64,000 nt of DNA from a virus. The notes beneath the pieces are model-generated. The model was not told the DNA's origin. It saw nothing but the letters and a program-made list of their open reading frames with translations, and searched no databases. Within the stretch, counting starts at the first letter, position 1. Each line of letters begins with the position of its first letter. Shown in pieces: positions 1 through 64,000 of the stretch. The position numbers were made by a program, and so were the translations under genes. The DNA lies in IMG/VR virus record IMGVR_UViG_3300035180_000254. One strand, given 5' to 3'.

Positions 1-381
1 ACCCATAGCCGCACCAGCACGACTCTTGGCAGTGTCGAACTTCTCGCTAACTGCCTTGGCTGCGCCGCCTTCGATGATCAGGTTCTGAACGAGAAAACCT
101 GCGAGCAGCGAGCCCAGCCATGTGATCGTGTAGCCGATGAAATAGATCATCCATGCGATGAAGCCGAGACCGGCGAGTGCCGTCGCCATGTTCGTGACGA
201 CCACGGTGATGGACATGCCCACGTAGAGGCCAACGCCAACGGTCAGCACATTTGCGACGAGCGCGATGACGCTGCGCTTCCAAGATGGCAGCGCAGCGTA
301 CTGTGCGTCCACGGTCTTGTTGCCGCATGCTTCAGCAGCAGCGGATGCGGTAACGGTCTTGGGTGTGCGAGATGTAGCCAT
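1..381 (-). CDS. hypothetical multi-pass membrane protein, partial (C-terminus lies beyond the window start)
   Basis: ATG at 381 (rc) lies 9 nt after AAGGAG (rc of 391-396). The frame is open to base 1, so it is absent from the ORF track. Product starts MATSRTPKTVTASAAAEACGNK, followed by long hydrophobic segments (VIALVANVLTVGVGLYVGMSITVVV; LAGLGFIAWMIYFIGYTITWLGSLLAGFLV). Confidence 0.5.
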   Translation of the reverse strand, partial: MATSRTPKTVTASAAAEACGNKTVDAQYAALPSWKRSVIALVANVLTVGVGLYVGMSITVVVTNMATALAGLGFIAWMIYFIGYTITWLGSLLAGFLVQNLIIEGGAAKAVSEKFDTAKSRAGAAMG

Positions 382-433
382 GATGAAATACTCCTTGAGT
401 TAAAGAACAAACTAACGAATGAAAGGTGTTGAG

Positions 434-457
434 ACAGACGCTGTACCCAGCGTCTGT
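434..457 (-). promoter_or_regulatory. conserved hairpin element, copy 1 (10-bp stem, 4-nt loop)
   Basis: Perfect inverted repeat ACAGACGCTG-TACC-CAGCGTCTGT abutting the stop codon of the 75-aa gene. A sister copy at 859-882 differs by a compensatory base-pair swap. Confidence 0.5.
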
Positions 458-684
458 TAAGCCACGACCTTGACGGTCTTGCCGAAGCGCATAGCTGCTT
501 CGCGCGCAACTGCGAAGTGCGCAGGCAGCTCACGCTGCGTATGCACACGTTGTGTAGGCGTGGCAATGCAGCCACGTGTTGCGAGCTTGGACTCAAGCTC
601 TGCGATGCGTGCGCGCTGGTCTGCGCACACTTGGTTAGCTACTGCGAGCTGAGCCTGCAGGCCCTTGATAGTGATGCGTGCCAT
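457..684 (-). CDS. hypothetical coiled-coil protein (75 aa)
   Basis: ORF track entry. GGAG lies upstream of the ATG at 684. Heptad-like LQAQLAVANQVCADQRARIAELESKL. Start is 3 nt from the stop of the upstream 42-aa ORF. Confidence 0.45.
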   Translation of the reverse strand: MARITIKGLQAQLAVANQVCADQRARIAELESKLATRGCIATPTQRVHTQRELPAHFAVAREAAMRFGKTVKVVA

Positions 685-686
685 GG

Positions 687-815
687 TTACGCTCCTAGTA
701 CGATGTGGTCGATGACCGCATCAGGCTGATGACCATTGATGGCAAGCTGCCACGCAATGTTGGGCTTGTAGCCGCTGGCACGAAGCCCGAAGTAAGCGCG
801 GGTGATATGTGTCAT
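687..815 (-). CDS. hypothetical small protein (42 aa)
   Basis: Internal ATG at 815 of track ORF 687..959, preceded by AGGAG (rc of 825-829). Product MTHITRAYFGLRASGYKPNIAWQLAINGHQPDAVIDHIVLGA. The longer track N-terminus looks non-coding. Confidence 0.35.
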   Translation of the reverse strand: MTHITRAYFGLRASGYKPNIAWQLAINGHQPDAVIDHIVLGA

Positions 816-858
816 GTTCCAATCTCCTATGTGTAAAGAACACAAGCAGGCAGATGAA

Positions 859-882
859 GCAGACGGTGTACTCACCGTCTGC
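859..882 (-). promoter_or_regulatory. conserved hairpin element, copy 2
   Basis: GCAGACGGTG-TACT-CACCGTCTGC, a 10-bp perfect stem. As with copy 1, it is followed on the minus strand by about 20-28 nt, then TGTTCTTTA(A)C, then an SD and ATG. Confidence 0.5.
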
Positions 883-980
883 GTGACACGAAAGAGACTC
901 CTTATTCGGGGAAAGGAGAACGAAATCCGAAGTGGGGTCGGCGAAAGGGCCACCCCCACAAGAGCCTCACGCAGCCGTCA

Positions 981-1022
981 GAATCTAAAAATTTCTCAAA
1001 AAATTTTTTCGATCTAAAATCC
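981..1022. promoter_or_regulatory. AT-rich divergent intergenic region between the leftward small genes and terS
   Basis: GAATCTAAAAATTTCTCAAAAAATTTTTTCGATCTAAAAT. Contains two ATCTAAA half-sites and an A6T6 palindrome (998-1009). It is the only non-coding AT-rich stretch between the divergent gene sets. Confidence 0.35.
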
Positions 1023-1028
1023 CCACCC

Positions 1029-1634
1029 ATGGCACTCATCCGCTCAGAATCCCCGTCCGACACAGCTCGCCGCCGAGCCAAAGGCACTGCTGCCCTGGTC
1101 GAACGCAAGAAGAAGCTCCTCTCCGGTGAAATCGTCTCCGCGAAAACAGTCGCCGACCTCTCACCCAAGCAGAAGCTGTTCATCAAGTACGTGGCCGAGG
1201 GCGACTCCGGGTCTGCCGCTGCCGAACGTGCTGGCTGCACCCCCAGCTCCTGCCGCTCCATCGCTCACCAGTGGCGCTCCATCCCTGTGATTCAGCAGGA
1301 GATCGCCAAGGCCCAGGCCGCGTACGCCGAGGCCTCCCAGATGACCAAAAAGAAGGTCATGGACATGCTGATTGAGAGCTACGACATGGCCAAGCTCATG
1401 TCTGAGCCCGCCACCATGGTCAGCGCCGCCCGTGAAGTGGGCAAGCTGTGCGGCTTCTACGAGCCGAAAAAGATCGACCTGAATGTGAATGTGAACGGTT
1501 CTGTCGTGTTGGAAAACATGAACAAGATGAGCGACGCCGAACTCCTCAGAATCATCAGCGAAGCGTCCGAGCACGGCGTGGAAGAAGCAGGCCTCCTGCT
1601 GGACCACGACGATGGCGACACAGCCCCCGAGTAA
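1029..1634 (+). CDS. terS: terminase small subunit
   Basis: 201 aa with a basic N-terminus and an HTH-like LSPKQKLFIKYVAEGDSGSAAAERAGC, typical of Terminase_2-type small subunits. Overlaps and directly precedes TerL. Confidence 0.8.
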   Translation: MALIRSESPSDTARRRAKGTAALVERKKKLLSGEIVSAKTVADLSPKQKLFIKYVAEGDSGSAAAERAGCTPSSCRSIAHQWRSIPVIQQEIAKAQAAYAEASQMTKKKVMDMLIESYDMAKLMSEPATMVSAAREVGKLCGFYEPKKIDLNVNVNGSVVLENMNKMSDAELLRIISEASEHGVEEAGLLLDHDDGDTAPE

Positions 1635-3291
1635 AGCAGCCCTTCTCAAAGCCCAAGCCGAGCTGGCCGAGCGCCTGCTCGCCAAGCGCAAGCTCCTGCC
1701 GTTCGTCAAGCGGTTCAATCCGAAGTACCTGGACGGCTGGGTCCACCGTGACATCTGCCGCCGCCTGGAGCGGTTCTCCCAGCAGGTCGCCGAGGGCAAG
1801 TCCCCGCGCCTGATGCTGCTGATGCCACCGCGCCACGGCAAGTCTGAGTTGGTCTCCCGTAACTTCCCTGCCTGGCACATGGGCCAGTACCCTGATCATG
1901 AGTTCATTGCGTGCTCTTACAACCTGTCTCTGGCTATGGATTTCTCCCGCAAGGTCAAGCAGATCATCTCTGATCCCTTGTACGAGAACGTCTTTGATAC
2001 CCGCCTGGACCCAAACAACCAGTCGACTGAGTCATGGGGCGTCCAGGGCCAGCGTGGAGGCTATGTGGCTGCGGGTATCGGCGGACCTATTACGGGTAAA
2101 GGTGCACACTGCCTGGTGATCGACGACCCGATCAAGAACGCCGAGGAGGCTGACTCCGCAGACATCCGAGAGAAGATTTGGGAGTGGTATCTCTCCACCG
2201 CGTACTCGCGCCTGGCCCCTGGCGGCGGCGTGCTGATCATCCAGACCTGGTGGCACGACGACGACCTCTCGGGTCGACTGCAGATCATGATGCGTGAGGG
2301 TCATGACGACCAGTTCGTGGACCAGTTTGAGGTGATCAAGTACCCGGCCATCGCCGAGGCAGACGAGTGGCTGAACGCCACCACCGACCTGATTGAGTAC
2401 GTCCACCACACCGAGGACCTGGCCGCAGCGGTGAACACCCACGGCGAGGCCACAGCCGTCAAGGACAGCCGCCTGCGCGCCCATGTGCGAGCCATGGACC
2501 AGGAGGTGGACACCACCAACATGACCCTCCTGCGCGTGAAGGGCGAGGCCCTGCACCCCGCGCGCTACGACCTGGACAAGCTGAACCGGATCAAAGCCCA
2601 GAACAGGGGAGGGCGCTGGTGGTCGGCCCTGTACCAGCAGAACCCCGTGCCGGCCGATGGCTCCTACTTCACCAAGGACCAGTTCCGCCGCTCGCAGCCC
2701 CCGCGCCTGGACAAGTCGTACGTCTACATCGCCTGGGACTTTGCGATCTCTGAAAAGAAACAGAGTGACTACACGGTCGGCACCGTCGGCCTGCAGGACG
2801 AGGACGACGTGATCCATGTGGTGGACCAAGTGCGCTTTAAGAGCGGAAACGCCTTCTTTATCGTCGAATCCATCCTGAATCTCGCACTCAAGTGGCATAA
2901 TCCCACCCTGACACTGGGCTTCGAGGACGGTCAGATTTGGCGCGCAATCGAAGCTCTGCTTAAGAAACGCATGAGAGAGCGGAAGTTTTACCCCTCCATC
3001 GTGGTCCTGAAGCCCATCACCGACAAGATGGCCCGCGCAAGACCCTTGCAGGGTCGGATGCAGCAGGGGATGGTCAGCTTCAACACGAATGGCGAGTGGT
3101 TTGACTCCCTCAGACAAGAAATGCTGCGGTTTCCAGCCGGGGCGCACGACGACCAAGTGGACTCGCTGGCGTGGGTGACCCAGATGGTCATCGGACGCGA
3201 GGCTCCACGCAAAACTGAGGTGAAACCCATGAAATCCTGGCGCGACAAACTCCGACTTGGCAACACCTCCGGCTCGGCCATGACCGCCTAA
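1612..3291 (+). CDS. terL: terminase large subunit
   Basis: 559 aa. Walker A-like MPPRHGKSE, Walker B LVIDDP, and nuclease-domain motifs IIQTWWHDDDL and GAHDDQVDSLAW. Confidence 0.95.
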   Translation: MATQPPSKAALLKAQAELAERLLAKRKLLPFVKRFNPKYLDGWVHRDICRRLERFSQQVAEGKSPRLMLLMPPRHGKSELVSRNFPAWHMGQYPDHEFIACSYNLSLAMDFSRKVKQIISDPLYENVFDTRLDPNNQSTESWGVQGQRGGYVAAGIGGPITGKGAHCLVIDDPIKNAEEADSADIREKIWEWYLSTAYSRLAPGGGVLIIQTWWHDDDLSGRLQIMMREGHDDQFVDQFEVIKYPAIAEADEWLNATTDLIEYVHHTEDLAAAVNTHGEATAVKDSRLRAHVRAMDQEVDTTNMTLLRVKGEALHPARYDLDKLNRIKAQNRGGRWWSALYQQNPVPADGSYFTKDQFRRSQPPRLDKSYVYIAWDFAISEKKQSDYTVGTVGLQDEDDVIHVVDQVRFKSGNAFFIVESILNLALKWHNPTLTLGFEDGQIWRAIEALLKKRMRERKFYPSIVVLKPITDKMARARPLQGRMQQGMVSFNTNGEWFDSLRQEMLRFPAGAHDDQVDSLAWVTQMVIGREAPRKTEVKPMKSWRDKLRLGNTSGSAMTA

Positions 3292-3305
3292 CCCGCCTCA
3301 CCACC

Positions 3306-3671
3306 ATGGCCAGCTCCTGCCCCACCTTCGTCGCCGAGGCCTTCGCGCTTCGCACTGCGATTCACTTCGCCCACCTCTCCTCCAAGTCCTACAGCGAGCA
3401 CATCGCCCTCAACGAGTTCTACGACGGCATCCTGGAGCTGGCCGACAAGTACGCCGAGGTGTACATGGGCCTGACCAAGCAGGTGCCTGTCGCCTCTTGG
3501 CCCCGCGTCGAGCTGCCCACAGGCACACCGGCGGAGATGCTGGAGGAGTTCTTGGAGGACATCGAAGAGGAAGAGGAGGAAGACAGCGACCACCAGTCGC
3601 TGCTGAACATCCTGGCCGAGATGGAAGAGCTGACCGCCCAGACCCTCTACAAACTCAAGAACCTGAAGTGA
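3306..3671 (+). CDS. hypothetical protein, possibly a Dps/ferritin-like helical bundle with an acidic tail
   Basis: 121 aa. ALRTAIHFAHLSSKSYSEHIALNEFYDGILELADKYAE resembles the Dps helix A/B pattern. Contains an EEEEEEDSD run. No SD. Confidence 0.5.
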   Translation: MASSCPTFVAEAFALRTAIHFAHLSSKSYSEHIALNEFYDGILELADKYAEVYMGLTKQVPVASWPRVELPTGTPAEMLEEFLEDIEEEEEEDSDHQSLLNILAEMEELTAQTLYKLKNLK

Positions 3672-3677
3672 CACACC

Positions 3678-5834
3678 ATGCCCATCAATACCGACCTCGC
3701 CAAGAAAATATGGACCCGGTACACCTGGGCACGTGACAACGGGCACAGCAAGTACGTCGAGAAGGCCGAAAAGTGTGACCGCTTTTTCATGGGCGACCAG
3801 TGGGACCCCACTGACCGCGCCAAGCTGGAGCTGGTGCGCCGCCCAGCGCTCACGCTGAACAAGATCATGCCCACGGTGGCCAACATCATGGGCGAGCAGA
3901 TTCAGGCCCGTGCCGAGACCAGCTTCCGACCCCGCGCCGGTGCGCCCAGCGAGACCGCTGACGTGCTGAACAAGGTCTACAAGCAGATCATGGACAACAA
4001 CCAGATGGCCTGGAAGCGTTCGGACATGTTCGCCGACGGGATCATCGGCTCGCGCGGCTTTTTGGACGTGCGGATTGACTACAACGACGCCATGCAGGGC
4101 GAGGTGCGGATTGACAATCTAAACTCTAAAAACGTGATCATCGACCCGGACGGCGAAGAGTACGACCCGGACACCTGGGGCGAGGTTTTCACCACGAAGT
4201 GGGTCACAGCTGACGACATCGCCGTCCTCTACAACAAGGAAGACGCCGAGCTGCTGCGAAACCGCGACCAGAGTTACTTCCCCTACGGCTACGACTCCAT
4301 CCAGGCCTTCCGGGACCGTTTTGGCGACCGTTTTAACCCGATGTACACAGGCGACTACGACAATAGCAACGTGATGCGCAACATCCGCATCATCGACCGC
4401 CAGTACCGCGTGCTGGACAAGCAGAAGCACTTCGTGAGCCAGGACGGCGACATGCGCCCGATCCCAGACGAGTTCGACCGCAACAAGATCGCCATGTTCG
4501 TGGACCAGTTGGGCTTCAAGGTGGTCAGCAAGCTCGTACGTCGCATCCGCTGGACGGTGATCGCCGACAGCGTCGTGCTGCACGACGACTTCAGCCCCTA
4601 CAAGCACTTCACCGTGGTGCCGTTCTTCCCCCACTTTCGCCGTGGCACGACCATCGGCCTGGTGGAGAACCTGATCGGGCCTCAGGAGCTGCTGAACAAG
4701 ATCTCCAGCCAGGAGCTGCACGTGGTGAACACCACGGCCAACAGCGGCTACAAGGTGAAGGCCGGTGCCCTGTCCAACATGACCCCCGAGGAGCTGGAGC
4801 AGAAGGGTGCCCAGACCGGCATCGTGATCGAGGTGAACGGCGACCCGGACAAGGATGTGCAGAAGATCGCCCCGAATCAGGTGCCCCAAGGCCTGGACCG
4901 CATCAGCTACAAGGCTGAGGAGAGCATCAAGACCATCTCGGGCGTCTCCGACAGCATGCAGGGCATGGACCGCGCCGACGTGGCTGCGAAGGCCATCCAG
5001 CAGAAGCGCCAGGCAGGCAGCACGAACCTGGTCAAGCCGCTGGACAACCTGACCCGCACCGACTACATCCTCGCGCGCAACGTGCTGGACTTGGTGCAGG
5101 AGTTCTACACCGAAGAACGCCTGATGACCATCACCCACGACCAGGCCACCGGTGAGACTGAGACCTTCGCGGTGAACCAGGCCACGCCCGAGGGCCAGGT
5201 GATCAACGACCTGACCTTGGGCGAGTACGACGTGGTGATCACCAGCATCCCGGCCAAGGAGTCCATGGAGGACAGCCAGTTCGAGCAGGCCATCAGCATG
5301 AAGGAGATGGGCATCGCCATCCCCGACAGCGTGCTGATCGACTCCAGCCGCCTGGTGAACAAGAAGGACATCATCAAGCAGATGCAAGCGGCCAGCCAGT
5401 CGCCCGAGGCTCAGAAGCAGCAGCAGCTGCAGCTCTCGGCTCAGGAAGCCGAGGTGGCCAAGACCCAGGCCGACGCAGCCCACAAGCAGGCCGACAGCGG
5501 CCTGAAGCAGGCCAAGACGGTGCAGACCCAGGTCGAGACCCAGATCGCTGCCCGTGGCGAGCCCGACGACGGCTCCAGCCAGGCCAAGATGGCTGAGGCC
5601 GAGACCAAGCACGCCCAGGCCGAGCACGAGGCTGATCTGAAGGAGCGCGAGTTCCAGCGCGACACCCAGCTGAAGTTCATGGAGATGGGACTGCGTCGTG
5701 AAGAGTCCCACAACAAGACGGCCTTGCAGGCCGACGATTTGGCACAGAAGCGCGAGATGCAACGCGCGGAGCAGGCAAAAGCAGCGGCTGCATCCGCCGA
5801 GAGACCCACAGCATCACAAGGAGCACCTAAATGA
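3678..5834 (+). CDS. portal protein
   Basis: 718 aa, positioned right after the terminase. N-terminal DRFFMGDQWDP...RPALTLNKI pattern is podovirus/P22-type. Long Q/A/E/K coiled-coil C-terminal tail. Confidence 0.85.
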   Translation: MPINTDLAKKIWTRYTWARDNGHSKYVEKAEKCDRFFMGDQWDPTDRAKLELVRRPALTLNKIMPTVANIMGEQIQARAETSFRPRAGAPSETADVLNKVYKQIMDNNQMAWKRSDMFADGIIGSRGFLDVRIDYNDAMQGEVRIDNLNSKNVIIDPDGEEYDPDTWGEVFTTKWVTADDIAVLYNKEDAELLRNRDQSYFPYGYDSIQAFRDRFGDRFNPMYTGDYDNSNVMRNIRIIDRQYRVLDKQKHFVSQDGDMRPIPDEFDRNKIAMFVDQLGFKVVSKLVRRIRWTVIADSVVLHDDFSPYKHFTVVPFFPHFRRGTTIGLVENLIGPQELLNKISSQELHVVNTTANSGYKVKAGALSNMTPEELEQKGAQTGIVIEVNGDPDKDVQKIAPNQVPQGLDRISYKAEESIKTISGVSDSMQGMDRADVAAKAIQQKRQAGSTNLVKPLDNLTRTDYILARNVLDLVQEFYTEERLMTITHDQATGETETFAVNQATPEGQVINDLTLGEYDVVITSIPAKESMEDSQFEQAISMKEMGIAIPDSVLIDSSRLVNKKDIIKQMQAASQSPEAQKQQQLQLSAQEAEVAKTQADAAHKQADSGLKQAKTVQTQVETQIAARGEPDDGSSQAKMAEAETKHAQAEHEADLKEREFQRDTQLKFMEMGLRREESHNKTALQADDLAQKREMQRAEQAKAAAASAERPTASQGAPK
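4117..4138 (+). promoter_or_regulatory. intragenic copy of the AT-rich 22-bp element (inside the portal gene)
   Basis: ATCTAAACTCTAAAAACGTGAT. The 15-mer AATCTAAACTCTAAA at 4116-4130 is identical to 35187-35201. Encodes NLNSKN. Confidence 0.3.
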
Positions 5835-6853
5835 GTATCTTGCTGAAACACCTCCTCCACCCGTACATGGCCCCAGCCGGGGACGCAGACGGTGGCGGCG
5901 GGGCCACGGACCGTGGCGACGACTTCACCCCCACTGACGAGGACCTTCACGAAGACGCGAACAGCGCTGCAGCCCAGCTCGCAGCCGCTGAGACCGCAGC
6001 CAAGGGCGAGGGCGGCGATGACGACGTGGACCCTGACGCCCCTGAAGCGTCCGCCGACTCGGAGACCAAGACCAAGACCAAGACCAAGGACTCCCGCATC
6101 CCCCTGAGCCGCCACCAGGAAATCCTGGCCCGCGAGCGTGAGCAGCGCGCCGCCGCCGAGGAGCGCCTGGCCCAGTACGAGAAGGGCCAGCAGGTCGCCA
6201 CGATTAACGAGGACCTGTCCAAGCTGGAAGACAGCGTGCTGGCCATGGAGAAGGAGTACACCAAGCTCCTGGCCGACGGCGAGATCGACAAGGCCACCGA
6301 GAAAATGACCGCGATCCGCCGCGCCGAGCGCCAGATCACCGAGACCAAGGCCGAATACCGCAGCCAGGTCGCCATCGCCCAGGCCACCGAGCAGGCCCGC
6401 TACGACACCGCGCTGGAGCGCATTGAGTCCAACTTCCCCGTACTGAACCCGGACGACGACGCCTTCGACAAGGCCGTGCTGGGCGAGGTGGTGGAGTGGA
6501 AGCTGTTCTACGAGAAGCAGCGCAACCTGACCCCCACCAAGGCCCTGCAGGCTGCGGTGAAGAAGGTCGTGGGTGCCGAGACCAAGGCCCAGGAAAGGGC
6601 CACCGAGGTCGCGCCCAAGGTGGACGCAGCTGCCGTGGCGAAGGACGTGGCCAAGGAGCGCAAGGCCGCTGCCGCAGGCAAGACCGCCGACGCGGTGAAC
6701 AAGACCCCGGCCAGCACCAACAAGGTCGGCCTGGACAGCGACAAAGCTGGCGGTGCGCTCAGCACCAAGGACGTGATGAAGATGTCCCAAGACGAGTTCA
6801 AGAACCTGCCTGACGACGTGCTGGCCCGCATGCGCGGCGACACATTCGCTTAA
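5831..6853 (+). CDS. putative scaffolding protein
   Basis: 340 aa, acidic and A/E/K-rich coiled-coil composition. Lies between the portal and capsid genes. Start overlaps the portal stop. Confidence 0.65.
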   Translation: MSILLKHLLHPYMAPAGDADGGGGATDRGDDFTPTDEDLHEDANSAAAQLAAAETAAKGEGGDDDVDPDAPEASADSETKTKTKTKDSRIPLSRHQEILAREREQRAAAEERLAQYEKGQQVATINEDLSKLEDSVLAMEKEYTKLLADGEIDKATEKMTAIRRAERQITETKAEYRSQVAIAQATEQARYDTALERIESNFPVLNPDDDAFDKAVLGEVVEWKLFYEKQRNLTPTKALQAAVKKVVGAETKAQERATEVAPKVDAAAVAKDVAKERKAAAAGKTADAVNKTPASTNKVGLDSDKAGGALSTKDVMKMSQDEFKNLPDDVLARMRGDTFA

Positions 6854-6871
6854 GCCCCAAGGAGAAACAAC

Positions 6872-7231
6872 ATGATCAAACCAACCGTAGGCCGCAAGGT
6901 CTGGTATCGCCACGACAACGCGCCCATATCGCTCGGGGGCGGCCACTTCTTGCGCCCCGCGCAGATTTCTGACCAGCCGATGGACGCGACTGTCGTGTAC
7001 GTCTGGGACGACCGCATGGTGAACCTCCACGTCATGGACCACCACGGCAACAGCTTCAACCGCACCAGCGTGAAGCTGCTGCAAGACGGCGACGTTCCTC
7101 CCATGGGCAGCGGTTACGCCGAATGGATGCCCTACCAGCAGGGCCAGGCCAAGGCCGCAGGCGAAGCGCCCGTCGTGGCCCAAGACGCCTCCGTGCAGCT
7201 CGTCGGCGTAGAAATGTCGGGTGAAGCATGA
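6872..7231 (+). CDS. hypothetical protein
   Basis: 119 aa. Strong SD (AAGGAG) 7 nt upstream. Coding-like composition. Confidence 0.65.
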   Translation: MIKPTVGRKVWYRHDNAPISLGGGHFLRPAQISDQPMDATVVYVWDDRMVNLHVMDHHGNSFNRTSVKLLQDGDVPPMGSGYAEWMPYQQGQAKAAGEAPVVAQDASVQLVGVEMSGEA

Positions 7232-7587
7232 AGTCCGCAGTCCATTCCATCGCCCGCGTCTGCCATGAGGTGAACGCGGCCTACTGCGCCGCCCTCGGTG
7301 ACAAATCCCAGCCCACGTGGGAAGACGCACCCGAGTGGCAGAAGAACTCGGCCATCGCCGGCGTCGAGCTGCACCTGGCCAACCCGGACCTGGGCGTCGA
7401 CGCCAGCCACCAAGCGTGGATGGAGCAGAAGCGCCAAGAGGGCTGGACCTACGGCCCGGTCAAAGACTCGGTGAAGAAGGAGCACCCCTGCTACGTGCCC
7501 TACGCTGACCTGCCGACCGAGCAGAAAGCCAAGGACTTTATTTTTCGCGGTGTCGTGCACGCCATCGCGCGCGAAATGGCACGCTGA
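7228..7587 (+). CDS. RyR (ryanodine-receptor repeat) domain protein
   Basis: 119 aa. ARVCHEVNAAYC...WEDAPEWQKNS...GWTYGPVKD..KKEHPCYVPYADLPTEQKAKD matches the bacterial/phage RyR-domain pattern as I recall it. Confidence 0.7.
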   Translation: MKSAVHSIARVCHEVNAAYCAALGDKSQPTWEDAPEWQKNSAIAGVELHLANPDLGVDASHQAWMEQKRQEGWTYGPVKDSVKKEHPCYVPYADLPTEQKAKDFIFRGVVHAIAREMAR

Positions 7588-7629
7588 ACACTCCACAGCC
7601 GTCTCCCTGCGGAGGTGCCATGCTTGAAG

Positions 7630-7665
7630 CCCACGGACTCAAAAGGTCCGTGGGTCTTTTTATTT
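7630..7665 (+). terminator. rho-independent terminator
   Basis: CCCACGGAC-TCAAAAG-GTCCGTGGG (9-bp stem) followed by TCTTTTTATTT. Confidence 0.7.
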
Positions 7666-7672
7666 CCGTTCG

Positions 7673-7687
7673 ATCTAATTTAGATTA
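7673..7687 (+). promoter_or_regulatory. palindromic core copy of the AT-rich element
   Basis: ATCTAATTTAGATTA. The 14-mer CGATCTAATTTAGA at 7671-7684 is identical to 52640-52653. Lies just after the terminator. Confidence 0.4.
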
Positions 7688-7780
7688 GGGTAAAGGTCGG
7701 CTAGGGATGCAACCCGAGAAGCGACTTATCATCGCCTGCCATTTCCTTCAGATAGCCCTCCGATAAAGGTGCACATGATC

Positions 7781-7802
7781 ATCTAAGCTCTAAAATAGAT
7801 TA
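7781..7802 (+). promoter_or_regulatory. AT-rich 22-bp element (candidate late/capsid promoter)
   Basis: ATCTAAGCTCTAAAATAGATTA, about 130 nt upstream of the capsid ATG in a 267-bp non-coding gap. Confidence 0.5.
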
Positions 7803-7932
7803 CACTTCGTTCTATTCGATTTAGGCAGGTTCTCGATAGCAACCTCCACCCTCGTTGGTCGAGACGACACATCGGCAAGAAGCAGCGGAAACGCAATTTT
7901 TTTGTTTGATCGTTTTGAAAAGGAGAGCCGCT

Positions 7933-9045
7933 ATGGCTTTAACCAACTTTGGATTGCTCACGTCTGAGCAAAAGACCGTGTGGTCGATGGATTTGTGGAA
8001 ACAAGCCCGCAACATGTCTTTCGTGAACAAGTTCCTGGGCAAAGGCCCGAACTCCATGGTTCAACATATCACCGAGCTGAAGAAGACTGAGAAGGGCGCG
8101 CGCGCCGTGATCACTTTGCTGGCTGACCTGGTGGGTGACGGTGTCGCGGGTGACCGCACGCTGGAAGGCAACGAAGAAGGCATGCAAACCTTCGACCAAG
8201 TGATTCGCATCGACCAACTGCGTCATGCCAATCGCCACGAAGGCCGCATGGCTGACCAAAAGTCCGTTGTCGAGTTCCGTGGCAACAGCCGCGATGTGCT
8301 GGCCTACTGGCTGGCTGACCGCATCGACCAGATGGCGTTCCTGACGCTGGCTGGCCGCAGCTATGCCTTCAAGAACAACGGCGCAACCCGCGTCGGTTCT
8401 GACCTGCAATTCCTGGAATTCGCCGCCGACGTGTCCTCACCCTCCAATGGCCGTCGCCTGCGTTGGGATTCCGTGGGCAAGACCCTGGTGTCCAACGCTG
8501 CCTCCAGCGCTGTGATCGCCGGTGATACCCCCAGCTGGAACATGTTCGTTCAGCTCAAGGCCTATGCCAAAGACCGCTACATCCGTGGCGTGACCGGCGA
8601 GGGCGGCGAGGAAACCTACCACGCCTTCCTGACTCCCCAGGCCATGGCCAAGCTGAAGATGGACCCCGACTACATGGCCAACTTGCGTTACAGCCAGAAC
8701 ATTGGCGTCAACGACAAGCTGTTCAGCGGTAGCTCGGTGAAGATCGACGGCATCTACCTGCACGAGTTCCGCCACGTGCCCAACACCTTCGGTGCAGCCT
8801 CTGGCTCCAAGTATGGCGCCTCCGGCACCGTCGACGGCGCACAGATTCTGTTCTGTGGCGCGCAAGCACTGGGCATGGCCGACATCGGCGCACCCGAGTG
8901 GAACGAGAAGGGCTTCGACTACGACAACCAACAGGGTATCTCGGTTGGCAAGATCGCCGGTTTCCTGAAGCCCAAGTTCGCCAGCATCTACGAAAACGGC
9001 TCGACTGAAGACTTCGGTGTTCTGTCTTGCTACGTGGCTTCTTAA
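7933..9045 (+). CDS. major capsid protein
   Basis: Start moved to the ATG at 7933, which follows AAAGGAGAG. 370 aa, MALTNFGLLTSEQKTVW... Lies after the scaffold gene in a unit bounded by terminators. Composition is typical of HK97-fold podovirus coat proteins. Confidence 0.8.
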   Translation: MALTNFGLLTSEQKTVWSMDLWKQARNMSFVNKFLGKGPNSMVQHITELKKTEKGARAVITLLADLVGDGVAGDRTLEGNEEGMQTFDQVIRIDQLRHANRHEGRMADQKSVVEFRGNSRDVLAYWLADRIDQMAFLTLAGRSYAFKNNGATRVGSDLQFLEFAADVSSPSNGRRLRWDSVGKTLVSNAASSAVIAGDTPSWNMFVQLKAYAKDRYIRGVTGEGGEETYHAFLTPQAMAKLKMDPDYMANLRYSQNIGVNDKLFSGSSVKIDGIYLHEFRHVPNTFGAASGSKYGASGTVDGAQILFCGAQALGMADIGAPEWNEKGFDYDNQQGISVGKIAGFLKPKFASIYENGSTEDFGVLSCYVAS

Positions 9046-9058
9046 GGAGTAACCCACC

Positions 9059-9565
9059 ATGAGCAAAATCCAAGCCGCCCGCACCGTGCAGCGCATCCTG
9101 ACTGCCGAGTTCGCCTTCAACTACAACGACTGGTCCATCGACTCCGTCTCGCTGGTGAAGACCACCTACGGTTCCACCACCGCTCTGGCCGATCCCAGCT
9201 CCGCAGTGTCCGGCCTGACCGCTGGCACCGGCATCACCTTCGACTGCATCCCGATGCCCATCGGCGCTGTGATCATGGGTGGCGCTGTGATCGTCGAGAC
9301 CGCGTTCGCCGGTATCGGTGCCGCAGCCGTGCTGAACCTGGGTGTCGCTGGCAACACCAGCGCCCTGGTCTCGGCAATGGACCTGGACGCCGCCACCAGC
9401 GGCTCCCGCACCGCGATCTCGCTGACCGCTCCGTTGCTCTGCAACGCTGGCCAAAACATCCGTCTGACTACCTCCGGCCTGACCGCCGCTGCTACCGCAG
9501 GCAAGGTCCGTGTCCGCGTGGATTACACGATTGATGGCAAGGCCGACGAGGTCGTTGTCGCCTAA
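9059..9565 (+). CDS. putative capsid decoration/accessory head protein
   Basis: 168 aa, A/T/G-rich and beta-type. AAGGAG SD. Shares the terminator-bounded unit with the capsid gene. Confidence 0.5.
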   Translation: MSKIQAARTVQRILTAEFAFNYNDWSIDSVSLVKTTYGSTTALADPSSAVSGLTAGTGITFDCIPMPIGAVIMGGAVIVETAFAGIGAAAVLNLGVAGNTSALVSAMDLDAATSGSRTAISLTAPLLCNAGQNIRLTTSGLTAAATAGKVRVRVDYTIDGKADEVVVA

Positions 9566-9576
9566 GTGACCGCATG

Positions 9577-9605
9577 AACGGGGCTTCGGCCCCGTTCCTT
9601 TATCA
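9577..9605 (+). terminator. rho-independent terminator
   Basis: GAACGGGGC-TTCG-GCCCCGTTC (9-bp stem, tetraloop) followed by CTTTATC. Confidence 0.7.
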
Positions 9606-9622
9606 ACCACTGGAGAACCAAA

Positions 9623-9823
9623 ATGAAGTACACGCTTCCCTTCGACCACGTGCTCGCCACTAAGAGCGGCCTGGCTGTCGAATTCAAGGCCGACGTGCCC
9701 ACCTTCGTACCTGAGATTGCTGCCGCCGAGGCGCTGGCATTCGGCGCTGTAGCGTCCGACGAGCCTGACGACACTCCCGAGCCCGGCAACCAGATGCCTT
9801 CTGACGAAGGAGCCGCAGCATGA
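9623..9823 (+). CDS. hypothetical protein (66 aa), paralogous to the N-terminus of the next gene
   Basis: GGAG SD. TKSGLAVEFKADVPTFVPE...AFGAV aligns with STSGHAVEFVKGELTHVPP...AAGAV of 9820..10194. Confidence 0.55.
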   Translation: MKYTLPFDHVLATKSGLAVEFKADVPTFVPEIAAAEALAFGAVASDEPDDTPEPGNQMPSDEGAAA

Positions 9824-10194
9824 AGTTCGTGATGCACCGCAATCGCACCATCGTGTCCACCAGTGGCCACGCCGTCGAATTCGTGAAAGGTGAGCTGACC
9901 CACGTGCCCCCTGCCATGTACGAGCAGGTTATGGCCGCTGGCGCTGTGCCTGAAGAAGAGCTGGACCTGGACCCCAAGGAAGAGGGTAAGGTCGAGGAAC
10001 CCACAGACCCCGCCACCCGCCAGAAGGCGCTGTTCGCGGCCATGGAGAAGGTCACCCTGCGCGGCAAGCGTGAGGAGTTCACCGCCTCCGGTGCCCCGCA
10101 CGCCAAGGTGCTGTCCAACGAGCTGGGCTGGACTGTCAGCAACAAGGAACGCGACACCGCTTGGGCCGCGTTCCAGACCCGCGAGAACGAGTAA
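9820..10194 (+). CDS. hypothetical head-associated protein
   Basis: 124 aa with an ATGA overlap to the previous gene. C-terminal FTASGAPHAKVLSNELGWTVSNKERDTAW resembles a Mu-like N-terminal domain motif (uncertain). Confidence 0.6.
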   Translation: MKFVMHRNRTIVSTSGHAVEFVKGELTHVPPAMYEQVMAAGAVPEEELDLDPKEEGKVEEPTDPATRQKALFAAMEKVTLRGKREEFTASGAPHAKVLSNELGWTVSNKERDTAWAAFQTRENE

Positions 10195-10197
10195 CCC

Positions 10198-10839
10198 ATG
10201 AACACGACAGAACTACTGGCCCTGGCTCGCGCCGAGCTGTACGACATAGAGACGCCCTACCTCTGGTCGGACGCCATGCTGTACACCTACATCGACGACG
10301 CCCAGAAGCAGTTCTGTCGTCTCACCTACGGCATCGAAGACGCCCGCAGCTTCAAGATCACCATCAAGGCCGACGGCACCGAATGGTACGCCATCGACCC
10401 GGCGATCCTGAAAATCCGTGATGCCTCTGACGCCTCCACCGGCGACGACGTGCCGCTGATCGCATCCGAGAAGATGCGCCAGCAGGGCCTGAAGTTCGAC
10501 GGCAATCAAGGCCCGCTGCGCGCCCTGATCACCGGCCTGGAGAAGGGCTATGTCCGCACACATCCCAAACCTAACACTGCATCTGTGGTGGAACTCCATG
10601 TGTTCCGCCTGTCCGAGGATGTGGCCGCTGGAGATGACTTCGAGATCGACCCGCAGCACCACATCAACCTCCTCGACTGGGTGAAGAAGCGCGCCTACAG
10701 CGTCCAAGACGCTGAGACCTCCGACCCGCGCAAAGCGGCTGAGCACGAGCAGGCCTTCAAAGTCTACTGCGCCGCTGCCAAGGTCGAGCAAAGCCGCGCA
10801 CGTCGCCCTGTGTCCACCGTCGCATACGGAGGCCTCTGA
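10198..10839 (+). CDS. putative head-tail adaptor/connector protein
   Basis: 213 aa. N-terminal LLALARAELYDIETPYLWSDAMLYTYIDDAQKQF is gp6-like adaptor style. Position lies between the head and tail genes. Confidence 0.45.
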   Translation: MNTTELLALARAELYDIETPYLWSDAMLYTYIDDAQKQFCRLTYGIEDARSFKITIKADGTEWYAIDPAILKIRDASDASTGDDVPLIASEKMRQQGLKFDGNQGPLRALITGLEKGYVRTHPKPNTASVVELHVFRLSEDVAAGDDFEIDPQHHINLLDWVKKRAYSVQDAETSDPRKAAEHEQAFKVYCAAAKVEQSRARRPVSTVAYGGL

Positions 10840-11111
10840 TGTCTACCCTGAAAAAAGACCCGGACGCGATCCTCGACTACACCGTTGATTGGGGCCCATA
10901 CCTGACGGCCCTCGGTGACGTGATCACGTCCGTCACTTGGGTCCTCTCGAGCGGCCTCACGGAGGTCTCTCAACAAAACACCTCCACGACGGCCACGGCC
11001 TTCGTGTCTGGTGGCGTCTTGGGTGATACCGAGACCCTTACATGCCGAATCGTGACAGCCGGTGGGCGCACTGATGACCGGACCATTCCCATCAAGATCG
11101 TCAACCGCTAA
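10839..11111 (+). CDS. conserved small virion-module protein
   Basis: 90 aa. The KDPDAILDYTVDWGPYL motif is common in podophage structural clusters. TGATG overlap. Confidence 0.55.
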   Translation: MSTLKKDPDAILDYTVDWGPYLTALGDVITSVTWVLSSGLTEVSQQNTSTTATAFVSGGVLGDTETLTCRIVTAGGRTDDRTIPIKIVNR

Positions 11112-11120
11112 GGAGCCACC

Positions 11121-11576
11121 ATGGCCACTACCGCCTTCTGCAACTCGTACAAGCAGGAAATCCTGCAAGGCCTGCACCTCGCAGCCAATACCTACAAGAT
11201 CGCCCTGATCAAGGTCGCACCGACCACGACCTTCGGTGCGTCTACCACCAACGCGGGCACTCCCGGCACCAGTGCTTCGTCCCAAGCCAACATCGGCACC
11301 GACGAAGCCTCTGGCACCGGCTACACCAGCGGCGGCGCGACCCTGGCTGGCTACTCTGCCACCCTGCAGGGCACTACCGGCTGCTTGGACTTCACCACGC
11401 CGACCTGGGCTAGCTCCACCATCAGCGCCACTGCTGCGGTGATCTACAACAGCTCGGTGTCCAACCGCGCTGTGAGCGTGCATGACTTCGGCGGCACCAT
11501 CAGCTCCACCGCTGGTACTTTCACTGCGACCATGCCTGCCGTCGGCGCTGGCACCTCGCTGATCCGCGTGGCCTGA
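11121..11576 (+). CDS. hypothetical virion protein (family shared with 15351..15821)
   Basis: 151 aa, AAGGAG SD, S/T/G/A-rich beta-type. N-terminal NSYKQEILQG...YKIALI pattern. Confidence 0.6.
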   Translation: MATTAFCNSYKQEILQGLHLAANTYKIALIKVAPTTTFGASTTNAGTPGTSASSQANIGTDEASGTGYTSGGATLAGYSATLQGTTGCLDFTTPTWASSTISATAAVIYNSSVSNRAVSVHDFGGTISSTAGTFTATMPAVGAGTSLIRVA

Positions 11577-11872
11577 TGCCTCAAGCAGAAGCTGCTCTCC
11601 TGGACCTCGGCCATTTGGTCGAGCGTATCAAGTCCGTCCGCGCTTCGCCCGAGGAGCTGGCGGAGCTGGCCACCAACCGAATCATCTCGGTTGGCGACAA
11701 GTCGCACTTCGCCATCCGTGACCAGGCCCACGCCTTCCGCGAAGGCATCCGCGACGTGATCCGCCAGTACGTCGAACGCGCCGTGTACGCCGAGCAGCTG
11801 AACGTCGCCCAGGCACTGCGCGATGTCGGCCACCCCGAACTGGTCCCCGTCATCGCGGACCGCATGAAGTAA
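11576..11872 (+). CDS. hypothetical protein
   Basis: 98 aa, helical. TGATG overlap with the upstream gene. Confidence 0.55.
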   Translation: MPQAEAALLDLGHLVERIKSVRASPEELAELATNRIISVGDKSHFAIRDQAHAFREGIRDVIRQYVERAVYAEQLNVAQALRDVGHPELVPVIADRMK

Positions 11873-11884
11873 CTGGAGCGCTAA

Positions 11885-13081
11885 ATGCCGTTTACCCCTT
11901 CTTCGTCCGCCAGCTCCGCTTTCGGCGGCGACTCTGAAGTCGCAGCTGCCGAAACGTGGCCGATCAGTAAGCTGGCATATGGCGCTAGTGGCTCGGGCAC
12001 TCGCGTCACCGCAGCGACCCCCATGCCAATCGGCCCTGGCTCTGCCGCTGCGGCCACCACTGGTGCCATCGTCGCAGCCTCTACAGTCGTCGGCCCCGTC
12101 ACCATGGGCACGATGAACGGCCTGACCGTGACGGTCAGCGGTACGCATGCGGGCGTCAACTTTGGTTTCTGGGGCTCGAACGACAACACGCTGTGGTTCC
12201 CCGTCAACGCTGTTCGTACGGACACAGGAATCTCTGAAACCACTTCGGGTGTACTCACAGCCAATCAGTCCCGCGCATGGGACATCAGCATTGGCGAGTT
12301 CTTGTATTTCCGTGTTGTGGCCACCGCCTGGACGAGCGGCAGCGCTGCTATCGCCATCCAGCCCGGCATGTTCTCATCTGAGTCACAAGTGGCGGCCATT
12401 GCGCATGCGATCTACAACACGACCCTGCCGACGTTCACTGCAGGCTCGCTGGCTTACCTGCTGTCCGATGTGAATGGGCGCTTGGTGGTGACAGGCCAGG
12501 GGGCTGCGGCTGCTTCGATTGCTGGTGCACCAGTGCGTGTCGGTGGTACTTTCACCACCACACTGCCGACTTACACCACCGGCCAGCAGACTGACCTTCA
12601 GGTCACTGCGCGCGGTGAAGTTTTGGTGGCGCTGTCCAACGGCGCGACGGCTGTGGCGGTCAAGGCCGCAAGCACCGCTGCCGCAACGACTGACCCGGCA
12701 CTGACCGTTGCCTTGTCGCCCAACAGCCCAGCACCGGCTACCACAAGCGCCAACCAGGCTTGCGCCAACATTAACGTGAACGCGGTGGGAGCAACCGTTA
12801 CCGCCGTGAAGGCTAGCGCGGGCAACCTCTTTGGCATGTCCCTGGTGAACAACAATGCCGCAGTCGTCTTCGTGTCGTTCTGGAACGTCGCCGTCGGCTC
12901 AGTGACGTTGGGCACCACGGTTCCAACTTGCGTCTTCGCCATCCCTGCCAGTGGTGTGCTGAACCTTCCCCCTAGCGCATTGGCGCTGCTCAATAGTGCG
13001 ACTGCCATCAGCTTCGCTGCCGTCACTGCTTACAACGGAGCCGCCGGAGGCTCCGTTACCGGGTCGATCTTCTACAAATAA
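11885..13081 (+). CDS. hypothetical virion/tail protein
   Basis: 398 aa, GGAG SD, beta-rich A/T/G/V composition, inside the structural operon. Confidence 0.65.
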   Translation: MPFTPSSSASSAFGGDSEVAAAETWPISKLAYGASGSGTRVTAATPMPIGPGSAAAATTGAIVAASTVVGPVTMGTMNGLTVTVSGTHAGVNFGFWGSNDNTLWFPVNAVRTDTGISETTSGVLTANQSRAWDISIGEFLYFRVVATAWTSGSAAIAIQPGMFSSESQVAAIAHAIYNTTLPTFTAGSLAYLLSDVNGRLVVTGQGAAAASIAGAPVRVGGTFTTTLPTYTTGQQTDLQVTARGEVLVALSNGATAVAVKAASTAAATTDPALTVALSPNSPAPATTSANQACANINVNAVGATVTAVKASAGNLFGMSLVNNNAAVVFVSFWNVAVGSVTLGTTVPTCVFAIPASGVLNLPPSALALLNSATAISFAAVTAYNGAAGGSVTGSIFYK

Positions 13082-13090
13082 GGGGCGACT

Positions 13091-15331
13091 ATGGCCCTCA
13101 ATGTCGGCGCGTTCTCCCCGATAGCGGCGTCGAACTACGCAAATACGCAGACCACAGCCGCGATCACCACTGCTGCCAGCGGCAGCACGTTCGTCGTGCC
13201 CTACAACGGCGCACAGGGGGTCATCGCCAGCATCCTTGACAACAAGGGCAACATCTACGTCCTCAAGGAAACGAGCAACTACAACGGGACGTTCCAGTCC
13301 TTGTATGCCTATGTTTGCGAAAACGGCGTTGGCGGCGCGGGCCACACGGTCACAATCGCCCTCAATTCCGGCGCTTATGCGGCGTACTCTTTTGGGTTGG
13401 TTGAGATCACCGGCGGCGCGGTATATGACGTGTCGTTCCCGAGTGCTGGCGTTTCCACAACGCCGCCGACAGGCAGCATCACGACAACTGATGCAGATGT
13501 GGTTCTGTCGTTTTGCGGTGGCCCCTCATACACCACCTACACCAGCGTTACGGACAGCTTCGGCAACATCATTGCGTCGCAGTTGGATGGCGCGACCTAT
13601 GGCACGCAATCGGCTGTTGGTGCGCTTGTCCAGTCGAGTGCAGGTTCGATCAGCGACACATTCACATGGAGCGCGTCGATAGGTTACGGCACCATCATCA
13701 TGGGCTTCAAGTCCTCCACAGCACTGACTGCTGGGCTTGTTCCATACCCGATTGGCGGAAATGTCGCGGTTGGCATGGCCTTCCCAAGTGCATCTGGCGG
13801 CGGCACGGCGACACTGACTGGCGTCGGCACCACTTCCGGCGTCGGCACTCCCACAGCCTTCGGCTACGCGGCCACGCCCTTGGCCAGCGCAACTGCAACT
13901 AGCGCCGTCGGCACCATCACTGCATCAGGCACCAGCTCGGTAGCCGGGAACGCAGCGCTGATTGGTGTCCCGGCCACTTCCGCCGCTGGCACGCTGACCG
14001 CTACGGGAACTGCCGCCACGACCCTCGCAGGCGCTGCGACCACGGCCTCTGCAGGCACGATCACAGCCTCTGCTGGCGCATCAGGAAACGCGACGCTCAC
14101 CGGTGTCCCGGCTACCTCTGCGGCTGGCACGCTGGCCGGGGCAGGGCAGGGCACTGTCGCCCTGGTCAGTACCTCGGCCACGTCCGCTGCTGGCACGCTG
14201 ACGGCCTCGGGCGCAGCCGCGCTGACCCTGGCCGCAGCCACCGCGACCTCTGCCGCAGGCACTGTCGCGGCCTCGGGCGGTAGCGTCGGCGCAGCGCCGC
14301 TTACCGGTGTCGCCGCGACCTCTGCCGCAGGCGTCCTGGCCCCTACCGCCTCCAGCGCAGCGACCCTCTCTGGGGCCTCTGCCACGGCCTCCGCAGGGGC
14401 GATTACAGCCTCCGCAGGGGCTTCGGGCACCGCTACCATCACCGGTGTCGCTACGACCTCCGCAGCGGCCTCTCTGGCCGCTTCCGGGGCCGCTTCCAGG
14501 GCACTTACGGGCGTCTCTGCCACCGCCACCGCTGGCACCCTGGCAGCTTCGGGTACGGCCTCCGCTACCGTGGCACTCGCCGGGGTCCAGGCCACCGCCG
14601 CTGCTGGCACCCTGACGGCCTCTGGCACGGCCACCGGTACAGCCACTCTCACCGGTGTGACCGCCACGTCCTCTGTCGGCACCGTCACCGCTACGGGGGC
14701 TGGCGCTGGGCAGGCCAACCTGGCTGGCGTCGGCGCGACTGCCTCGGCTGGCGCACTGACCGGCTCCGGCCAAGCCACCAAGGCTCTGACCGGCACCTCT
14801 GCCACGGCTGCAGCCGGGACCATCACTGCCTCGGCTGTCACTGCCGCGACCCTGACCGGTGTCGCAGCCACTGGCTCTGCCGGGGCGCTCACCGCCAAGG
14901 GTGGCGCCTCGGTGGCGCTAGGCAGCGTGTCTGCCACGGCCCAGGCTGGCAGCGTCACGGCTGGCGCGAGTCGGGCCGTGGCCCTCACCGGTGTAGCGGC
15001 CACATCGGCTGCGGGCACTGTGTCTGCGGCGTCCATCACCACCGCGCTGCTGGCCAGCGTGCAGGCCAACTCTGCTGCGAGCGCCATCGTCGCGCGCGGC
15101 ATCGCCAACGTCCTCATCACGGGTGCGCAAGCCTCGTCCTCCGCTGGAAGCATCCACGCAGTCGCTGGTAGCGACTACGTGCCCGACCCGCGCCTGACGC
15201 TGACTGTGCAGCCCGACCCTCGCATCCTCACCGTCCTTGCGGACCCCCACGCGCTGGTTGTACCGGCAGAGTCCCGAACCCTTCTCGTCACTGCAAGCGC
15301 CCTCCAGGCGAGCGTGGCACCCAGCTTCTAA
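13091..15331 (+). CDS. repeat-rich fibre-like virion protein
   Basis: 746 aa. A roughly 235-aa globular N-terminus, then about 20 units of about 21-24 aa (consensus ..LTGV.ATSAAGTLTASG...), then a C-terminal DPR(L/I)LTV.. and VVPAESR motif. Confidence 0.7.
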   Translation: MALNVGAFSPIAASNYANTQTTAAITTAASGSTFVVPYNGAQGVIASILDNKGNIYVLKETSNYNGTFQSLYAYVCENGVGGAGHTVTIALNSGAYAAYSFGLVEITGGAVYDVSFPSAGVSTTPPTGSITTTDADVVLSFCGGPSYTTYTSVTDSFGNIIASQLDGATYGTQSAVGALVQSSAGSISDTFTWSASIGYGTIIMGFKSSTALTAGLVPYPIGGNVAVGMAFPSASGGGTATLTGVGTTSGVGTPTAFGYAATPLASATATSAVGTITASGTSSVAGNAALIGVPATSAAGTLTATGTAATTLAGAATTASAGTITASAGASGNATLTGVPATSAAGTLAGAGQGTVALVSTSATSAAGTLTASGAAALTLAAATATSAAGTVAASGGSVGAAPLTGVAATSAAGVLAPTASSAATLSGASATASAGAITASAGASGTATITGVATTSAAASLAASGAASRALTGVSATATAGTLAASGTASATVALAGVQATAAAGTLTASGTATGTATLTGVTATSSVGTVTATGAGAGQANLAGVGATASAGALTGSGQATKALTGTSATAAAGTITASAVTAATLTGVAATGSAGALTAKGGASVALGSVSATAQAGSVTAGASRAVALTGVAATSAAGTVSAASITTALLASVQANSAASAIVARGIANVLITGAQASSSAGSIHAVAGSDYVPDPRLTLTVQPDPRILTVLADPHALVVPAESRTLLVTASALQASVAPSF
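13802..15169 (+). repeat. imperfect tandem coding repeats (about 63-72 bp units, about 20 copies)
   Basis: DNA and protein periodicity are visible directly. They generate long shadow ORFs on the opposite strand. Confidence 0.75.
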
Positions 15332-15350
15332 ATCTCTCAAGGAGTACATC

Positions 15351-15821
15351 ATGGCCGCATGGTCCGACACCGCTGAAAACAAACTGATCGACTGGTTCTT
15401 TCGAGGCCAGGCGCTGGGCCTGACTGGCGCATCCGCTGGCGCTGGCTCCGGCCCCACCACTCTCTACATCGGCTTGCTGACCGCAGCACCCACAGACTCG
15501 ACCGCTGGCACCGAGGTGAGCGGCGGCTCGTACGCCCGTGTGGCGGTGACTAGCTCGCTGGCGAACTGGGCTGGCACACAAGCGGCAGGCTCTACATCCG
15601 CATCTACTGGCACATCCGGCACGACCAGCAACAACAACACCATCACCTATAGCCCCTCGCCGACCGTGTCGTGGGGTACTGTCACCGCCGTCGGCATTTA
15701 TGACTCGGCCTCTGGTGGCAGTTTGCTGGTCTACTCGGCGCTGTCCCTGGCAAAGGTCATCAATATCGGCGACTTGGTAACGTTCCCTGCAGGGGCGCTG
15801 ACCTTCCAGATCGACAACTAA
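15351..15821 (+). CDS. hypothetical virion protein (paralog family of 11121..11576)
   Basis: Start moved to the ATG at 15351, which follows AAGGAG. 156 aa, MAAWSDTAENKLIDWFFRG...LYIGLLTAAPTDSTAGTEVSGGSYARVAV... Confidence 0.65.
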   Translation: MAAWSDTAENKLIDWFFRGQALGLTGASAGAGSGPTTLYIGLLTAAPTDSTAGTEVSGGSYARVAVTSSLANWAGTQAAGSTSASTGTSGTTSNNNTITYSPSPTVSWGTVTAVGIYDSASGGSLLVYSALSLAKVINIGDLVTFPAGALTFQIDN

Positions 15822-15830
15822 GGTCGAGCC

Positions 15831-18716
15831 ATGGCGGCAGTTACTCTCGCCGCAAATGCAGCGGCGGGTGCTAGCCTAGTTGGGCCAGCGCCCAACTACA
15901 CGGTATTTGATACCCACACGTTCCCGGCAGCGCCCACGCAGTGGACCACACCGGCGTACGGTAATGGCGTGCTCGTCAGCTTGGCGGACTCGTCATCCGT
16001 CGCTGCGGTATCCACTGATCTGGGTGTTACATGGACTACACAGTCCATCGCGCTAGGTGCGGCCTCATACACAAATCCTGCCTTCGGTGCAGGGCTATTT
16101 GTTGGCCTTGTCTACTCGTCGGCCTCATACATCACGTCGCCTGACGGGACCACATGGACGACCAGAACACTCCCGGCGTCCCATCTCTGGGACTCAATCA
16201 TCTACGGAGGCGGGCAGTTCTGCGCACTGTCCGGTGACGGGTATGCTGCGGCTTCGTCGGACGGACTGAGCTGGACCATAACGGCCATGCCTAGCACAGG
16301 CACTTCACCGTACTGGAATAGCGTCGTCTACGGTAATGGGATGTTTGTCGCTTCTGCCTACGGCAGTGCTGCACAGGCGTCGTCTACCAATGCATTCCAG
16401 AGCGGCAGCACTGCGAACTTATTAAACCCACTAGCAGCCGGGTCGACCGCCAGTCCCGCTACTGCGTTTGGTAGAGGCGTGTTCGTCAGTATTAAAGACG
16501 ACATGGTGGCTCTCTCGACCAACGGTCTGCCGACAACGTACTCGACAATAGGTGCCATACCGACTTCAGGGCGTCAGTGGCAATTGTGCTTCGATGGGCG
16601 AAACTTCATCGCTGTTGAGCCCAACTCCTCAGACATGATTCTTTCGCAGGACGGTCTGACGTGGGTACTGTACTCGCTGCCGATTTCTGGAGCTGATGGG
16701 GTATTTAGCACCAGTGGTGCCGTGATCATCATCCCGGCTGCGGCTGGGACAACCTCCATCACCATCGGGAACGGGCCGACAGCAAGTTCCGCCGCTGCGT
16801 CCGGGGTGCAACTCGCCGCCAACGCTGTCGCCTCAGCCGCATTCTCCACGACGTTTACGTACAACGTAGTCTCGATGTCGGCAACTGCTCTGGCATCCGC
16901 CAGCATGCCGGTGTACACCCCCAGCTACACATCACCGGCGACGTTCTCAGCGCCAGCCACGTCCTCATTTTGGAGGGGCGTCGCGTACGGCAACGGACAG
17001 TTCGTCGCAGTACCTTATGCGGCTGCGTCGGTCGACGTGTCTAGCGACAACGGCGCGACATGGACAACCGTCACGCTAAGTTATCTCGGGGGCAACACCC
17101 AAGTCGCGTACGGAAACGGCCTGTTCGTTATATTCTCGTACCTCTCGACCAGCTACCACACATCGCCTGACGGGTTCACCTGGACCACCAGGACATTGCC
17201 GGCCTCGTATAAGTGGGTCGACCTCGCGTTCGGCGGAGGGCTGTTCTGTGCATTGTCAAATGATGGGTACGCCGCGACATCGGCGGATGGTATAAGCTGG
17301 GTCTTCTCGACCATGCCGACCATACCCACAGGCACGGGGCTTCAGGGATGGAACGGCGTCTGCTACGGCAACGGGGTATTCCGGGCCTGGACTTATGGTG
17401 GCTCCGGGATGCAGGCCATCTCTCCGAGCGGGTTTCAGTCGGCGATAACGTACAACACAAACGACCCGTTCAAGCCTGCCGATGGGCCGCCGTCTGCGTA
17501 CGGGAATGGGAAGTTTGTCTCCATTAGTGGCCAAGTCGTAGCATCGTCACCCAACGGGCTGCACACGACATCGAGCAGCATAGGTTCTATCGCCCCGGCT
17601 GGAACAAACTGGACTATCTCGTTTGACGGCGGGAACTTCATCGCGGTGGCGGGCACCACGACGACCATACTCACGTCCGCAGACGGCGTAACCTGGGCCG
17701 CGCACACAGCGCCGGTGGCCGGAGCTGTGGCATGTAGTGGGAACGGCGTCACGGTCGTGATGCCATCGGACACGGGAACCACGGGATACACCATGCCCGC
17801 TGGCGGCGGGCTGGTTCTTAGCGCCGTCGCACCAATAACTACGGCAACGACCGTAGTTCTCGCGGTAGCGTTCTCTGCTGCTGCGACTGTGCAGGCAGCG
17901 CTCGCTTTCACCAACACGACACTTTCGGCATCTGCAACAGCGATCGCTTCAGCTACGGCAGCACTCAGCACGTCTGGAGTGGTAGCACTTGGGGCTGCAG
18001 GGGTCTCTTCTGCTTCCGCCTCCGCATCAATTATGGTGCAGCGGGTTCTCCTAGCTACTGCGGTGGCTACTGCGGCCACCGGCTGCTCTATCGCCCTATC
18101 GGTGCCGCTCGCCGCCGACGCACACTCGGTTGCATCTGGAAGCCCAGCACTCAGTCTGAGCAAACTGCTCTCGTCCGTCCAGGTTGCCAGCGCAAGCGCC
18201 TCCGCTGGACTGCTGAACTACCCACTGCTGCAAGCCTCTGCCGTAGCGTCAGCGTCTGCGTCGGCCAGCGCCACGATACGGGCCCTGCTAGCCGCCCAGG
18301 CCCAGGCCCAGGCCCAGGCGACTGGCGCTGTCATGCAGGCCGTTCAGCTAGCCGGGACCGGTGCAGCACAAGCCTCCGCGCCTGCTGCGCTGCTGATCAC
18401 CGTACAGATGGGCGCAGCCCCTGCCGCAACCGCTCTGGCATCTTCGGCTGCGTCCATCCAGAAGCTCATGGCAGCATCTCCGGCTGCGGAGGCCTCTGGC
18501 TCAGGCGCGATCCTCCAGACCTACTCGCTGGCCGCTGGTGCGCAGGCGCAGGCGAGCATGGTGCCGAACTTCTCCACCGCTATGACCCTGAGCGCCCAGG
18601 CATACGCAACAGCGACCATGTCTGCGTCAATCACCAGCGGCTTCGTGTTCAAGTCGAACCGGCTGCGCACGATCATCGTCCCAGCTGAGGCCAGGATGGT
18701 CAAATCTAACATCTAA
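15831..18716 (+). CDS. putative tail spike/receptor-binding protein with two tandem BNR (Asp-box) propeller-like domains and an Ala-rich repeat tail
   Basis: 961 aa. Eight S-x-D-x-G-x-(T/S)-W boxes arranged 4+4 (STDLGVTW, SPDGTTW, SSDGLSW, SQDGLTW / SSDNGATW, SPDGFTW, SADGISW, SADGVTW). Duplicated YGNG.FV motifs. C-terminal repeats of about 20 aa (L.A.A.ASASA). Ends IIVPAEAR. Confidence 0.7.
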   Translation: MAAVTLAANAAAGASLVGPAPNYTVFDTHTFPAAPTQWTTPAYGNGVLVSLADSSSVAAVSTDLGVTWTTQSIALGAASYTNPAFGAGLFVGLVYSSASYITSPDGTTWTTRTLPASHLWDSIIYGGGQFCALSGDGYAAASSDGLSWTITAMPSTGTSPYWNSVVYGNGMFVASAYGSAAQASSTNAFQSGSTANLLNPLAAGSTASPATAFGRGVFVSIKDDMVALSTNGLPTTYSTIGAIPTSGRQWQLCFDGRNFIAVEPNSSDMILSQDGLTWVLYSLPISGADGVFSTSGAVIIIPAAAGTTSITIGNGPTASSAAASGVQLAANAVASAAFSTTFTYNVVSMSATALASASMPVYTPSYTSPATFSAPATSSFWRGVAYGNGQFVAVPYAAASVDVSSDNGATWTTVTLSYLGGNTQVAYGNGLFVIFSYLSTSYHTSPDGFTWTTRTLPASYKWVDLAFGGGLFCALSNDGYAATSADGISWVFSTMPTIPTGTGLQGWNGVCYGNGVFRAWTYGGSGMQAISPSGFQSAITYNTNDPFKPADGPPSAYGNGKFVSISGQVVASSPNGLHTTSSSIGSIAPAGTNWTISFDGGNFIAVAGTTTTILTSADGVTWAAHTAPVAGAVACSGNGVTVVMPSDTGTTGYTMPAGGGLVLSAVAPITTATTVVLAVAFSAAATVQAALAFTNTTLSASATAIASATAALSTSGVVALGAAGVSSASASASIMVQRVLLATAVATAATGCSIALSVPLAADAHSVASGSPALSLSKLLSSVQVASASASAGLLNYPLLQASAVASASASASATIRALLAAQAQAQAQATGAVMQAVQLAGTGAAQASAPAALLITVQMGAAPAATALASSAASIQKLMAASPAAEASGSGAILQTYSLAAGAQAQASMVPNFSTAMTLSAQAYATATMSASITSGFVFKSNRLRTIIVPAEARMVKSNI

Positions 18717-18725
18717 TATAGAATA
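18704..18725 (+). promoter_or_regulatory. AT-rich 22-bp element (candidate promoter)
   Basis: ATCTAACATCTAATATAGAATA overlaps the stop of the spike gene. The next ATG (18733) is 7 nt downstream with no SD. Confidence 0.45.
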
Positions 18726-18732
18726 CCCCACC

Positions 18733-19878
18733 ATGGACATCAAAGCGTTCCGAGGTCTCAACAACGTGACCGACCCTTTGCGGCTCGGTCTGGACTGGCT
18801 CGTCCAAGCAGACAACGTGAACGTGACCAGCACCGGCTCCCTCGTCAGCCGTGAGGGGTACAGCCAGTCTCTGGTGGGCAACTACACCGCCATCTACAGC
18901 ACCCAGGACTACCAGCGCTGCTACGTCGTCAAGGCAGGCGTACTGCAGACCTTCGAGGGCGCTCAACTCATAACTCTAATTTCGAACGCACAGATGTTCT
19001 GGGCCGAAGTGAACGGCCAGGTCTTCTTCAACAACGGCACCGACAGCGGTGTGATCCTGCCGGACAACACCGTGCTGCCGTGGGCCTGGGCCACGCCGAC
19101 GCCGCCCGCTGTGTCGGCCTCCACCGGCAACCTGCCTGCTGGCGTCTACCAGGTGCGCTGCTCCTTCGTGCTGCCCGACGGGCGCGAGACCGGCACCGGT
19201 GACTCCGCTGAGATTTACCTCGACGGCTCCCAGGCGCTGGTGATCTCCAACATCCCGCAGGCTGGCGGTGTGACGAACGTCTACATCGCACCGGCCAACA
19301 GCGACGTGTACCAGCTGGCCTACGTCACCGTGGCCAAGAGCCTGACCTTCAACGGCTCCATCGACACCCTCGGGCGCGACCTGCTCAACGCCTTCTTGGA
19401 CCCGCTGCCTGCTGGGTCCAGCGTGATCCAGCACTGGAAGGGCTGCATCTACGCCGCGCAGTACATGCCCAATGAGAAGCAGACCGTGGTCTGGTTCACT
19501 GAGCCTCTGGGTTTCCACCTGTTCAACTTGAACAGCAACTTCTTCATCGTGCCTGGCCAAGTCCTGATGCTGGCCCCGCACGACGACGCACTGATCATCG
19601 GCACCGATGCACGTGTGTTTGCCTACACCGGTGACAAGCTCCAAGAGCTGGCCGACTACGGCGTCATCCCTGGCCAGCACTGGGCCGAGGACGATGACCG
19701 CATCCTGTTCTGGACACTGCGGGGCCTGTGCGCCGCGCTGCCCTTCAAGAATCTTACCGAGCGCCAAGTTTCAGTGGCGCCAGGTCTTAGTGCTGGCGGG
19801 GCCATTGTGCGCAGTGGCGGGCAAAAACGCTATGTCGTTGCACTCCATGCTGGAGGGTATCCATTCAATGCTAAATAG
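18733..19878 (+). CDS. hypothetical tail protein
   Basis: 381 aa. MDIKAFRGLNNVTDPLRL N-terminus as in podophage tail/nozzle-associated proteins (uncertain). Confidence 0.6.
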   Translation: MDIKAFRGLNNVTDPLRLGLDWLVQADNVNVTSTGSLVSREGYSQSLVGNYTAIYSTQDYQRCYVVKAGVLQTFEGAQLITLISNAQMFWAEVNGQVFFNNGTDSGVILPDNTVLPWAWATPTPPAVSASTGNLPAGVYQVRCSFVLPDGRETGTGDSAEIYLDGSQALVISNIPQAGGVTNVYIAPANSDVYQLAYVTVAKSLTFNGSIDTLGRDLLNAFLDPLPAGSSVIQHWKGCIYAAQYMPNEKQTVVWFTEPLGFHLFNLNSNFFIVPGQVLMLAPHDDALIIGTDARVFAYTGDKLQELADYGVIPGQHWAEDDDRILFWTLRGLCAALPFKNLTERQVSVAPGLSAGGAIVRSGGQKRYVVALHAGGYPFNAK

Positions 19879-20038
19879 CCTATATCGTGCCGGTTGGGTG
19901 GAGCTTGCGCTTCTCAGCTACGTACGCTTGGTGCGCGGAATCTTTGGTTGGGTACGTGCCAATCGAAGATAGCTGACTGAGCGTACACATGAACTTTACC
20001 CCACTTTTCTTCAATCGTTACTCCTAAAGGAACTCATC

Positions 20039-20788
20039 ATGACTTTGCGTCTCTCTACCGGTACTCGTACCGGCCTGGCTGGCAACGGCGGCTTCGGCGA
20101 GCTGTTCAAGAACGGCTCCATCGGCATCTACTCTGGCACTCAGCCTGCTACCGCTGATGCTGCAGTGACCGGCACCCTGCTGGGCACAGTGACGGCGGCC
20201 TCCGCCGCCCTGACCCAGGAGACCCGCGCCACCGGCAACGTAACCATCACTGGCGCCACCGGCAGCATCACCGCCGTGACCGTCGGTACGTTCAACATCA
20301 TCCCGAACGAGACCATCCCCTACAACACCAGCACCACCCAGACCGCCTCAGACCTGGCTGATGCAGTGAACCGCAACGGCTACTACCTGGCCTCAGCCTC
20401 TGGCGCTGTCGTGACCCTGACCCCCAAGGCTGGCACTGGCGCTGTCCACAACGGCTACGTCGTGGCCGCGACTAGCACCTTGACCGTCACCACCGGCAAT
20501 ATCGCCAGTGGCGTGAACCCTGCCAACGGCCTGGTGTTCACCCCCGCTGCTAGCGGCACGGTGTCGAAGTCCGGCGTGTGGAGCTTCAATGGCGTAGCCG
20601 CAGGCACTGCTGGCTGGTTCCGCCTGATTGGCTCTGCCGCTGATGCTGGCGCTCTGTCGACCACCCTGCCCCGCATGGATGGCTCCATCGCTACCTCCGG
20701 CGCAGACCTGAACCTGTCGAACATCGCCATCGCCATCGGTGCGCCGACCACCATCGACTCCTTCGTCTTCACTGTGCCCGCACAGTAA
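20039..20788 (+). CDS. hypothetical virion protein
   Basis: 249 aa, AAAGGA SD, A/T/G-rich. C-terminal GTAGWFRLIGSAADAGALSTTLPRMDGSIATSGADLNLS motif. Confidence 0.6.
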   Translation: MTLRLSTGTRTGLAGNGGFGELFKNGSIGIYSGTQPATADAAVTGTLLGTVTAASAALTQETRATGNVTITGATGSITAVTVGTFNIIPNETIPYNTSTTQTASDLADAVNRNGYYLASASGAVVTLTPKAGTGAVHNGYVVAATSTLTVTTGNIASGVNPANGLVFTPAASGTVSKSGVWSFNGVAAGTAGWFRLIGSAADAGALSTTLPRMDGSIATSGADLNLSNIAIAIGAPTTIDSFVFTVPAQ

Positions 20789-20793
20789 GCCCT

Positions 20794-22662
20794 GTGGAAC
20801 ACCGGCTGATTCAAGGTGGTGAGCAGTTCCTCCCGTTTGCCCGCAGTCGCATCAAAGCTCTGCGGGCGACGGGGCTGCAACACGCGAGTCAGCAGTTCGA
20901 GATCGACGGTGTTTCCATCAAAGCCCGCATTGACGGCGAGCACGACTACATCACCCTCTCGGGAGGCGTCAGCATCCTGAGTGGCGTGGTGCAGGGCGGC
21001 ACCATCGTCAGCGCCCCGCCGCCCGGCTCCCCACCAGGCACAGCCTCAGTCCCATCCCTGAGCAAGTTCAAGCCCACGACCCAGTGCTACAAGCTGGCCC
21101 TGGGCAGTGACCCGGCCAAGAGCCCGAATACCTACAACTACGAGCCCAAACTGTCCACGCTGCGCGACAGCTCCATCACCACCGCATCCTACTTCGGCCA
21201 CACGACCAGCCAGCACGGTGACCTGCGTGCCAGCATGTACTCCGGCATCATGGCGAAGGTCGTCCAGTTCCTGGTGGGCCTGGGGCGGACAAAGGTCAAC
21301 CCGGCAGATGTGGTGGTCAAGTACAACTGGCAGTTCTCAGTCTGCCACGGTGTGATCCTCGACCCAGATAAGAAGCCGTGGCTGGTGGAGATCAGTGCGG
21401 CGCGTGGCGTCATCGCCATGAAGTTGCCGATGCTGGCTGGCAAGAAGACTGGTTCCGACGCACTGCGCGAGATGGTCAAGCTGATCGGCGGCATCCCTAC
21501 CGGAGAGACATTCCCGGCGAGCATCACGGCAGGTCTTGCGGCAGGCACGATCTTCCAGCTAATCTCAGTCGCTGGCATGTCAGCGTTCTTCGGGAAGACC
21601 TCATACAGCGATGACATGGGGTGGTCATTCGATGACACCGGTAGCGAGGCGCACAACACCTGCCTGGGGGTGATCAGTGGGGCCAACGGCGGATACCACT
21701 ACAAGCTAGGGTTTACGTTTGCTCAGAATCCAGACAAGACCTATACCCCTTCGGCTTCGCTCACCCAGGTCAGCGCGAACAAACTGAGCCACGCACCGTC
21801 TTTCAGCTTCTTCGACCGGACGAACGTGTCGGGGTCTGGAACCGGCAATACCTCGCTTTCTGCAAACGCACTTGCCGACGCGGAGTCGCCAACACTACTC
21901 GCATGCCACATCAACGGGCAGCTTGTGCTTGTGCAAAATCTGGACGGCAAAGGCAGCGTGCTTTCGAGCGTCACTACAGGGTCTGGCACCATCCCAATAC
22001 CCGCGACATATTTCCCTGGGCACGACCCGGCCAATCCGCCAGTCCAGATACTGGTCCCTGCTCACATCTCGTTCAATCAGACTGCGGTTACTGAACCGAC
22101 GTACGGGCTGCGCATCACGGGGACTGAATTCTCTACACCAGAGACCACCTCGATCTTCGACCAGAATCCAGTGATAACTAACGAGCTCGACTATTTCCAG
22201 GTCGACGCCGCAACCACCATCCAGCCAGTGTGGGCACTGGCTGGATGGTGGTGTAGCGGGTGCAGGGATGGGTTCCGCATAGTGGCGCGAACTGCAAGTG
22301 TCGGCATCTCCAGGACATCTTCCTACATCGGTTCCACATACCCCGGAGGCCCGCAGACGTTCCCGACGTACCCGGCTGACACAACTGCGGACAACAGGTA
22401 CTTCACTGGCATCGTGTTCCGCGAGCAGTTGGTGCCATACAAGTCGGCCTTATACAGCGTAGCACCGACACTGACCGACGGCTGGGCGGGAATAACTCCG
22501 CGCCCCCAATACGACATTGTGTACAGCACCTTCGGTGCCACGCCGCAGATGGTCCACACCGAGTGGGACGGGGCAAACTATGCGACCCACACCACGGGCG
22601 CCTTAGCTGATGCCGCGAGCTACACCCCCAACTACTACTCCTACGTGGGATACACAACATGA
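20794..22662 (+). CDS. hypothetical tail protein
   Basis: 622 aa. The track start is a GTG 6 nt after the previous stop, with no ATG alternative. Coding-like throughout. Confidence 0.6.
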   Translation: MEHRLIQGGEQFLPFARSRIKALRATGLQHASQQFEIDGVSIKARIDGEHDYITLSGGVSILSGVVQGGTIVSAPPPGSPPGTASVPSLSKFKPTTQCYKLALGSDPAKSPNTYNYEPKLSTLRDSSITTASYFGHTTSQHGDLRASMYSGIMAKVVQFLVGLGRTKVNPADVVVKYNWQFSVCHGVILDPDKKPWLVEISAARGVIAMKLPMLAGKKTGSDALREMVKLIGGIPTGETFPASITAGLAAGTIFQLISVAGMSAFFGKTSYSDDMGWSFDDTGSEAHNTCLGVISGANGGYHYKLGFTFAQNPDKTYTPSASLTQVSANKLSHAPSFSFFDRTNVSGSGTGNTSLSANALADAESPTLLACHINGQLVLVQNLDGKGSVLSSVTTGSGTIPIPATYFPGHDPANPPVQILVPAHISFNQTAVTEPTYGLRITGTEFSTPETTSIFDQNPVITNELDYFQVDAATTIQPVWALAGWWCSGCRDGFRIVARTASVGISRTSSYIGSTYPGGPQTFPTYPADTTADNRYFTGIVFREQLVPYKSALYSVAPTLTDGWAGITPRPQYDIVYSTFGATPQMVHTEWDGANYATHTTGALADAASYTPNYYSYVGYTT

Positions 22663-23735
22663 GCAATGACGCCAACCTGATCTACATTGCGCCCACCGTG
22701 GCAGCGTATGGTGGCGCGAACATCGCCTGGCAGATGCCCTTCCCCGTGCTGGCAGCGGCGGGCCACGACGCGAGCGGTGAGCGGGCCTTCGCGGGCACCA
22801 TGCCGTCTGCCACGCTGTCTGCCCGAGGCGGCGCGAATGCTGCACTCGAAGCACCCATGGGGCTGCTCACCATCACGGCCACATCCGTCGGGTTGGGCAC
22901 TGCCGCGCTGGCCATGCCCGCACCTACGCTCGCCTCCAGCGCCACAGCCACAGGCAAGGGCAGCGCAGCGCTGACCTTCGGCTCCATCGGGGTGAACACC
23001 TACAGCCTGGTGGGCTACTCCGGCGCGGTGCTCTCCGTGACTCTGACTGGCGGCTACACCCTCGCGGCCACCGGCACCACCGGCAACGTGGGCGGCGCTG
23101 CCCTCACGCTGCCTCTGTACGACCTGACGGCCTCTGGCTCCCAGCCCAACATGGGCGACGCCTCGCTGCTCATGCCCTCTGCGCGGTTGGGTGCCCAGGC
23201 CCAGGCATGGCTGGCCATGCCGAGCGCCACGCTCACCGCCGTCGGCACCGCCGTGGTGGCCGTGACCTACGAGGCCTATGCAGTGAACCTGAACCACACC
23301 CCCCGCCCCGGCGTGGACCTTGTGGACGAAGTGACCCACTACACGAACTACGCGTTTGATCGCATCGTGCGCTACAAGAACAGCTACTACGGCATGAACA
23401 GCACTGGCCTGTACCTGCTCGAAGGTGTGACCACGGACACCTGGGCCGTGCAGACCGCCGAGACGGACTTCAAGTCTGCGCAGAAGAAAACCGTGGAGAC
23501 GGCCTACTTCGGCGGGCGCATGCCACCGGCCAGCACCGTGAGTCTGATCGCCCGCGAGAACGCAGCCAACACCTACAACTACACCACCCCGCGCGGGGCT
23601 CACGCGCAGAACTATCGCCAAGCCTTTGGGCGCGGCATCAAGGCTCGGTACTACGCCCTCGGCCTGTCCGGCACCGATCATTTTGACCTCGACTCCGTCA
23701 CGCTCAATGTGACCACCCTCGCACGAAAGGTATAA
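22659..23735 (+). CDS. hypothetical virion protein with N-terminal repeats of about 21 aa
   Basis: 358 aa with ATGA overlap. Repeats A(L).MP..TL.A.G... in residues about 40-190. Globular C-terminal half ending GRGIKARYYALGLSG. Confidence 0.6.
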   Translation: MSNDANLIYIAPTVAAYGGANIAWQMPFPVLAAAGHDASGERAFAGTMPSATLSARGGANAALEAPMGLLTITATSVGLGTAALAMPAPTLASSATATGKGSAALTFGSIGVNTYSLVGYSGAVLSVTLTGGYTLAATGTTGNVGGAALTLPLYDLTASGSQPNMGDASLLMPSARLGAQAQAWLAMPSATLTAVGTAVVAVTYEAYAVNLNHTPRPGVDLVDEVTHYTNYAFDRIVRYKNSYYGMNSTGLYLLEGVTTDTWAVQTAETDFKSAQKKTVETAYFGGRMPPASTVSLIARENAANTYNYTTPRGAHAQNYRQAFGRGIKARYYALGLSGTDHFDLDSVTLNVTTLARKV

Positions 23736-23738
23736 GCC

Positions 23739-25640
23739 ATGGCCGCAGATGTCACCTCCCTAATCTCCAACGCGCAGGGTTACACGACCTCGCTCGTCAC
23801 GCAGGCGACCAATGCCATGCAGCAGGCCGTCACCACGGCTGGTTCCATTGGCTACTCTGTGCCGAACTACACGCTGGCCACACTGCCGAACTTGCCCAGC
23901 GCCACCATCGACCTCACACTGCCCACGCTGACCGACGCCACGATGGAAGCGCCACCCGAGCCGACTGATGGCCTCGTGTTCCAGGACATCCCGACCATGG
24001 ACGCAGGCGTGGCTCCCAGCCTGGCCGCGACCCTGCCCACGATCACGCTGCCGACCGACCCGTCCCAGCTCGCAGCCTTCACCGATGTGGCTCCGGCCAT
24101 CAACACCTCCATCGCATTCCCTGACCCTCCGGCTGCGCTGCTGGACCCGCTCCTGGACGCACCCACCTTCGCAGACCACGCTGTGCCGGACGCGCCCCAG
24201 GTGCTGCTGCCTTCGTTCACGGCCACTGCGCCCGTGGATGGCACCGTCGCGCCGACGAACCTGGATACGGTGTTCGGCAACTCGTACGCCAGCGCTGCAC
24301 CCAGCATGCAGGCTGCTGTGGCCGGGTATGTGGACTCCATGATGGCGAAGTACAACCCGCAGTACAGCGCCCAGATGTCGGCCATCGAAGCCCAGCTGAG
24401 CAAGTACCTGGCGGGCGGCACCGGACTGAACGCTGCTGCCGAGAACGCCATCTACGAACGCAGCAAGAGCAAGGTCAACGCCGAGGCACTGCGTGTGCGT
24501 GACCAGGCCCTGGCCGACGCTGCCACACGCGGCTTCACCATGCCCAGCGGCGCGCTCCTGTCTGCTACCCAGCAGGCACGCCAAGGCGGTGCCGACAACA
24601 ACGCCCGCGCCGCTGCCGAGATCGTGGTCATGCAGGCTGAGATGGAGCAGAAGAACCTCCAGTTCGCCGTGACCACTTCCACCGGTCTGCGTACCTCCAT
24701 GCTGAACGCGGCGCTCTCCTACATGCAGAACCTGTCCACCATCAACGGCCAGGCTCTGGAGTACGGCAAGACTGTGCTGAATGCCGTGGTCGAGACCTAC
24801 AACACTGCGGTGAAGGCATTCGAGGTGAAGCTCGAAGCCTACAAGGCCGATGCCATGGTCTATGAGACCCGACTCAAAGCGGCCATGGCTGGGGTGGAGC
24901 TGTACAAGGCAGAGATCGACGCACTGCAAGCACTGACCACTGTGGACCACGCCGAGATCGAGATCTACCGCGCTCGCATTGAATCCCTCGTCTCTGTGTC
25001 CAACCTGTACCGCACGCAGATCGAAGCGGTGCAGGGCCGCGTCGGACTGGAGAAGCTGAAGCTCGAAATGTTCCAAGCCCAGGTGCAGACCTACGCCACT
25101 CAGGTGCAGGCCAAGAGCGCCGAGTGGCAGGGCTATACCGCCGCCATCGGTGGACAGACTGCCAAGGCCCAGGTCTACGAGACCCAGGTCCGCGCCTTCG
25201 GTGCCCAGGTGAACGCCTACCAAGCCGTCGTGTCTGCCAAGGCCGAGGTGATCCGCGCCGCTGCCGCGACCAATCAGGCCCGCGCCAGCCAGTATCAGGC
25301 CCAGATGAGCGGCTACAGCACACTGGTGCAAGCCCGTGGTGAGGTGGCCCGCACTAAGATCGAAAACCAGCGTCAGGTGATCCTGGCCTACCAAGCCAAG
25401 GTGCAGGCGCAGATCGGCAACGCCCAGGTCCAGCAGAGCTACTACAAGGCCGCTGCCGATGTCGCCATCGCTCGTGCAGAAGGCGACATCAAAGCCCAGA
25501 TCGCGGGCATCGACAGCCAGCGCGCATTCAACACGACGATCAGCCAGCTGGGCACGGCGAATGCGAACATCTTTGCCAACCTGGCCAGCTCGGCGCTCTC
25601 GGGCATGAACACCCTGGTGGCGCAGACTGCGGCGAGCTAA
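23739..25640 (+). CDS. putative internal virion/ejection protein (long coiled coil)
   Basis: 633 aa. Pro-rich N-terminal third, then a Q/A-rich heptad region of about 350 aa. Position precedes the other large internal proteins. Confidence 0.55.
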   Translation: MAADVTSLISNAQGYTTSLVTQATNAMQQAVTTAGSIGYSVPNYTLATLPNLPSATIDLTLPTLTDATMEAPPEPTDGLVFQDIPTMDAGVAPSLAATLPTITLPTDPSQLAAFTDVAPAINTSIAFPDPPAALLDPLLDAPTFADHAVPDAPQVLLPSFTATAPVDGTVAPTNLDTVFGNSYASAAPSMQAAVAGYVDSMMAKYNPQYSAQMSAIEAQLSKYLAGGTGLNAAAENAIYERSKSKVNAEALRVRDQALADAATRGFTMPSGALLSATQQARQGGADNNARAAAEIVVMQAEMEQKNLQFAVTTSTGLRTSMLNAALSYMQNLSTINGQALEYGKTVLNAVVETYNTAVKAFEVKLEAYKADAMVYETRLKAAMAGVELYKAEIDALQALTTVDHAEIEIYRARIESLVSVSNLYRTQIEAVQGRVGLEKLKLEMFQAQVQTYATQVQAKSAEWQGYTAAIGGQTAKAQVYETQVRAFGAQVNAYQAVVSAKAEVIRAAAATNQARASQYQAQMSGYSTLVQARGEVARTKIENQRQVILAYQAKVQAQIGNAQVQQSYYKAAADVAIARAEGDIKAQIAGIDSQRAFNTTISQLGTANANIFANLASSALSGMNTLVAQTAAS

Positions 25641-25665
25641 GATGTGGCCTCAGATTGGAGGCCAT

Positions 25666-25851
25666 ATGAATAAATTCGACGACCCCATTGAGCGCGTCAT
25701 GGTAGACCTCAAAGGAGCTGCGCAAGGGTTCAGGGACGGCCTCCGCGACGGGCAACGTACGGAAGAACCGACGGCCACCAGCACATGGGCTAAGGTCGTA
25801 CTGTGGGCTGTGGCTGCGGTTGTGGTGCTCGCGGTGATGGTGCGGCTGTAA
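25666..25851 (+). CDS. small membrane protein (61 aa)
   Basis: ATG at 25666 follows GGAGG. C-terminal TM segment WAKVVLWAVAAVVVLAVMV. Confidence 0.45.
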   Translation: MNKFDDPIERVMVDLKGAAQGFRDGLRDGQRTEEPTATSTWAKVVLWAVAAVVVLAVMVRL

Positions 25852-25938
25852 ACGACCTACGGGTGGGCGCTAAGCGCTAAAATACCGCCATCCCACTGGA
25901 GCTGCAGGCTATGAAGGTGCTTCCCTCAAGGAGCACCC

Positions 25939-27750
25939 ATGGCTACCAACGTCTCTCTCCGACCCAACTGGGCGTACGGCACTAACGATGCAGGCGCTCC
26001 GGGGCGCGTACCCGATATGGGTGCCCCCGGCCCGTACACTCCGCAGCCCCAAGCGGCCCCGGCGCCCGGCACCTCCCCCTACGCCGCAGGCAACGCGACG
26101 GCGCAAGACGTAGCCGACAAGTACCGCCTGCGCCAGCCTGCCTACGACGCTGCGCAGCGTATGAAGGCCGCATCCGGCATCGAAGCGCCCCGCGCCGGTA
26201 CTGCCGGTGCGCTCGCTGGCATCGCCATAGGTTCCGCCGCCGAGTCGGCTGGTACCCCCACGGCGAACTACCGTCGACGCCTGGGTATGGACCCGAACGG
26301 CGACGACCTGGCTGGCGACCTCGGGGCACGAACCGTGGGCGTCATGTCCGACTTCGGCGCGAAGGTTCTGGACGCCCCGGTGGACCTCCTGAACGCAGGC
26401 TCCCGTATGTTCGGCGGCAAGGGCGACATGCAGCTCCCTGACGGCTCGTTCTCCGACAGTATCCGTCGTCAAGACGGCGAGAACCCCACGCCCGACGCTG
26501 CGGCCCCCCTAACCCCTAACCCCTCCCTACGCCCTGCCACTGGCGCTGGCGCTGGCCGGGCCAGCCCTGGCTTCGACGACCCACGCCGTGTGGATCGTGA
26601 CCCCTCGCGCGCGAGTCTGGGCACCATGCGCGACTACACCAACGAGCTGGCCAACGTGCCCAGAGACCTGCCCGGCGACCTGCGCCAAGGCGTGATCTAC
26701 AAGACCAAGGGCGCGCACGGCGAGACCGTGTACAGCGGCAAGAACGTCACCGGCGACGCGCAGCTTGTGGACGGGAAGGGCGCGACCATCCAAGGCGGCG
26801 GCTCCGTGAGCACCGTGCCCGGCGTGGACCCAGCTGCTGTACGCCAAGCGCTGGCCAATCCTGACGGCTCTCGCTGGAGCGCTGGCGACAACGCCATCAT
26901 GGCTGCGAACCTGCGCGACGGTGTGGACCCCTACCGTGGCACCTCGCGCCAAACTGGCGCAGGCAAGGACGCCCAGATGGACAGCCTGCGTGCCCTGGCC
27001 TCGAACCCCAATGCCATTGGCCACAACGGCGCTGCGCGCCTGTTGGGCACACTCATGGGCGATGACACCGCCCGACGCGGTCAGGACATCAACGAGAACG
27101 AAAACATCCGCAACAACATGACCCAGCTGCGCGGTCAGGACATGACCAACCTGACGGCGCGCGCGCGCATGCAGTACGACATGAATAAGGACCAGCGCGA
27201 CTTCGCCGCTGGCCGCAGCGACGCCGACTTCACCCAGCGCCAAGCTGCCAAGAAGGCGATGGACGAGCAGATCGACGCGCGCTTCACTGACCCTGCCACC
27301 GGCAAGGTGGACCCGGTGAAGGCCGATGAATACAAGCAGTTCATGAACAATGGCATCGCCGACACAGCCGCGAAGCTGAAGGCCTCCAACGACCCGCGTG
27401 AGCAGGCCCTGGGCAAGAAGCTCGATGGCCGCAGCTACGCCGACATGGACCCTGAGGACCACTCCGCGATGGAGCAGCTCTGGCAGAACCGTGAAGCCTC
27501 CCGCAAGGCCAACGGCTGGATGCCGACCACCGGCAATTTCACCGATAGTCTGCGCCCCAAGGACTGGGCACCTACCGGTGTGGACAGCCGCACCATCGGC
27601 GGTGACCACGTGCAATTCAAGAACGGCTCGCACGTGTCTGTGAACGACCTGACCGGCAGCACGCTGGGTCTCGGCCCCAAGCAGACCGCTGCGTTCGACC
27701 CGACCCTGCGCGCCGCGCAGGAAGCACAACTCCGCCGCCAAGGACGCTAA
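25939..27750 (+). CDS. putative internal virion protein
   Basis: 603 aa, AAGGAG SD. P/G/A-rich low-complexity N-terminus and a polar C-terminal half. Confidence 0.55.
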   Translation: MATNVSLRPNWAYGTNDAGAPGRVPDMGAPGPYTPQPQAAPAPGTSPYAAGNATAQDVADKYRLRQPAYDAAQRMKAASGIEAPRAGTAGALAGIAIGSAAESAGTPTANYRRRLGMDPNGDDLAGDLGARTVGVMSDFGAKVLDAPVDLLNAGSRMFGGKGDMQLPDGSFSDSIRRQDGENPTPDAAAPLTPNPSLRPATGAGAGRASPGFDDPRRVDRDPSRASLGTMRDYTNELANVPRDLPGDLRQGVIYKTKGAHGETVYSGKNVTGDAQLVDGKGATIQGGGSVSTVPGVDPAAVRQALANPDGSRWSAGDNAIMAANLRDGVDPYRGTSRQTGAGKDAQMDSLRALASNPNAIGHNGAARLLGTLMGDDTARRGQDINENENIRNNMTQLRGQDMTNLTARARMQYDMNKDQRDFAAGRSDADFTQRQAAKKAMDEQIDARFTDPATGKVDPVKADEYKQFMNNGIADTAAKLKASNDPREQALGKKLDGRSYADMDPEDHSAMEQLWQNREASRKANGWMPTTGNFTDSLRPKDWAPTGVDSRTIGGDHVQFKNGSHVSVNDLTGSTLGLGPKQTAAFDPTLRAAQEAQLRRQGR

Positions 27751-27753
27751 GCC

Positions 27754-30700
27754 ATGGGAATTCTCGCCGACGCACTACGCTCGCAAGCCGCTGCCACGGA
27801 CGACGGTCCCTACCAGGCCCCCGAGTCCGAACCCTCCAAGGGCCTGCGCGGTGGCGTGGCGTCTCTGAGTGCCCAGCTCAACGCCTTCGCCGGTAGCGCT
27901 GGCCGGTCCGCTGGACTGACCAACTTCGCCGATGGCCGCGATGAGGCCGTCCGACGGAACCTCGCCGAGGCCCAAGAGGCCGACCGAGCAGCCGCCACCC
28001 CCACCTGGGACGGCGTGCATGACCTACGCAGCGGCCTGAACTGGGCTGGCTACAAGGCAGGCCAAGCGCTCCCGGCCCTGGTCGGTGGTGTCGCGGCTGG
28101 TGCTGCTGGTGCCGCCGCCGCCCCGGCGCTGGGTATAGGTGCTGGCGTAGGTGCCCTGGCTGGCTCGACCCTGGCCTTCACCCCGGTGAACGCGGGCGAC
28201 ATCGCCCTGCGCAACCCGAACAGCGCTTTCAGCACCCAACTGGCTGGTGGTGCGATCTCCGCGCTGGCCGAAAACGCCCTGCCCGGTGCGCTCGGCGGGC
28301 GTTTGGCAGGTGCGGGCCTGCGCGAGGGTGCCACGCAAGCAGCAAAACGAACACTCAGTCAGACAATCCAGCACCAAGGGGCCGAGAACATCCTGGGCCA
28401 GGGCGCTGCCATGGGCGTCGGTGAGGGCGTCAAGCAGGCCGCTTCAGGGCAGGAGTACGACGACGCAGCCATGAAAGACGCCGCTTTGGGCGGCGCGGTC
28501 ATGGGCATACCCCTGGCCGGTGGCCATGTGGCCGCTGATGTGCTGACCGGCACCCCGGTCAAGGGCGTGAATGCTATCAGGGACGCAGCCAAAGCGGCCA
28601 AGGACAGGGTTTCTGAGGCTACTGGCACCCCTGGTAGCCCGGAGGTCCCCGAGGCCCCCAAATCGCCCAGTCCGCTGGAGCGCATGCGCAAGGCCTTCAC
28701 CCCCAAGGAAGACGATGGCCTGGCCAAGGTCGCCGAGGGCCAGCCGCTGAACACCGAGAACGAAATTGCCGGTGCTGCGGGTCAGGAAGCCAACGACAAG
28801 ACCGCCTTCGAGAAGGTCCGCGCCAGCCTGAGCGAGATGGCCGAGGACGTGGGTATCTCCCCCGAGATGCGCCAGTCGGCCAAGGACACTTTGGACAACC
28901 TGGCCAGTCACCCTTCTGCGGTGCGTATGGGTGCAACCCTGGCCAGCGGCTGGAAAGCAGCCAAGGAAAAAGCCGAGGGCCTGAAGGACTTCGTCACTGA
29001 CAGCGTGAAGGACTTCAACGCCCGCCAGGAGAACCCTGGCGGTACGGACGCCCGCATCACCGACAAGGACTCCAACACCATCGACGCGGATGCCAAGGAG
29101 GTCAAACGCTCCGACGACTTCTCCGGTGAGCGCAAGGTGCTGACCGACGTGGCGGCTCCGTGGCTCCAGAAGAACAGCCCCGACACCTTGAACGACCCCG
29201 AGGCGATGAAGAACGTCGGCGAGCTGTTCCGCCAGGTCCTGCACCACACCTACACCTCCGACGCGCCGCTGCCCGAGGGGATCAAGAACGGCCTGTTCCA
29301 GCACTTCGGCGACGACACGACCAAGCTGCTGGACCAGATGAATGCCGCCCGTGGCGACACGCCTCCAGCGCAGCTGGTGAAGCACGCAGACCAGATGGGC
29401 AATCTGGCCGCAGACCAGAAGGCCTTCGGCTCCCTGAAAGGCATGGTGCAGAAGGCCCTGGAGGAGAACGGCCACGCCGACTCCATGGACGCGGGCGAAC
29501 TGACCCGTCACATGATGGACTGGTATGCACGCGATCCGCGCAACCGCGAGGGCGCTGGCACCGACGAGTTCCTGGTCGCCAAGGCCAGCAACGAAGCCCG
29601 TCAGGTACAGGACCTGATGGAGTCCACTTTGGGCAAGCACACCAAGAAAATCCAGAAGGCTCTGGAGTCCGAGATTCTGCGCCAGCGTGGCGTGCATGAA
29701 GAAGCCACCGCTGGCCGGGGCCGAGACCTGCCCGACGAAGACGAGCACATGTACGACGAGGGTGAGGGCGACAACAACTCCAGCGACCCGGCCATGGACC
29801 GTGTGCAGTATGGCGGTGGCAAGAGCAAGAACCAGCCGCTGTATGACCCGGCTAAGTTCAAGGCAGAGAACCGCGAGGGTCAGAACTACGGCCAGCAGGC
29901 TCTGTATGACGCTCAGGCCAAGCACCCTGACCGCAAGGTGGCCTGGAAATCCGAGAAAGAACTGGGCGTGGGCAAGGGCCGTGAGGACCACGGCTTTGTG
30001 GTGGCCGAGAAGCTGGCTGACAGCGACGGCTTCCAAGGCCAGGACTACAAGCGCATGGCGTTCAACACGAAGTCCTACGGCGGCGACAAGGCTCACCCCT
30101 CCCGCATCGACGTGGACGGCCACACGCTGGACGCCACCAAGATCGAACGCGCCGGTGCCAAGCACATGCAGCGCACCGGCATCGCCCCCGAAGGTGACGC
30201 ACTGGCGCGCAAGAACCAGGCCCTGCTGCACGGCATCTCGCAGCTGATGATTGAGCACCCCGAGTTCAAGCCCAGCCCTGATCTGGTGGTGCGCCACACG
30301 GACGGCAAGCCCGTCACGCTGAAAGAGATCAAGGGCGCAGACACCGTAGGTGTGCGCTCCTCCGCACGTACCAAGGCCCAAGAGACCCTGGACGGCATGG
30401 AGACCCATGAGATCGAGAGCATCTACCGGCGCAACCACAACGCCATCAAAGAAGCTGAAGACAAACTGCGCGAACACGTGGCCGGTCTGGTGGCCCAGCG
30501 TGAAAGCGAGATAGGCGCTGAGCTGCCAGCATGGCGCGCACGCGAGCTGAAGTACGAGCTGTTCAAGGACAAGGACCTGCGCGAGCACTTCGGACTGAAC
30601 GAGTTGGAATCCAAAGGCCGCACCCTGAGCAGCGAGCTGTTCAAGCGCGAGCGCAGCGACTCTGCCCAGGACATGCTGGCCAAGAACGGCCAGCAGGACA

Positions 30701-33700
30701 TCGGTGAGGACGCCAACATCCATCAGATTCAGTCCCTGAAGGGCTCGGGCAATAACGGTGAGCACCGCATCACGACCAACATGGACGGCACGCCGCGCTA
30801 CACCCAGACCCGCAGCACCGGTGGCGGCGGTGAGAAGGCACGCGGCCACCAAGGGCACGAGGCGGTGGTGGACCGTGGGCACGAGCTGATCGCTGCGGTG
30901 CAGGCCAAGACCGGTCTGCAGAGCCGCACCGGCAACACGCTGGGTCACGCCATGCTGCAACTGTCTGAGCACATGGATGCCATGACCCCGCGCGAGCGCG
31001 CAAGCCTCGTGGCCATGACCCACCATGAGGCCACCACCGACGTGATCGCCAAGACCCTGGCCCCGCTGCAGGACAAGTACCTGGGTGCTGACTGGAAGGC
31101 CCCTGAACCGGCCAAAACTGCCAAGGGTGACGTGCCCAAGCAGAGCAACCTGAAGGACACGAAGGTCCAAGGCCCTAGCAACCACGAGCTGGGCAGCAAG
31201 GCCGATGCGCCATGGGAGAAGGTGTTCGGCAAGGACTTCGGACGCGGTGAGGCCAAGCCCTCCGAGACTGCGGCCAAGTCCACCCGTGACCTAGCTGACA
31301 AGCGCAATGGCTCCAATCTGTTTGGGGGAAACCCCGACCCAAAAGCGGTAGCCGCCGAGAAGGCGGCTTCCTCTGGTAAGAGCTTGGAGCGCCTGCAGCG
31401 CGAGTTCCCCGACATGGCACTGCGCCGTGCCTCCCCCGAGGAGCAAGCCCACATCGACGGCGTGCTTGACCGTGTTAAGGCGTCACTCGGCGACCGCATG
31501 CCTGAGATTCAAGGAATCCAGGTCCACGACACCAACGACCAGAAGTTCGCTGGTAAAGCGGTGACCCGCGAGAGCCTGCACCACATCATCCTGAACAAGC
31601 AGCTGTTCGACGACCACACGCTGTTCACAGGCTCGTTGGAGGGTAAGGTAGAGCGCGCGGTGGCGCATGAGGTGGGGCACCTCCTCGACCGCGAGCTGGG
31701 GAACTACTCCGACAACCACGACGACTTCTTCCGCGACGGCGATCTCCACGGAGAGATTCAGGCCGCGATGGAGAAAAACGGCACGCTCCGTCAGTGGTAC
31801 GCTCAGGCGATGACCACGGCGCGCAACCCGCAGCGTGAGTTGTTCTCCCAGTCTTTTGCCCTATATCAATTCAACCCGGAGGTAATGCGTGAAGTCCTTC
31901 CAAAGACCTACGAAGCCATCAAAGCCCTCACCGAACGAGGATCGCGGGGACCAGCTGAAGCTGGGCGGGCTGGCGTACAAGCCGAAGCCGGGGGAGGTGT
32001 CAGTGTTCAGCAGGCCCGCTTCACCGAAGCCGTCCGCAAAGGCGACCCCAAAGTCCTCGAAGAGCTGAAGACCAGCAACGACCCGAAGTCGCTCCAACGC
32101 GCCGTCGAGGCGCTGGCTGGCGAGGAGCCTACACCTGAGGTGATGAAGGCCACGGACGTGGCCAACGCACGCATCGCCGAGCTACTGCACGCCAACCCCG
32201 ACACAGCCTACGGCATGCAGACCAAGAAGTACAGCCTCGAAGGCACGCTCCATGAGCGCGGCTCACGGTCTGCTACCGAGGCAGTGAAGGACTACCTGGA
32301 CCGCGTCACTCCGTGGGTGCGCCAGCAGCTGGACCGGTTCATGCCGCACGCCGGTGAGTACGACCCGGCTGGCGTCATCCGCGTGGCGGTGAATGCACTA
32401 AACCCGCGCAGCACGGCCTACCACGAGTCCATGCACGCGTTCTTCCACGACCTCATGACCAAGGGCCACGGCGATGTGGTCGACGTGCTGCAGAAGGTCG
32501 CTGACTCTCCCGTGGTGCTGGCCCAGATGAAGCAGTTCTTCAAGGATGAGATCGGCGTGCTGCGCCAGCTCAAGAATGATCCCGAAGAGCGCGTGGCCGT
32601 GATGTACCAGATGTGGGCGCAGGGCAAACTGAACCTGGCACCCAAGGCCGAGGGGCTGTTTGGTCGCATCGGTCAGTTCCTGCGCGGCCTGATAGGTCAC
32701 TGGACCAACGAAGAGCACGCCGAGCACATCATGAACTACTTCCACAGCGGTGAGTACGCTGAGGACCGCCTGGAGCCTAGCGTGGTGGCCAAGGCCCTGA
32801 TGTCCAAGAACCTGACCCAGGTGGCTGCGCAAATCCGCACGCTGGCCAAGCCGCTGACCCACCTCGCTGAGGAAGTGGTCGGTTCCGGTGGCCAGAACCT
32901 GCGCGACACCAACGTGCCCTCGCTGCAGCGCATCGCTGAGCTGGTGAAGAAGAAGTACACCGACGAGGGCCGTGACGCTGGCTACATCCCGGCATCGCGT
33001 GAGGCCTACACCGAGCGTGCCAACAAGCTGGCCGGTCTGGTGGAGGGCGCTGATGAGTCTGTGCAGCGCGAGGCGCTGCAGGCGCTGCAGACCGGCAAGG
33101 TGCCGACCTCTCCTGAGGCCAAGGCCCTGCACCAAGGTATCCGCGCACTGCTCGACGAAGCACACAGCTACCTGACCGCAGCCGGTGTGAAGCTCGGTGA
33201 CCTGGGCGTGGGCAAGGACTACTTCCCCCGCACCTGGGACCCGCACTACCTGTCCAAGAACAAGGAAGCGTTCATGGACATGGCGCGGCACTACCCCGAG
33301 TGGCACAACCCCGAGGAGACCTACAACAAGCTGGTGGCCGCTGACGGTTCCGAGCTGCAAGTCGTTGGCCAGCCGGGTATGGGATCGAATAAGGAGCGTG
33401 TGCTGTCCTTCATCTCGCATGAGGACGCTGCGCCCTTCATGACCAAGGAGCTGCTGCCCATCGTGAGCAGCTACCTCCAACAGGCCACGCGCAAGGCTGA
33501 GTGGGCACGGCGCTTCGGCGGCGACAACCACCGCATGAACGAGCTGCTGGACCAGGCCCGGCGCGAAGGTGCCACGGTGCGTGACATCAAGAACACCGAG
33601 CGCTACATCCAAGCTGTGAACGGCACACTGGGCGATGACCTGAACCCTACGGCTCGACGCCTCATGGGCGACATGATCGTGTACCAGAACATCCGTCTGC

Positions 33701-34719
33701 TGCCGCTAGCGTTCTTCAGCGGCATCGTGGACCCCATGGGCATCGCAGTCCGTGGTGGTGGTGTGGGCAACGCATGGAAGGCCTTCACCCGTGGCATCTC
33801 GGAGATCTCCGCAGGCCTGAAGGGCACCGGCTCCAAGGACGCGGCCACGAAGTTGGCTGAGGACCTGGACGTGATCAGCAAGGCATCTCTGACCCACGCG
33901 CTGGGCGCGACCTACACGCAGGGTGTGGTGGGCGGCACGGCACGCAAGATCAACGACACGTTCTTTCGCTTCAACCTGATGGAGCAGTGGAACACCTCCA
34001 TGCGCGTGGGCGCGACAGAGGCAGCACTGCAGTTCATCGCCAAGCACTCCAAGGGCGAGAGCGTCCACAGCGCACGCTACATGAAGGAGCTGGGCCTGAA
34101 CCCGAGCGATGTGAAGATGGTGGATGGCCGCGTGGCTACCGGCACACATGAAGGTCTGAGCCTGGAGCAGGCAGCACGCATCAAGTCCGCTGTGAACCAG
34201 TGGGTGGATGGTGCCATGCTCCGGCCTGATGCCGCCGACAAGGCTGTGTGGATGTCTGACCCTCACTTTATGCTGATCAGCCACCTCAAGCAGTTCGTCT
34301 ACGCCTTCCACCACACCATTCTGGGACGGGTGGTGCATGAGGCCAAGAACGGCAACTACAGCCCCGCGATGGCGCTCATGGGCTACGTGCCCATCATGAT
34401 CGCTGCGGACGCGGCCAAGGGCTTCATACAGACTGGTGGCGGCGTGCCAAGCTGGAAGAAGGACTGGGGCGTGGGTGACTACCTGGAGAACGGCATCGAA
34501 CGCGCAGGTCTCTATGGCGTGGGCCAGATCGGTCTGGACGCAGCACGCGGGAATTTTGGCTCGGTCACAGGTCCGAGCATTGAGCAGTTGGGTGACGCCA
34601 TGAAGACGCTGGCCGGACGCGAGACCTACCAATCCTTCATCCTGCATTCGATGCCAGCGAATGCTCTGTATGCGAATGCGTTCGGCGGAGGAAAGGCGGA
34701 CCCGACTTTTGCGGAGTGA
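27754..34719 (+). CDS. giant (2321 aa) internal virion / polyvalent-type protein with two HExxH motifs
   Basis: Single uninterrupted ORF at the end of the structural operon. Gly/Ala-rich hydrophobic segments near the N-terminus (about 28030-28350). HEVGH at 31666-31680 and HESMH at 32422-32436. Confidence 0.8.
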   Translation: MGILADALRSQAAATDDGPYQAPESEPSKGLRGGVASLSAQLNAFAGSAGRSAGLTNFADGRDEAVRRNLAEAQEADRAAATPTWDGVHDLRSGLNWAGYKAGQALPALVGGVAAGAAGAAAAPALGIGAGVGALAGSTLAFTPVNAGDIALRNPNSAFSTQLAGGAISALAENALPGALGGRLAGAGLREGATQAAKRTLSQTIQHQGAENILGQGAAMGVGEGVKQAASGQEYDDAAMKDAALGGAVMGIPLAGGHVAADVLTGTPVKGVNAIRDAAKAAKDRVSEATGTPGSPEVPEAPKSPSPLERMRKAFTPKEDDGLAKVAEGQPLNTENEIAGAAGQEANDKTAFEKVRASLSEMAEDVGISPEMRQSAKDTLDNLASHPSAVRMGATLASGWKAAKEKAEGLKDFVTDSVKDFNARQENPGGTDARITDKDSNTIDADAKEVKRSDDFSGERKVLTDVAAPWLQKNSPDTLNDPEAMKNVGELFRQVLHHTYTSDAPLPEGIKNGLFQHFGDDTTKLLDQMNAARGDTPPAQLVKHADQMGNLAADQKAFGSLKGMVQKALEENGHADSMDAGELTRHMMDWYARDPRNREGAGTDEFLVAKASNEARQVQDLMESTLGKHTKKIQKALESEILRQRGVHEEATAGRGRDLPDEDEHMYDEGEGDNNSSDPAMDRVQYGGGKSKNQPLYDPAKFKAENREGQNYGQQALYDAQAKHPDRKVAWKSEKELGVGKGREDHGFVVAEKLADSDGFQGQDYKRMAFNTKSYGGDKAHPSRIDVDGHTLDATKIERAGAKHMQRTGIAPEGDALARKNQALLHGISQLMIEHPEFKPSPDLVVRHTDGKPVTLKEIKGADTVGVRSSARTKAQETLDGMETHEIESIYRRNHNAIKEAEDKLREHVAGLVAQRESEIGAELPAWRARELKYELFKDKDLREHFGLNELESKGRTLSSELFKRERSDSAQDMLAKNGQQDIGEDANIHQIQSLKGSGNNGEHRITTNMDGTPRYTQTRSTGGGGEKARGHQGHEAVVDRGHELIAAVQAKTGLQSRTGNTLGHAMLQLSEHMDAMTPRERASLVAMTHHEATTDVIAKTLAPLQDKYLGADWKAPEPAKTAKGDVPKQSNLKDTKVQGPSNHELGSKADAPWEKVFGKDFGRGEAKPSETAAKSTRDLADKRNGSNLFGGNPDPKAVAAEKAASSGKSLERLQREFPDMALRRASPEEQAHIDGVLDRVKASLGDRMPEIQGIQVHDTNDQKFAGKAVTRESLHHIILNKQLFDDHTLFTGSLEGKVERAVAHEVGHLLDRELGNYSDNHDDFFRDGDLHGEIQAAMEKNGTLRQWYAQAMTTARNPQRELFSQSFALYQFNPEVMREVLPKTYEAIKALTERGSRGPAEAGRAGVQAEAGGGVSVQQARFTEAVRKGDPKVLEELKTSNDPKSLQRAVEALAGEEPTPEVMKATDVANARIAELLHANPDTAYGMQTKKYSLEGTLHERGSRSATEAVKDYLDRVTPWVRQQLDRFMPHAGEYDPAGVIRVAVNALNPRSTAYHESMHAFFHDLMTKGHGDVVDVLQKVADSPVVLAQMKQFFKDEIGVLRQLKNDPEERVAVMYQMWAQGKLNLAPKAEGLFGRIGQFLRGLIGHWTNEEHAEHIMNYFHSGEYAEDRLEPSVVAKALMSKNLTQVAAQIRTLAKPLTHLAEEVVGSGGQNLRDTNVPSLQRIAELVKKKYTDEGRDAGYIPASREAYTERANKLAGLVEGADESVQREALQALQTGKVPTSPEAKALHQGIRALLDEAHSYLTAAGVKLGDLGVGKDYFPRTWDPHYLSKNKEAFMDMARHYPEWHNPEETYNKLVAADGSELQVVGQPGMGSNKERVLSFISHEDAAPFMTKELLPIVSSYLQQATRKAEWARRFGGDNHRMNELLDQARREGATVRDIKNTERYIQAVNGTLGDDLNPTARRLMGDMIVYQNIRLLPLAFFSGIVDPMGIAVRGGGVGNAWKAFTRGISEISAGLKGTGSKDAATKLAEDLDVISKASLTHALGATYTQGVVGGTARKINDTFFRFNLMEQWNTSMRVGATEAALQFIAKHSKGESVHSARYMKELGLNPSDVKMVDGRVATGTHEGLSLEQAARIKSAVNQWVDGAMLRPDAADKAVWMSDPHFMLISHLKQFVYAFHHTILGRVVHEAKNGNYSPAMALMGYVPIMIAADAAKGFIQTGGGVPSWKKDWGVGDYLENGIERAGLYGVGQIGLDAARGNFGSVTGPSIEQLGDAMKTLAGRETYQSFILHSMPANALYANAFGGGKADPTFAE

Positions 34720-34740
34720 GTCTTAGGTTACGAAAGCCCG

Positions 34741-34847
34741 CTCTATCTCTATATAGGAATAATTTCTTCTACTTAATACTAATTTAATTTTCTGTAATTG
34801 ATAATTTAATTTTATAAGTATAAGTATATAAGTATATAGAGGGAGAG
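34741..34847. repeat. extreme AT-rich island with flanking inverted repeat and internal direct repeats
   Basis: CTCTATCTCTATATA (34741-34755) pairs with TATATAGAGGGAGAG (34833-34847) at 13 of 15 positions. TAATTTAATTTT occurs twice (34780, 34802). TAAGTATA occurs three times (34815-34836). Confidence 0.6.
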
Positions 34848-34848
34848 C

Positions 34849-35118
34849 TTACGTTTTGCGCAGGCCGGAAACGATCCAGGCTGCAGTGAGAGTGATGACC
34901 CAAGCAATCGCGCCGTACATGGCAATGAGCGCCGCTTCATGTTCGTGATGCAACGACCATTGTGTGCCGCAGATGAACGCGACGAAGCTGGCCCACAGGA
35001 TGCCGAGTTTTGCGCTCGGTGTGGATGAGTAGAGGCTGAATGCAGCAGTGAGGGAGCCGATGGCCGTGAGTGTGATCGACGCATGGTTTCCATAGGTGAA
35101 CCTAAATAGTTTGGGGCT
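34849..35118 (-). pseudogene. hydrophobic (about 3 TM) ORF lacking a usable start codon; possible frameshifted moron
   Basis: 89 open codons between in-frame stops: ...YGNHASITLTAIGSLTAAFSLYSSTPSAKLGILWASFVAFICGTQWSLHHEHEAALIAMYGAIAWVITLTAAWIVSGLRKT*. There is no ATG/GTG/TTG near its 5' end. An ATG at 35093 lies in the adjacent frame. Confidence 0.35.
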
Positions 35119-35187
35119 TTACGCGGCCCAGTTTATTAAAAAGTGGGCCTGAACGCCAGATAGGTCAGCAAATAAGCTACCGGCATA

Positions 35188-35209
35188 ATCTAAACTCTAA
35201 AGCAGATCG
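35188..35209 (+). promoter_or_regulatory. AT-rich 22-bp element (candidate lysis-cassette promoter)
   Basis: ATCTAAACTCTAAAGCAGATCG, the best consensus copy. The next ATG (35219) is 9 nt downstream and has no SD. Confidence 0.5.
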
Positions 35210-35218
35210 AATACGACC

Positions 35219-35605
35219 ATGGACGATTTTCAAAACTCACAGATACCGCAGCCACCAGTGGTGTTGCAAAACCGTCGGGTCAACGACCCGCTATCACCAG
35301 TAATTGAACTGGTGAAACAAATTCACGCCAACCAGATCGCACTGGACGCAAAACTCTCTAAAGGTCTGGGCGACCAGACGATTGAGCTGGCTACAGCAAT
35401 TGCCACCCTCATGAAGGACAGCTTCCCTGAAGGCGACCCTGATGGGCACCGCCGCTACCACGAAGCCAGCATCAAAGCCGCTGAGGAGCGCGCCAAGTTC
35501 TGGGCAGAGCTGAAGGGCAGCGTCGTCAAGTGGGGAGTCGTAGGCGTCCTGACATTCATCGCAGGAGCAGCTTGGAAAGCATTCTTACTGGGACCTAAGC
35601 CATGA
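35219..35605 (+). CDS. membrane-anchored protein at the head of the lysis cassette (holin candidate?)
   Basis: 128 aa. One C-terminal TM (WGVVGVLTFIAGAAWKAFLL). Overlaps the endolysin start. Confidence 0.5.
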   Translation: MDDFQNSQIPQPPVVLQNRRVNDPLSPVIELVKQIHANQIALDAKLSKGLGDQTIELATAIATLMKDSFPEGDPDGHRRYHEASIKAAEERAKFWAELKGSVVKWGVVGVLTFIAGAAWKAFLLGPKP

Positions 35606-36219
35606 CACAACGTACCGCAGATGAATGGGCCGACATCCTCACCAAGTGTGGTGTGACCGAGCCGACTACCGCCCTATGGGCGCCGGTGTTCGCCGACGTG
35701 TTCAGCCACTATGACCTCAGCCAGGGTGACACCGAACTCGACGACTTCTTGGGTCAGGTGCTGCATGAGAGCGCACACCTGACACACCTGAGCGAGAACC
35801 TGAACTACAGCGCAGAGCGTCTGATGGTCGTATGGCCTCACCGCTTCCCCACGCTGGAGATGGCCAAGCAGTTTGAGCACAAGCCCGAGCTGCTAGCCAA
35901 CATGATCTACGGCGGGCGCATGGGCAACGTGAACGCTGGCGACGGTTGGAAATACCGTGGCCGTTCGCCTATCCAAATCACCGGCCATGACAACTACGCC
36001 CACGTGGGCGACCTGATGGGTCAGGACCTGGTGAACATGCCTGAGCTGCTGGAGCAGCCGCGCTTCGCACTGGAGGCATGTGTCCTGTGGTGGGAGGCCT
36101 CGATACCGGATGACATCTTGGGCGACCCCGAGAAGGTCACTAAGCGCGTGAACGGCGGGCTCATAGGCCTGGCTGATCGTGAGCAGATCACCAACGAAGC
36201 ACGGGAGGCACTGGCATGA
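35602..36219 (+). CDS. endolysin, glycoside hydrolase family 19 (chitinase-like)
   Basis: 205 aa. FLGQVLHESAHLTHLSENLNYS...YGGRMGN...GWKYRGRSPIQITGHDNY is the classic GH19 endolysin core. Confidence 0.9.
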   Translation: MTQRTADEWADILTKCGVTEPTTALWAPVFADVFSHYDLSQGDTELDDFLGQVLHESAHLTHLSENLNYSAERLMVVWPHRFPTLEMAKQFEHKPELLANMIYGGRMGNVNAGDGWKYRGRSPIQITGHDNYAHVGDLMGQDLVNMPELLEQPRFALEACVLWWEASIPDDILGDPEKVTKRVNGGLIGLADREQITNEAREALA

Positions 36220-36488
36220 GACTGAAGACATACCTGATTGCACTGGCCTTTATCTGGGCGTTCATCGCGTTCAGCAACAAGAGCCACGCACAAACACTCG
36301 ACCCACTCAAGGACTACCGCTATGCAGGACAAGTTGTACGAGCGACTGATGGAGCCACTGCCCGATCCGCCGTCTTCAATATGCAGTGGCTTCCCGACGC
36401 AATTAAATCAGCCAAGGGACCCTTTACCAAGGACCACTTCGAACGACGGGTCTATGAAGGCCACGCCCTTAGCAAAGGCTGTCCTTGA
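36216..36488 (+). CDS. secreted small protein (signal peptide)
   Basis: 90 aa. MRLKTYLIALAFIWAFIAFSNKSHA|Q signal-like N-terminus. ATGA overlap with the endolysin. Confidence 0.55.
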   Translation: MRLKTYLIALAFIWAFIAFSNKSHAQTLDPLKDYRYAGQVVRATDGATARSAVFNMQWLPDAIKSAKGPFTKDHFERRVYEGHALSKGCP

Positions 36489-36489
36489 C

Positions 36490-36702
36490 ATGGAACCTAT
36501 TCGCATCAGCGATGTGGACATTCACCACCCGTTGCTTCTGCCGGAAGCACGTATCGGTTTGGCCTTATCAAAGGACAAGGTAGAGCACTACATCTCGAAA
36601 GGGATGGTGAAGGAAGCACAGGGGGCGGGCAAGGTCACGATGATCATGTTCCAGGCCCTCATCGGTATCAACGACATCGACACAGGATGGGGAGAACTGT
36701 AA
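36490..36702 (+). CDS. hypothetical protein (70 aa)
   Basis: ATG 1 nt after the previous stop. It is the C-terminal part of track ORF 36238..36702. TAATG overlap with the next gene. Confidence 0.45.
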   Translation: MEPIRISDVDIHHPLLLPEARIGLALSKDKVEHYISKGMVKEAQGAGKVTMIMFQALIGINDIDTGWGEL

Positions 36703-37064
36703 TGGGTAAATTTTTGAGCACCTTGGCCGTGGAACAGGTTAACCCTGACCAAGGTACGTGGCGGCTGACACAGCCGCTGTCCTTCCACTCGATCTTCGCT
36801 GGCGTCCTGACGGTGCCCGCAGGATTCGTCACGGACTTCGCTAGTGTGCCACGCATCCCGATCATCTTCGACGTGCTGGGCGACAAGGGCCAGGCCGCAG
36901 CAACGCTGCATGACTGGCTCTACGCGAAGCCGCACCCGCTGGAGACCCGCGAGCGTGCAGACGAGGTGTTGAAGGAGGCCCTGATTGCTCAGGGCATGGA
37001 CGACGCCGAGGCATCACTGATGTTCCTGGGCGTGCGCCTGGGCGGGGAGAGCCACTATGAGTGA
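36702..37064 (+). CDS. DUF1353-family protein
   Basis: LTVPAGFVTDFASVPRIP...AAATLHDWLY motif. Start moved to the ATG at 36702. Confidence 0.7.
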   Translation: MGKFLSTLAVEQVNPDQGTWRLTQPLSFHSIFAGVLTVPAGFVTDFASVPRIPIIFDVLGDKGQAAATLHDWLYAKPHPLETRERADEVLKEALIAQGMDDAEASLMFLGVRLGGESHYE

Positions 37065-37314
37065 ACGCAAATGGTGTGTGATGGACCTGGTGGTCGACCA
37101 CCAGACCGGCAAGCTGCGGGAGACCGCGCTATGGTCCAACATTGGCAAGGCCACGATGACCTGGGCCTTTATCTACACGGTCTTCTATGCCAAGGGCAGC
37201 TTCAGCGAGTTGCTGTGGGCTGCGTACGGCTCCATCGTGGTCTGCCACGAACTGGCCGCGCGCTACTTCAACCAGCAGCAACAGAAGCTGGACAAAGACA
37301 CGCCCAAGCCATGA
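37057..37314 (+). CDS. two-TM membrane protein (class II holin candidate)
   Basis: 85 aa. TM segments ATMTWAFIYTVFYA and LLWAAYGSIVVCHELAA. Charged C-terminal tail. Immediately upstream of the spanins. Confidence 0.5.
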   Translation: MSERKWCVMDLVVDHQTGKLRETALWSNIGKATMTWAFIYTVFYAKGSFSELLWAAYGSIVVCHELAARYFNQQQQKLDKDTPKP

Positions 37315-37802
37315 TCGCCGCGATCACCGCCTTCTTTGGCAAATTCAAGTATGTCTTCGACATCGCAGCCATTGGCGGGTTGATCGCAGCCCTTGCCGTG
37401 GGCATACACCACTACGACGCAGGACAGCGCGCAATTGGAGCAGCCGACATCCAAAAGCGCTGGGACGCAGCAGAAAAGCTGCGCGCCGAGAACGAAGCCA
37501 AGGCCACCAAGCAGCTTCAGACCACTATAGACGCACAGCGGAGCCAGACCAATGCACAAATCACAACCCTCAATACTTCTCTCGCTTCTGCTATTGCAGG
37601 GCTGCGTGACCGCCCCACAAGGCCAGACGTGCCCAACCCTACCAGCTCTGGAACGGGATGCACGGGGGCACAGCTTTTCCGGGGAGATGCAGAATTTCTT
37701 GCAGGGGAAGCTGCCCGCGCAGACAGGCTCCAAGTCCGACTCGACGCCTGTTATTCAGCCTATGACAAGGCCCGTGAAGCCGTGAATGGCTCTAAGCCAT
37801 AG
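37311..37802 (+). CDS. i-spanin (Rz-like)
   Basis: Internal ATG at 37311 of track ORF 37071..37802. N-terminal TM FDIAAIGGLIAALAVGI, then a coiled-coil periplasmic domain. Confidence 0.75.
   Translation: MIAAITAFFGKFKYVFDIAAIGGLIAALAVGIHHYDAGQRAIGAADIQKRWDAAEKLRAENEAKATKQLQTTIDAQRSQTNAQITTLNTSLASAIAGLRDRPTRPDVPNPTSSGTGCTGAQLFRGDAEFLAGEAARADRLQVRLDACYSAYDKAREAVNGSKP
37552..37785 (+). CDS. o-spanin (Rz1-like lipoprotein), embedded in the +1 frame of the i-spanin
   Basis: 77 aa. Lipobox-like LLLLQGC, Pro-rich mature part. Lies fully inside 37311..37802. Confidence 0.75.
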   Translation: MHKSQPSILLSLLLLQGCVTAPQGQTCPTLPALERDARGHSFSGEMQNFLQGKLPAQTGSKSDSTPVIQPMTRPVKP

Positions 37803-37962
37803 AAATCAGTCATAGCGGGCCGAAACCCGCATGCCTAGGGCCTTGCAGCGGTAACGAGGCACCTTGACATGGTGACCTGGGACCAGACCCGCACGGGCGC
37901 GCTGCTGCTGCGTACTCGGGTGAATACGCAGCGGGCAGCGGCTTCATGCAGGCCTAGTGACT

Positions 37963-38625
37963 TCACTGTAGCGCAACCTTCGGTGCGGTCAGTGCGTACT
38001 CAGCGCCGAGCACACTCAGCAGCTGTTCCGGGCCGTGTTCGGGGAACAGCTTCATGTAACGCTCCAACACGACGTTGTCTTCCTCGCCGTTCCACATCTT
38101 GCGGTACGTGCCTTCCTTGTAGCCATTGGCCTGGCGGAACAGGTTCAGCACGTTCTTGCCGAGGTAGATTTCGTACAGCCGGTCCCAGGTCAGGTCGAAG
38201 CGGACCATGAGCTGGGCGAACGCCGGGCCGTTGAGCTGGCGCTGAATCGCCGCACTGCCAGCCAGCAGATCAATCAGCTTGCGGGTCTCCACACCTGTGA
38301 TCTCGCCGAACGCGTCCGGGTCTTCTTCCAGCTTGGTGAAGTAGGCAGCGATCTCGGTGGCCGCAGCCTCGAAGTCGCCTTCGTGCAGCGCCAGGATGTG
38401 GCTCATGGCGAAGTGCCAGATGTCCACCAGTTCCAGTTGCATCTGCCCTCGGGTGTAGTGGCCGTCAGCCTTCCACCATTTCCAGCCTAAGCCGTCCAGC
38501 ATCTCGGCGGCTTCCATGTAGATGGCGCGATACCAGGAGTAGCCAGCGGCCATCCAGTCAGGGTTCACCACCTGGTTCAGCTTGTCTTGTAGTCGGAGCA
38601 TGTCCGATATTTGTTGACGGATCAT
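37963..38625 (-). CDS. dimeric dUTPase-like / all-alpha NTP pyrophosphohydrolase
   Basis: MLRLQDKLN...WYRAIYMEAAEMLD..GWKWWK...ELVDIWHF motif set of the dUTPase_2 family. ATG at 38625 forms an ATGA overlap with the upstream gene. Confidence 0.75.
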   Translation of the reverse strand: MIRQQISDMLRLQDKLNQVVNPDWMAAGYSWYRAIYMEAAEMLDGLGWKWWKADGHYTRGQMQLELVDIWHFAMSHILALHEGDFEAAATEIAAYFTKLEEDPDAFGEITGVETRKLIDLLAGSAAIQRQLNGPAFAQLMVRFDLTWDRLYEIYLGKNVLNLFRQANGYKEGTYRKMWNGEEDNVVLERYMKLFPEHGPEQLLSVLGAEYALTAPKVALQ

Positions 38626-39050
38626 GCTGCGTTCTCGTTGAGCCACAGGATCAGACCGACCTTGTCTGTGGGCACGTCCACTTCAGTCTCAACGACTTCC
38701 TTGCGCGCGAAGCCCTCTTCATAGAGCGCAGCGCGGGCCTTCACGCCCTCAGCTTTGCTGCCGACCCAGAGGGTCTTGGTTACCTTATCGGCAAGGCTAC
38801 CGGATGCCTTGATTTTGTACAGTCTCACGTTTTTCACTCCTTGGTTAAGTGCCCTACGGGCGTCGCGGACCACGCCCAGAAGCGCGTGGTCCATGTCCTT
38901 GGGTGATACCGATAGCGCTATGTGGCGCGGCGGTACACCATCTCGGCTGACCGACAGCACGGTGTGCGTGCGCTGGCGCAGCACCTCCACCTTCACGTCA
39001 TCTCCGAGGGCTTTGATGGCCAGTAACGCGCGACGGTGGATGGCTTTCAT
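38622..39050 (-). CDS. hypothetical protein
   Basis: 142 aa, coding-like. The ATG at 39050 has no SD and lies 4 nt downstream of an AT-rich element copy. Confidence 0.6.
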   Translation of the reverse strand: MKAIHRRALLAIKALGDDVKVEVLRQRTHTVLSVSRDGVPPRHIALSVSPKDMDHALLGVVRDARRALNQGVKNVRLYKIKASGSLADKVTKTLWVGSKAEGVKARAALYEEGFARKEVVETEVDVPTDKVGLILWLNENAA

Positions 39051-39054
39051 TGCG

Positions 39055-39076
39055 TAGTCTTATTTAGATTTTAGAT
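39055..39076 (-). promoter_or_regulatory. AT-rich 22-bp element
   Basis: rc = ATCTAAAATCTAAATAAGACTA. Lies between the HNH stop and the next gene's start. Confidence 0.45.
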
Positions 39077-39675
39077 TTGACGGCTAATTCAAACGAAAGC
39101 TTTTGCACATTCATTCGGTGATAAGTTCGCTGGTATGGAATTTTGAGTTCTCGGCACCACTGCGCCAAAGACTGCTTTTTTCCTCGGTATGCAATAAGCC
39201 TGACGTTGCACCTGTTGTTCTGCACTGCACACGAGGACCATACGCAATTGGCTTTTGAGTACCCTAAGTTTCCGTCGACGCGGTCAATAGACATGCCCAC
39301 AGGACGCTCGCCCATATCGCGAAAGAACGCTTCGAATGAGTCCCACTCAGGTGCCACAGCAATACCGCGTCCACCGTAGTTGGGGTATGAAATGTGGTTA
39401 GGGTTGGAGCAGCGTGCGCGCATTTCCTGCCAGGTCCTGTATGTCCGGCTTACACCCTTCATGTGTGACGCATGTCCGTGGGCGGGAGAACCTATGCGCC
39501 ATATGCACCCGCAGGAAGTCGTCCGCCCTTGACGCAGCGCGTCACCAGTTACCACTTTAAGCCCGCCGCACTTGCACTTGCATACCCAGGCAGCTTTGCC
39601 ACCCTCAGGCAATGCAGGTGCCATGACAGTTAGCTTCCCATAGGCGTTACCCAGCTCGTCTTTAGCCATATACAC
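39064..39675 (-). CDS. free-standing HNH-type homing endonuclease (paralog of the intein-nested ORF)
   Basis: 203 aa. C-x-C-x-C-GG, SCGC, RCSNPNHISYPNYGGRGIAV..W..FEAFFRDMG.RP.G.SIDRVDGNLGYSKANC.W motifs. Visibly lower GC than its neighbours. Confidence 0.8.
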   Translation of the reverse strand: MYMAKDELGNAYGKLTVMAPALPEGGKAAWVCKCKCGGLKVVTGDALRQGRTTSCGCIWRIGSPAHGHASHMKGVSRTYRTWQEMRARCSNPNHISYPNYGGRGIAVAPEWDSFEAFFRDMGERPVGMSIDRVDGNLGYSKANCVWSSCAVQNNRCNVRLIAYRGKKQSLAQWCRELKIPYQRTYHRMNVQKLSFELAVKSKI

Positions 39676-39699
39676 CTCGTAATAAAAGAATCGGATCTA

Positions 39700-40575
39700 T
39701 TATAAATCTAATTTAGACCTTAGACCTTTAAACGAAGGGTGGCGAGGTAGGTCCTTGCGCCCGATGGGGAAGTGGTTGTACGAGACCAGCGCACCGATTG
39801 GAGGGTTTATCCACATCTGTATCCGGTCGGCTTCAGTAAATCCGGTCCCAATATGAAACTCGACCCCACTGTTTATGTCGCGTACGTGAAGAGCGCCCAT
39901 GCGTCCCTTACCGACTTTGTTTTCTTTGTGGCTGCTACGTTTGGTGCGGCCCAGCTCGTTGGTGGTAGCTTCGTTGCCGTTGTGCATCTCTTCGACGACG
40001 CCGAGAACGACGCATTCGTCGGTGAGCATGCGCTTCACCTTCAGAAGGAAGCCCTCCTTGGCGGTGCTGCGGCCGAACTTGTAGGGCGAGTCAGGGTGGC
40101 GCAGGATCACGCCCTCATGGCCAGCCTCTAACGCATTGGCTTCGAACTTATTCAGAGATTCGATGTCGTGGACGGCCACTTGCTCCAATGCCATCAGACG
40201 AACACCCGCGCCACTGACCGTGCGCAGCATGCGCTTGTAGCGGTCGTAGAAGGGGCGGTCTTCGACCTTGTCGAACACGTAGAAGTTCCAGTCCACGTCC
40301 TTCTTATTCTCGGTCATGACACCACTAACCGTGTCACGGTAGCAAGTGGGGCTGTTGGTCGGTCCGACGATCAGCTCGCCGTCCAGACCCTCAAACGAGG
40401 CCTTGCTGAGCACCGCGCTGATGTGCATGTTCGGGATAGGCTTGAGCGAACGGCTCAGGAGCTGGCCTTTGCGCACGATGGCGCGGATACCGTCGAGCTT
40501 GATTGACGCGAAATACCCAGCACTCCAGTCCAGCATGTCAAGGTCAGCGTTAGTTGCGAGCATCGGACGAAACAT
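39700..40575 (-). CDS. ATP-dependent DNA ligase
   Basis: 291 aa. Adenylation motif I SIKLDGIR. Size and motif order match phage ATP ligases. Confidence 0.9.
   Translation of the reverse strand: MFRPMLATNADLDMLDWSAGYFASIKLDGIRAIVRKGQLLSRSLKPIPNMHISAVLSKASFEGLDGELIVGPTNSPTCYRDTVSGVMTENKKDVDWNFYVFDKVEDRPFYDRYKRMLRTVSGAGVRLMALEQVAVHDIESLNKFEANALEAGHEGVILRHPDSPYKFGRSTAKEGFLLKVKRMLTDECVVLGVVEEMHNGNEATTNELGRTKRSSHKENKVGKGRMGALHVRDINSGVEFHIGTGFTEADRIQMWINPPIGALVSYNHFPIGRKDLPRHPSFKGLRSKLDL
39704..39725 (-). promoter_or_regulatory. AT-rich 22-bp element overlapping the ligase 3' end
   Basis: rc = GTCTAAGGTCTAAATTAGATTT. Encodes the ligase C-terminus LRSKLDL* and lies upstream of the HNH gene. Confidence 0.45.
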
Positions 40576-40641
40576 GTTTATTCCTTTTCGGGGTAGTTAG
40601 TGATTTTCGAGCGGCCACCCCACCAGTTAGGTCTACTCGCT

Positions 40642-40875
40642 TCATTTCTTTTTTCCTGCGTTGTAAGCACCCATGACGCGCAGCGCCTTGGTGCTCAAGG
40701 GGTCTCTGAATTGGGCCTGGGCCACAACGGCGTTGAGTGCCTGCGACACCTGGCCTTTGATCTCGATGGGCATGATGTTCATACGCCAAACCTTCTTGGT
40801 CAGGTCATAGACCTCGTAGAGGCCCCAGCCCTGTCGTGCGGCCTCGGCCTTTTCGCTCGGTGTTAGATCGGACAT
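40642..40875 (-). CDS. hypothetical protein (77 aa)
   Basis: ORF track entry. The ATG is embedded in an AT-rich element copy. Confidence 0.55.
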   Translation of the reverse strand: MSDLTPSEKAEAARQGWGLYEVYDLTKKVWRMNIMPIEIKGQVSQALNAVVAQAQFRDPLSTKALRVMGAYNAGKKK

Positions 40876-40886
40876 AGAGTTTAGAT
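40865..40886 (-). promoter_or_regulatory. AT-rich 22-bp element overlapping a start codon
   Basis: rc = ATCTAAACTCTATGTCCGATCT. The ATG of 40642..40875 lies inside the element. Confidence 0.4.
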
Positions 40887-40913
40887 TTCAGGTCAGCGCC
40901 AAAGCGCGTGAGG

Positions 40914-41039
40914 TTACGGAGTCTGTCGAATCGTGATCTGGAGGTGGGGCATGGTGATGTGGATCGTCTTGCCTTCTTCCGTGATGACCACACCAGGGCG
41001 GTCTGCCAGCAGCCTGGGTGCGTATTCCACACCAACCAT
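40914..41039 (-). CDS. possible small ORF (41 aa), in frame with the upstream gene across a TGA
   Basis: MVGVEYAPRLLADRPGVVITEEGKTIHITMPHLQITIRQTP. Same frame as 41058..41285, 6 codons after its TGA. No SD. Confidence 0.25.
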   Translation of the reverse strand: MVGVEYAPRLLADRPGVVITEEGKTIHITMPHLQITIRQTP

Positions 41040-41057
41040 CGGCACGTCCAGGTTCTT

Positions 41058-41285
41058 TCACTGGTAGGCCCACCGGGCGCGTGAGCCACCTTCTTGGGCC
41101 GACGGAACTCGGGTGACGAGCGCCCTGCGCCACATTAGCCCAAGGTAGTCAGAGACGCGGTTTGCGGTAGCCGCATGCTCCCTCACATCAGGCAGATCGA
41201 ACAGCTCATTGCAGTCCATCGCCCGGCCACTCTCACGGAGAGCTATCTCCAGGGCTTGAAGAAGCCCCTTCTCAGAATGTCTCAT
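41058..41285 (-). CDS. hypothetical winged-helix-like protein (75 aa)
   Basis: ORF track entry. LLQALEIALRESGRAMDCNELFDL...VSDYLGLMWRRALV has a wHTH-like pattern. A palindrome lies immediately upstream. Confidence 0.5.
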   Translation of the reverse strand: MRHSEKGLLQALEIALRESGRAMDCNELFDLPDVREHAATANRVSDYLGLMWRRALVTRVPSAQEGGSRARWAYQ

Positions 41286-41296
41286 TTCTTTCTTCT

Positions 41297-41311
41297 ATCG
41301 AATCATTCGAT
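41297..41311. promoter_or_regulatory. 15-bp perfect palindrome (candidate operator)
   Basis: ATCGAAT-C-ATTCGAT, 12 nt upstream of the ATG at 41285. Confidence 0.35.
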
Positions 41312-41312
41312 T

Positions 41313-41468
41313 CTAATCTCTATACGCGTCGAAACGTCGAGATGGACGTGTAACACGCTTACCCTCACGGGCGCGGCGAGCCATGTAGTAGAGGAGCAGC
41401 GAGGTCGAGACGGTCTGGTACACCGCTCGCAAAACCCGCGCTGTCGTAAACAGAGTGGTGAAGTTCAT
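41313..41468 (-). CDS. hypothetical small protein (51 aa)
   Basis: ATG at 41468 forms an ATGA overlap with the upstream gene. MNFTTLFTTARVLRAVYQTVSTSLLLYYMARRAREGK... Confidence 0.4.
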   Translation of the reverse strand: MNFTTLFTTARVLRAVYQTVSTSLLLYYMARRAREGKRVTRPSRRFDAYRD

Positions 41469-41860
41469 TGCACAAGCCTTTGGATGATCGCCGCCAGCTC
41501 CTTGCGCGTTTTGTGAAGACGCAGGAAGTCGACGGCTGTAAACGTGTCGTCCCAATCTTCATTGGGCAACCACACACCACCGTCCTTGTGGCCGACGATC
41601 ACACCTACGAAACGGCCCTCAGCGTGTCGACCCTTCAGCCACTCCTGTTGGAGCTTCGAGAGGTCGATCTTGATAACCGTGTCCACGCGCTTGGGCATGG
41701 TGATGAACTTGTACTCCACCCAGAGATCAGCACCGGCACCGGAGTACCACACATCAGGCACACCACCCAGGTAGGGATTATTGTTTTTCATGTGATACAC
41801 CGTGCTGGGCAGGTGCTTGTTCACGCTGTTCGTGAACGTGGTCTCTGGCTTGGCGCTCAT
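41465..41860 (-). CDS. PD-(D/E)XK-type nuclease (VRR-NUC/resolvase-like)
   Basis: 131 aa. GVPDVWYSG...ADLWVEYKF fits a D...E-x-K signature. Confidence 0.55.
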   Translation of the reverse strand: MSAKPETTFTNSVNKHLPSTVYHMKNNNPYLGGVPDVWYSGAGADLWVEYKFITMPKRVDTVIKIDLSKLQQEWLKGRHAEGRFVGVIVGHKDGGVWLPNEDWDDTFTAVDFLRLHKTRKELAAIIQRLVQ

Positions 41861-42159
41861 CCGCGCTTCTTCGAGGGCACGACCTTCTTGGCGGCTTCGT
41901 CGTCCAACAGGCGTTTCTCCACCAGGCGCGTGTAGCCGATGATGTCGGTCCAGCTGTCGATATAGTTCACATCGCCGTTCAGGACGCGCCCGATTTTGTG
42001 CTGCACCATCTCCAGTGCTTCCTTCTGGTCAGCAGTCAGCTCGGCCCACTTGGGCGAGGCGTGCATGACGGCCTTCAGGTCCTGGGTGATCTGAGCGTGG
42101 CCGACGAATGCACCATAGCGCGTGCCACGTTCTTCGAGGGTGTTGTCGATGGTGCTCAT
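41857..42159 (-). CDS. conserved phage protein (DUF1599/DUF6378-like)
   Basis: 100 aa. ERGTRYG...HKIGRVLNGD..YIDSWTDIIGY motif. Family assignment is from memory. Confidence 0.5.
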   Translation of the reverse strand: MSTIDNTLEERGTRYGAFVGHAQITQDLKAVMHASPKWAELTADQKEALEMVQHKIGRVLNGDVNYIDSWTDIIGYTRLVEKRLLDDEAAKKVVPSKKRG

Positions 42160-42530
42160 GCCTTCTGCACCTCATTAATGTAGTCGAAGAACTCGACCAG
42201 GGCGTGGCGGTTCTTGAAGCGGAAGCCGTCTTTGCCGTCGTTACTCGACACGGCCTCGACGCCTTCGCCTTCCAGGAACAGGACGAACATGTCGTCGACA
42301 CGCTCCATGCCCACGTTGATGTGGTTGCCCTTGCCTTCGACGACGGTCGGGCCGACTTCCATGTTCGCACCGCCTTCACGGCGGGCAATGTATGCGGGGC
42401 AGTTGCAGGCATCGGGGGCTGAACCTTCGCGCTCGGCTTCAGCACGCTTCAGTGCTTCCTGGATGAAGTCGCCCAGAGACTTCGCCGGGTTTGTGGGTTT
42501 GGCCTGCTCGGCCTTTTCTTTTTCAGTCAT
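42156..42530 (-). CDS. hypothetical protein
   Basis: 124 aa. Overlapping start/stop arrangement within the operon. Confidence 0.55.
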   Translation of the reverse strand: MTEKEKAEQAKPTNPAKSLGDFIQEALKRAEAEREGSAPDACNCPAYIARREGGANMEVGPTVVEGKGNHINVGMERVDDMFVLFLEGEGVEAVSSNDGKDGFRFKNRHALVEFFDYINEVQKA

Positions 42531-43078
42531 GTCTTCGCCTTGGTTTTCAAGAACAGGGCCTTGTGAATTGCGCTCACCGTCTGGGCCTGCTGATATGCGT
42601 CAGACAACGCGTTGTGCTTGACTCCCAAAGGCGGGACACGAATGTCCTTAGCTCCGGGCAAATTCTTGTAGGTGCGGAAGCAGCGAGAGTTCCAGAACTT
42701 CCACGGAATCTCAATGCCTTGCTGTGTGTACGCATGTGCCAGCATGGGCAGATCAAAGTCCGCGCCGTTGGACCACATCTCGTACTTGTCGGTGCCGATC
42801 CAGTCGCTGAACTCGACCAGGCCAGCGCCAAGGGTTTCCTTGGCTTCATGGAAGACCGCCTGTGCTGCGACGTCTTGCTTCATCCACCAGATCAGCGTGT
42901 CCTCGCTGATGCGTCGCTTCCACTCCAGGTTCGACTCGATAGAGATCGAACGGTAGAAGCCGTCGTTGTCGATCTCGCCGGTAGCGAGGTCAAACTTCAC
43001 AGCGCCAATCGACAGAATAACTGCGTCGGCGGTAGTGCCTAAAGTTTCGAGATCACACATCACGTGCTTCATGCACAA
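42527..43078 (-). CDS. DnaQ-like 3'-5' exonuclease (DEDDh)
   Basis: 183 aa. MCDLETLG (Exo I), WSNGADFDLPML (Exo II), HNALSDA (Exo III). AAGGGAG SD. Confidence 0.85.
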   Translation of the reverse strand: MCMKHVMCDLETLGTTADAVILSIGAVKFDLATGEIDNDGFYRSISIESNLEWKRRISEDTLIWWMKQDVAAQAVFHEAKETLGAGLVEFSDWIGTDKYEMWSNGADFDLPMLAHAYTQQGIEIPWKFWNSRCFRTYKNLPGAKDIRVPPLGVKHNALSDAYQQAQTVSAIHKALFLKTKAKT

Positions 43079-43099
43079 CTCCCTTGTTCGGTTAATTGA

Positions 43100-43123
43100 C
43101 GATCTGCTTTAGAGCGCAGATCG
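43100..43123 (-). promoter_or_regulatory. AT-rich element copy folded into an 8-bp hairpin
   Basis: CGATCTGC-TTTAGAGC-GCAGATCG. rc of 43100-43114 (CTCTAAAGCAGATCG) is identical to 35195-35209. Confidence 0.45.
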
Positions 43124-43126
43124 GAC

Positions 43127-43180
43127 GCGAATAGTACGAGGGGTTACGGATAAACCCTATAGCCCGTTCGGACTATTCGC
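43127..43180 (-). other. 54-nt element closed by a 9-bp stem (possible terminator or structured RNA)
   Basis: GCGAATAGT ... ACTATTCGC with an inner GGGTT/AACCC hairpin. Lies just downstream of the stop at 43189. Confidence 0.35.
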
Positions 43181-43188
43181 GGCATCAC

Positions 43189-43476
43189 TTACGCAGCGAC
43201 GGGTTCGAGAGCGGCCAACTTGGCGTTGATCTTCTCGGTGCCCTTGGCGGCAGCAGCAGCAGCCTTCTCAGCCTTGGCGGCAGCCAGGGCGTGTGCCTTC
43301 TGGGCCACAGCCACGGCCTTGTCAGCTTCCTTCTTGGCAGCAGCCAGTGCCTTAGCGGCGCTGGCCACGGCTTCGTTGTGGGGCTTCAGAGCTTCCTTCT
43401 GGGCCTTCAGCAGGTCTTGCAGACCCTTCTTGGCGGTCTTGACTTCAGCGGGGGTGAGAGCGGGTTTCTTAGCCAT
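43189..43476 (-). CDS. Lys/Ala-rich helical protein (95 aa), possibly histone-like/DNA-binding
   Basis: ATG at 43476 lies 7 nt after AAGGAG. MAKKPALTPAEVKTAKKGLQDLLKAQKEALK...AAAKAEKAAAAAAKG. Confidence 0.55.
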   Translation of the reverse strand: MAKKPALTPAEVKTAKKGLQDLLKAQKEALKPHNEAVASAAKALAAAKKEADKAVAVAQKAHALAAAKAEKAAAAAAKGTEKINAKLAALEPVAA

Positions 43477-43690
43477 TGAATTTCTCCTTGAGTTGGCTTG
43501 CATACGCAATTTCATTGAGCCGGACGGCCCGTGATATGAGTCGGTTTAGGACGGACTCTCTCCTTTGTGAGCCTGCCTCCAGTTGGAGACAGGCCAGCAC
43601 TTCTTCCTCGGTCAACTTGTCCAGCACGGCGACGAGCGCGCCGTACGAACGAAGCGCCTCAGCGATCTTGTACTTGCTGACTCTGGTCAT
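43469..43690 (-). CDS. hypothetical protein (73 aa)
   Basis: ORF track entry, helical. Confidence 0.5.
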   Translation of the reverse strand: MTRVSKYKIAEALRSYGALVAVLDKLTEEEVLACLQLEAGSQRRESVLNRLISRAVRLNEIAYASQLKEKFNG

Positions 43691-43693
43691 GTT

Positions 43694-44482
43694 TTAGCGG
43701 CGAGCGGGAGCTGCGCGACCCTTGGCACCCTTGGGCTTGGGGGTCTCGTAGCCGGACACGTCGGGTTCCTGATTCAGCAGGGCGCGAGCTTCTTCCTGGC
43801 GACCGAAGTGGACTTCCAGGTCTTCGTTGGGCTTCGCGTCGGTGAAGGTCAGCTTGGGGTAGTCTTCGCCATCGTCGAAGCCCACAGTGACCACAACACC
43901 CACGGGCGGCACTTGGAACGTGCGGCTGGTGCTCTGCACGAAGCCGTCGAAGCTCTTCAGGCCGGTGGGCGACACTTTCAGCAGGTAGATCGGTGCGTCG
44001 GCGTCGGAGCCGGGTTCCACCACAGCCAGCAGGCGGGTGTTGGAGCAGGCCTTGCCCTTGCCCTTGGAGCCGAAGGCGTTCATGGGGCAGCTGGCGCAGT
44101 CGTCGCACTGCTGCTGGGGGCTGTTACCCGAGGGAATCAGCTTGGTCGGGATGGTGCCGATGGCGAAGCATGCCGGAGGCACGATGTTATCCTTGTCGAA
44201 ATCAGCTTCGTAGAACTCGTTGCGAGCCACGAAGTCGATCACGACCATCTCGACGGGGCCGTCGTCTTTACGGCCGTCAGGGAACGCGAACTTCTTGCCG
44301 GCGGTGCGGATGCTGATGCCGGAGGCGGGCGCAGTGCGCTCGTTCATGGCAGCAGCTTGAGCAGCCAGCTGAGCGCGGATGTCGACGACAGCGCCGCTAG
44401 TCTTTTTCAGAGCTACGGCGTTGGTGCCAGCCTTTGCAGACTTGGCGGGTGCAGCGGGCGCTGCCTTTTTTGCGGTGGCCAT
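43694..44482 (-). CDS. putative ssDNA-binding/annealing protein with a Cys cluster
   Basis: 262 aa. PPACF...QQQCDDCASCPMNAFGSKGKGKACSN. K/A-rich termini. Sits in the replication/recombination neighbourhood. The function is inferred. Confidence 0.4.
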   Translation of the reverse strand: MATAKKAAPAAPAKSAKAGTNAVALKKTSGAVVDIRAQLAAQAAAMNERTAPASGISIRTAGKKFAFPDGRKDDGPVEMVVIDFVARNEFYEADFDKDNIVPPACFAIGTIPTKLIPSGNSPQQQCDDCASCPMNAFGSKGKGKACSNTRLLAVVEPGSDADAPIYLLKVSPTGLKSFDGFVQSTSRTFQVPPVGVVVTVGFDDGEDYPKLTFTDAKPNEDLEVHFGRQEEARALLNQEPDVSGYETPKPKGAKGRAAPARR

Positions 44483-44491
44483 GTTGGCTCC

Positions 44492-44902
44492 TTAAGTTGT
44501 GGAACGGAGATTGATGCGCTTCTTGGTGAAGGGGACAACACCAGGAACTTTCTTCCCCTGCTCCAGCAACTCGCGGTAGCTGGGGTCGGAGACACGACGC
44601 TGGAGCAAGTGCCAGAACTTGTTCTTTGCGATGTAGGGGTAGAACGCGTCCCAGTCCTGCACGTCGGCAGTGACAGAGGACGTGATGGACACGGAGGCCT
44701 TGGTGCCGGTGGCCTTTTCCAGGCCTTCCTTGCCCAGGCGCTCCATGAGCTTTTCTTCGATCTCTTTGGCCTTTTCCTCGACCTCTTTGATCTGAGTTTC
44801 CAGGGCGCGCTTCTGTTCGCGGTAGCCCCAGAGCTGGTCGATGGTTGCGCCCACCGCGAGTTCGCGGACCTTGGGCATTGCGGTCTTTGTGGCTGTTGCC
44901 AT
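44492..44902 (-). CDS. hypothetical protein (136 aa)
   Basis: ATG at 44902 lies 6 nt after GGAG. N-terminal coiled coil. Confidence 0.55.
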   Translation of the reverse strand: MATATKTAMPKVRELAVGATIDQLWGYREQKRALETQIKEVEEKAKEIEEKLMERLGKEGLEKATGTKASVSITSSVTADVQDWDAFYPYIAKNKFWHLLQRRVSDPSYRELLEQGKKVPGVVPFTKKRINLRSTT

Positions 44903-44956
44903 ACTTTTCTCCATAGGTGAATTATTACACAATCTTTGACAGATCTGAAAAAGATT

Positions 44957-45727
44957 TCAGACGACGTAGCTCAGGCCAGCACGACCTTCGTACTTGTTGC
45001 GCTCCTTAGGCACGCCGATCTCAGCAAGTTCTTTCTTGACTGCCCCACCTGTCAGGTAAGCAGTCTTGAGGAACACGTCATCGTTCTTCAGAGCCCAGGG
45101 GTTCTCCAGCAGCTGCTTGAACTGCGACTGCTCCAGCGGTCTGCCCTGATGAATGCGGTCACGAAGCATCAGTGCCAGCAGATGCTCATCGTCCCGGCGC
45201 GCGGTTCGGAATGGCGCATGTGCTTGCCGCAACCGCGTCACTGCGTCGCGGTACTCACGGAACGGGCCGAGGAGCTTCCTGATCTCAGCTGCGCGTTTCT
45301 TGTCCAGCACGTACCGTTCATGCCGGTGCACGAGGTCCGTGTCCACCATCCACTTTCCGTTCTTCGGCCGGAACTCCAGCACGCCCTTCTTGGGTACGTA
45401 CCAGTTACCGTCTTGCTCGACGTACATGTCGCCTTTATGACTACGCGCGTTGATTCCGAGCGGCAGATAGCAGCTGGCGAAGTTGATCGTGCTTATGCTG
45501 TCGTAGAAACGGATCGTGATCAAGTCTTTGTACCAAGTCACCACATCAGTCCGGTGGTAACGAAAGTCAAAGACGCCATCCCGGTTACGCACGACCTTGG
45601 TGGTATCACGCTTGTTCTTCAAACCGCGCCAGCCGTCCAGAGAGGACAGCGGTGCATCCTCCCAGACCTTCTTCGCGGCTTCATACGTGTGAGCGTGGGG
45701 GATACCCCGTCCATCAAATGCAAACAT
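44957..45727 (-). CDS. hypothetical protein
   Basis: ATG at 45727 lies 6 nt after GGAG (track start is 45739). 256 aa, coding-like. Confidence 0.6.
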   Translation of the reverse strand: MFAFDGRGIPHAHTYEAAKKVWEDAPLSSLDGWRGLKNKRDTTKVVRNRDGVFDFRYHRTDVVTWYKDLITIRFYDSISTINFASCYLPLGINARSHKGDMYVEQDGNWYVPKKGVLEFRPKNGKWMVDTDLVHRHERYVLDKKRAAEIRKLLGPFREYRDAVTRLRQAHAPFRTARRDDEHLLALMLRDRIHQGRPLEQSQFKQLLENPWALKNDDVFLKTAYLTGGAVKKELAEIGVPKERNKYEGRAGLSYVV

Positions 45728-45820
45728 TGACTTCTCCATGTAGGGTGGACTACTCGCTGCGTCGCCTTAAACGCCAGAGCGTTTAGGCTCTAACGTAGCG
45801 CATCCGCTTTCGTCCGTAAA

Positions 45821-46378
45821 CTATTTGCCGGTAAGGTGTTTCCACGTCTTACCGTTCTTTATGTTTTGGACCGACGACTGAGTCAGCCCATAGGCGTTAG
45901 CAATGACGCGAGTCAGCCTTATGTCGTCGAGAATCGCCATCACTTGCTGTTCGTTGAGCTTGGCCGAAAGATTGGCCTCGCCCTTAGCACCGTATGCACG
46001 GCCTTTTTCTCGGAGGTCGCGCATGTTGTCTTGATGCGTGCCGAGTCGTAGATGCTCAGGATTCACGCACCCTGGGTTGTCGCACTTGTGCAGAACGTGC
46101 ATGCCTCTCGGAATTGGCCCATTGTGCATAACCCATGACCCACGGTGAGCATTTTTCTCGCCGTGGGCGGTCCATATCCCATACCCGCAAGTTACTGTTG
46201 CCCCGATCCATAACCAGCAGTTGGTTATTGAGTCGACCTGGTAACGTTCGCGGAACGGTACTCCGCGCAAGTTCGCTGATTTAAGCGGGTCGCCATATTT
46301 CATAAACGCGCGGTAGTGTTTTTTACAGTACCCGCGACCGACCGACGGCTCGCCGCAAACAGAGCAGGGTGTACGCAT
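45821..46378 (-). CDS. HNH homing endonuclease
   Basis: 185 aa. HKCDNPGCVNPEHLRLGTHQDNMRD HNH core plus a C-terminal HTH-like tail. AAAGGAG SD. Lower GC. Directly downstream of the DNA polymerase. Confidence 0.85.
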   Translation of the reverse strand: MRTPCSVCGEPSVGRGYCKKHYRAFMKYGDPLKSANLRGVPFRERYQVDSITNCWLWIGATVTCGYGIWTAHGEKNAHRGSWVMHNGPIPRGMHVLHKCDNPGCVNPEHLRLGTHQDNMRDLREKGRAYGAKGEANLSAKLNEQQVMAILDDIRLTRVIANAYGLTQSSVQNIKNGKTWKHLTGK

Positions 46379-46396
46379 GTGAACTCCTTTAATGTT

Positions 46397-46436
46397 CCTC
46401 TATTATATAGTAACGATTATTTACTATAGTTAGAGG
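46397..46436 (-). other. AT-rich imperfect hairpin enclosing the polymerase stop codon
   Basis: CCTCTA..TATAGTAA-CGATTAT-TTACTATA..TAGAGG. Confidence 0.3.
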
Positions 46437-49377
46437 CATGCCCTCCTTCGCATGCGAGCGGGATGTCGGGGCACCAGCTGGGCGCTGTGCTCATGACCTT
46501 GGTCATCAGCGCGAAGCACTGCTTGGCCTGAGCGGTCTTGGGCAGCGCCACAGCTTCGTCGTGTGTGGTCATGACGATGCGGTACTTCTTGCGAATCTGC
46601 AGCATCTGCCAGGCCACGATGATTCGCGCCAGGGCCTGCACGATGTTCTCGCACAGCAGCCCGCCGTAAATCTTCTTGCGCATGTCGCCGGACTTGTAGG
46701 ACCACTCGTCCCAGCCCTTGTCACTGACGGCCTTGCGCAGCTCGGGGTACTTGAGCGACATGCCGTTAGGGAGCCAGATGGTCTCCTTCTCCCATGTGAT
46801 CGGGCCATGACGACCGGACCGGCCAGCGGCCATGTCTTCGATGATCTTGGCACAGATGTCCCAGCCGCCTTTGATCTTGTGATTCGTTCGGCGGTACGTG
46901 TTCACGATCTGCACGCAGCGGTCCAGCTCGAAGAAGATCGGCGGGCCACCGAGGGCACCCTTGGCCAGGGTCATCTGGAACTTCGGTGCGCCCATCTGGA
47001 AACCAAGTCCGAGAACGCAGTTATGAACGATGACCGGGCCGTCATCAGACATGACTGTGAAACAATGGTTAGGCCCTGCGTTTGCGAGATCGTAAGTTTG
47101 CGTTGTCTGCTTCGAGATCACGAATGCGTTGTTCGAGGTCTTCGATTCGTCGCTTGTTTCCGGTGTTGACAGACTTAGTGGCGAATCTGACGTTGCCTGG
47201 GCAGTACCCGCTGTTGTTGTCGATTCGATCAAACTCAAGCTCAGGTACATCCCATCCAGGTAATGTCTGGACATACCGCAGAAACTCTGCTCCGTCGTTG
47301 CACCAGCCAGGATGAACTGCGATGCCGCGTCGCCCATAGTGCTTATACGAGGCATTGTTCGGGTTACTACAGCGCGCAATTGCTGATGACAAGCGGTTAA
47401 GCAGGCGAGTGCGATGCTCGTCATTCGGCATAGCATCCCTGTAGACCCAGTAGCGTTTTGCGCTTGCCGCAATTTTTGCGCAAGCGTTGCATCGCGTAGA
47501 GCGTCCTGCCTTAAGGCTGCTGACATAGACCATAGACTCGGCCCCGCAAGAGCACTGGCAGACAGGGCGATACCCCCACGGCTTGCCGTCTTTTGACGTG
47601 TAATGCTCCCACCGTACGACGGTAAGTTCGCCGAACTTAGTGCCGACCGGAAAAGGGAACGGTCGGTAAGGACCTCTTGCCACTCCAGCCACCCACGTTC
47701 CGTCAGGATTTCGTGGTCCGGCGTGGCGGATATTCCCCGGTATGACAGGGTCGTCCTCACTCCTTGCTTTACTAGCCCATCGTGCGTTACCCATGATTTT
47801 CCATCCCATAGCAAATCGTTAGATCGTATTTGGGGTATAGACTTAAGACCATGGTTTGTCAATACGATGGTGTCTGGTCCGAGGCAGACCTTGCCCACGA
47901 AGCGTTCGGTCTTGTCTTCCTTGGTGATCGGCCGGCCGTAGATCAGCGTGGCGAAGTTGCAGTAGGCGTCGCTACCGGTGCCAGCGTCAGCCGCACGGAA
48001 CGCAGCCATGAGGTCATCCTGACCCCACAGCCAGCCGTTCACGCGGGCTTCGATCTGGCCGCTGTCCACCACGCACATCTGGTAGCCCTTGGGTGCCAGG
48101 ATGGACAGGCGCAGCTCACCACCACGGGTGAGGTTCTGCATGTTCATCTTGTTGTTGCCGCCCCACCGGCCCGTGTGAGCGCGGTAGTAGGCATAGCCCA
48201 CCGGCAGACTCATGCCGTTGGCACCAGCCTTCAGGAAGCGTTCTGCGCGCGTAATATTCGTCGTGCTTTTAACCGCAAGACGAGCATCGACCAGCGAGCG
48301 GATACGATCTTGCTTCGCCGAAATCTTAGGTATGTCCTTGACTTTGTTCGGGTCAAGCGCACCGCGCCAGAGGTCAATGTTCTCGGGGAGCGACGTGAAC
48401 TCGGCGTCATCCTTTGCGAACGCGTACGACCATTTATCCTCTTCAGCGACAAGGGCCTTCTCCTCTTTGCTCAGCTTGATATACGCCTTGCTGGGCTTCA
48501 TGGGCGGGTCGATGCCCTCGGCCCGCAGCAAGTCAGCGAACTTCTCGTTGGAGCCGATGACGCGCTTGATGATCAGCATGTCACGCTCCTCACCGGTCAG
48601 CGCGCGCTCAGCCGTAGTCTTGAGCACGGTTTTGTCGGCGTAGTAGGGCTTGGGGTCCAGCACTGCATAGAACTTGCGCTTGCGTTCGGCCACCTCGCGC
48701 TCGTACTCTTTCTGCACGCGCGGGATGTCCACCTTCAGCACCGGGTCGCAGAACATGCGGATGGTCATGTCCACCAGGTCCAGCTCGTCGGCAGGGAACT
48801 TGGCGTGCATCTCCTTGAAGATGGCGTGCGTCAGGTCCACGTCTTGGGCGCAGTAGGGCGTCACCGCCTTGACCAGCTTCTGATCCCAGTCGCCCACGCC
48901 CTTAGTGGTCTCCAGCACGCCGTCGAGCTTGGAGCCCTTGCCGTAGAACTGGGCCACCTCGTCCAGGCTCGCACCAATTTCATTGCTGTGCAGGCCACGG
49001 GCCATGCTCAGCGTGTCGTAGTACTGGAACGGGACGATCTTGTAGACGTGCGAGAGGATGAAGCCGTCGAAGGCCGTGTTGTGGCAGAGCAGGCTGTGCG
49101 TGGCCCAGTTAATGCTCTGCAACGCGGCCATGATGCGTAGCTGCCCGGTGTACACCTTGGTCGGTTTGTTGCCGATCTTGATGCCCACCATCTGTGCCTT
49201 GAAGCGCTTATCACGTACGTACTCAGACGTGCTGAGTTTGGACAGGGTGTAGTCGCTATCCCAATAGCTTTCGAAGTCAATAGTTACGAGGCGGTTCCAG
49301 TCAACGATCCCAGGCGTGATGTCCGGGCGGTTAATGATCACCTGTGCCTTGCGGCGTATTGCGTCTCCCCATCCCAT
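46417..49377 (-). CDS. family A DNA polymerase with 3'-5' exonuclease domain, interrupted by an intein
   Basis: Exo motifs TIDFES, HNTAFDGF, YCAQDVDL. Pol motif A VVDSGQIEARV, motif B split as RFVGKV|intein|CVLGLGFQMG, motif C MTTHDE. Start set to the ATG at 49377 (TGATG overlap, GGAGG SD). Confidence 0.9.
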   Translation of the reverse strand: MGWGDAIRRKAQVIINRPDITPGIVDWNRLVTIDFESYWDSDYTLSKLSTSEYVRDKRFKAQMVGIKIGNKPTKVYTGQLRIMAALQSINWATHSLLCHNTAFDGFILSHVYKIVPFQYYDTLSMARGLHSNEIGASLDEVAQFYGKGSKLDGVLETTKGVGDWDQKLVKAVTPYCAQDVDLTHAIFKEMHAKFPADELDLVDMTIRMFCDPVLKVDIPRVQKEYEREVAERKRKFYAVLDPKPYYADKTVLKTTAERALTGEERDMLIIKRVIGSNEKFADLLRAEGIDPPMKPSKAYIKLSKEEKALVAEEDKWSYAFAKDDAEFTSLPENIDLWRGALDPNKVKDIPKISAKQDRIRSLVDARLAVKSTTNITRAERFLKAGANGMSLPVGYAYYRAHTGRWGGNNKMNMQNLTRGGELRLSILAPKGYQMCVVDSGQIEARVNGWLWGQDDLMAAFRAADAGTGSDAYCNFATLIYGRPITKEDKTERFVGKVCLGPDTIVLTNHGLKSIPQIRSNDLLWDGKSWVTHDGLVKQGVRTTLSYRGISATPDHEILTERGWLEWQEVLTDRSLFRSALSSANLPSYGGSITRQKTASRGGIALSASALAGPSLWSMSAALRQDALRDATLAQKLRQAQNATGSTGMLCRMTSIALACLTACHQQLRAVVTRTMPRISTMGDAASQFILAGATTEQSFCGMSRHYLDGMYLSLSLIESTTTAGTAQATSDSPLSLSTPETSDESKTSNNAFVISKQTTQTYDLANAGPNHCFTVMSDDGPVIVHNCVLGLGFQMGAPKFQMTLAKGALGGPPIFFELDRCVQIVNTYRRTNHKIKGGWDICAKIIEDMAAGRSGRHGPITWEKETIWLPNGMSLKYPELRKAVSDKGWDEWSYKSGDMRKKIYGGLLCENIVQALARIIVAWQMLQIRKKYRIVMTTHDEAVALPKTAQAKQCFALMTKVMSTAPSWCPDIPLACEGGHASNYSK
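47020..47886 (-). mobile_element. intein (289 aa) in polymerase motif B
   Basis: Starts CLGPDTIVL (block A). ATPDHEILT (block B). Ends YDLANAGPNHCFTVMSDDGPVIVHN followed by +1 Cys. The central 190 aa in this frame is low-complexity. Confidence 0.85.
47069..47809 (-). CDS. HNH-type homing endonuclease ORF nested out of frame inside the intein
   Basis: 246 codons on the same strand in a different frame. Residues about 55-230 are paralogous to 39064..39675 (GELTVV, CQCSCG, RCNAC, RCSNPNNASYKHYGRRGIAVHPGW, FDRIDNNSGYCPGN). Lower GC. In-frame GTGs at 47692 and 47683. Confidence 0.65.
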   Translation of the reverse strand: MGWKIMGNARWASKARSEDDPVIPGNIRHAGPRNPDGTWVAGVARGPYRPFPFPVGTKFGELTVVRWEHYTSKDGKPWGYRPVCQCSCGAESMVYVSSLKAGRSTRCNACAKIAASAKRYWVYRDAMPNDEHRTRLLNRLSSAIARCSNPNNASYKHYGRRGIAVHPGWCNDGAEFLRYVQTLPGWDVPELEFDRIDNNSGYCPGNVRFATKSVNTGNKRRIEDLEQRIRDLEADNANLRSRKRRA

Positions 49378-49577
49378 CAGTTGTCCTCCGGCATGCGCGG
49401 GCAGGGTGCCCAGTGAGTCCAGTAGCGGGACTTGCCGTCCCACTGACTGTAGACAGCCACACCGCCAATACCCAGGAGCTGCAGCTTCACGCCGCGCGGT
49501 GTGTCAAGGCCGATCTTTTGCCAGTAGTAGTCTGTTGACACAGCGACCGTCTGGTCCTTGTTGAGGGTGTGGCTCAT
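49377..49577 (-). CDS. hypothetical protein (66 aa)
   Basis: ORF track entry. Overlapping stop/start junctions on both sides. Confidence 0.5.
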   Translation of the reverse strand: MSHTLNKDQTVAVSTDYYWQKIGLDTPRGVKLQLLGIGGVAVYSQWDGKSRYWTHWAPCPRMPEDN

Positions 49578-49723
49578 GCGAACGCCCTTGCACCGGCGAG
49601 GCGGAATGCTTCAACCGACACGCGCACGTCGAAGCCGTCCCAGTTATGAACTTTCACGATAGCTTCCTGAGCACGACCGGTGTAGTTGGCCATGTGGTCG
49701 CCTTGAATCAGAACGAGTTTCAT
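49574..49723 (-). CDS. hypothetical small protein (49 aa)
   Basis: ATG at 49723 follows GGAG. MKLVLIQGDHMANYTGRAQEAIVKVHNWDGFDVRVSVEAFRLAGARAFA. ATGA overlap downstream. Below the track size cutoff. Confidence 0.4.
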   Translation of the reverse strand: MKLVLIQGDHMANYTGRAQEAIVKVHNWDGFDVRVSVEAFRLAGARAFA

Positions 49724-49733
49724 ACGATCTCCG

Positions 49734-51272
49734 TTAGAGTAAAGAGAATAGGTCGAGTAGATTGCTCATGCGGGCATTCTTCTCATTCAAGATGTCCCAC
49801 ACCAGCTCTTCGCGCGTGTCTTTGGCCGTGACCACGATGTTCTCGGTCTTCTGCGTCTGACCCATGCGGGCCTGACGCTTGGAGCCTTGCTTGAACACCT
49901 CCAGGTCATAGGTCGGGCCAGACCAGATGGTGGCCGTGCCCTTGGTCAGCGTGAGGCCGTGCGCTGCGCTCTTGGGGTGAGCGAACAGGGTCTGGTAGGC
50001 ACCGGCCTGGTAGCACTTCACGATGGCCTCGCGCTCAGAGTCCTTCACGCTGCCGTCGATCAGAGCGAACGTGACGCCGCGCTTTTCAGCCTCGGCAATC
50101 AGGAGGTCGCGTTGGTGCTTCCAATAGAAGAAGCACAGGCTGTGCTTGCGCGCTTCGATCAGGTCCAAGATCATCTCGTAGCGGCCAGTGTCGATCAGGT
50201 GGTACTTGTTCTCGGACTCGTACACAGCGCCCGAGGCAACCTGGAGCAGCTTCTGGGCCAGGACACCGGCGTGCTGGGCAGTGATAGCTGCCTTGGGCAT
50301 TAGCTTTTTGCTGCGCACGCGGGCCGTAGCGCGCTCTTCCATGGTGCCGTAAATCTGCAACATGCAGGTCTCCAGCATCTCGTCGTATGCCTTGCGATGC
50401 GCGCGGCCCAGTTCGTAAGGGATGCTGTACTGATGGGTCTCAGGGATGTCCACACAGTCCTCGAACTTGTGCCGGATGGTGATGTCGCTGAGCAGGCCGA
50501 ACACGGCTTCCTCGGCGCCACCCTTGTCCGACCAGTTGATGGCGTTGGCGTTCATACCGACCTGCTTAGGCGTACACACTGTGTTGCGGAACGCATAGAA
50601 GCTCGGGCCGAGACGCTTGCCGCCGTCCAGGAGCAGTACCTGATGCCAGACATCCGTGATGCTGTTGCTGTTGGGCGTGCCCGTCATGCAGCAGCGGTAG
50701 TGGAAGAACTTGCTGATCTTGGCGGCAGCACGTGAGCGCTGGGAAGCGTGGTGCTTGTAGGCGGTGGACTCGTCCACGACCAATTCGGAGAAGCGCGCGA
50801 AGAAGCCCTTAGGCTGCTTGGCGAGCCACTTCACCGCGTCGATGTTGGTGACGTAGACATCAGCGTCCTGCTTGAACACTTCTTCGTGTTTGCCTGCCGT
50901 GCTTACTGCCACCGTGAGCTGGGGTGCGAACTTCTTGATGTCGTTGAGCCATACCGACCTCAGCAGTGATTTCGGCGCGAGTACTAGCATAGAGCGCCCA
51001 GGCGTCGTAGAAGTCGTCGTGGTTCGTTTTGTACCGCGACGACTCGTCCCGGACGATGCGGCCCGTAGTCGTGTCGCAAACGCCATGATCCGCACATACG
51101 TCTTGCCCGTCCCAGGGTCGCTGCAGTCGAAGACTATGTCGGTCTTCTCATTGTGCTTGAGCGACTTGACCTGATGCGCGAAGGGCTTGATTACGGCGGG
51201 CGTTGATTTCGTTTTTTTGACCTGCTTCGTAGTACCGCGCAAGGCTGAGTGCGGAGAGGCTAATGCGACCAC
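49734..51272 (-). CDS. SNF2-family helicase
   Basis: 512 aa. DPGTGKTY (motif I), VVDESTAYKH (motif II), C-terminal helicase-domain motifs. GTG start follows AAGGA. Has an odd S/T/R-rich insert after motif I. Confidence 0.85.
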   Translation of the reverse strand: MVALASPHSALRGTTKQVKKTKSTPAVIKPFAHQVKSLKHNEKTDIVFDCSDPGTGKTYVRIMAFATRLRAASSGTSRRGTKRTTTTSTTPGRSMLVLAPKSLLRSVWLNDIKKFAPQLTVAVSTAGKHEEVFKQDADVYVTNIDAVKWLAKQPKGFFARFSELVVDESTAYKHHASQRSRAAAKISKFFHYRCCMTGTPNSNSITDVWHQVLLLDGGKRLGPSFYAFRNTVCTPKQVGMNANAINWSDKGGAEEAVFGLLSDITIRHKFEDCVDIPETHQYSIPYELGRAHRKAYDEMLETCMLQIYGTMEERATARVRSKKLMPKAAITAQHAGVLAQKLLQVASGAVYESENKYHLIDTGRYEMILDLIEARKHSLCFFYWKHQRDLLIAEAEKRGVTFALIDGSVKDSEREAIVKCYQAGAYQTLFAHPKSAAHGLTLTKGTATIWSGPTYDLEVFKQGSKRQARMGQTQKTENIVVTAKDTREELVWDILNEKNARMSNLLDLFSLL

Positions 51273-51363
51273 GGAGTCGTTCCTTTACTTGATGTTTGAG
51301 AATTCGTTCGCCCCACTTCTTGAGCAGGTAGCGCTCGTGTGAGCGCCGCTGAGATGCGTTCAT
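51148..51363 (-). CDS. possible small ORF overlapping the helicase 5' end
   Basis: 71 aa. ATG directly follows the upstream stop codon (TAG then ATG). The last 125 nt overlap the helicase frame. Confidence 0.3.
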   Translation of the reverse strand: MNASQRRSHERYLLKKWGERILKHQVKERLRGRISLSALSLARYYEAGQKNEINARRNQALRASGQVAQAQ

Positions 51364-52071
51364 CTAGACTCCCACAGTGCAGTGCTCAGTGTTCTTGTAC
51401 GGGCACCACCTGCAACTAAATTTGTTAGCATTGGTCGGAAAGTCATCACACTCGGTGATCGACATTCCCTGGTTGTGAAAGTTTTGTTTGAAGCGCAATG
51501 CTTGGCTACGTGTGAACTGACGTTCAACGATCTCGCCATGGTCGATGTACCAGTCAGCTACGGTCACGTGTTCGAGTTGGGGGTAGCGCAGGAACGTCGA
51601 GACTGCGTAGAGTTGAAGCTGCTGCGCGTGGACGATTTCATTCCCGTAGATACGTCCAGTTTTGAAGTCGATCAGACTCGCGTGAGTCTTCGACCAGTGG
51701 ACGAGTGCATCCACCTTCATACGCACCCAGCCAGACTTCCAGGGGGCGACATCCCAACCCTTGTCGAAGGCCCACTCCTCTTCCATTTCGACCATGCCAT
51801 CGGCATACATCGAGCGCAACAAATCCATGTGCATACTAAAGTGCTTCTCAGCCTCTGGGCAGAGTGCATCATGCTCATTGCGGACGTAAGCCTCAGCGTT
51901 CTCATGCACTCGGGTGCCACGGTCATTGCCGTGCTCGGTCTTACCAGGAGGCAGAGGGCGTTCAGGCTCTGGTATCTTGTTAATGTGCTTCAGCATGAAC
52001 ATGCGTTTGCACTTCGAAAAATCCTGGAGTTTCGAGAACGACCAGCTGCTGGTTTTGACTTGAGTGGTCAT
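51364..52071 (-). CDS. RecB/Cas4-like PD-(D/E)XK exonuclease with a 4-Cys cluster
   Basis: 235 aa. LIDFKTG (D-x-K), QLQLYA (Q-x3-Y), N-terminal Cys plus C-terminal CRWCPYKNTEHC. Confidence 0.8.
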   Translation of the reverse strand: MTTQVKTSSWSFSKLQDFSKCKRMFMLKHINKIPEPERPLPPGKTEHGNDRGTRVHENAEAYVRNEHDALCPEAEKHFSMHMDLLRSMYADGMVEMEEEWAFDKGWDVAPWKSGWVRMKVDALVHWSKTHASLIDFKTGRIYGNEIVHAQQLQLYAVSTFLRYPQLEHVTVADWYIDHGEIVERQFTRSQALRFKQNFHNQGMSITECDDFPTNANKFSCRWCPYKNTEHCTVGV

Positions 52072-52631
52072 GTTGGTGTGGTAGGGTGGTAAATACGTTT
52101 GGCTGCGAGGTACGCTTCATGCGCTACTTGCGGGCTGTTAAACCGGCCAAGAAAGTGGTGTTTGCGCTGAGCGACGATTTGAGCCACCCACTGGCAAGTA
52201 CGTGCTTCAAAACTAACGCCTTGGTAACCAGTGGTATTGCGACTAGGAATTCCACGGTTGTGCTGATTCATAGAAGGCGTCGCATCGCGCAAGTTCTTAA
52301 TCCTGTTGTCCGCCTTCACACGGTTCTTGTGATCAACCTCATATGTCGGCCAGACGCCATGGACGTAGAACCAAGCAAGGCGGTGTGCCAGATAGCGTTT
52401 GCGGTCAATGCCAATACGGAGATAGCCATTTGCCATGACATCACCGACTTCATGACCACGAACTGCGGTCGCCCTCCGGCGCTTAAAGATGCCCGTCAGT
52501 GGGTCGTAATCTAAAACAGACTTAAGACGTTCGTGCGTTAGAATCTGACTGCTCATGGCGCTTGTTCCCCTCTGACAAGTGGTGTGTGAAGTGGTGCTCG
52601 GGAGGTTCCCGCCTTCCGAGCATTGCGCCAT
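52068..52631 (-). CDS. HNH homing endonuclease with AP2-type DNA-binding domain
   Basis: YLAHRLAWFYVHGVWPT.EVDHKNRVKADNRIKNLR...N (HNH_3-like), then GYQGVSF.....W.A......HFLGRF....A..AY (AP2-like). Start at 52631 (8 nt after an element copy) or at 52556. Confidence 0.85.
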   Translation of the reverse strand: MAQCSEGGNLPSTTSHTTCQRGTSAMSSQILTHERLKSVLDYDPLTGIFKRRRATAVRGHEVGDVMANGYLRIGIDRKRYLAHRLAWFYVHGVWPTYEVDHKNRVKADNRIKNLRDATPSMNQHNRGIPSRNTTGYQGVSFEARTCQWVAQIVAQRKHHFLGRFNSPQVAHEAYLAAKRIYHPTTPT

Positions 52632-52639
52632 TCTACACT

Positions 52640-52661
52640 CGATCTAATTTAGAGTTTCGAT
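52640..52661 (-). promoter_or_regulatory. AT-rich 22-bp element
   Basis: rc = ATCGAAACTCTAAATTAGATCG. Overlaps the stop of 52649..53080 (..RSKL*) and lies upstream of the HNH-AP2 gene. Confidence 0.45.
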
Positions 52662-53080
52662 CTTATATCATTCGCAAGATCGACGGAATACTGAGAGTCA
52701 ATAGAGCGGGTGACTCTGGCCAAATCATAAGGACCGTCACCGAAGTATTTGGTATCAATGTCGGTGTCATCCTCACCAATGCGGATGAACGCACCAGACA
52801 TTCGCATCCCTGATACTTCGTTGTCGCTAGGCCAGTCACTGAAGTGTGACCACAGTTTGTTGATGCGATCCACGTCTTCATAGCCGCCGTACCACTTCCA
52901 GTCCTCAGCGGTAAAGCAGATCGTGACGTACACCTTACTACGGGTGATGGACATGTGCTCTTCGCACGGGTCCTTACCAATCCCGGTCCAAGGGTTCGTC
53001 AGTCGAAACGCGCCCCAGGCGGTGAGGACTTCTTCCTCTACGCCCTGGACGACCATGTGTACGTCGCTGCGGTATCCCAT
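52649..53080 (-). CDS. hypothetical conserved phage protein
   Basis: 143 aa, MGYRSDVHMVV... Coding-like. Confidence 0.6.
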   Translation of the reverse strand: MGYRSDVHMVVQGVEEEVLTAWGAFRLTNPWTGIGKDPCEEHMSITRSKVYVTICFTAEDWKWYGGYEDVDRINKLWSHFSDWPSDNEVSGMRMSGAFIRIGEDDTDIDTKYFGDGPYDLARVTRSIDSQYSVDLANDIRSKL

Positions 53081-53081
53081 A

Positions 53082-54188
53082 TCAAATCCTTATCCGCACG
53101 TGCTCACCCCACGGCGGGACCACGTTGGTTGTCATACACCAGAGCACCGGGTAGTCGGGCTGCTCAGAGGGGAAGGGGCCGTAGCCGTCGGTCAAGTAGA
53201 TGAACGCGGCGGGCTTGTGGTCATGATCTTCGAGCCACTGGAACGGCGGGTGGAAGTCGGTGCCACCGCCACCATGCGGCTTGAACTCGGGCAGGCCACC
53301 GCCTTGCTCAATCTCGTCCACGTGCGCCACACGGGAGTCGCAGTAGATGTTGATCAGCTTCTCGGGGTGGGTGCTCTCGAACGCGGCAGTGATCTCGCTG
53401 CCAAACGCGGCCAGGGTAGGGCCGTCGATGGAGCCGGAGGTGTCGATGCCGGTGGCCAGCAGGCCCATGCTCTCACTATGCAGCGCAGGTAGGCAGTAGC
53501 CGTAGGGCACGTACTTCTTGTTCAGACGGGACCAGCTGTAGTCGTTGCGGCTGATCTCGGTGATGAAGCGCTGCAGCACCTGTTGCCAGGGCACCTGAGG
53601 CTCCTCGTTGATCTCGACGAAGCGCTCCATGCCCTTGGGCATCTTGCCCATAACCTTGGCACCGGCCACGGCTTGTTGGACGTTGATCTCCCACTCCATG
53701 TCCATCTCGACGGTCTCACCCGCCGATTCGCTGGCGTCCACCACCTGGTCGAACTGTTCCAACTTCTCGGACTGCTCCATATCCTGCATGAGCAGATCGT
53801 AGATGTGCTCGGTGGACATGTCCTTGTACTTGGCGTCATAGAGCCAGTTCTGGCCAAGCTTGAAGCCAGCTTCCTTGATGACCAGGTTGATCATGTAGTC
53901 ACCGGCAAAGTTCCAAACCTTCGGGTTACGGCCGTGGCGACGCGTGGTGTGGTTCGAGACGCAGTGCATGATCTCGTGGACGAACGCAGACTGGGCCAGG
54001 TCCTTGGGCAAGGTCAGCACGAAGTCCGGGTTGTAGAAGATGTGCTTGCCGTCCACGCACAGCGTCGGAATCTTGGTGTTCTCCACCAGCTTCAGGTGCA
54101 TGGCCAAGCGGCCAAAGAAGTAGTGATCCAGCAGCAGCGCCACGCGAGCGGCGATGAGGTGGTCAAGCGCTTTCTTGTTCATCTTCAT
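53082..54188 (-). CDS. VWA-like protein with N-terminal zincin motif (DUF2201/CobT-like)
   Basis: 368 aa. HEIMHCVSNH metallopeptidase-like motif. GIDTSGSI MIDAS-like D-x-S-G-S. Confidence 0.7.
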   Translation of the reverse strand: MKMNKKALDHLIAARVALLLDHYFFGRLAMHLKLVENTKIPTLCVDGKHIFYNPDFVLTLPKDLAQSAFVHEIMHCVSNHTTRRHGRNPKVWNFAGDYMINLVIKEAGFKLGQNWLYDAKYKDMSTEHIYDLLMQDMEQSEKLEQFDQVVDASESAGETVEMDMEWEINVQQAVAGAKVMGKMPKGMERFVEINEEPQVPWQQVLQRFITEISRNDYSWSRLNKKYVPYGYCLPALHSESMGLLATGIDTSGSIDGPTLAAFGSEITAAFESTHPEKLINIYCDSRVAHVDEIEQGGGLPEFKPHGGGGTDFHPPFQWLEDHDHKPAAFIYLTDGYGPFPSEQPDYPVLWCMTTNVVPPWGEHVRIRI

Positions 54189-54834
54189 ATCCCTTTAGTT
54201 CGTCTTCGAGCATGTCGTTCGCAATTAGAGCTTCGAGCACTTGCTCGTCGTCAGAAAGGTAGTCGTTTTCTTCTTCGAGCTTGATGTACAAGTCGTCAGC
54301 ATGGCCTTTTATTTCTTTTTTAAGGTTTTCGAAGAACTCCTCCATGACAGAGTCAAATTCGTCGCGGACTTGTTGCTGTGCTGCCTGCCTCAAAGCCGGT
54401 GCGTCGTCATCGACATCAGGCAAGTCATATTCGAAGTCAAACTTCATCGAGCTGGAGTGGCAGTAGTGCCCTTTCGAACTCCACACGATGTGGCAGTCTA
54501 GGTCTGACTTGTATCGGGCATACATCTCTTGCGCTGCTGGAATTTTTTCCATACGGCAAAGAAGATCAGAACAATACATACGACCGGCGAATGATGCGCC
54601 GTCGCCCTGGCTGCTAAAGCCGGAAAAGCTAATGTCCGGCTCTTCCCATATGTGGCCTTTGGCCGTACGTTGCGTCCGGGTGTCGATGTGTATTCCGAGC
54701 GCCTGCATATCCAACACAAAATCTGTATAGATGCCGTCCCACCAGTCGTCACAGAGGTTGACATCCCGGTACTTGTCGAGGATCGTTTGCTGGTCGAAAC
54801 TGCTCAGGGCTTCGAAGCGTTCTCTAAGTTCCAC
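54163..54834 (-). CDS. acidic hypothetical protein
   Basis: 223 aa, D/E-rich, especially the C-terminus (DDEQVLEALIANDMLEDELKGYEDEQESA). FSGFSSQGDGASF motif. Confidence 0.6.
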   Translation of the reverse strand: MELRERFEALSSFDQQTILDKYRDVNLCDDWWDGIYTDFVLDMQALGIHIDTRTQRTAKGHIWEEPDISFSGFSSQGDGASFAGRMYCSDLLCRMEKIPAAQEMYARYKSDLDCHIVWSSKGHYCHSSSMKFDFEYDLPDVDDDAPALRQAAQQQVRDEFDSVMEEFFENLKKEIKGHADDLYIKLEEENDYLSDDEQVLEALIANDMLEDELKGYEDEQESA

Positions 54835-55063
54835 GGAGCCTCCTCAGTGCAATAGATTCCTCTACCCAGGCTTGCGCCTCTTCGGCAGTCAGGAAGAACA
54901 TGGTCTGGTCTTGGAGCAAGTTGCTGCCTTTAACCCTGCGAGTTCGCAACGTGTCATACCCGTTGCGGTTCAGCGACTTCAGGTACTGACCGACGAACTC
55001 GCGTGCGTAGTAGCAGTAAGCACTGACGCCATCGGCACTAGGCTTCCAGGTCAGCTCGGACAT
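54824..55063 (-). CDS. hypothetical protein (79 aa)
   Basis: ORF track entry. Overlapping junctions within the operon. Confidence 0.5.
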   Translation of the reverse strand: MSELTWKPSADGVSAYCYYAREFVGQYLKSLNRNGYDTLRTRRVKGSNLLQDQTMFFLTAEEAQAWVEESIALRRLRGT

Positions 55064-55881
55064 ACTGCCAAGATCGCCTGGGCCTCAGACAGCACACGTG
55101 CGCGTGTCGTCGCCGAGTTGCGCAGCTTCTGCGGGTCGACGATCAGGCCCGCGACGATACGGTCACAGACGTGCTGCATGTTCGGGTCGTCGTTGATGTT
55201 TAGGCCGGGCAGGAGTCGGCTCAGGTCTTCGAGGTTTTCGATAAGCGAGTCGTGAATCACAGTCTTTTTAGCGCTGAGCCGATCAACGACACGACTAAGG
55301 CCTTCCCGAATTCGTACCCAGGCTGATTCAATCGCGGCTTTCTGTCGTTTAACCACTCGGTCAGTAAGCTCCTGAGAAATCCGTGCGCGTTCTGCGTCAC
55401 CCACGTCCACACGAAAATCGCTTCCGTCGGGCACAGGCATGATGTCCAGCTCCACGTCGAACTTGCCGTACAGCTCAGAAGCTTCCGGGTAGTCGTCGGG
55501 CTGGAACATCGTGCCCAGGCGGCGACGGGCCTCCTGTACGAGTGTGGGGTATTCCTGGGCGAACTTGGAGACCAGGTTCGCGTACTCCTGCTTCATACGG
55601 CGCATCTCGGCGCTATAGTCGCGGAACAGCTTGGAGGGGAGCAGCCGCGCACCGTTGTCCATCCACGGCAAGGTCATCTTGTAGTGGTAGTTGCGGATGC
55701 TGGTCGCATACTGGGTCAGCGGGTCCAGGTACTGCTTGTCGATTAGGTCTTTGTTGTAGCGGCCTGCGTCACGTGCATTGTGCGCAGCCTCCACTTCCCT
55801 AGAGACCTTCTTGTCTTGCTTGCGTGCTGTCCAACAGCTCACAGAGAGCGTGATCAGCATCGCCTTATCTTGAAGTGCCAT
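55051..55881 (-). CDS. DUF3150-like protein
   Basis: 276 aa. LITLSVSCWTARKQDKKVS...MTLPWMDNGARLLP pattern, recalled from plasmid/ICE clusters containing CobS/CobT-like genes. Confidence 0.6.
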   Translation of the reverse strand: MALQDKAMLITLSVSCWTARKQDKKVSREVEAAHNARDAGRYNKDLIDKQYLDPLTQYATSIRNYHYKMTLPWMDNGARLLPSKLFRDYSAEMRRMKQEYANLVSKFAQEYPTLVQEARRRLGTMFQPDDYPEASELYGKFDVELDIMPVPDGSDFRVDVGDAERARISQELTDRVVKRQKAAIESAWVRIREGLSRVVDRLSAKKTVIHDSLIENLEDLSRLLPGLNINDDPNMQHVCDRIVAGLIVDPQKLRNSATTRARVLSEAQAILAVCPS

Positions 55882-56092
55882 TGTTTCCTCTCAATCGCAG
55901 AATCGCGAACTCAGTTTGAAATTCGTCGAGTCGTTCACGTATGTAGTCAGCACTCTCGCCGGGATCGTTGCGATGGTCCCAGTACCACTGATACCAGGCG
56001 CGCTCTACACCAGCTACATACATGTCCATCACTTTGCTCACCGCAGCGGCGTGCCAAGACTGGAACTCACTTGGATGGAGGTAGTTCACCAC
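55865..56092 (-). CDS. hypothetical protein (75 aa)
   Basis: ORF track entry, W/Y-rich. Confidence 0.45.
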   Translation of the reverse strand: MVNYLHPSEFQSWHAAAVSKVMDMYVAGVERAWYQWYWDHRNDPGESADYIRERLDEFQTEFAILRLRGNNGTSR

Positions 56093-56312
56093 GAATCCTC
56101 ATCAAGGCGATCTTCTCGACCATCCACTCCATGCGCTCCGTGCTGATGCGTAAGCCCCTCAGCGCGCCGTTGTAGTGGATACGGTAGCTATCGACTAGAC
56201 TGCCGTACCGAGCGTTGCCAATGTTGAAATGCTTCTTGTACTCAAGCAGCGCTCGCATTGGCAGCTCGTCAGGGTCAATCCAGTCAGCCCTTGCGTAATC
56301 ACGCAGGGACAC
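56067..56312 (-). CDS. hypothetical protein (81 aa)
   Basis: ORF track entry. Confidence 0.45.
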   Translation of the reverse strand: MSLRDYARADWIDPDELPMRALLEYKKHFNIGNARYGSLVDSYRIHYNGALRGLRISTERMEWMVEKIALMRIRGELPPSK

Positions 56313-56317
56313 AGCTA

Positions 56318-57340
56318 CTAGACCAGCAAAGAGCGGTTCTCACGAATCCAGCTCGTAAACGCTTTGGTCTCGCTGATCGCTTCATCGCGGCGGTCAGCCT
56401 GGGTGACGTACACCACCTCGAAGTCCTTGGACATGCGGCCCACGTACTTCAGGTAGGCCGGGAACGTCTCGGGCGTAGTGCGTGCTTCCAGGCCAGCCAG
56501 GACGGCATAGCGCGTGCTGGGCGACTCGGGCACCATCACGCCTTCGGGGTCGCTGGCGATCTTGTCCAGGTCAGGCATGTGTGCGCGATCACGTGCAAAG
56601 CCCACTAGCTTGGTCGCCACGCCTTCGCCGATGGTGCCTTGCAGCAGCGGCAGCATCACCTCGGGGCGCAGCTTGCTGTTGATGACCTTGTCGGCCACGG
56701 CCCAGGTACGGGGCGTGTGGAAGGCGCGGGCACCGGGCTCAATCTTCTCGACGACCAGGTCACCGGGCTGCATGCGAATGTAGCCACGGGTGGTCTCGCT
56801 CAGGCCCTTGTCCAGCGCCCAGTTGTTCCAGTCTTCGTGGTCCACCGTGTAATCCAGGTGGATGAAGCGGTTGCACAGCGCGGCGGGCATGGCATGCACC
56901 ACGGAGCGGTCTGTGGAGCGGTTGCCAGCGGCCAGAACGGTCCAGCCAGGGGGTAGCACGTAGTCACCGATGCGGCGGTCCAGGATGAGCTGGTAAGCCC
57001 CTGCTTGGACCGAGTTGGGGGCAGCGTTGATCTCGTCCAGGAACAGGATGCCGTTGCCCTTGGTGGGCAGCTGGGCCATAGGGAAGAAGGCCATGGTCTT
57101 GGTGGCCGTGTCGGGCATGGGGAAGCCCTTGAGGTCAGTCGGGTCGCAGTTCGACAGACGGATGTCCACGAAGGCGAAGTAGTCCTTCTTGGCCTTGATC
57201 TTGGAGTTGATGCGGTCCACAGTGGCGCGGACCACGTCGGACTTGCCGACGCCGGGAGGACCCCAGATCATGGTCGGCTGCTGGATGCTCACGACGTATT
57301 CGAGAGCTTCGATGAGGAGAGAAGGCTTCATGTTGTCCAC
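56318..57340 (-). CDS. AAA+ ATPase, MoxR/CobS-like (AAA_5)
   Basis: 340 aa. Walker A GPPGVGKSD, Walker B ILFLDEINAAP, sensor AAGNRS. Confidence 0.85.
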   Translation of the reverse strand: MDNMKPSLLIEALEYVVSIQQPTMIWGPPGVGKSDVVRATVDRINSKIKAKKDYFAFVDIRLSNCDPTDLKGFPMPDTATKTMAFFPMAQLPTKGNGILFLDEINAAPNSVQAGAYQLILDRRIGDYVLPPGWTVLAAGNRSTDRSVVHAMPAALCNRFIHLDYTVDHEDWNNWALDKGLSETTRGYIRMQPGDLVVEKIEPGARAFHTPRTWAVADKVINSKLRPEVMLPLLQGTIGEGVATKLVGFARDRAHMPDLDKIASDPEGVMVPESPSTRYAVLAGLEARTTPETFPAYLKYVGRMSKDFEVVYVTQADRRDEAISETKAFTSWIRENRSLLV

Positions 57341-57351
57341 CTAAAAAAGAA

Positions 57352-57570
57352 TTAAGGATATTTGCGCGGCCACAGGGGCAGCGTGATCTTTTCAGCCCCG
57401 AAGAGTTCGAGGTATGTGTTGGGGTAGACCTGGTTACCCGGCGCGACGTACATTCCTTTATTGCAGTAGTGCGGCACGAGCAGCAGGCCAAGCAGCAGAT
57501 ATGCAGTCTGTGGGGCCAGCTCGTGGGGAACGTTGTAACTAGCCACGGTAGGCATGGTGGTCAGGTCCAT
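57352..57570 (-). CDS. hypothetical protein (72 aa)
   Basis: ORF track entry. One hydrophobic segment. Confidence 0.4.
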   Translation of the reverse strand: MDLTTMPTVASYNVPHELAPQTAYLLLGLLLVPHYCNKGMYVAPGNQVYPNTYLELFGAEKITLPLWPRKYP

Positions 57571-57700
57571 AGGTGACGCAGAATTTCTCTGCGCCCAGCT
57601 CGTTGCGCTTCGCCTTGGCGTCGGGCTTAGAGGGGAAGAACAGGTCGGGGAGGATGCGACCAGTGGAGAGGTCGCGCAATGCGAACAGGCGAGGTTTCAT
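57539..57700 (-). CDS. hypothetical small protein (53 aa)
   Basis: MKPRLFALRDLSTGRILPDLFFPSKPDAKAKRNELGAEKFCVTYGPDHHAYRG. Below the track cutoff. First ORF after a weak element copy. Confidence 0.4.
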   Translation of the reverse strand: MKPRLFALRDLSTGRILPDLFFPSKPDAKAKRNELGAEKFCVTYGPDHHAYRG

Positions 57701-57729
57701 GGTGTTCCGCTTCTACTGAAGTTGTTGCT

Positions 57730-57751
57730 GGATCGAAAAAGATTATAGATT
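57730..57751 (-). promoter_or_regulatory. degenerate AT-rich element copy
   Basis: rc = AATCTATAATCTTTTTCGATCC. Lies in the gap between the phosphoesterase operon and the next genes. Confidence 0.3.
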
Positions 57752-57900
57752 ACTTCAGCATTTGTCTCCTCGGGATTTAATGTGTTTATTTCCGTCGTTG
57801 CGGTAGTAAACGTGCTCCTTATTGGGCTCGTACTTACCCTTGAGTTTGTTCACCAGCACACCTGGGGTGGTCTGGACGGGGAGTTTGATTGGCTTGGGTT

Positions 57901-58422
57901 TCACTTGTTCATCTCCTCAACCCACAGGTTGTTGACGGACATGCACTGCATCACATCGTCGATGTGCATGGGTGCCATCCACTTCGTAGCGTCCACGCCC
58001 ACGTCCAGGCGGTTCTTGGCCTTGTTGGACATGCCGTGGCTGTGGCCATGGAGGTGATAGCGGTACTCACGCCGCCAGCTCTCCAGCGGGTAGTGACACA
58101 GCACGAAGCGACGCTCCTGGTCGACCTTGAGGTAGGTCAGCTCGGGTAGCACTTCGTAGAAGAGGTGCATGACCTTCTTGGCGCGTCCCAGGTCGTGATT
58201 GCCTGGCACCAGGATGATCTTGCCCTTGAGACGTTCGATCAGCTCATAGTTGCTGAAGGCCACGTCGCCTAGATGGTAAACGGTATCATTGAACTTGACC
58301 GTTTTGTTCCAGTTGTCGATCATCACCTCATTCATGTGCTCAACTGATGCGAACGGACGCTGGCAATATTGGATGATGTTGTTGTGACCGAAGTGCGTGT
58401 CGGATATGAAGAAGATGCTCAC
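57901..58422 (-). CDS. calcineurin-like metallophosphoesterase (Ser/Thr phosphatase-like)
   Basis: 173 aa. ISDTHFGH, LGDV, GNHD, HGHSH motifs. Confidence 0.85.
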   Translation of the reverse strand: MSIFFISDTHFGHNNIIQYCQRPFASVEHMNEVMIDNWNKTVKFNDTVYHLGDVAFSNYELIERLKGKIILVPGNHDLGRAKKVMHLFYEVLPELTYLKVDQERRFVLCHYPLESWRREYRYHLHGHSHGMSNKAKNRLDVGVDATKWMAPMHIDDVMQCMSVNNLWVEEMNK

Positions 58423-58748
58423 GTTGCTCCCCCTTCGCGTGCTGTGATAGCGGCGTCGATGGCTTGGTCAAGTGCGTCCATGCGGTACGTGGTAAACGGC
58501 TTGAACCGATCCCCGTACCATTCGTAGCGAACCTGCCATCCGGCACTGCTTTGCAGTGTTGCGGCAGGCGGATGACTTGGGGTAGCGCCACATGCCTCTC
58601 GCAGCCACCGATACCTTGCAGCATCCCGCCCCGACTCCTGCACGGCGGTGGCTAGGGTGGCTAGAGTGGCTAGAGTGGCTAGGGCTTCTTCGCGTTCTTC
58701 GTAGTTGGCAGTGCGCCAGCACCCTGCAAGTTGCATGATCTTGCTCAT
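58419..58748 (-). CDS. hypothetical protein with (ATL)n microrepeat
   Basis: 109 aa. ALATLATLATLAT is encoded by four 9-bp units at 58648-58683. Confidence 0.5.
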   Translation of the reverse strand: MSKIMQLAGCWRTANYEEREEALATLATLATLATAVQESGRDAARYRWLREACGATPSHPPAATLQSSAGWQVRYEWYGDRFKPFTTYRMDALDQAIDAAITAREGGAT

Positions 58749-58930
58749 TCAGTACCCCCATAATCTGCTGCCACTGCAGCTAAAAATGCACTAACAATAA
58801 TGACAAACGTTGTGATAAGAAACTTAGTGTCTGGCATCCACGTTGTGTTCTGAATGGCAGCAGTGGAAATGGACGTAGCGATCACCAGTCCGGCTGTGCG
58901 CGCAACACGGCCTCCGTCGATCTTGCTCAT
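58745..58930 (-). CDS. small membrane protein (61 aa)
   Basis: Two hydrophobic segments. Confidence 0.45.
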   Translation of the reverse strand: MSKIDGGRVARTAGLVIATSISTAAIQNTTWMPDTKFLITTFVIIVSAFLAAVAADYGGTE

Positions 58931-59163
58931 ACTGTTCCTTTCAGTGCGGTGGTGAGGGCGGCTCTAGCTTCTGCATACAGCTTGTCAGCCTTAAATGTTG
59001 TGCTGCTATATCGCAGTTCTTCCAAAGCCTCCAGCGCCTGCTGTGCTGCTGCTCGGAGTGTTTCAAGTTCAACCTGTAAGGGATGCTTACAAGCTGCGTG
59101 CAGTGGCGGCTCTGTTGTGATGTACTTACGGCCATTGGCGTCCGTGATGATTTTCTCAGTCAT
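58927..59163 (-). CDS. hypothetical protein (78 aa), paralog of the next gene
   Basis: LRAAAQQALEALEEL and C-terminal TTALKGTV align with LRAAAEQALEALKHI and TTALKGMK of 59160..59429. Confidence 0.5.
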   Translation of the reverse strand: MTEKIITDANGRKYITTEPPLHAACKHPLQVELETLRAAAQQALEALEELRYSSTTFKADKLYAEARAALTTALKGTV

Positions 59164-59429
59164 TTCATTCCTTTCAGTGCGGTGGTGTTGATGTAGGCTT
59201 GGGCGTACTCGGCGGCGTTCAAGTCGGCACCGGGCCAGTCATCATTGGCTATATGCTTCAAAGCCTCCAACGCCTGCTCTGCTGCTGCGCGGAGTGTGGC
59301 TATCTCCGCATGCAGATCAACGGTTACTGCTGCGACGTAGACGTGGAGTTGGTCGGCGGTGTAGACGGGCTTGTGGTCATTGCCCCAGTCGCATAAAAAA
59401 CCAGTTGGCTCTGGCAGTGGTGTGGTCAT
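59160..59429 (-). CDS. hypothetical protein (89 aa), paralog of the previous gene
   Basis: See 58927..59163. Confidence 0.5.
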   Translation of the reverse strand: MTTPLPEPTGFLCDWGNDHKPVYTADQLHVYVAAVTVDLHAEIATLRAAAEQALEALKHIANDDWPGADLNAAEYAQAYINTTALKGMK

Positions 59430-59432
59430 AGA

Positions 59433-59685
<253 letters not shown>

Positions 59686-59702
<17 letters not shown>

Positions 59703-60060
59703 CAATAGACTCCTTGGCTACCGTGCTGCATGGGATCAACTCACACACGCCTATCAACGCAATCTCAGGATTAACTACGTCGATCTTGCAGTCGGGTTGC
59801 ACGCCAGTCTGAGCGACACCAGACAGCGCAATACCGTCTTTTGCTTTCCATGACCACAGGCGGCGAGAGTCTTTCAAGATTACGTTTTCACCATCCACGC
59901 TCACGACTTCACCGGCATGGACTCCTGCGGCGTAGCAACGTGCAATGACGTACTTTCCGACAAAGGGGTGTCGCGTGGTTTGTGCAGGTTGCGCAACGGT
60001 TCCATTTACAAGTGCTGCGATTTCGCGGATTTGCTTGAGTGTCAGTTCTTCGATGTTCAT
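59686..60060 (-). CDS. hypothetical conserved phage protein (124 aa)
   Basis: ATG at 60060 follows AAGGA. ...KYVIARCYAAGVHAGEVVSVDGENVILKDSRRLWSW... motif is widespread in phages. Confidence 0.55.
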
Positions 60061-60101
60061 TTCATTTTCCTTGGTTAAAATAGTTGGAAGTGGTGTAGTG
60101 G

Positions 60102-60281
60102 TCACGGTGTCTGTTCTTTTACTTGTCGCGTCCACTGTACCCACGTTTCTGCGTCAAACAGCCACACATAGTTTTGACCTAACTCTTGGGCGCGGTCGTC
60201 AGCGCCAAAGAAGTCCTCATGCTCACCGAGGTACACGATGTTGTCGCCATCGGTGAGTCCGTACCATTTACGCGAGTTCAT
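60102..60281 (-). CDS. hypothetical small protein (59 aa)
   Basis: Internal ATG at 60281 of the track ORF. MNSRKWYGLTDGDNIVYLGEHEDFFGADDRAQELG... The track's N-terminal extension looks non-coding. Confidence 0.4.
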   Translation of the reverse strand: MNSRKWYGLTDGDNIVYLGEHEDFFGADDRAQELGQNYVWLFDAETWVQWTRQVKEQTP

Positions 60282-60645
60282 CAGGCACCTCCACTTCATC
60301 GCCCAGCTTTGAGGCCACGTAACAGCGCAGCCCGGCGACCAGTTCGGACTTATCGCACTGCATGTGCTCGTTCTCGCCTGAGTAGTTGTATCCGTCATAT
60401 GCAATCCACAGACCTGAGTGGTCAATGGTGCGACTGATGTGTTCACGGGTCAGAATTGGCCCGCCTTGTGCCCAGTCGGTGGAGTAGGGTGGTGCCTTTT
60501 TGGAATACTTCGGCATTTCGTTGTCTGCGCTAGGCCAAATCCAGAACGCATCACGCACTGACGGGCCTTCGTAGATGCCGCCTTCACACCTCGCAACCGC
60601 CCAATCAAGGGCTTGATCTTTCAGTTCAGATGTTTTGATTTTCAT
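60268..60645 (-). CDS. DUF2591/NinX-like protein
   Basis: 125 aa. ELKDQALDWAVARCEG N-terminal signature. Confidence 0.65.
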   Translation of the reverse strand: MKIKTSELKDQALDWAVARCEGGIYEGPSVRDAFWIWPSADNEMPKYSKKAPPYSTDWAQGGPILTREHISRTIDHSGLWIAYDGYNYSGENEHMQCDKSELVAGLRCYVASKLGDEVEVPDELA

Positions 60646-60878
60646 TTCCGATTCATCAATTCGTACGTCCCGCGCGAGTTCGTGAACTCGTCGTGGAAGC
60701 GGCTGATCACCTCTTCAGTCAGCTCCTCGTCGCTGGCGTTATTCAGCAGGAACGCAGGGAACTGGGTGAAGTCGGGCTCGGGCGGCTGGGCTGCGCGGTC
60801 CACCAGGAAGGCGATCAGGCAGATGAGCACTGTCACCACGACGATGGCGACGATCCAGAGGTTGTTTACGTAGTCCAT
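60642..60878 (-). CDS. small membrane protein (78 aa)
   Basis: N-terminal TM LWIVAIVVVTVLICLIAFLV. Confidence 0.5.
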   Translation of the reverse strand: MDYVNNLWIVAIVVVTVLICLIAFLVDRAAQPPEPDFTQFPAFLLNNASDEELTEEVISRFHDEFTNSRGTYELMNRK

Positions 60879-61159
60879 ACAGGTGCCTTTCTATCGCCAT
60901 GCCAGGCGTTCCATAGGGTGTCGCTGGCCTTGCGGCGTATGTGAGATTTGGGTTTACGGAACTGCTGAAGGACCGTGATGCCTGACACCTTGCTCAGGGC
61001 ACGCATGATCCGACCGCAGTCAATGCAGTGGTCGTAGCGTCTACGACCGTGGTCGTGTTTGTTGAACGACAGAGACGGTTTGCTCTCGCCGCAGCAGATG
61101 CACTGGCGCAGCTTGACCTCACGTCTCAGGTTCGCTAAAGACTTAGAGGTCGGTGCCAT
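60866..61159 (-). CDS. Cys4 zinc-finger-like protein
   Basis: CICCG...CIDCG pairs. ATG at 61159 lies just after the upstream stop. Confidence 0.45.
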   Translation of the reverse strand: MAPTSKSLANLRREVKLRQCICCGESKPSLSFNKHDHGRRRYDHCIDCGRIMRALSKVSGITVLQQFRKPKSHIRRKASDTLWNAWHGDRKAPVWTT

Positions 61160-61160
61160 T

Positions 61161-61682
61161 TCACGGACGTGCATCCACGAAGGCCACCAGCTTGTCGATA
61201 TCAGCCTGGGTATCGGCGATCACCTTCAGCAGCTTGGCGGGCTTGGCCTTGATCTTATTCAGAGTTTCGATCTGGGCTTCCAGTTGGCCGATCTTTCGAA
61301 AGATGTCGCCGTCGCTGAGCGTGGCAGCGTCAGCACCGGCGATGAAGGTTTTGGTTTCGATGACGGGGGTCTTTTCGGACATGGTGGTTTCTTCCTTGAG
61401 GTTGTCGTAGATTTCTTTGGTGGTTTGGACGCTGGTCGGTTTACCGACGTGGTAATACTTCATGGTGCCGACATCAAAGGCGACCAGTCGGAGGTAGCTC
61501 AGCTTGCTGATCACGCCGTCGGCGGGACGCTGCAGTTTCTCAGCCATCTCTTTGAGAGAGCTGCCCATAAAGTACAGCTCTTTGAGTGCGTGCAGCTCTA
61601 CGCTTGTCCAGATCTTTCCGTGCCGGGCACGGATGATGTTGTCGTTATGTCCGAAGGACGTGTCAAATGTTTCTTGGGTCAT
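61161..61682 (-). CDS. hypothetical protein with SANT/Myb-like HTH N-terminus
   Basis: 173 aa. WTSVELHALKELYFMGSSLKEMAEKLQRPADGVISK. C-terminal coiled coil. Confidence 0.5.
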   Translation of the reverse strand: MTQETFDTSFGHNDNIIRARHGKIWTSVELHALKELYFMGSSLKEMAEKLQRPADGVISKLSYLRLVAFDVGTMKYYHVGKPTSVQTTKEIYDNLKEETTMSEKTPVIETKTFIAGADAATLSDGDIFRKIGQLEAQIETLNKIKAKPAKLLKVIADTQADIDKLVAFVDARP

Positions 61683-62140
61683 GCTGTACCACTCAAGAGT
61701 TGTTGAAGTTGCTTGAACCGCTCACTTTGCTTCTCAGCAGTGGTGAACTGTTCTTCGATCTCGACTGCGCAGCTGTCCAAGTCATCGGCCAGGTTGCGCA
61801 GGCGTGCGGCCAGGTCGCCAATCTTATCGAGCGGTGACTTGACCGGTGTGGGTTTGGGTGCTGTAGTTGGTGTGACCATGGCTGTAGGTTTCTCCGGTTT
61901 AACTGGTGCGCGCGAGTAGGCGCTGGGTTTGCTGCCACGTTCCAACACGAGGCCCGCATCGGTCAGGTGCCGCAGGCATCCTTGCAGCGTGCGGAAGTCG
62001 GGGATCATGTTGGTGCGTGCCAGCTCGGCCTGAATCTGCTGCGGTGTCCACATCTCTTGGATAGGCACCGCTGCGTAGACCTTCTTGGCTGTTGCTGTCA
62101 TGCCGTTAATGAGCGACTTGAAGCGGGCCTGGGGCATCAT
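61679..62140 (-). CDS. winged-helix-like protein with Pro-rich linker
   Basis: 153 aa. TLQGCLRHLTDAGLVLERG pattern. Confidence 0.5.
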   Translation of the reverse strand: MMPQARFKSLINGMTATAKKVYAAVPIQEMWTPQQIQAELARTNMIPDFRTLQGCLRHLTDAGLVLERGSKPSAYSRAPVKPEKPTAMVTPTTAPKPTPVKSPLDKIGDLAARLRNLADDLDSCAVEIEEQFTTAEKQSERFKQLQQLLSGTA

Positions 62141-62319
62141 GGCTTAGGCTCCTTCACGACGTGTGCGATGGGCATGCACAGCGGCGTGAGCTTTTCGATT
62201 GCCCATTCGAGCGCTGCGATTTCTGATTTGTCCCACGTGTTGTCGTAGGGCCTGGCACGCAGGAATTCGACGCGTCGGCGCATCGTGCGTAGGTGCTTGG
62301 CTGGACCTGCTCCGCTCAT
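62137..62319 (-). CDS. hypothetical protein (60 aa)
   Basis: ORF track entry. The ATG lies 12 nt after an element copy, with no SD. Confidence 0.45.
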   Translation of the reverse strand: MSGAGPAKHLRTMRRRVEFLRARPYDNTWDKSEIAALEWAIEKLTPLCMPIAHVVKEPKP

Positions 62320-62326
62320 ATGAGTT

Positions 62327-62506
62327 TCATCCGATCTGTTTTAGAGTTAAGAATTGTACACGCCGCGAAGCCGTGCGAACGAGAACTGAGCACTGGCGTA
62401 CGAACCGGTCGTGGCTTGGGTAAGCGCAGTCATGGCTGTCTACAACGGCGTAATAACGTGGAGCACAACCCGTGCCCTCACGCACAGGGATCATGACGAG
62501 CTTCAT
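62327..62506 (-). CDS. possible small Cys-containing protein (59 aa)
   Basis: ATG at 62506 lies 5 nt after GGGAGG. MKLVMIPVREGTGCAPRYYAVVDSHDCAYPSHDRFVRQCS... One codon below the track cutoff. Confidence 0.3.
   Translation of the reverse strand: MKLVMIPVREGTGCAPRYYAVVDSHDCAYPSHDRFVRQCSVLVRTASRRVQFLTLKQIG
62332..62353 (-). promoter_or_regulatory. AT-rich 22-bp element
   Basis: rc = TTCTTAACTCTAAAACAGATCG. Confidence 0.4.
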
Positions 62507-62544
62507 CCGAGCCTCCCACGTAGCCGTGCTTTCAGTGCATCATG

Positions 62545-64000
62545 TCACTTCACCTTTGTCTTCTTCGCTACCGGGAAGTGGTCAGCGATGTATTTGTGGA
62601 AGTTATTGGTGTCCTTCCACTGCACGCTCAGGCCGTTCACTGACTTGTTGTTCACCCACACGACCTTGGTGTGGACGCGGTGGTGTTTGAGCAGTGAGGT
62701 GAACTTGTTGGGCGAGACTGGGATGTTGCCCACCACATACTCGAAGATCACACGCAGCTCGTCACGTGCGATGTTGCACTTGCCATCAGGCGCCGTGCGG
62801 CCGATCAGATTAGCGATCACCTCACGGTAGTCCTCCACCTTGTTGGACATCATCGCGTTGCGTGTGTAGCTCTGGTCGGTAGGCAGCTGGTCAATGAAGA
62901 AGCCGAAGTTACCGTCCAGCATGGCGCTTGCCACCGTGTCGATGGACGACTCGGAGATGGAGATCATGGTGTCGCGGTCGGTGGTATGGATCACCTCGCC
63001 AGCCTTGGCCTCGTCCAGGGAGTAGGACAGCAGGTAGTCGTGAAACGCTTGCAGCTCCTTCTCGATGGTCTCCAGTTCCTTGTCGCTGATCGCCAACTTG
63101 CCAGGCTGGTAAGCACCGACGTTGAAGCGGCGGTCATTCTTGTCGATCAGCACCGGGTCTGTCATGTTGGACATGAGAATCCAGTTGCTGTAATTGCGTG
63201 CTTCCATGGCGTTGCTGTACATAGCGCGCATGGGGACGAACTGCTCGGTGATGAAGTTCTTGAGCTTGGCCATGACGCCCTTCTCGTTTTGCAGTGCCTT
63301 GATCTGCACCTCATCCACGAACACCAGCAGCGAGTTCTCCATGAACTGGTTGTACTTGTCACCCAACTCCTCCATCCGGCGGCTAGCTACGTGAGCTGCA
63401 CCGAACAGAGGGCGCAGGATGTTGTTGGTCAGGATGCCCTTGCCAGTCCCTTGGGTGCCATGCAGTACCCATGCTGTCTTGGTGCGGTCGCGCTTCTGGA
63501 GCACGAATGCGGTCCAGTTGAGGAAGTGCTCAGTCACATCCACATCCAGGCCCAGCGCATGGTGCAAGACCTTGAAGATGGTGGGTGGGCACTTGGTCAC
63601 CTTGCGTGCTGTTGCCTTCATATAGGGGCTAGGCACGAACTTGTTGATGGTTTTGTTGGCTACATCGACCCGGACGTTATCCATTGGGTCAAAGACCAGG
63701 TCCCACTCAGGTATGTAGTCACCCAGTGGTACACCGTACTGGAGAGCGAAGTGTCGCAGCTGGGTTTCGTTTTTGGCTGGTGTGATGTCGAGGACATCGG
63801 AAGTGTTGTCATAAGTACCACGGTAATACACACCAGACTTGCGGTCACAGAAAGCCAGATAAGTAATGCCCGAACTTGACGTGCGAAGATTTCCTGACGA
63901 GGTGATCTGCAGCCAGTAGTCGGGGAGCAGTTCTTTGGTGAGGTAGCTTGGTTCCCCCTTAAACGAGTGGATGTAGTCCGGGCGATCTTCCGGGTGGTAG
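62545..64000 (-). CDS. primase-helicase (D5/P4-like SF3 NTPase), N-terminus beyond the window end
   Basis: Walker A HGTQGTGKG and Walker B LLVFVDEV. The frame remains open upstream of the track's GTG (63831) to base 64000 (...YHPEDRPDYIHSFKGEPSYLTKELLPDYWLQITSS...). Confidence 0.85.
   Translation of the reverse strand, partial: YHPEDRPDYIHSFKGEPSYLTKELLPDYWLQITSSGNLRTSSSGITYLAFCDRKSGVYYRGTYDNTSDVLDITPAKNETQLRHFALQYGVPLGDYIPEWDLVFDPMDNVRVDVANKTINKFVPSPYMKATARKVTKCPPTIFKVLHHALGLDVDVTEHFLNWTAFVLQKRDRTKTAWVLHGTQGTGKGILTNNILRPLFGAAHVASRRMEELGDKYNQFMENSLLVFVDEVQIKALQNEKGVMAKLKNFITEQFVPMRAMYSNAMEARNYSNWILMSNMTDPVLIDKNDRRFNVGAYQPGKLAISDKELETIEKELQAFHDYLLSYSLDEAKAGEVIHTTDRDTMISISESSIDTVASAMLDGNFGFFIDQLPTDQSYTRNAMMSNKVEDYREVIANLIGRTAPDGKCNIARDELRVIFEYVVGNIPVSPNKFTSLLKHHRVHTKVVWVNNKSVNGLSVQWKDTNNFHKYIADHFPVAKKTKVK

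Follow-up and report, generated by a model that had tools for sequence, protein, structure and literature searches.

Closest described systems

Pseudomonas phage KPP25 is a distant relative of the IMG/VR clade across which the 22-bp element described here recurs. The sequence that we analyzed, referred to as the window, is a 64,000-nucleotide stretch of one member (IMG/VR record IMGVR_UViG_3300035180_000254). Relatives, and the sequence L155 that completes the genome of the window, are denoted by L numbers, and the users of the element are best explained as an uncultivated clade of podophages. KPP25 lacks the element; the promoter of its major capsid protein (MCP) gene has a TAnAnT hexamer in common with about 80 relatives. 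Another likeness is to Fur-box-type operators, which the element resembles in its array of three hexamers, two direct and one inverted. Most likely, the element represents one more case of a type of control already familiar from phages and does not amount to a new transcription system.

A conserved element heads middle and late gene blocks

The consensus reads ATCTAA-n-CTCTAA-n-TTAGAT(C/T), i.e., a three-hexamer array of the form F-n-F-n-R (F, forward; R, inverted), with a core palindrome that has a 1-nt center. Enrichment exceeds 100-fold, including against the composition of each individual intergenic segment. With at most one mismatch, TCTAARNTCTAAA matches 7 times versus 0.13 expected from dinucleotide shuffles of the whole window. 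For a stricter null, each padded intergenic segment (5.5 kb in total, 51% GC) was given its own first-order Markov model; here, TCTAANNNAGAT occurs 8 times versus 0.025 expected, and the 20-nt consensus (three mismatches or fewer) 9 times versus 0.06. The padded intergenic segments make up 8.6% of the window yet hold 8 of its 9 TCTAANNNAGAT matches. The scan against a composition-matched background that the initial annotation had proposed thus favors a genuine signal, as does its proposed comparison with related genomes: a position weight matrix (PWM) retrieved 106 distinct matches in 1.89 Mb of relatives' loci and a single one in the reversed-sequence control.

Copies had been said to be oriented along the genes, and this holds for 11 of 12 window matches (scored with a PWM-free tandem pattern) and for 92 of the 106 matches in relatives, where the tandem pattern gives 166 instances on the gene strand versus 32 (p = 5e-23). 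The motif is therefore a real, strongly conserved DNA signal that heads middle and late gene blocks; the early operon, which covers window 1-960 and L155 10001-12980, gave no match in the PWM scan. The copies and related sites are as follows (SD, Shine-Dalgarno sequence).

1010-1020 (+): degenerate copy CGATCTAAAAT ahead of the small-terminase gene (TerS); -35-like TTCTCA at 993-998, -10 TAAAAT at 1015-1020, then CCCCACCC and ATG 1029, without SD
7671-7685 (no strand assigned): stand-alone palindrome CGATCTAATTTAGAT directly after a strong terminator (7629-7655), followed by TAGGGT
7781-7802 (+): strong copy ATCTAAGCTCTAAAATAGATTA (score 36.2), 5' of the MCP gene; -10-like TACACT (7801-7806) straddles the motif's 3' end
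18704-18725 (+): copy ATCTAACATCTAATATAGAATA, containing TAGAAT (18719-18724), with -35-like TGGTCA 16 bp upstream; ACCCCACC follows, then ATG 18733 without SD
35188-35209 (+): copy ATCTAAACTCTAAAGCAGATCG, about 60 nt 3' of a weak terminator-like hairpin; ATG 35219 9 nt on, without SD
39055-39076 (-): copy ATCTAAAATCTAAATAAGACTA, the 3' flank of an inserted HNH cassette; ATG 39050 4 nt on, without SD
39704-39725 (-): copy GTCTAAGGTCTAAATTAGATTT, then perfect TATAAT (39699-39704) and, for the HNH endonuclease encoded at 39064-39675, a leader with an SD; 5' flank of the cassette, which replaced the ligase 3' end
40865-40886 (-): copy ATCTAAACTCTATGTCCGATCT; ATG of a conserved 77-aa gene within the motif (position 12); orthologous conservation in at least 8 lineages
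43100-43121 (-): copy ATCTGCGCTCTAAAGCAGATCG; exonuclease ATG 27 nt on, with SD (GGGAG); orthologous site in L106
44941-44962 (-): copy GTCTGAAATCTTTTTCAGATCT, in overlap with a -35 (TTCAGA); the -10 of this promoter, AATAAT at 44921-44926, is TG-extended; also conserved in L106 (TACGAT) and L084 (TACAAT)
46396-46417 (-): motif-like ATCGTTACTATATAATAGAGGA with perfect TATAAT (46402-46407), 5' of the HNH endonuclease gene 45821-46378
49725-49746 (-): weak copy CTCTTTACTCTAACGGAGATCG, overlapping the helicase stop codon, ATG 1 nt on; position conserved in L106, L122, and L084; may instead be a TAA-plus-SD junction
52640-52661 (-): copy ATCGAAACTCTAAATTAGATCG, with the HNH-AP2 homing endonuclease gene 52068-52631 directly behind; orthologous copy directly 5' of a PD-(D/E)XK nuclease gene in L106 and L084
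57730-57751 (-): weak copy AATCTATAATCTTTTTCGATCC, under the PWM threshold; orthologous matches in L106, L122, L140, L141, and L143
61250-61271 (-): high-scoring match ATCGAAACTCTGAATAAGATCA within a 173-aa ORF, translated there as IETLNKI; may be coding sequence that looks like the motif
62332-62353 (-): copy TTCTTAACTCTAAAACAGATCG within the 3' end of a Cys-rich ORF, called with a length of 59 aa; ATG 62319 12 nt on, without SD; orthologous copies in L140 and L143

All nine principal copies of the initial annotation were recovered at their coordinates and on their strands. To these, the PWM scan added the conserved copies at 44941, 61250 (within an ORF), 49725, and 46396, all on the minus strand, as well as one 5' of the primase gene, just beyond the window edge. 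Among the weaker copies, 57730 is corroborated by its conserved orthologous site though the PWM scan missed it, while 25867 found no support. The exact strings described as shared between distant copies are present in the sequence: CTCTAAAGCAGATCG at 35195 and, in reverse complement, 43100; AATCTAAACTCTAAA at 4116 and 35187; and CGATCTAATTTAGA at 7671 and, in reverse complement, 52640. The 4116 copy is itself probably a look-alike, as it lies in portal gene coding sequence that is kept as protein in relatives; a PWM match at 40143, within the ligase gene, is probably the same case. In the closest relatives, orthologous copies exist for 52640, 49725, 44941, 43100, 40865, 57730, 62332, and 61250, and the 7671 palindrome is homologous to a promoter of the form CGATCTAATTTAGAT-TAGAAT (L003 and L006).

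-10 hexamers and Shine-Dalgarno-less starts

Canonical host-type -10 hexamers (TAGAAT, TACACT, and TATAAT) lie within the motif or just 3' of it. A TAnnnT hexamer starts at motif positions 15 to 28 in 44 of 92 instances, compared with 7 to 9 of 92 in upstream control windows. About half of the instances have none there, including 35188, 43100, 62332, 39055, and 40865 in the window; such window copies typically read (C/A)AGATC, with C at the expected T-7, and a sigma70 promoter in the plain sense is a weak reading for them. Primase promoters have TACACT or TAGACT 2 nt past the motif, and homing-endonuclease promoters carry perfect TATAAT. Alignment of MCP upstream regions from the approximately 80 relatives places a conserved TAnAnT where the 7781 copy has TACACT, followed by a conserved leader. 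In some lineages, TTGACA stands 19 to 20 bp 5' of the -10, and the palindrome occupies the spacer.

The offset from motif to -10 varies (positions 16, 21-22, 25, and 41), and in other lineages solo palindromes of the motif family stand before or after the -10. Because of this variable offset, the three-hexamer array has the look of an operator that a dimeric regulator would bind; the shifting register speaks against a classical activator of fixed geometry.

The layout of the 1010 site recurs in TerS of many lineages, where TAAAAT, TAGAAT, or TATAAT is followed after 6 to 10 nt (mostly 7 to 9) by an ATG without SD. In a database-wide pattern scan, 10 of 17 high-GC matches showed TAGAA(T/C), 7 to 9 nt, and ATG. 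SD-less ATGs concentrate at motif positions 27 to 32, and genes whose ATG lies 27 nt or more from the motif have a normal SD. None of the seven motif-adjacent starts named as SD-less in the initial annotation (1029, 18733, 35219, 39050, 40875, 52631, and 62319) has an SD-like 4-mer, versus 43 of 66 other genes (Fisher p = 0.0012). The accompanying statement that most operon-internal genes have AAGGAG-type sites is somewhat overstated, as an SD-like 4-mer of any kind is present in about two-thirds. Judged from sequence, a -10 followed after 6 to 10 nt by an SD-less ATG implies leaderless or very short-leader mRNAs. The proposal of a gene-oriented expression signal with such starts is thereby upheld. 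In the 40865 class, any -10 at position 16 or beyond would place the transcription start downstream of the start codon (position 12).

A probable host-type promoter combined with an operator

The best explanation, which we consider somewhat more likely than not, is that the element acts at the DNA level, not the RNA level, as a host-type promoter combined with an operator for a phage regulator. Its 3' third (TTAGAT/TTAGAAT, positions 15 to 21) would be, or would abut, the -10 hexamer of a host sigma70-type promoter that has no conserved -35. Host polymerase would then start about 7 nt beyond this hexamer, and with an ATG 4 to 12 nt after the motif, the mRNA would be leaderless or nearly so and would not need an SD; more distant genes carry a normal one. 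Two TCTAA units and the inverted TTAGA would overlie the spacer and the -10, most simply as the target of a dimeric DNA-binding regulator. By activation or repression, this regulator would switch the middle (replication) and late (structural and lysis) transcription units, leaving aside the motif-free early operon.

That the array is only an operator, bound by a nucleoid protein or by a repressor of phage or host origin, with independent promoters nearby and the lack of SDs otherwise caused, strikes us as unlikely. The Fur-box-like arrangement would suit it, as would the changing register: relative to the -10, the palindrome is downstream (+1 to +20) in certain lineages but upstream in others. 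Many relatives have MCP promoters that work without it, and in one lineage (L015, L025, and L034) the motif stands ahead of the terminator, which in turn lies 5' of the MCP promoter. However, a pure palindromic operator would not need strict co-orientation with genes, and neither the SD depletion nor the recurrent design of TAGAAT, 7 to 9 nt, and ATG, where the right half-site doubles as the -10, nor the homing-endonuclease genes directly behind copies would be explained. We give somewhat less credence still to a stand-alone promoter, with a start fixed relative to the motif, for an unrecognized phage RNA polymerase (RNAP) or sigma-like factor hidden among the early ORFans, a 311-aa early protein, or the virion proteins of 961 and 2321 aa. 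Such a promoter would account for a self-contained, strictly oriented element of 20 to 22 bp without conserved flanks or -35 and for the preference of AGATCG-type copies that lack a canonical -10 for an ATG at position 31 or 32 (35188, 52640, L084, L106, and L015). Most early proteins have no detectable family, and TCTAAATA is similar to the T4 late -10 TATAAATA. However, across the complete genome of ~67.3 kb (the window plus L155, including 3.3 kb missing from the window), neither Pfam nor PHROGs detected an RNAP or sigma domain, which extends the initial observation that the window holds no recognizable RNAP gene. The large proteins have neither T7-like nor DxDGD motifs, and the 2321-aa protein, which carries two HExxH motifs, lacks RNAP motifs and matches no PDB sequence. 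ATG positions from 12 to 35, variable -10 offsets, canonical sigma70 -10 hexamers with an occasional TTGACA beside many copies, and placement ahead of both middle and late genes also speak against it. The suggested likeness to single-subunit RNAP promoters is therefore not borne out, the more so as hairpin formation is possible for only 2 of 12 copies; the alternative then offered, a site for a dedicated regulator, fits the array, the variable register, and a co-occurring winged-helix protein better.

Action on RNA at cistron junctions, whether by enhancing translation independently of an SD, by signaling termination-reinitiation, or by offering a target to an endoribonuclease or translational repressor, would be in keeping with several junction features: the TAA at motif positions 11 to 13 ends the upstream gene in 18704, 39055, 52640, and 49725, SD-less ATGs follow within 1 to 12 nt, some weak copies read TAAGGAGATCG (stop codon plus SD), and the 77-aa gene starts within the motif. 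We regard it as very unlikely, since the ATG can be anywhere from inside the motif to over 120 nt away; at the MCP, primase, and 44941 sites, the motif precedes the -10 and would thus be absent from the transcripts; a palindrome with a 1-nt center cannot form an RNA hairpin, and no more than 2 of the 12 copies fold; and Rfam gave no match. Least probable of all, in our estimation, are repeats that serve mainly as recombination or mobility sites (cassette boundaries or homing-endonuclease targets) with only a secondary link to expression. Homing-endonuclease genes are indeed inserted directly behind copies: the HNH gene 39064-39675 has a direct copy on either side and stands where relatives have a different gene, the HNH-AP2 gene behind 52640 has different junctions in two lineages, and the third HNH gene (45821-46378) has a motif-like promoter. 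Against this, most copies are orthologous and lie ahead of conserved core genes (TerS, MCP, primase, exonuclease, and nuclease) with no mobile gene nearby, and 22 bp is short for homologous exchange. That homing-endonuclease genes land behind promoters is the simpler reading.

A candidate regulator

Under the preferred reading of promoter plus operator, the array may be read by a protein of the phage itself, encoded as follows.

40914-41285 (-): winged-helix protein gene, candidate motif-binding regulator

The AlphaFold model (pLDDT 78) has an H-b-H-H-wing fold and a beta C-terminal domain. Foldseek matched it to MarR, ArsR, and Fur/Zur regulators over ~75 residues (probability 0.99 to 1.0, rmsd 2.3 to 3 Å), with weak E-values of 0.04 to 0.2; Pfam returned nothing and PHROG matches were marginal. 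The recognition helix, RVSDYLG, is invariant. Motif and winged-helix gene co-occur in pol loci (13/3 versus 2/10; Fisher p = 0.0016, with kinship ignored), and KPP25 lacks the protein as well as the motif. As exceptions, the gene is missing within 10 kb of three motif-rich loci and present in two motif-poor ones. Together, modeled fold and co-occurrence make this protein the best candidate reader of the motif. In the window, an in-frame TGA (41058-41060) takes the place of a nearly invariant Trp codon, so that the called product is 75 aa, compared with ~124 aa in relatives. This TGA is seen in at least three independent assemblies; the motif is nonetheless intact.

Genome organization and relatives

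The genome analyzed here belongs to a podovirus-type phage and measures ~67.3 kb at 60% GC, of which the window covers 64,000 bp. A JGI contig (locus L155) derives from the same phage (100% identity over 684 nt) and bridges the 3.3 kb between the window ends; besides five small early genes, this segment encodes a 311-aa protein and the N terminus of the primase. The genes fall into two blocks:

1029 to ~37785, plus strand: small terminase (TerS), large terminase, P22-like portal, major capsid protein (MCP), and a 2321-aa virion protein
~63831 down to 37963, minus strand: replication and nucleotide-metabolism genes

The small terminase product is a member of the Terminase_2 family. The minus-strand block encodes a primase-helicase, a MoxR-type ATPase, a VWA protein, a PD-(D/E)XK nuclease, an SNF2 helicase, PolA, an exonuclease, a ligase, and a dUTPase. 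The C-terminal primase ORF starts at 63831 in the ORF list, after an in-frame stop (63832-64000 compared with L155 13039-15417); the JGI contig of the same phage and the relatives carry a single 792-aa primase gene, which extends beyond the window end. The JGI contigs holding the phage (3300036715 Ga0373634_0000372; L152 and L155) measure 87.5 and up to 104 kb though the gene order closes at ~67.3 kb, which suggests concatemeric assembly or terminal redundancy.

The closest isolates are Pseudomonas phages KPP25 and phiR18, with an MCP identity of only 64%, and a near-identity search of isolate phages with the first 25 kb of the window gave no nucleotide-level match. IMG/VR holds 316 MCP relatives at 76 to 96% identity. 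Acidovorax phage AP1 was set aside as a comparator, being temperate and having only head genes in common with the present phage. A literature search on KPP25 promoters and on the motif strings found nothing relevant.

A three-hexamer element conserved in related phages

An initial annotation of the window had described a recurrent ~22-bp element, oriented with the genes, as a candidate phage-specific promoter giving short-leader mRNAs. All of the copies that it listed were found at their positions. The string TCTAARNTCTAAA, with at most one mismatch, occurs 7 times (0.13 expected), and TCTAANNNAGAT has 8 occurrences within 5.5 kb of intergenic DNA against 0.025 expected from each intergenic segment's own first-order composition, an enrichment beyond the local-composition background. 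The proposed orientation held as well: in a PWM-free search of the window, 11 of 12 tandem matches agreed with the local gene strand. Further copies were located at 44941, 49725, and 46396, along with one upstream of the primase gene beyond the window, and the copy at 57730, previously listed as weak, has orthologous copies in relatives. Copies 4116 and 40143 are probably look-alikes, since they are situated in conserved coding sequence; the same may possibly be true of copy 61250.

Conservation in related genomes was gauged on 1.89 Mb of loci from relatives, in which a PWM scan retrieved 106 distinct sites, 92 of them on the gene strand, compared with a single site in reversed sequence. A PWM-free pattern likewise favored the gene strand (166 versus 32; p = 5e-23). 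The 92 co-oriented instances give the consensus A-TCTAA-n-C-TCTAA-n-TTAGA-T-(C/T), that is, two direct hexamers and one inverted hexamer, the last two of which form the palindrome TCTAA-n-TTAGA. This palindrome is perfect at 7671, 39704, and 52640. A logo of the flanks displays no conservation either upstream, where no -35 is seen, or downstream. The closest relatives hold orthologous partners of the window copies; in some lineages TCGAA hexamers replace TCTAA, and in others the motif is missing, including KPP25, which has none at all.

Among 120 matches listed in a database-wide exact-pattern scan, 95 lie in AT-rich contigs (<40% GC) and are probably due to chance. Seventeen high-GC matches share the motif-plus-ATG layouts of the clade; six of these belong to clade contigs already in the comparison. 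When relatives were sought with the C terminus of the 2321-aa protein, only 2 loci emerged, too few for a comparison of site 35188. At copy 62332, a 59-aa Cys-rich ORF (62327-62506, minus strand) with a good Shine-Dalgarno (SD) sequence runs through the element in its one open frame; this ORF is a gene call of the JGI pipeline.

Host-type -10 hexamers and predicted short-leader genes

In relatives, a TAnnnT hexamer starts at motif positions 15 to 28 in 44 of 92 instances, versus 7 to 9 of 92 in upstream control windows. Within the window, TAnnnT lies inside or adjoins copies 1010, 7671, 7781, 18704, 39704, 46396, and 52640; it is absent at 35188, 43100, 62332, 39055, and 40865. A TTGACA-like -35 located 16 to 18 bp upstream of the -10 was not apparent, the logo of the 92 instances having no conservation from -19 to 0, and consensus-type promoters are not enriched within the window. 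Isolated -35-like cases were found, namely TGGTCA-16-TAGAAT at 18704, TTCTCA-16-TAAAAT at 1010, and TTGACA-19/20 in the related loci L044 and L046.

Several promoters have a recurrent layout. Upstream of the capsid gene, ~80 relatives and KPP25 display a terminator, then TAnAnT (as TACACT, TAGAAT, TAGAGT, or TATAGT), then a conserved leader; in the window, the TACACT of this promoter overlaps the 3' end of copy 7781. The KPP25 promoters are of terminator-plus--10 types. Primase promoters consist of the motif, 2 nt, and TACACT or TAGACT, two homing-endonuclease promoters contain a perfect TATAAT, and copy 44941 overlaps the -35 of a conserved promoter with a TG-extended -10.

A layout that predicts short leaders recurs at TerS, where TAAAAT, TAGAAT, or TATAAT is followed across lineages by 6 to 10 nt of GC-rich sequence (mostly 7 to 9) and an ATG lacking an SD. 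The window has TAAAAT-CCCCACCC-ATG at 1015-1031 and a nearly identical arrangement, TAGAAT-ACCCCACC-ATG, at 18719-18735. The order TAGAA(T/C), 7 to 9 nt, and ATG also appears in 10 of the 17 high-GC matches from the database-wide scan. As the initial annotation had claimed, motif-adjacent starts lack SD sequences: an SD-like 4-mer precedes none of 7 such starts, compared with 43 of 66 other genes (p = 0.0012). The SD-less ATGs concentrate at motif positions 27 to 32, and a normal SD is present where the ATG lies at least 27 nt from the motif. This spacing of -10 and ATG, together with the SD-less starts, is what would be expected of a promoter lying just ahead of the start codon. A comparable case is lambda cI transcribed from PRM, a leaderless mRNA with the -10 likewise ~7 nt ahead of the AUG and no SD; unlike that single example, the putative leaderless design seen here recurs at several genes and is conserved clade-wide, especially at TerS.

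Two possible regulatory regions were observed beside these promoters. The capsid leader (7803-7926) is long and conserved in ~80 relatives (..GGCAGGTyyCGAyAGCAcCTCC..TCGtTGGTCGAGACGACA..), in which segments complementary to one another are apparent, and could possibly act as a structured regulatory leader. It has no Rfam match, and a scan of the window for Rfam families and tRNAs was empty. A divergent control region (960-1030) separates the early operon from TerS and contains long, clade-conserved A and T runs (AAAAAATTTTTT) as well as inverted half-sites (TTAGATCG and TTTAGATTC) pointing at the early genes; it probably contains the early promoter.

Which polymerase and which regulator

The initial annotation compared the element to promoters of single-subunit RNA polymerases (RNAPs). 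Such promoters, of the T7 or N4 type, also feature a conserved, oriented element of ~20 to 23 bp ahead of genes. Pfam and PHROGs searches, which covered the large virion proteins tested from the structural module and most ORFs of the replication and early module, detected neither an RNAP nor a sigma factor, nor any known transcription factor. The same searches were negative for RNAP and sigma families in the corresponding early region of L140, the closest relative. The annotation had also advised looking for such a gene in the rest of the genome; none was found among the precomputed Pfam calls on L155 for the missing 3.3-kb segment. Regular expressions for polymerase catalytic motifs did not match the large proteins, and the giant 2321-aa protein matched no PDB sequence, its PHROGs matches being virion-structural only and confined to the C-terminal third. 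As for an N4-like hairpin promoter or an RNA stem-loop, only 2 of 12 copies fold better than shuffled sequences (43100, -8.1 kcal/mol; 44941, -4.9 kcal/mol), the other 10 being unstructured, and covariation is confined to G5-C16 in 4 instances; the hairpin reading was rejected on these grounds. Given the lack of polymerase families and motifs in the proteins scanned and the scarcity of hairpins, both T7-like and N4-like readings are therefore unsupported. Unlike such promoters, moreover, the element is often accompanied by canonical sigma70 -10 hexamers and stands at a variable distance from the start codon: the conserved block spans 21 to 22 bp, yet downstream ATGs occur anywhere from motif position 12 to beyond 120. 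The reading as a promoter giving short-leader mRNAs is supported by the comparative evidence, and the single-subunit RNAP reading is not. A more radical version, in which the motif would be a complete promoter for an unrecognisable phage sigma-like factor or RNAP (an ORFan early or virion protein), starting just before the AUG and driving a genome-wide leaderless programme in a high-GC proteobacterial phage clade, strikes us as improbable.

Two further features of the giant protein (27754-34719) were recorded: two zincin-type HExxH motifs (approximately aa 1305-1309 and 1557-1561) and a weak zincin-like (anthrax-lethal-factor-like) Pfam match.

The arrangement of the hexamers points to an operator as well as a promoter. 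The array ATCTAA-n-CTCTAA-n-TTAGAT, with its inverted repeat, overlaps or abuts the -10, which starts at motif position 16 in promoters of the TerS type and at 18704, 21-22 at MCP and 39704, 25 at the primase, and 41 at 44941. Approximately half of the copies, including 35188, 43100, and 62332, have (C/A)AGATC in place of a -10, and in the 40865 class the start codon lies within the motif. The variable offset, the many copies lacking a -10, and the internal ATG argue for a multi-hexamer binding site superimposed on promoters rather than a fixed core-promoter element. In some lineages the palindrome sits after the -10, and it is missing from the capsid promoters of others. In our best model, the element would join a promoter for host RNAP with a three-hexamer operator to which a phage regulator would bind.

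Unbiased clustering of the ORFs at the pol loci gave no perfect correlate of the motif; the best was a winged-helix family, whose member in the window is encoded at 41285-41058. In loci with enough coverage, gene and motif co-occur (13/3 versus 2/10; p = 0.0016, kinship ignored), with exceptions in three motif-rich loci from which the gene is missing; KPP25 has neither motif nor protein. A recognition-helix-like segment, RVSDYLG, is invariant in the family. No Pfam family was matched, and comparison of the family profile with PDB sequences returned noise only. An AlphaFold model (pLDDT 78) has a winged helix and a beta C-terminal domain, to which Foldseek matched ArsR, MarR, Fur, and Zur regulators (probability ~1, rmsd 2.3 to 3 A, E 0.04 to 0.2). 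On this modeled fold and its distribution, the protein is a candidate reader of the motif. The case for autoregulation of this gene is weak: related upstream palindromes occur in the window and in the related locus L106 but with different spacing, and none occur in other lineages.

The window allele contains an in-frame TGA (41058-41060, minus strand) at a nearly invariant Trp codon (YQ*K versus YQWK in relatives), beyond which 47 more open codons match the C-terminal domain of the relatives. The truncated 75-aa allele is present on 10 contigs from several samples and several independent assemblies and is therefore not a sequencing error; read-through of the TGA or a split function of the gene is possible.

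Comparison with known systems

In T4 middle promoters (a MotA box plus a sigma70 -10, with sigma appropriation by MotA/AsiA), a phage-specific element similarly replaces the missing -35 beside a host-type -10, recurs ahead of many post-early genes, and is read by a phage-encoded DNA-binding protein of the sort expected here. The MotA box is a single, nonpalindromic sequence of 9 bp whose spacing to the -10 is fixed; the present element instead has three hexamers that reach into the -10 in a varying register (16, 21-22, 25, or 41). Pfam and PHROGs searches of the early and middle proteins scanned retrieved no MotA or AsiA families, although remote homologues may be missed by them. The middle and late promoters of Mu and P2, whose -35 is weak or absent and which have dyad-symmetric sites for C, Mor, or Ogr, resemble the proposed model in that host RNAP uses a -10 lacking a usable -35 next to a dyad element, with several copies coordinating one temporal class. 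The dyad sites of Mu and P2 are centered at approximately -43 to -55 in a fixed geometry, unlike the array described here, which lies at approximately -27 to -13 and overlaps the -10.

Fur-box operators (F-F-x-R, bound by two dimers of a protein with winged-helix and dimerization domains) resemble the two direct hexamers and one inverted hexamer placed over a core promoter, and the candidate is predicted to share with Fur-type readers a winged helix at the N terminus and a beta domain at the C terminus, with Foldseek matches to Fur, Zur, Mur, and PerR. The hexamer, (A/C)TCTAA, and the 6-1-6-1-6 spacing differ from the Fur box; no metal sites are evident in the candidate, and the likeness is at fold level only (E 0.1, ~15% identity). 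By analogy with the promoter-early stem-loop (PeSL) cassettes of T4-type phages, which are repeated promoter-bearing motifs beside variable or mobile genes, the element, found here beside HNH genes, could mediate cassette shuffling. Unlike PeSL, it has no stem-loop, is much shorter, and in most copies stands ahead of conserved core genes.

If the operator-promoter model is true, the copies map the middle and late transcription units of a large uncultivated clade (316 MCP relatives in IMG/VR) and provide a clade-wide case of leaderless or near-leaderless phage genes, the small terminase in particular. The three-hexamer operator and the winged-helix protein would then form a testable pair. No new transcription principle is needed; the value lies in annotation, phage regulation, and parts for synthetic biology, such as a compact regulated promoter.

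Mobile endonuclease genes and AT-rich elements

The minus-strand block contains three free-standing HNH homing-endonuclease genes:

39064-39675, minus strand: HNH gene flanked by copies 39704 and 39055
45821-46378, minus strand: HNH gene
52068-52631, minus strand: HNH-AP2 gene directly behind copy 52640

In the related loci L106 and L084, the counterpart of copy 52640 stands directly ahead of the nuclease gene, and in L122 the HNH gene is present with a different junction. The gene at 39064-39675 takes the place of two features present in relatives, the 3' end of the ligase gene and a small gene. The location of HNH genes behind or between copies fits endonuclease genes exploiting, and perhaps spreading, the promoter element; if the operator-promoter model is true, these are cases in which homing-endonuclease genes took up positions behind a promoter element present in many copies.

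The genes at 39064-39675 and 52068-52631 are absent from both L106 and L084 (the latter gene is present in L122), and the segment with 45821-46378 is nonhomologous in those two loci. The PolA gene (46417-49443, minus strand) has an in-frame insert of ~864 bp at 47020-47884, absent from L106, L122, and L084, and PolA residues 540-828 match an endonuclease PHROG; the insert is probably an intein or else a homing-endonuclease sequence inserted in frame. With three HNH genes and this insert, mobile endonucleases are unusually abundant in the replication module.

Against the 60% GC background of the genome, two elements of ~110 bp that start with TCTCTATATAGG and end with TATATAGAGG are extremely AT-rich:

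34741-34848: AT-rich element
L155 ~12870-12985: second AT-rich element, upstream of the primase

Blocks of a similar kind follow the giant gene in the related locus L150 and appear at ~26.5 kb in KPP25; possible roles for these elements include origins, strong early promoters, and packaging-related sites. A small hydrophobic ORF (34812-35093, minus strand), opposed to all of its neighbors, separates the giant virion gene from the plus-strand genes that come next and is possibly a moron or a membrane protein. A similar arrangement is found in L150.

What the first reader, a model, noticed from the sequence alone, without database searches (positions are those of the whole stretch)
47020..47886. 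DNA polymerase intein whose homing endonuclease is encoded out of frame inside the intein
What the sequence shows:
- The polymerase ORF reads ...KTERFVGKV|CLGPDTIVLTNHG...ATPDHEILT...[about 190 aa of S/A/T/L-rich low complexity]...YDLANAGPNHCFTVMSDDGPVIVHN|CVLGLGFQMG.
- The two flanks rebuild family-A polymerase motif B.
- Intein blocks A, B, F and G are present, but the intein frame contains no endonuclease motif.
- A 246-codon ORF on the same strand in another frame (47069-47809) covers the centre of the intein. From about residue 55 it is clearly paralogous to the free-standing HNH-type endonuclease at 39064-39675. Shared motifs are G(E/K)LTV, CxCxCG, RC(S)NPN, YxxYGGRGIxV, and DR(I/V)DxNxGY.
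- Local GC drops, yet the polymerase frame has no stop codon across all about 245 overlapped codons. Unbiased sequence would give about one stop per 21 codons.

Inference: this is a dual-coding arrangement. The intein linker would be the out-of-frame translation of a free-standing-type homing endonuclease gene, which would be translated separately. In-frame GTGs at 47692 and 47683 lie just after the N-terminal splicing blocks. I know of fractured genes with split inteins plus free-standing endonuclease genes, but not of this continuous overprinted form.
Basis: partly seen in the sequence, partly recalled or inferred. Interest (0 to 1): 0.85.

Follow-up and report, generated by a model that had tools for sequence, protein, structure and literature searches.

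The report
Polymerase intein with overprinted endonuclease gene
A phage DNA polymerase gene carries a self-splicing intein whose middle is also read in another frame as a separate, selected endonuclease-like gene; this rare layout was first described in 2025-26 and is here found widely in phages of Gram-negative bacteria.

Summary
Everything lies on the minus strand. The family-A polymerase ORF (46417-49443) contains a 289-aa intein (47020-47886). A 241-246-codon ORF (47069-47794/47809) sits inside it in the +2 frame.

The polymerase-frame insert folds as a mini-intein with a 163-residue disordered middle. The nested ORF folds confidently and belongs to a phage family annotated HNH/AP2 homing endonuclease. 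A free-standing paralog lies at 39064-39675.

Twenty-four unique relatives with mapped intein boundaries, from isolates and metagenomes, keep the same layout. Selection switches frame along the overlap: polymerase-frame pN/pS is 1.11 in the linker, and nested-frame pN/pS is 0.21 in its core. The polymerase frame has no stops in all 16 representatives, whereas 50 free-standing homologs have 3-25. Intein-less alleles show the exact empty site. This is therefore neither an artefact nor chance.

It is not new in kind. Out-of-frame endonucleases in inteins were proposed in 1998 and described in 2025-26 for other genes and nuclease families. This polymerase/HNH-AP2-like family, which includes Salmonella Jerseyviruses, appears undescribed in the papers I could search.

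Splicing, separate translation from a conserved ATG, and nuclease activity are all inferred. The canonical catalytic histidine of HNH enzymes is absent.

The parts
46417..49377 (-). Family-A DNA polymerase gene (precursor with intein). The probable start is the ATG at 49377-49375; the mechanical ORF runs up to a GTG at 49443.
   Evidence: ORF (1). PHROG phrog_17 DNA polymerase, E 1.5e-60, and Pfam DNA_pol_A / DNA_pol_A_exo1. An identical 986-aa protein, P0124, starts at this ATG. GGAGG lies 7 nt upstream.
47887..49377 (-). N-extein, ending ...KTERFVGKV (first half of polymerase motif B).
   Evidence: (14). Intein-less homolog P0129 reads KTERFVGKVCVLGLGYQMG without interruption.
47020..47886 (-). 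Intein, 289 aa: Cys1 (TGC), block B TPDH, terminal HN (AAC), followed by +1 Cys.
   Evidence: Boundaries. A profile of 14 homologous inserts hits the Mtu RecA mini-intein at 4e-5 and the Neq polymerase split intein at 5e-4. The AF2 model's 42 best Foldseek PDB hits are all inteins or intein-like Hint domains, best E 4.6e-4.
47614..47886 (-). N-terminal splicing domain of the intein (residues 1-91). Its last ~60 codons overlap the 5' end of the nested gene.
   Evidence: pLDDT 84-94 (73). Polymerase-frame pN/pS is 0.25-0.30 (72). Codon-position pattern follows the polymerase frame.
47125..47613 (-). Intein 'linker' (residues 92-254). In the polymerase frame it is a disordered S/A/T/L-rich read-through of the nested gene.
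   Evidence: pLDDT 25-39 (73). For intein codons 81-271, polymerase-frame pN/pS is 1.11 with depressed pS. There are 0 stops where 1.7-8.2 are expected.
47020..47124 (-). C-terminal splicing domain (residues 255-289, blocks F and G). The nested gene's stop lies inside it.
   Evidence: pLDDT 65-91 (73). pN/pS is 0.13 for residues 272-289 (72).
47069..47794 (-). Nested gene in the +2 frame: 241 aa plus a TAA stop at 47069-47071. The product belongs to the phage HNH/AP2-annotated homing-endonuclease-like family. An earlier in-frame ATG at 47809 would give 246 aa.
   Evidence: (1, 89). PHROG phrog_374, E 2e-35 (7). AF2 mean pLDDT 84, and above 85 for most of residues 45-240 (55). There are 117 BFVD structural matches at E<=1e-3 (64). 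pN/pS is 0.21 for codons 51-241 (72).
47792..47794 (-). Conserved start codon of the nested gene. It overlaps the polymerase-frame Ser-Trp of the intein motif WDGxxWV.
   Evidence: ATG in 20 and GTG in 4 of 24 homologs at the same position (41, 82). All 7 homologs with Ser before the Trp use TCA, which creates the ATG.
47800..47807 (-). Shine-Dalgarno-like GGGATGGA upstream of the nested start.
   Evidence: Anti-SD duplex energy upstream of the start averages -7.6 kcal/mol over 24 homologs, against a background of -2.8 +/- 2.8. The pattern is partly forced by the conserved W-D-G codons.
39064..39675 (-). Free-standing paralog of the nested gene (203 aa).
   Evidence: BLASTP 31% identity, E 1e-18 (6). 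PHROG phrog_374, E 2e-53 (7). It has 8 stops in the frame that stays open in the nested copy (32).

Best explanation
Shown
- A mobile intein sits in motif B of a phage family-A DNA polymerase gene.
- Its two ends encode an ordinary Hint splicing domain: Cys1, TPDH, and HN followed by Cys.
- Its middle is not an in-frame endonuclease domain. That DNA is a separate gene, read in the +2 frame, for a folded 241-aa protein of a phage family annotated as HNH/AP2-type homing endonucleases.
- The polymerase frame across this gene yields a disordered tether of about 160 residues. Selection holds this tether only to contain no stop codon.
- The nested frame is under ordinary purifying selection.

Inferred
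- The precursor is translated through the overlap and the intein splices itself out, restoring motif B (GKV-CVLGLG).
- Ribosomes also start internally on the same mRNA at the conserved ATG (47794), which follows a G-rich Shine-Dalgarno-like stretch, and make the nested protein.
- That protein cuts or nicks intein-less polymerase alleles during co-infection. Repair then copies intein and nested gene together (homing).
- The arrangement arose when a free-standing endonuclease gene entered a mini-intein. Copies survived only where the host frame stayed open.
For: Intein identity
- The boundary residues are canonical.
- A profile of the inserts matches solved mini-inteins.
- The AF2 model has ordered ends and a disordered middle. 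Its 42 best Foldseek PDB hits are all inteins or intein-like Hint domains.
- The intein-less allele P0129 shows the exact empty site (62).

The nested gene is real
- Family matches.
- A high-confidence fold with viral structural relatives.
- pN/pS of 0.21 in its core, against 1.11 for the polymerase frame over the same DNA.
- Third-position variability follows the nested frame from about alignment column 53 onward, and the polymerase frame before that.

The polymerase frame is kept open
- 0 stops in 16/16 representatives, against 1.7-8.2 expected under synonymous permutation, with P(0) between 0 and 0.11 (44).
- 50 free-standing homologs have 3-25 stops, median 9 (44).

Conservation
- The same +2 layout is seen in Pseudomonas phage MR14, Salmonella Jerseyviruses, EBPR siphovirus 2, Vibrio phage 97.13, 19 IMG/VR loci and 5 close metagenomic relatives.

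Start signals
- A conserved ATG/GTG and anti-SD complementarity.
- A nested-frame stop lies 1-21 codons upstream in 23/24 sequences, and there is no slippery heptamer.

Mobility
- Intein-bearing and intein-less alleles coexist at 94-98.5% extein identity in Jerseyviruses.
- Among close relatives, the nested protein core is more conserved (81%) than the exteins (67%).
- Homologous inteins occupy several polymerase sites.
- In the overlap, GC3 is 0.59 in the nested frame and 0.55 in the polymerase frame. This resembles the free-standing paralog (0.57), not the exteins (0.82).

Repeated origin
- Other inteins in related polymerases carry same-family ORFs in the +1 frame.
- A 112-aa mini-intein of the same family has no insert.
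Against: - No expression, splicing or cleavage data exist for any member.
- Pfam and NCBIfam give no HNH hit.
- Foldseek against the PDB finds no significant match for the nested protein, best E 0.24 (59).
- The alignment to a bona fide HNH_3 motif is not significant, E 0.052 (60).
- In that alignment the first catalytic His position is D189, followed by an invariant R190.
- The start codon and SD-like stretch are partly dictated by the conserved intein motif W-D-G-x-x-W.
- No internal promoter-like site was found, so expression depends on internal initiation on the polymerase mRNA.
Confidence: 0.8

Rival explanations
1. Assembly or sequencing artefact: two compensating indels hide a canonical intein with an in-frame endonuclease domain.
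For: One old Jerseyvirus-like record (L012) does contain indels. They place the intein N-domain in frame with the nested protein.
Against: The same frame relation holds in 24 unique sequences from independent isolates and metagenomes, at 34-84% nested-protein identity. None of the 80 IMG/VR loci has the family in frame with a long host ORF; all nested-frame ORFs are <=315 aa. In L012 the polymerase itself is broken. The frame-specific selection pattern switches within the intein.
Confidence: 0.01
2. The nested ORF is a dead relic. The element is now effectively a mini-intein with a long junk linker, and the ORF stays open only by chance or by hitch-hiking.
For: There is no direct evidence of expression. 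The canonical HNH catalytic His is absent. No promoter-like site lies inside.
Against: The ORF is intact in all 24 unique sequences with mapped intein boundaries. pN/pS is 0.21 with near-saturated synonymous change. The AF2 fold is high-confidence. Start codon and SD-like element are conserved. The core is more conserved than the host exteins.
Confidence: 0.06
3. The nested frame is reached by -1 ribosomal frameshifting from the polymerase frame. This would give a polymerase-N/intein-N/endonuclease fusion rather than a separately initiated protein.
For: The +2 frame is the same as the -1 frame, the commonest direction of programmed frameshifting.
Against: There is no conserved X XXY YYZ heptamer in the first 110 intein codons of 24 sequences. 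Nested-frame stops lie 1-21 codons upstream of the conserved start in 23/24 (86). ATG/GTG and the SD-like stretch are conserved. The first ~40 residues of the nested protein are disordered and unconstrained.
Confidence: 0.04
4. The nested gene is expressed, but it is a DNA-binding protein rather than a nuclease. It might be an AP2-like sequence-specific binder that recruits another nuclease, or a regulator. Mobility of the element would then depend on a different enzyme, for example the free-standing HNH_3 gene next to the polymerase.
For: There is no Pfam, NCBIfam or PDB support for an HNH active site. D189 and invariant R190 occupy the place of the catalytic His (47, 60). Several structural relatives are annotated AP2/ERF or 'DNA-binding domain protein'. 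A true HNH_3 gene lies directly downstream at 45821-46378 (3).
Against: PHROG families matching the protein are annotated HNH endonuclease. The C-terminal motif DR.D.N.GY.PGN.RF.....N..N lines up with the HNH_3 motif. The family behaves like free-standing homing endonuclease genes, being sporadic and multi-copy. The adjacent HNH_3 gene is missing in several relatives that keep the intein and nested gene.
Confidence: 0.12

Closest known systems
Actinobacteriophage inteins with an endonuclease VII-like homing endonuclease in reading frame 3 (Gosselin, Arsenault & Gogarten, bioRxiv 10.1101/2025.01.02.630785)
   Same: A continuous host ORF. An intein whose central part is structureless in the host frame. 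A same-strand ORF in frame 3 (+2) encodes a folded nuclease-family protein related to free-standing phage genes. The proposed origin is invasion of an intein by a free-standing endonuclease gene.
   Different: - The nuclease family differs: endonuclease VII-like, matched to PDB 1E7D, versus an HNH/AP2-annotated family with no PDB match here.
- The hosts are actinophages, and the host genes are different ones.
[quoted passage not shown] Here the start codon and about 60 codons lie inside the structured N-terminal splicing domain, and the stop lies in block F.
- No frame-by-frame selection analysis was seen in the parts of that paper that I read.
Cyanobacterial dnaX intein with a +2-frame LAGLIDADG endonuclease (Phillips, DeSimone & Gogarten, bioRxiv 10.64898/2026.09.14.751524; first proposed by Gorbalenya 1998, 'Non-canonical inteins', as cited there)
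   Same: A +2 ORF. A disordered in-frame middle. A Shine-Dalgarno motif upstream. High omega in the host frame and low omega in the +2 frame. Intein-bearing and intein-less alleles coexist.
   Different: A cellular gene (DNA polymerase III gamma/tau) rather than a phage family-A polymerase. A LAGLIDADG nuclease. A single insertion site. Here homologous elements occupy several sites, and related nested genes occur in both +1 and +2 frames.
ShiLan insertion: out-of-frame HNH endonuclease inside a mycobacteriophage DNA methylase gene (Arsenault et al. 2025, PMC11855218)
   Same: A hidden same-strand endonuclease-family ORF inside a host ORF that stays free of stops.
   Different: ShiLan has no detectable splicing domain and apparently remains in the host protein as a loop. 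Here the overlap is embedded in a recognisable intein that can remove it.
Fractured genes with split inteins and a free-standing endonuclease gene between the halves (Dassa et al. 2009, PMC2677866)
   Same: A free-standing-type endonuclease gene is associated with an intein at the usual endonuclease insertion point. Both support the 'splicing first, endonuclease later' origin.
   Different: There the host gene is broken into two ORFs and the intein works in trans. Here the host ORF is continuous in all 24 sequences whose intein boundaries were mapped.
Canonical bifunctional inteins (for example PI-SceI) and in-frame HNH inteins
   Same: A Hint splicing domain interrupted at the same topological point by endonuclease-coding DNA. 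The distribution is sporadic, as expected for homing.
   Different: In those, the endonuclease is a domain of the same polypeptide. Here it is a different polypeptide from a different frame.

Membership tests
Intein (Hint-domain protein-splicing element, class 1) | Cys/Ser/Thr as the first residue and Cys/Ser/Thr as the first C-extein residue | tested here: met
   Cys1 (TGC 47886-47884) and +1 Cys (TGC 47019-47017). The same holds in all 20 relatives with both boundaries mapped; one has +1 Ser (39).
Intein (Hint-domain protein-splicing element, class 1) | Block B T-x-x-H and a C-terminal His-Asn | tested here: met
   TPDH at intein residues 55-58 and VIVHN at the end. T55, H58, H288 and N289 are invariant in 14 homologs.
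Intein (Hint-domain protein-splicing element, class 1) | Hint fold | tested here: met
   The profile hits Mtu RecA, Neq polymerase and Spl DnaX inteins. The AF2 model's 42 best Foldseek PDB hits are all inteins or intein-like Hint domains: probability 1.0 for the top 24, rmsd ~2-3 A over 75-90 residues. Pfam and NCBIfam intein models are only sub-threshold.
Intein (Hint-domain protein-splicing element, class 1) | Precise in-frame insertion relative to an uninterrupted homolog, in a conserved motif | tested here: met
   P0129, P0130, P0151 and P0180 read FVGKVCVLGLG(F/Y)QMG, which is polymerase motif B. Jerseyvirus alleles differ by exactly 897 nt (93).
Intein (Hint-domain protein-splicing element, class 1) | Protein splicing activity | not testable with these tools
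   Inferred from an essential host gene kept open and from conserved catalytic residues.
[quoted passage not shown] | An endonuclease-family ORF inside the intein, on the same strand, in another frame | tested here: met
   +2 frame. Family matches.
[quoted passage not shown] | The host-frame translation of the overlap is unstructured, while the alternative-frame product is folded | tested here: met
   pLDDT 25-39 for intein residues 92-254 (73). pLDDT is above 85 for most of nested-protein residues 45-240 (55).
[quoted passage not shown] | Purifying selection on the alternative frame, relaxed selection on the host frame | tested here: met
   pN/pS 0.21 versus 1.11 (72). Codon-position profile. 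Stop avoidance.
[quoted passage not shown] | Independent translation of the nested gene | tested here: inconclusive
   The conserved ATG/GTG, SD-like stretch and upstream stops are consistent with it. The signals overlap a conserved protein motif, and there are no expression data.
HNH (His-Me finger) endonuclease | Match to curated HNH models or solved HNH structures | tested here: not met
   No Pfam or NCBIfam hit. The PDB profile search finds nothing relevant. Foldseek PDB best E is 0.24, with PacI only at E 0.56. Only PHROG names and BFVD annotations say HNH.
HNH (His-Me finger) endonuclease | Catalytic His at the start of the beta-beta-alpha motif, plus Asn and a metal ligand | tested here: inconclusive
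   hhalign puts FDRIDNN..PGNVRF..N over LHKCDNP..PEHLRL..N, but at E 0.052 (60). The His position is D189, followed by invariant R190; N201 and N210 are conserved.
Fractured gene / split intein with a free-standing endonuclease (Dassa 2009) | Host gene split into two ORFs, each ending or starting with an intein half | tested here: not met
   A single uninterrupted ORF here and in all 24 relatives whose intein boundaries were mapped.
Self-splicing intron carrying an endonuclease gene | Group I/II intron RNA structure; host frame need not stay open | tested here: not met
   No Rfam match at E<=1 in 46800-48100 (81). The host frame is open and intein motifs are present.
Family-A DNA polymerase (host gene) | 3'-5' exonuclease and polymerase domains, with motif B restored on removing the insert | tested here: met
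   Pfam DNA_pol_A_exo1 above its cut-off and DNA_pol_A just below it. PHROG phrog_17, E 1.5e-60 (7). Intein-less homologs of 696-716 aa (58, 62).

The most novel reading that the evidence does not exclude
Free-standing endonuclease genes of this one family have entered mini-inteins repeatedly and independently. They land in either alternative frame (+2 here; +1 in a different intein at the same site, and in inteins at another polymerase site).

These overprinted composites would be long-lived, actively homing units, not short-lived accidents. They would be living intermediates on the route from mini-intein plus free-standing endonuclease to the classical bifunctional intein. They occur in culturable Salmonella phages, where the whole pathway could be tested by genetics: internal initiation, splicing through a 160-residue junk tether, and homing.
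Probability: 0.55. Interest if true: 0.7.

Novelty: new member of a known kind. Interest (0 to 1): 0.6.

Why it matters
How inteins acquired their endonucleases is a long-standing question. The favoured 'splicing domain first, endonuclease invades later' model predicts intermediates in which a free-standing endonuclease gene sits inside an intein without yet being fused to it. Such cases were thought extremely rare and were only documented in 2025-26, for actinophages and a cyanobacterial gene.

This locus shows the architecture is widespread in phages of Proteobacteria. It has been stable over deep divergence (34-53% nested-protein identity among distant relatives). It recurs in both alternative frames and moves between polymerase sites.

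It also gives unusually clean evidence of two selection regimes on one stretch of DNA. One regime is ordinary purifying selection on the nested frame. The other is bare 'no stop codon' selection on the host frame.

Practical consequences:
- More than a hundred GenBank Jerseyvirus records annotate only an 'intein-containing DNA polymerase precursor' and miss the nested gene.
- Nearly identical intein-bearing and intein-less Salmonella phages exist, so homing can be tested directly.

Tried and rejected
Searches and tests that gave no signal
- megablast of the polymerase gene against GenBank phages found no match (5). The window's phage has no close cultured relative. Its exteins are only ~36% identical to Pseudomonas phages KPP25/phiR18 (83).
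- Pfam and NCBIfam on both frames gave no intein hit above threshold and no HNH hit (3, 35, 53).
- A PDB sequence-profile search with the nested family found nothing relevant.
- Foldseek of the nested model against the PDB found nothing significant.
- hhalign of the nested family against the window's own HNH_3 protein aligned the expected motif but was not significant (60).
- The word-indexed protein search with the intein alone gave only 3 fragments (54). I therefore used the whole polymerase to collect an alignment (58).
- A sigma-70 promoter scan inside the gene found none.
- The Rfam scan found nothing, which rejects the intron reading (81).
- A slippery-heptamer scan found nothing conserved, which argues against frameshifting (86).

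Side issues
- L012 looked like an in-frame intein-endonuclease fusion. It is a broken polymerase in an old record, most likely through sequencing errors (80).

Searches not used
- The metagenome-contig scan, the genome-contig scan and the search of protein representatives. The comparative set was already sufficient.

Full report
1. What is at the coordinates

All features are on the minus strand. The longest ORF, 46417-49443 (1008 aa), is a family-A DNA polymerase. It matches PHROG phrog_17 at E 1.5e-60 and the Pfam 3'-5' exonuclease and DNA_pol_A models. Its real start is probably the ATG at 49377. That ATG has GGAGG 7 nt upstream and is the start of an identical 986-aa database protein.

The protein reads ...KTERFVGKV|CLGPDTIV...VIVHN|CVLGLGFQMG. 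Inside it, in the +2 frame, lies the ORF 47069-47809 (246 codons).

Across the insert, the polymerase frame has no stop and the third frame is riddled with stops. The nested product is 31% identical (E 1e-18) to the free-standing gene product at 39064-39675. GC falls from 0.60 in the exteins to 0.54 in the insert.

2. The polymerase-frame insert is an intein with a structureless middle

Curated intein models are only sub-threshold, but three other lines agree.
- A profile built from 14 homologous inserts hits solved mini-inteins. Mtu RecA scores 4e-5, the Neq polymerase split intein 5e-4 and Spl DnaX 0.055.
- An AlphaFold2 model built with 18 homologs has pLDDT 84-94 for residues 1-91, 25-39 for residues 92-254, and 65-91 for residues 255-289.
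- The model's 42 best Foldseek matches in the PDB are all inteins or intein-like Hint domains. The best is the Ssp DnaB mini-intein at 4.6e-4, followed by gp41-1, Spl DnaX, Mtu RecA and Npu DnaE.

Cys1, T55-x-x-H58, H288-N289 and the +1 Cys are present and conserved. Intein-less homologs of 696-716 aa read FVGKVCVLGLG(F/Y)QMG without interruption, so the insertion is precise and lies in motif B. No Rfam family matches the region, so it is not an intron.

3. The nested ORF is a real gene

It matches PHROG families annotated HNH endonuclease, with phrog_374 at E 2e-35. It has 123 database homologs at up to 84% identity.

With 76 of them as an alignment, AlphaFold2 gives mean pLDDT 84. Residues 1-40 are disordered and residues 45-240 are mostly above 85.

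Foldseek against predicted viral structures gives 117 matches at E<=1e-3. These are annotated HNH endonuclease, AP2/ERF domain protein, or HTH homing endonuclease. The best is an 'uncharacterized protein' of Salmonella phage LPSE1 (247 aa, 44% identity), which matches the nested ORF of the Jerseyvirus polymerase in length and identity.

The nuclease class is not established.
- There is no Pfam, NCBIfam or PDB match.
- The alignment to the window's own HNH_3 protein places FDRIDNN..PGNVRF over LHKCDNP..PEHLRL, but it is not significant (E 0.052).
- In that alignment, the position of the catalytic His is D189, followed by an invariant R190.

4. The arrangement is conserved, not an accident of one assembly

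A tblastn search of the nested protein against GenBank phages puts its best hits inside annotated polymerase genes. These belong to Pseudomonas phage MR14, many Salmonella Jerseyviruses ('intein-containing DNA polymerase precursor'), EBPR siphovirus 2 and Vibrio phage 97.13.

In all four examined, the polymerase ORF is continuous. It carries a C...HN|C/S insert of 285-299 aa, and the homolog lies in the +2 frame.

In IMG/VR, 19 of the 20 best loci (34-53% identity) show the same nesting. The remaining ~60 loci (<=37% identity) are free-standing genes with many stops in both other frames. The exception among the 20 is L012 (section 8). No locus has the family in frame with a long ORF. Five close relatives from Logan, ENA and JGI assemblies (polymerases 61-72% identical to the window's) also share the layout.

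5. Selection

Sixteen representatives were compared by nucleotide divergence at each codon position.
- In the first 25 nested codons, the most variable position is the polymerase frame's third position (0.64). The polymerase frame's second position varies least (0.36).
- From alignment column 53 onward, the most variable position is the nested frame's third position (0.60-0.67). The nested frame's second position varies least (0.24-0.46).

Nei-Gojobori estimates on six close relatives give the same picture.

| Frame | Region | pN/pS |
|---|---|---|
| Polymerase | N-extein | 0.42 |
| Polymerase | Intein codons 1-30 | 0.25 |
| Polymerase | Intein codons 31-80 | 0.30 |
| Polymerase | Intein codons 81-271 | 1.11 (pS depressed to 0.19) |
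| Polymerase | Intein codons 272-289 | 0.13 |
| Polymerase | C-extein | 0.38 |
| Nested | Codons 1-50 | 1.29 |
| Nested | Codons 51-241 | 0.21 |

So each stretch of the overlap is constrained in one frame only, and the constrained frame switches about 50 codons into the nested gene.

The only constraint visible on the polymerase frame in the linker is the absence of stops.
- In the window, redrawing codons from the phage's own usage gives 4.9 stops on average, with P(0) = 0.0004.
- In 16/16 representatives there are 0 stops. Synonymous permutation gives 1.7-8.2 expected, with P(0) between 0 and 0.11.
- Fifty free-standing homologs have 3-25 stops, median 9.
- Neither frame in the overlap has the exteins' GC3 of 0.82. 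The nested frame (0.59) resembles the free-standing paralog (0.57).

6. How the nested gene is probably expressed (inferred)

A start codon sits at the same place, +2-frame codon 30 of the intein, in 24/24 sequences. It is ATG in 20 and GTG in 4. It overlaps the intein motif W-D-G-x-x-W-V. In the window this is ATG 47794-47792.

Where the polymerase-frame residue before the Trp is Ser, all seven sequences use TCA, which creates the ATG.

The 16 nt upstream pair with the anti-Shine-Dalgarno sequence at -7.6 kcal/mol on average, against a background of -2.8 +/- 2.8. This is partly forced by the W-D-G codons.

A nested-frame stop lies 1-21 codons upstream in 23/24 sequences, and no -1 slippery heptamer is conserved. 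No sigma-70-like promoter lies inside the gene. Internal initiation on the polymerase mRNA is therefore the simplest reading.

7. Mobility

- Intein-less alleles exist next to intein-bearing ones. Among the window's relatives, P0129 is 86% identical over the N-extein.
- In Jerseyviruses, alleles with and without the 897-nt insert coexist at 94-98.5% extein identity. CKT1, S100 and Shelanagig lack it; EnJE6, PVP-SE2 and Ent1 have it.
- Among the six close relatives, the nested protein core is more conserved (81%) than the exteins (67%).
- Homologous inteins with the nested gene sit at several polymerase sites. These include GK(V/A/T)|C, a site four residues downstream (GK..L(A/G)|CG), and a C-terminal site in L023.
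- The host polymerases are very different from one another. The window's exteins are ~36% identical to those of KPP25-like phages and are unrelated at the DNA level to Jerseyviruses.

8. A recurrent theme

- Related polymerases carry a different intein at the same site (CVAEGELVLT...VFN|C). Its middle encodes a same-family ORF in the +1 frame: L092, 29% identity, E 2e-16.
- Inteins at another site (GGLL|C...) carry +1-frame ORFs. These are closest to the window's free-standing paralog: L093 at 35% identity, E 9e-35, and L050 at 39%, E 2e-36.
- L050 also has a 112-aa mini-intein of the same family with no insert.

Together these suggest repeated capture of free-standing genes by mini-inteins.

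One record (L012) has indels that break the polymerase and fuse the intein N-domain to the nested frame. It is an old sequence, so I treat this as sequencing error.

9. Comparison with the literature

It is not.
- Gorbalenya (1998) proposed endonuclease homologs in alternative ORFs of inteins, as cited in bioRxiv 10.64898/2026.09.14.751524.
- Gosselin, Arsenault and Gogarten (bioRxiv 10.1101/2025.01.02.630785) described actinophage inteins with an endonuclease VII-like gene in frame 3.
- Phillips, DeSimone and Gogarten (bioRxiv 10.64898/2026.09.14.751524) described a +2-frame LAGLIDADG gene in the cyanobacterial dnaX intein, with the same omega pattern.
- Arsenault et al. (PMC11855218) described an out-of-frame HNH in a methylase with no intein.

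Four full-text searches found no description of this polymerase/HNH-AP2-like case. In the five Jerseyvirus and related GenBank records with annotation that I inspected, only the polymerase CDS is annotated.

Three things differ from the published cases.
- The nuclease family and the host gene.
- The overlap reaches into the structured splicing domain at both ends.
- The element occurs in two frames and at several sites.

10. Verdict

Splicing, separate translation and nuclease activity remain inferred. The kind is known but rare and recent, so this is a new, widespread and experimentally tractable member.

Noticed in passing
window 45821-46378 (-): A free-standing HNH_3 endonuclease gene (Pfam E 9e-17) lies directly downstream of the polymerase. 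It is present in close relatives L085 and L087 and absent at that position in L086, L088, L089 and L090. It therefore looks like a second, independent mobile endonuclease gene at this locus.
   Followed up: partly
L003-L008, L010, L018, L021 versus window, L001, L002, L009, L013: Homologous inteins with the same nested gene sit at two polymerase sites only four residues apart: GKV|C-E-L-A-L-G and GKVSELA|C-G-F-G. In each case the intein lies just before the available Cys. This suggests site shifting tied to the position of the +1 nucleophile.
   Followed up: partly
P0136, P0141, P0147, P0154, P0164, P0179 (relatives of the window's polymerase): This polymerase family is an intein hot spot. Single proteins carry two or three inteins at up to five sites in all: LLAHN|C, YRAH|C, GKV|C, GGLL|C and others. 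One of them (in P0136, at YRAH|C) has a precomputed in-frame LAGLIDADG_3 Pfam hit. Protein length reaches 1639 aa.
   Followed up: partly
L050:1710-3971: One polymerase carries both a 112-aa mini-intein of the same family with no insert (CMAEDTGVLT...FFVHN|CGYG) and a second intein with a +1-frame nested gene. This gives a natural 'before' and 'after' pair in one gene.
   Followed up: partly
L012 (IMGVR_UViG_638275545_000001, 40.8 kb Jerseyvirus-like): Two indels break the polymerase and put the intein N-domain in frame with the nested protein. It is probably a set of sequencing errors in an old genome. If real, it would be a dead polymerase or a one-step route to an in-frame fusion.
   Followed up: partly
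window 49375-49379 (-): The probable polymerase start ATG (49377) overlaps by one base the stop codon of the upstream 66-aa ORF (49377-49577). This suggests translational coupling. The mechanical ORF start at GTG 49443 is probably not used.
   Followed up: partly
window 39700-40575 (-): The gene next to the free-standing paralog contains a K-L-D-G-I-R motif typical of ATP-dependent DNA ligases. I read this by eye only and ran no family search. The endonuclease-family gene thus sits among replication genes, as free-standing homing endonuclease genes often do.
   Followed up: no
window 47072-47140 (-), nested protein residues ~217-239: The nested protein ends in a long predicted helix with a heptad-like pattern (EDLEQRIRDLEADNANLRSRKRRA). 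It had weak chance-level hits to coiled-coil or zipper peptides in the PDB profile search. It may be a dimerisation element.
   Followed up: no
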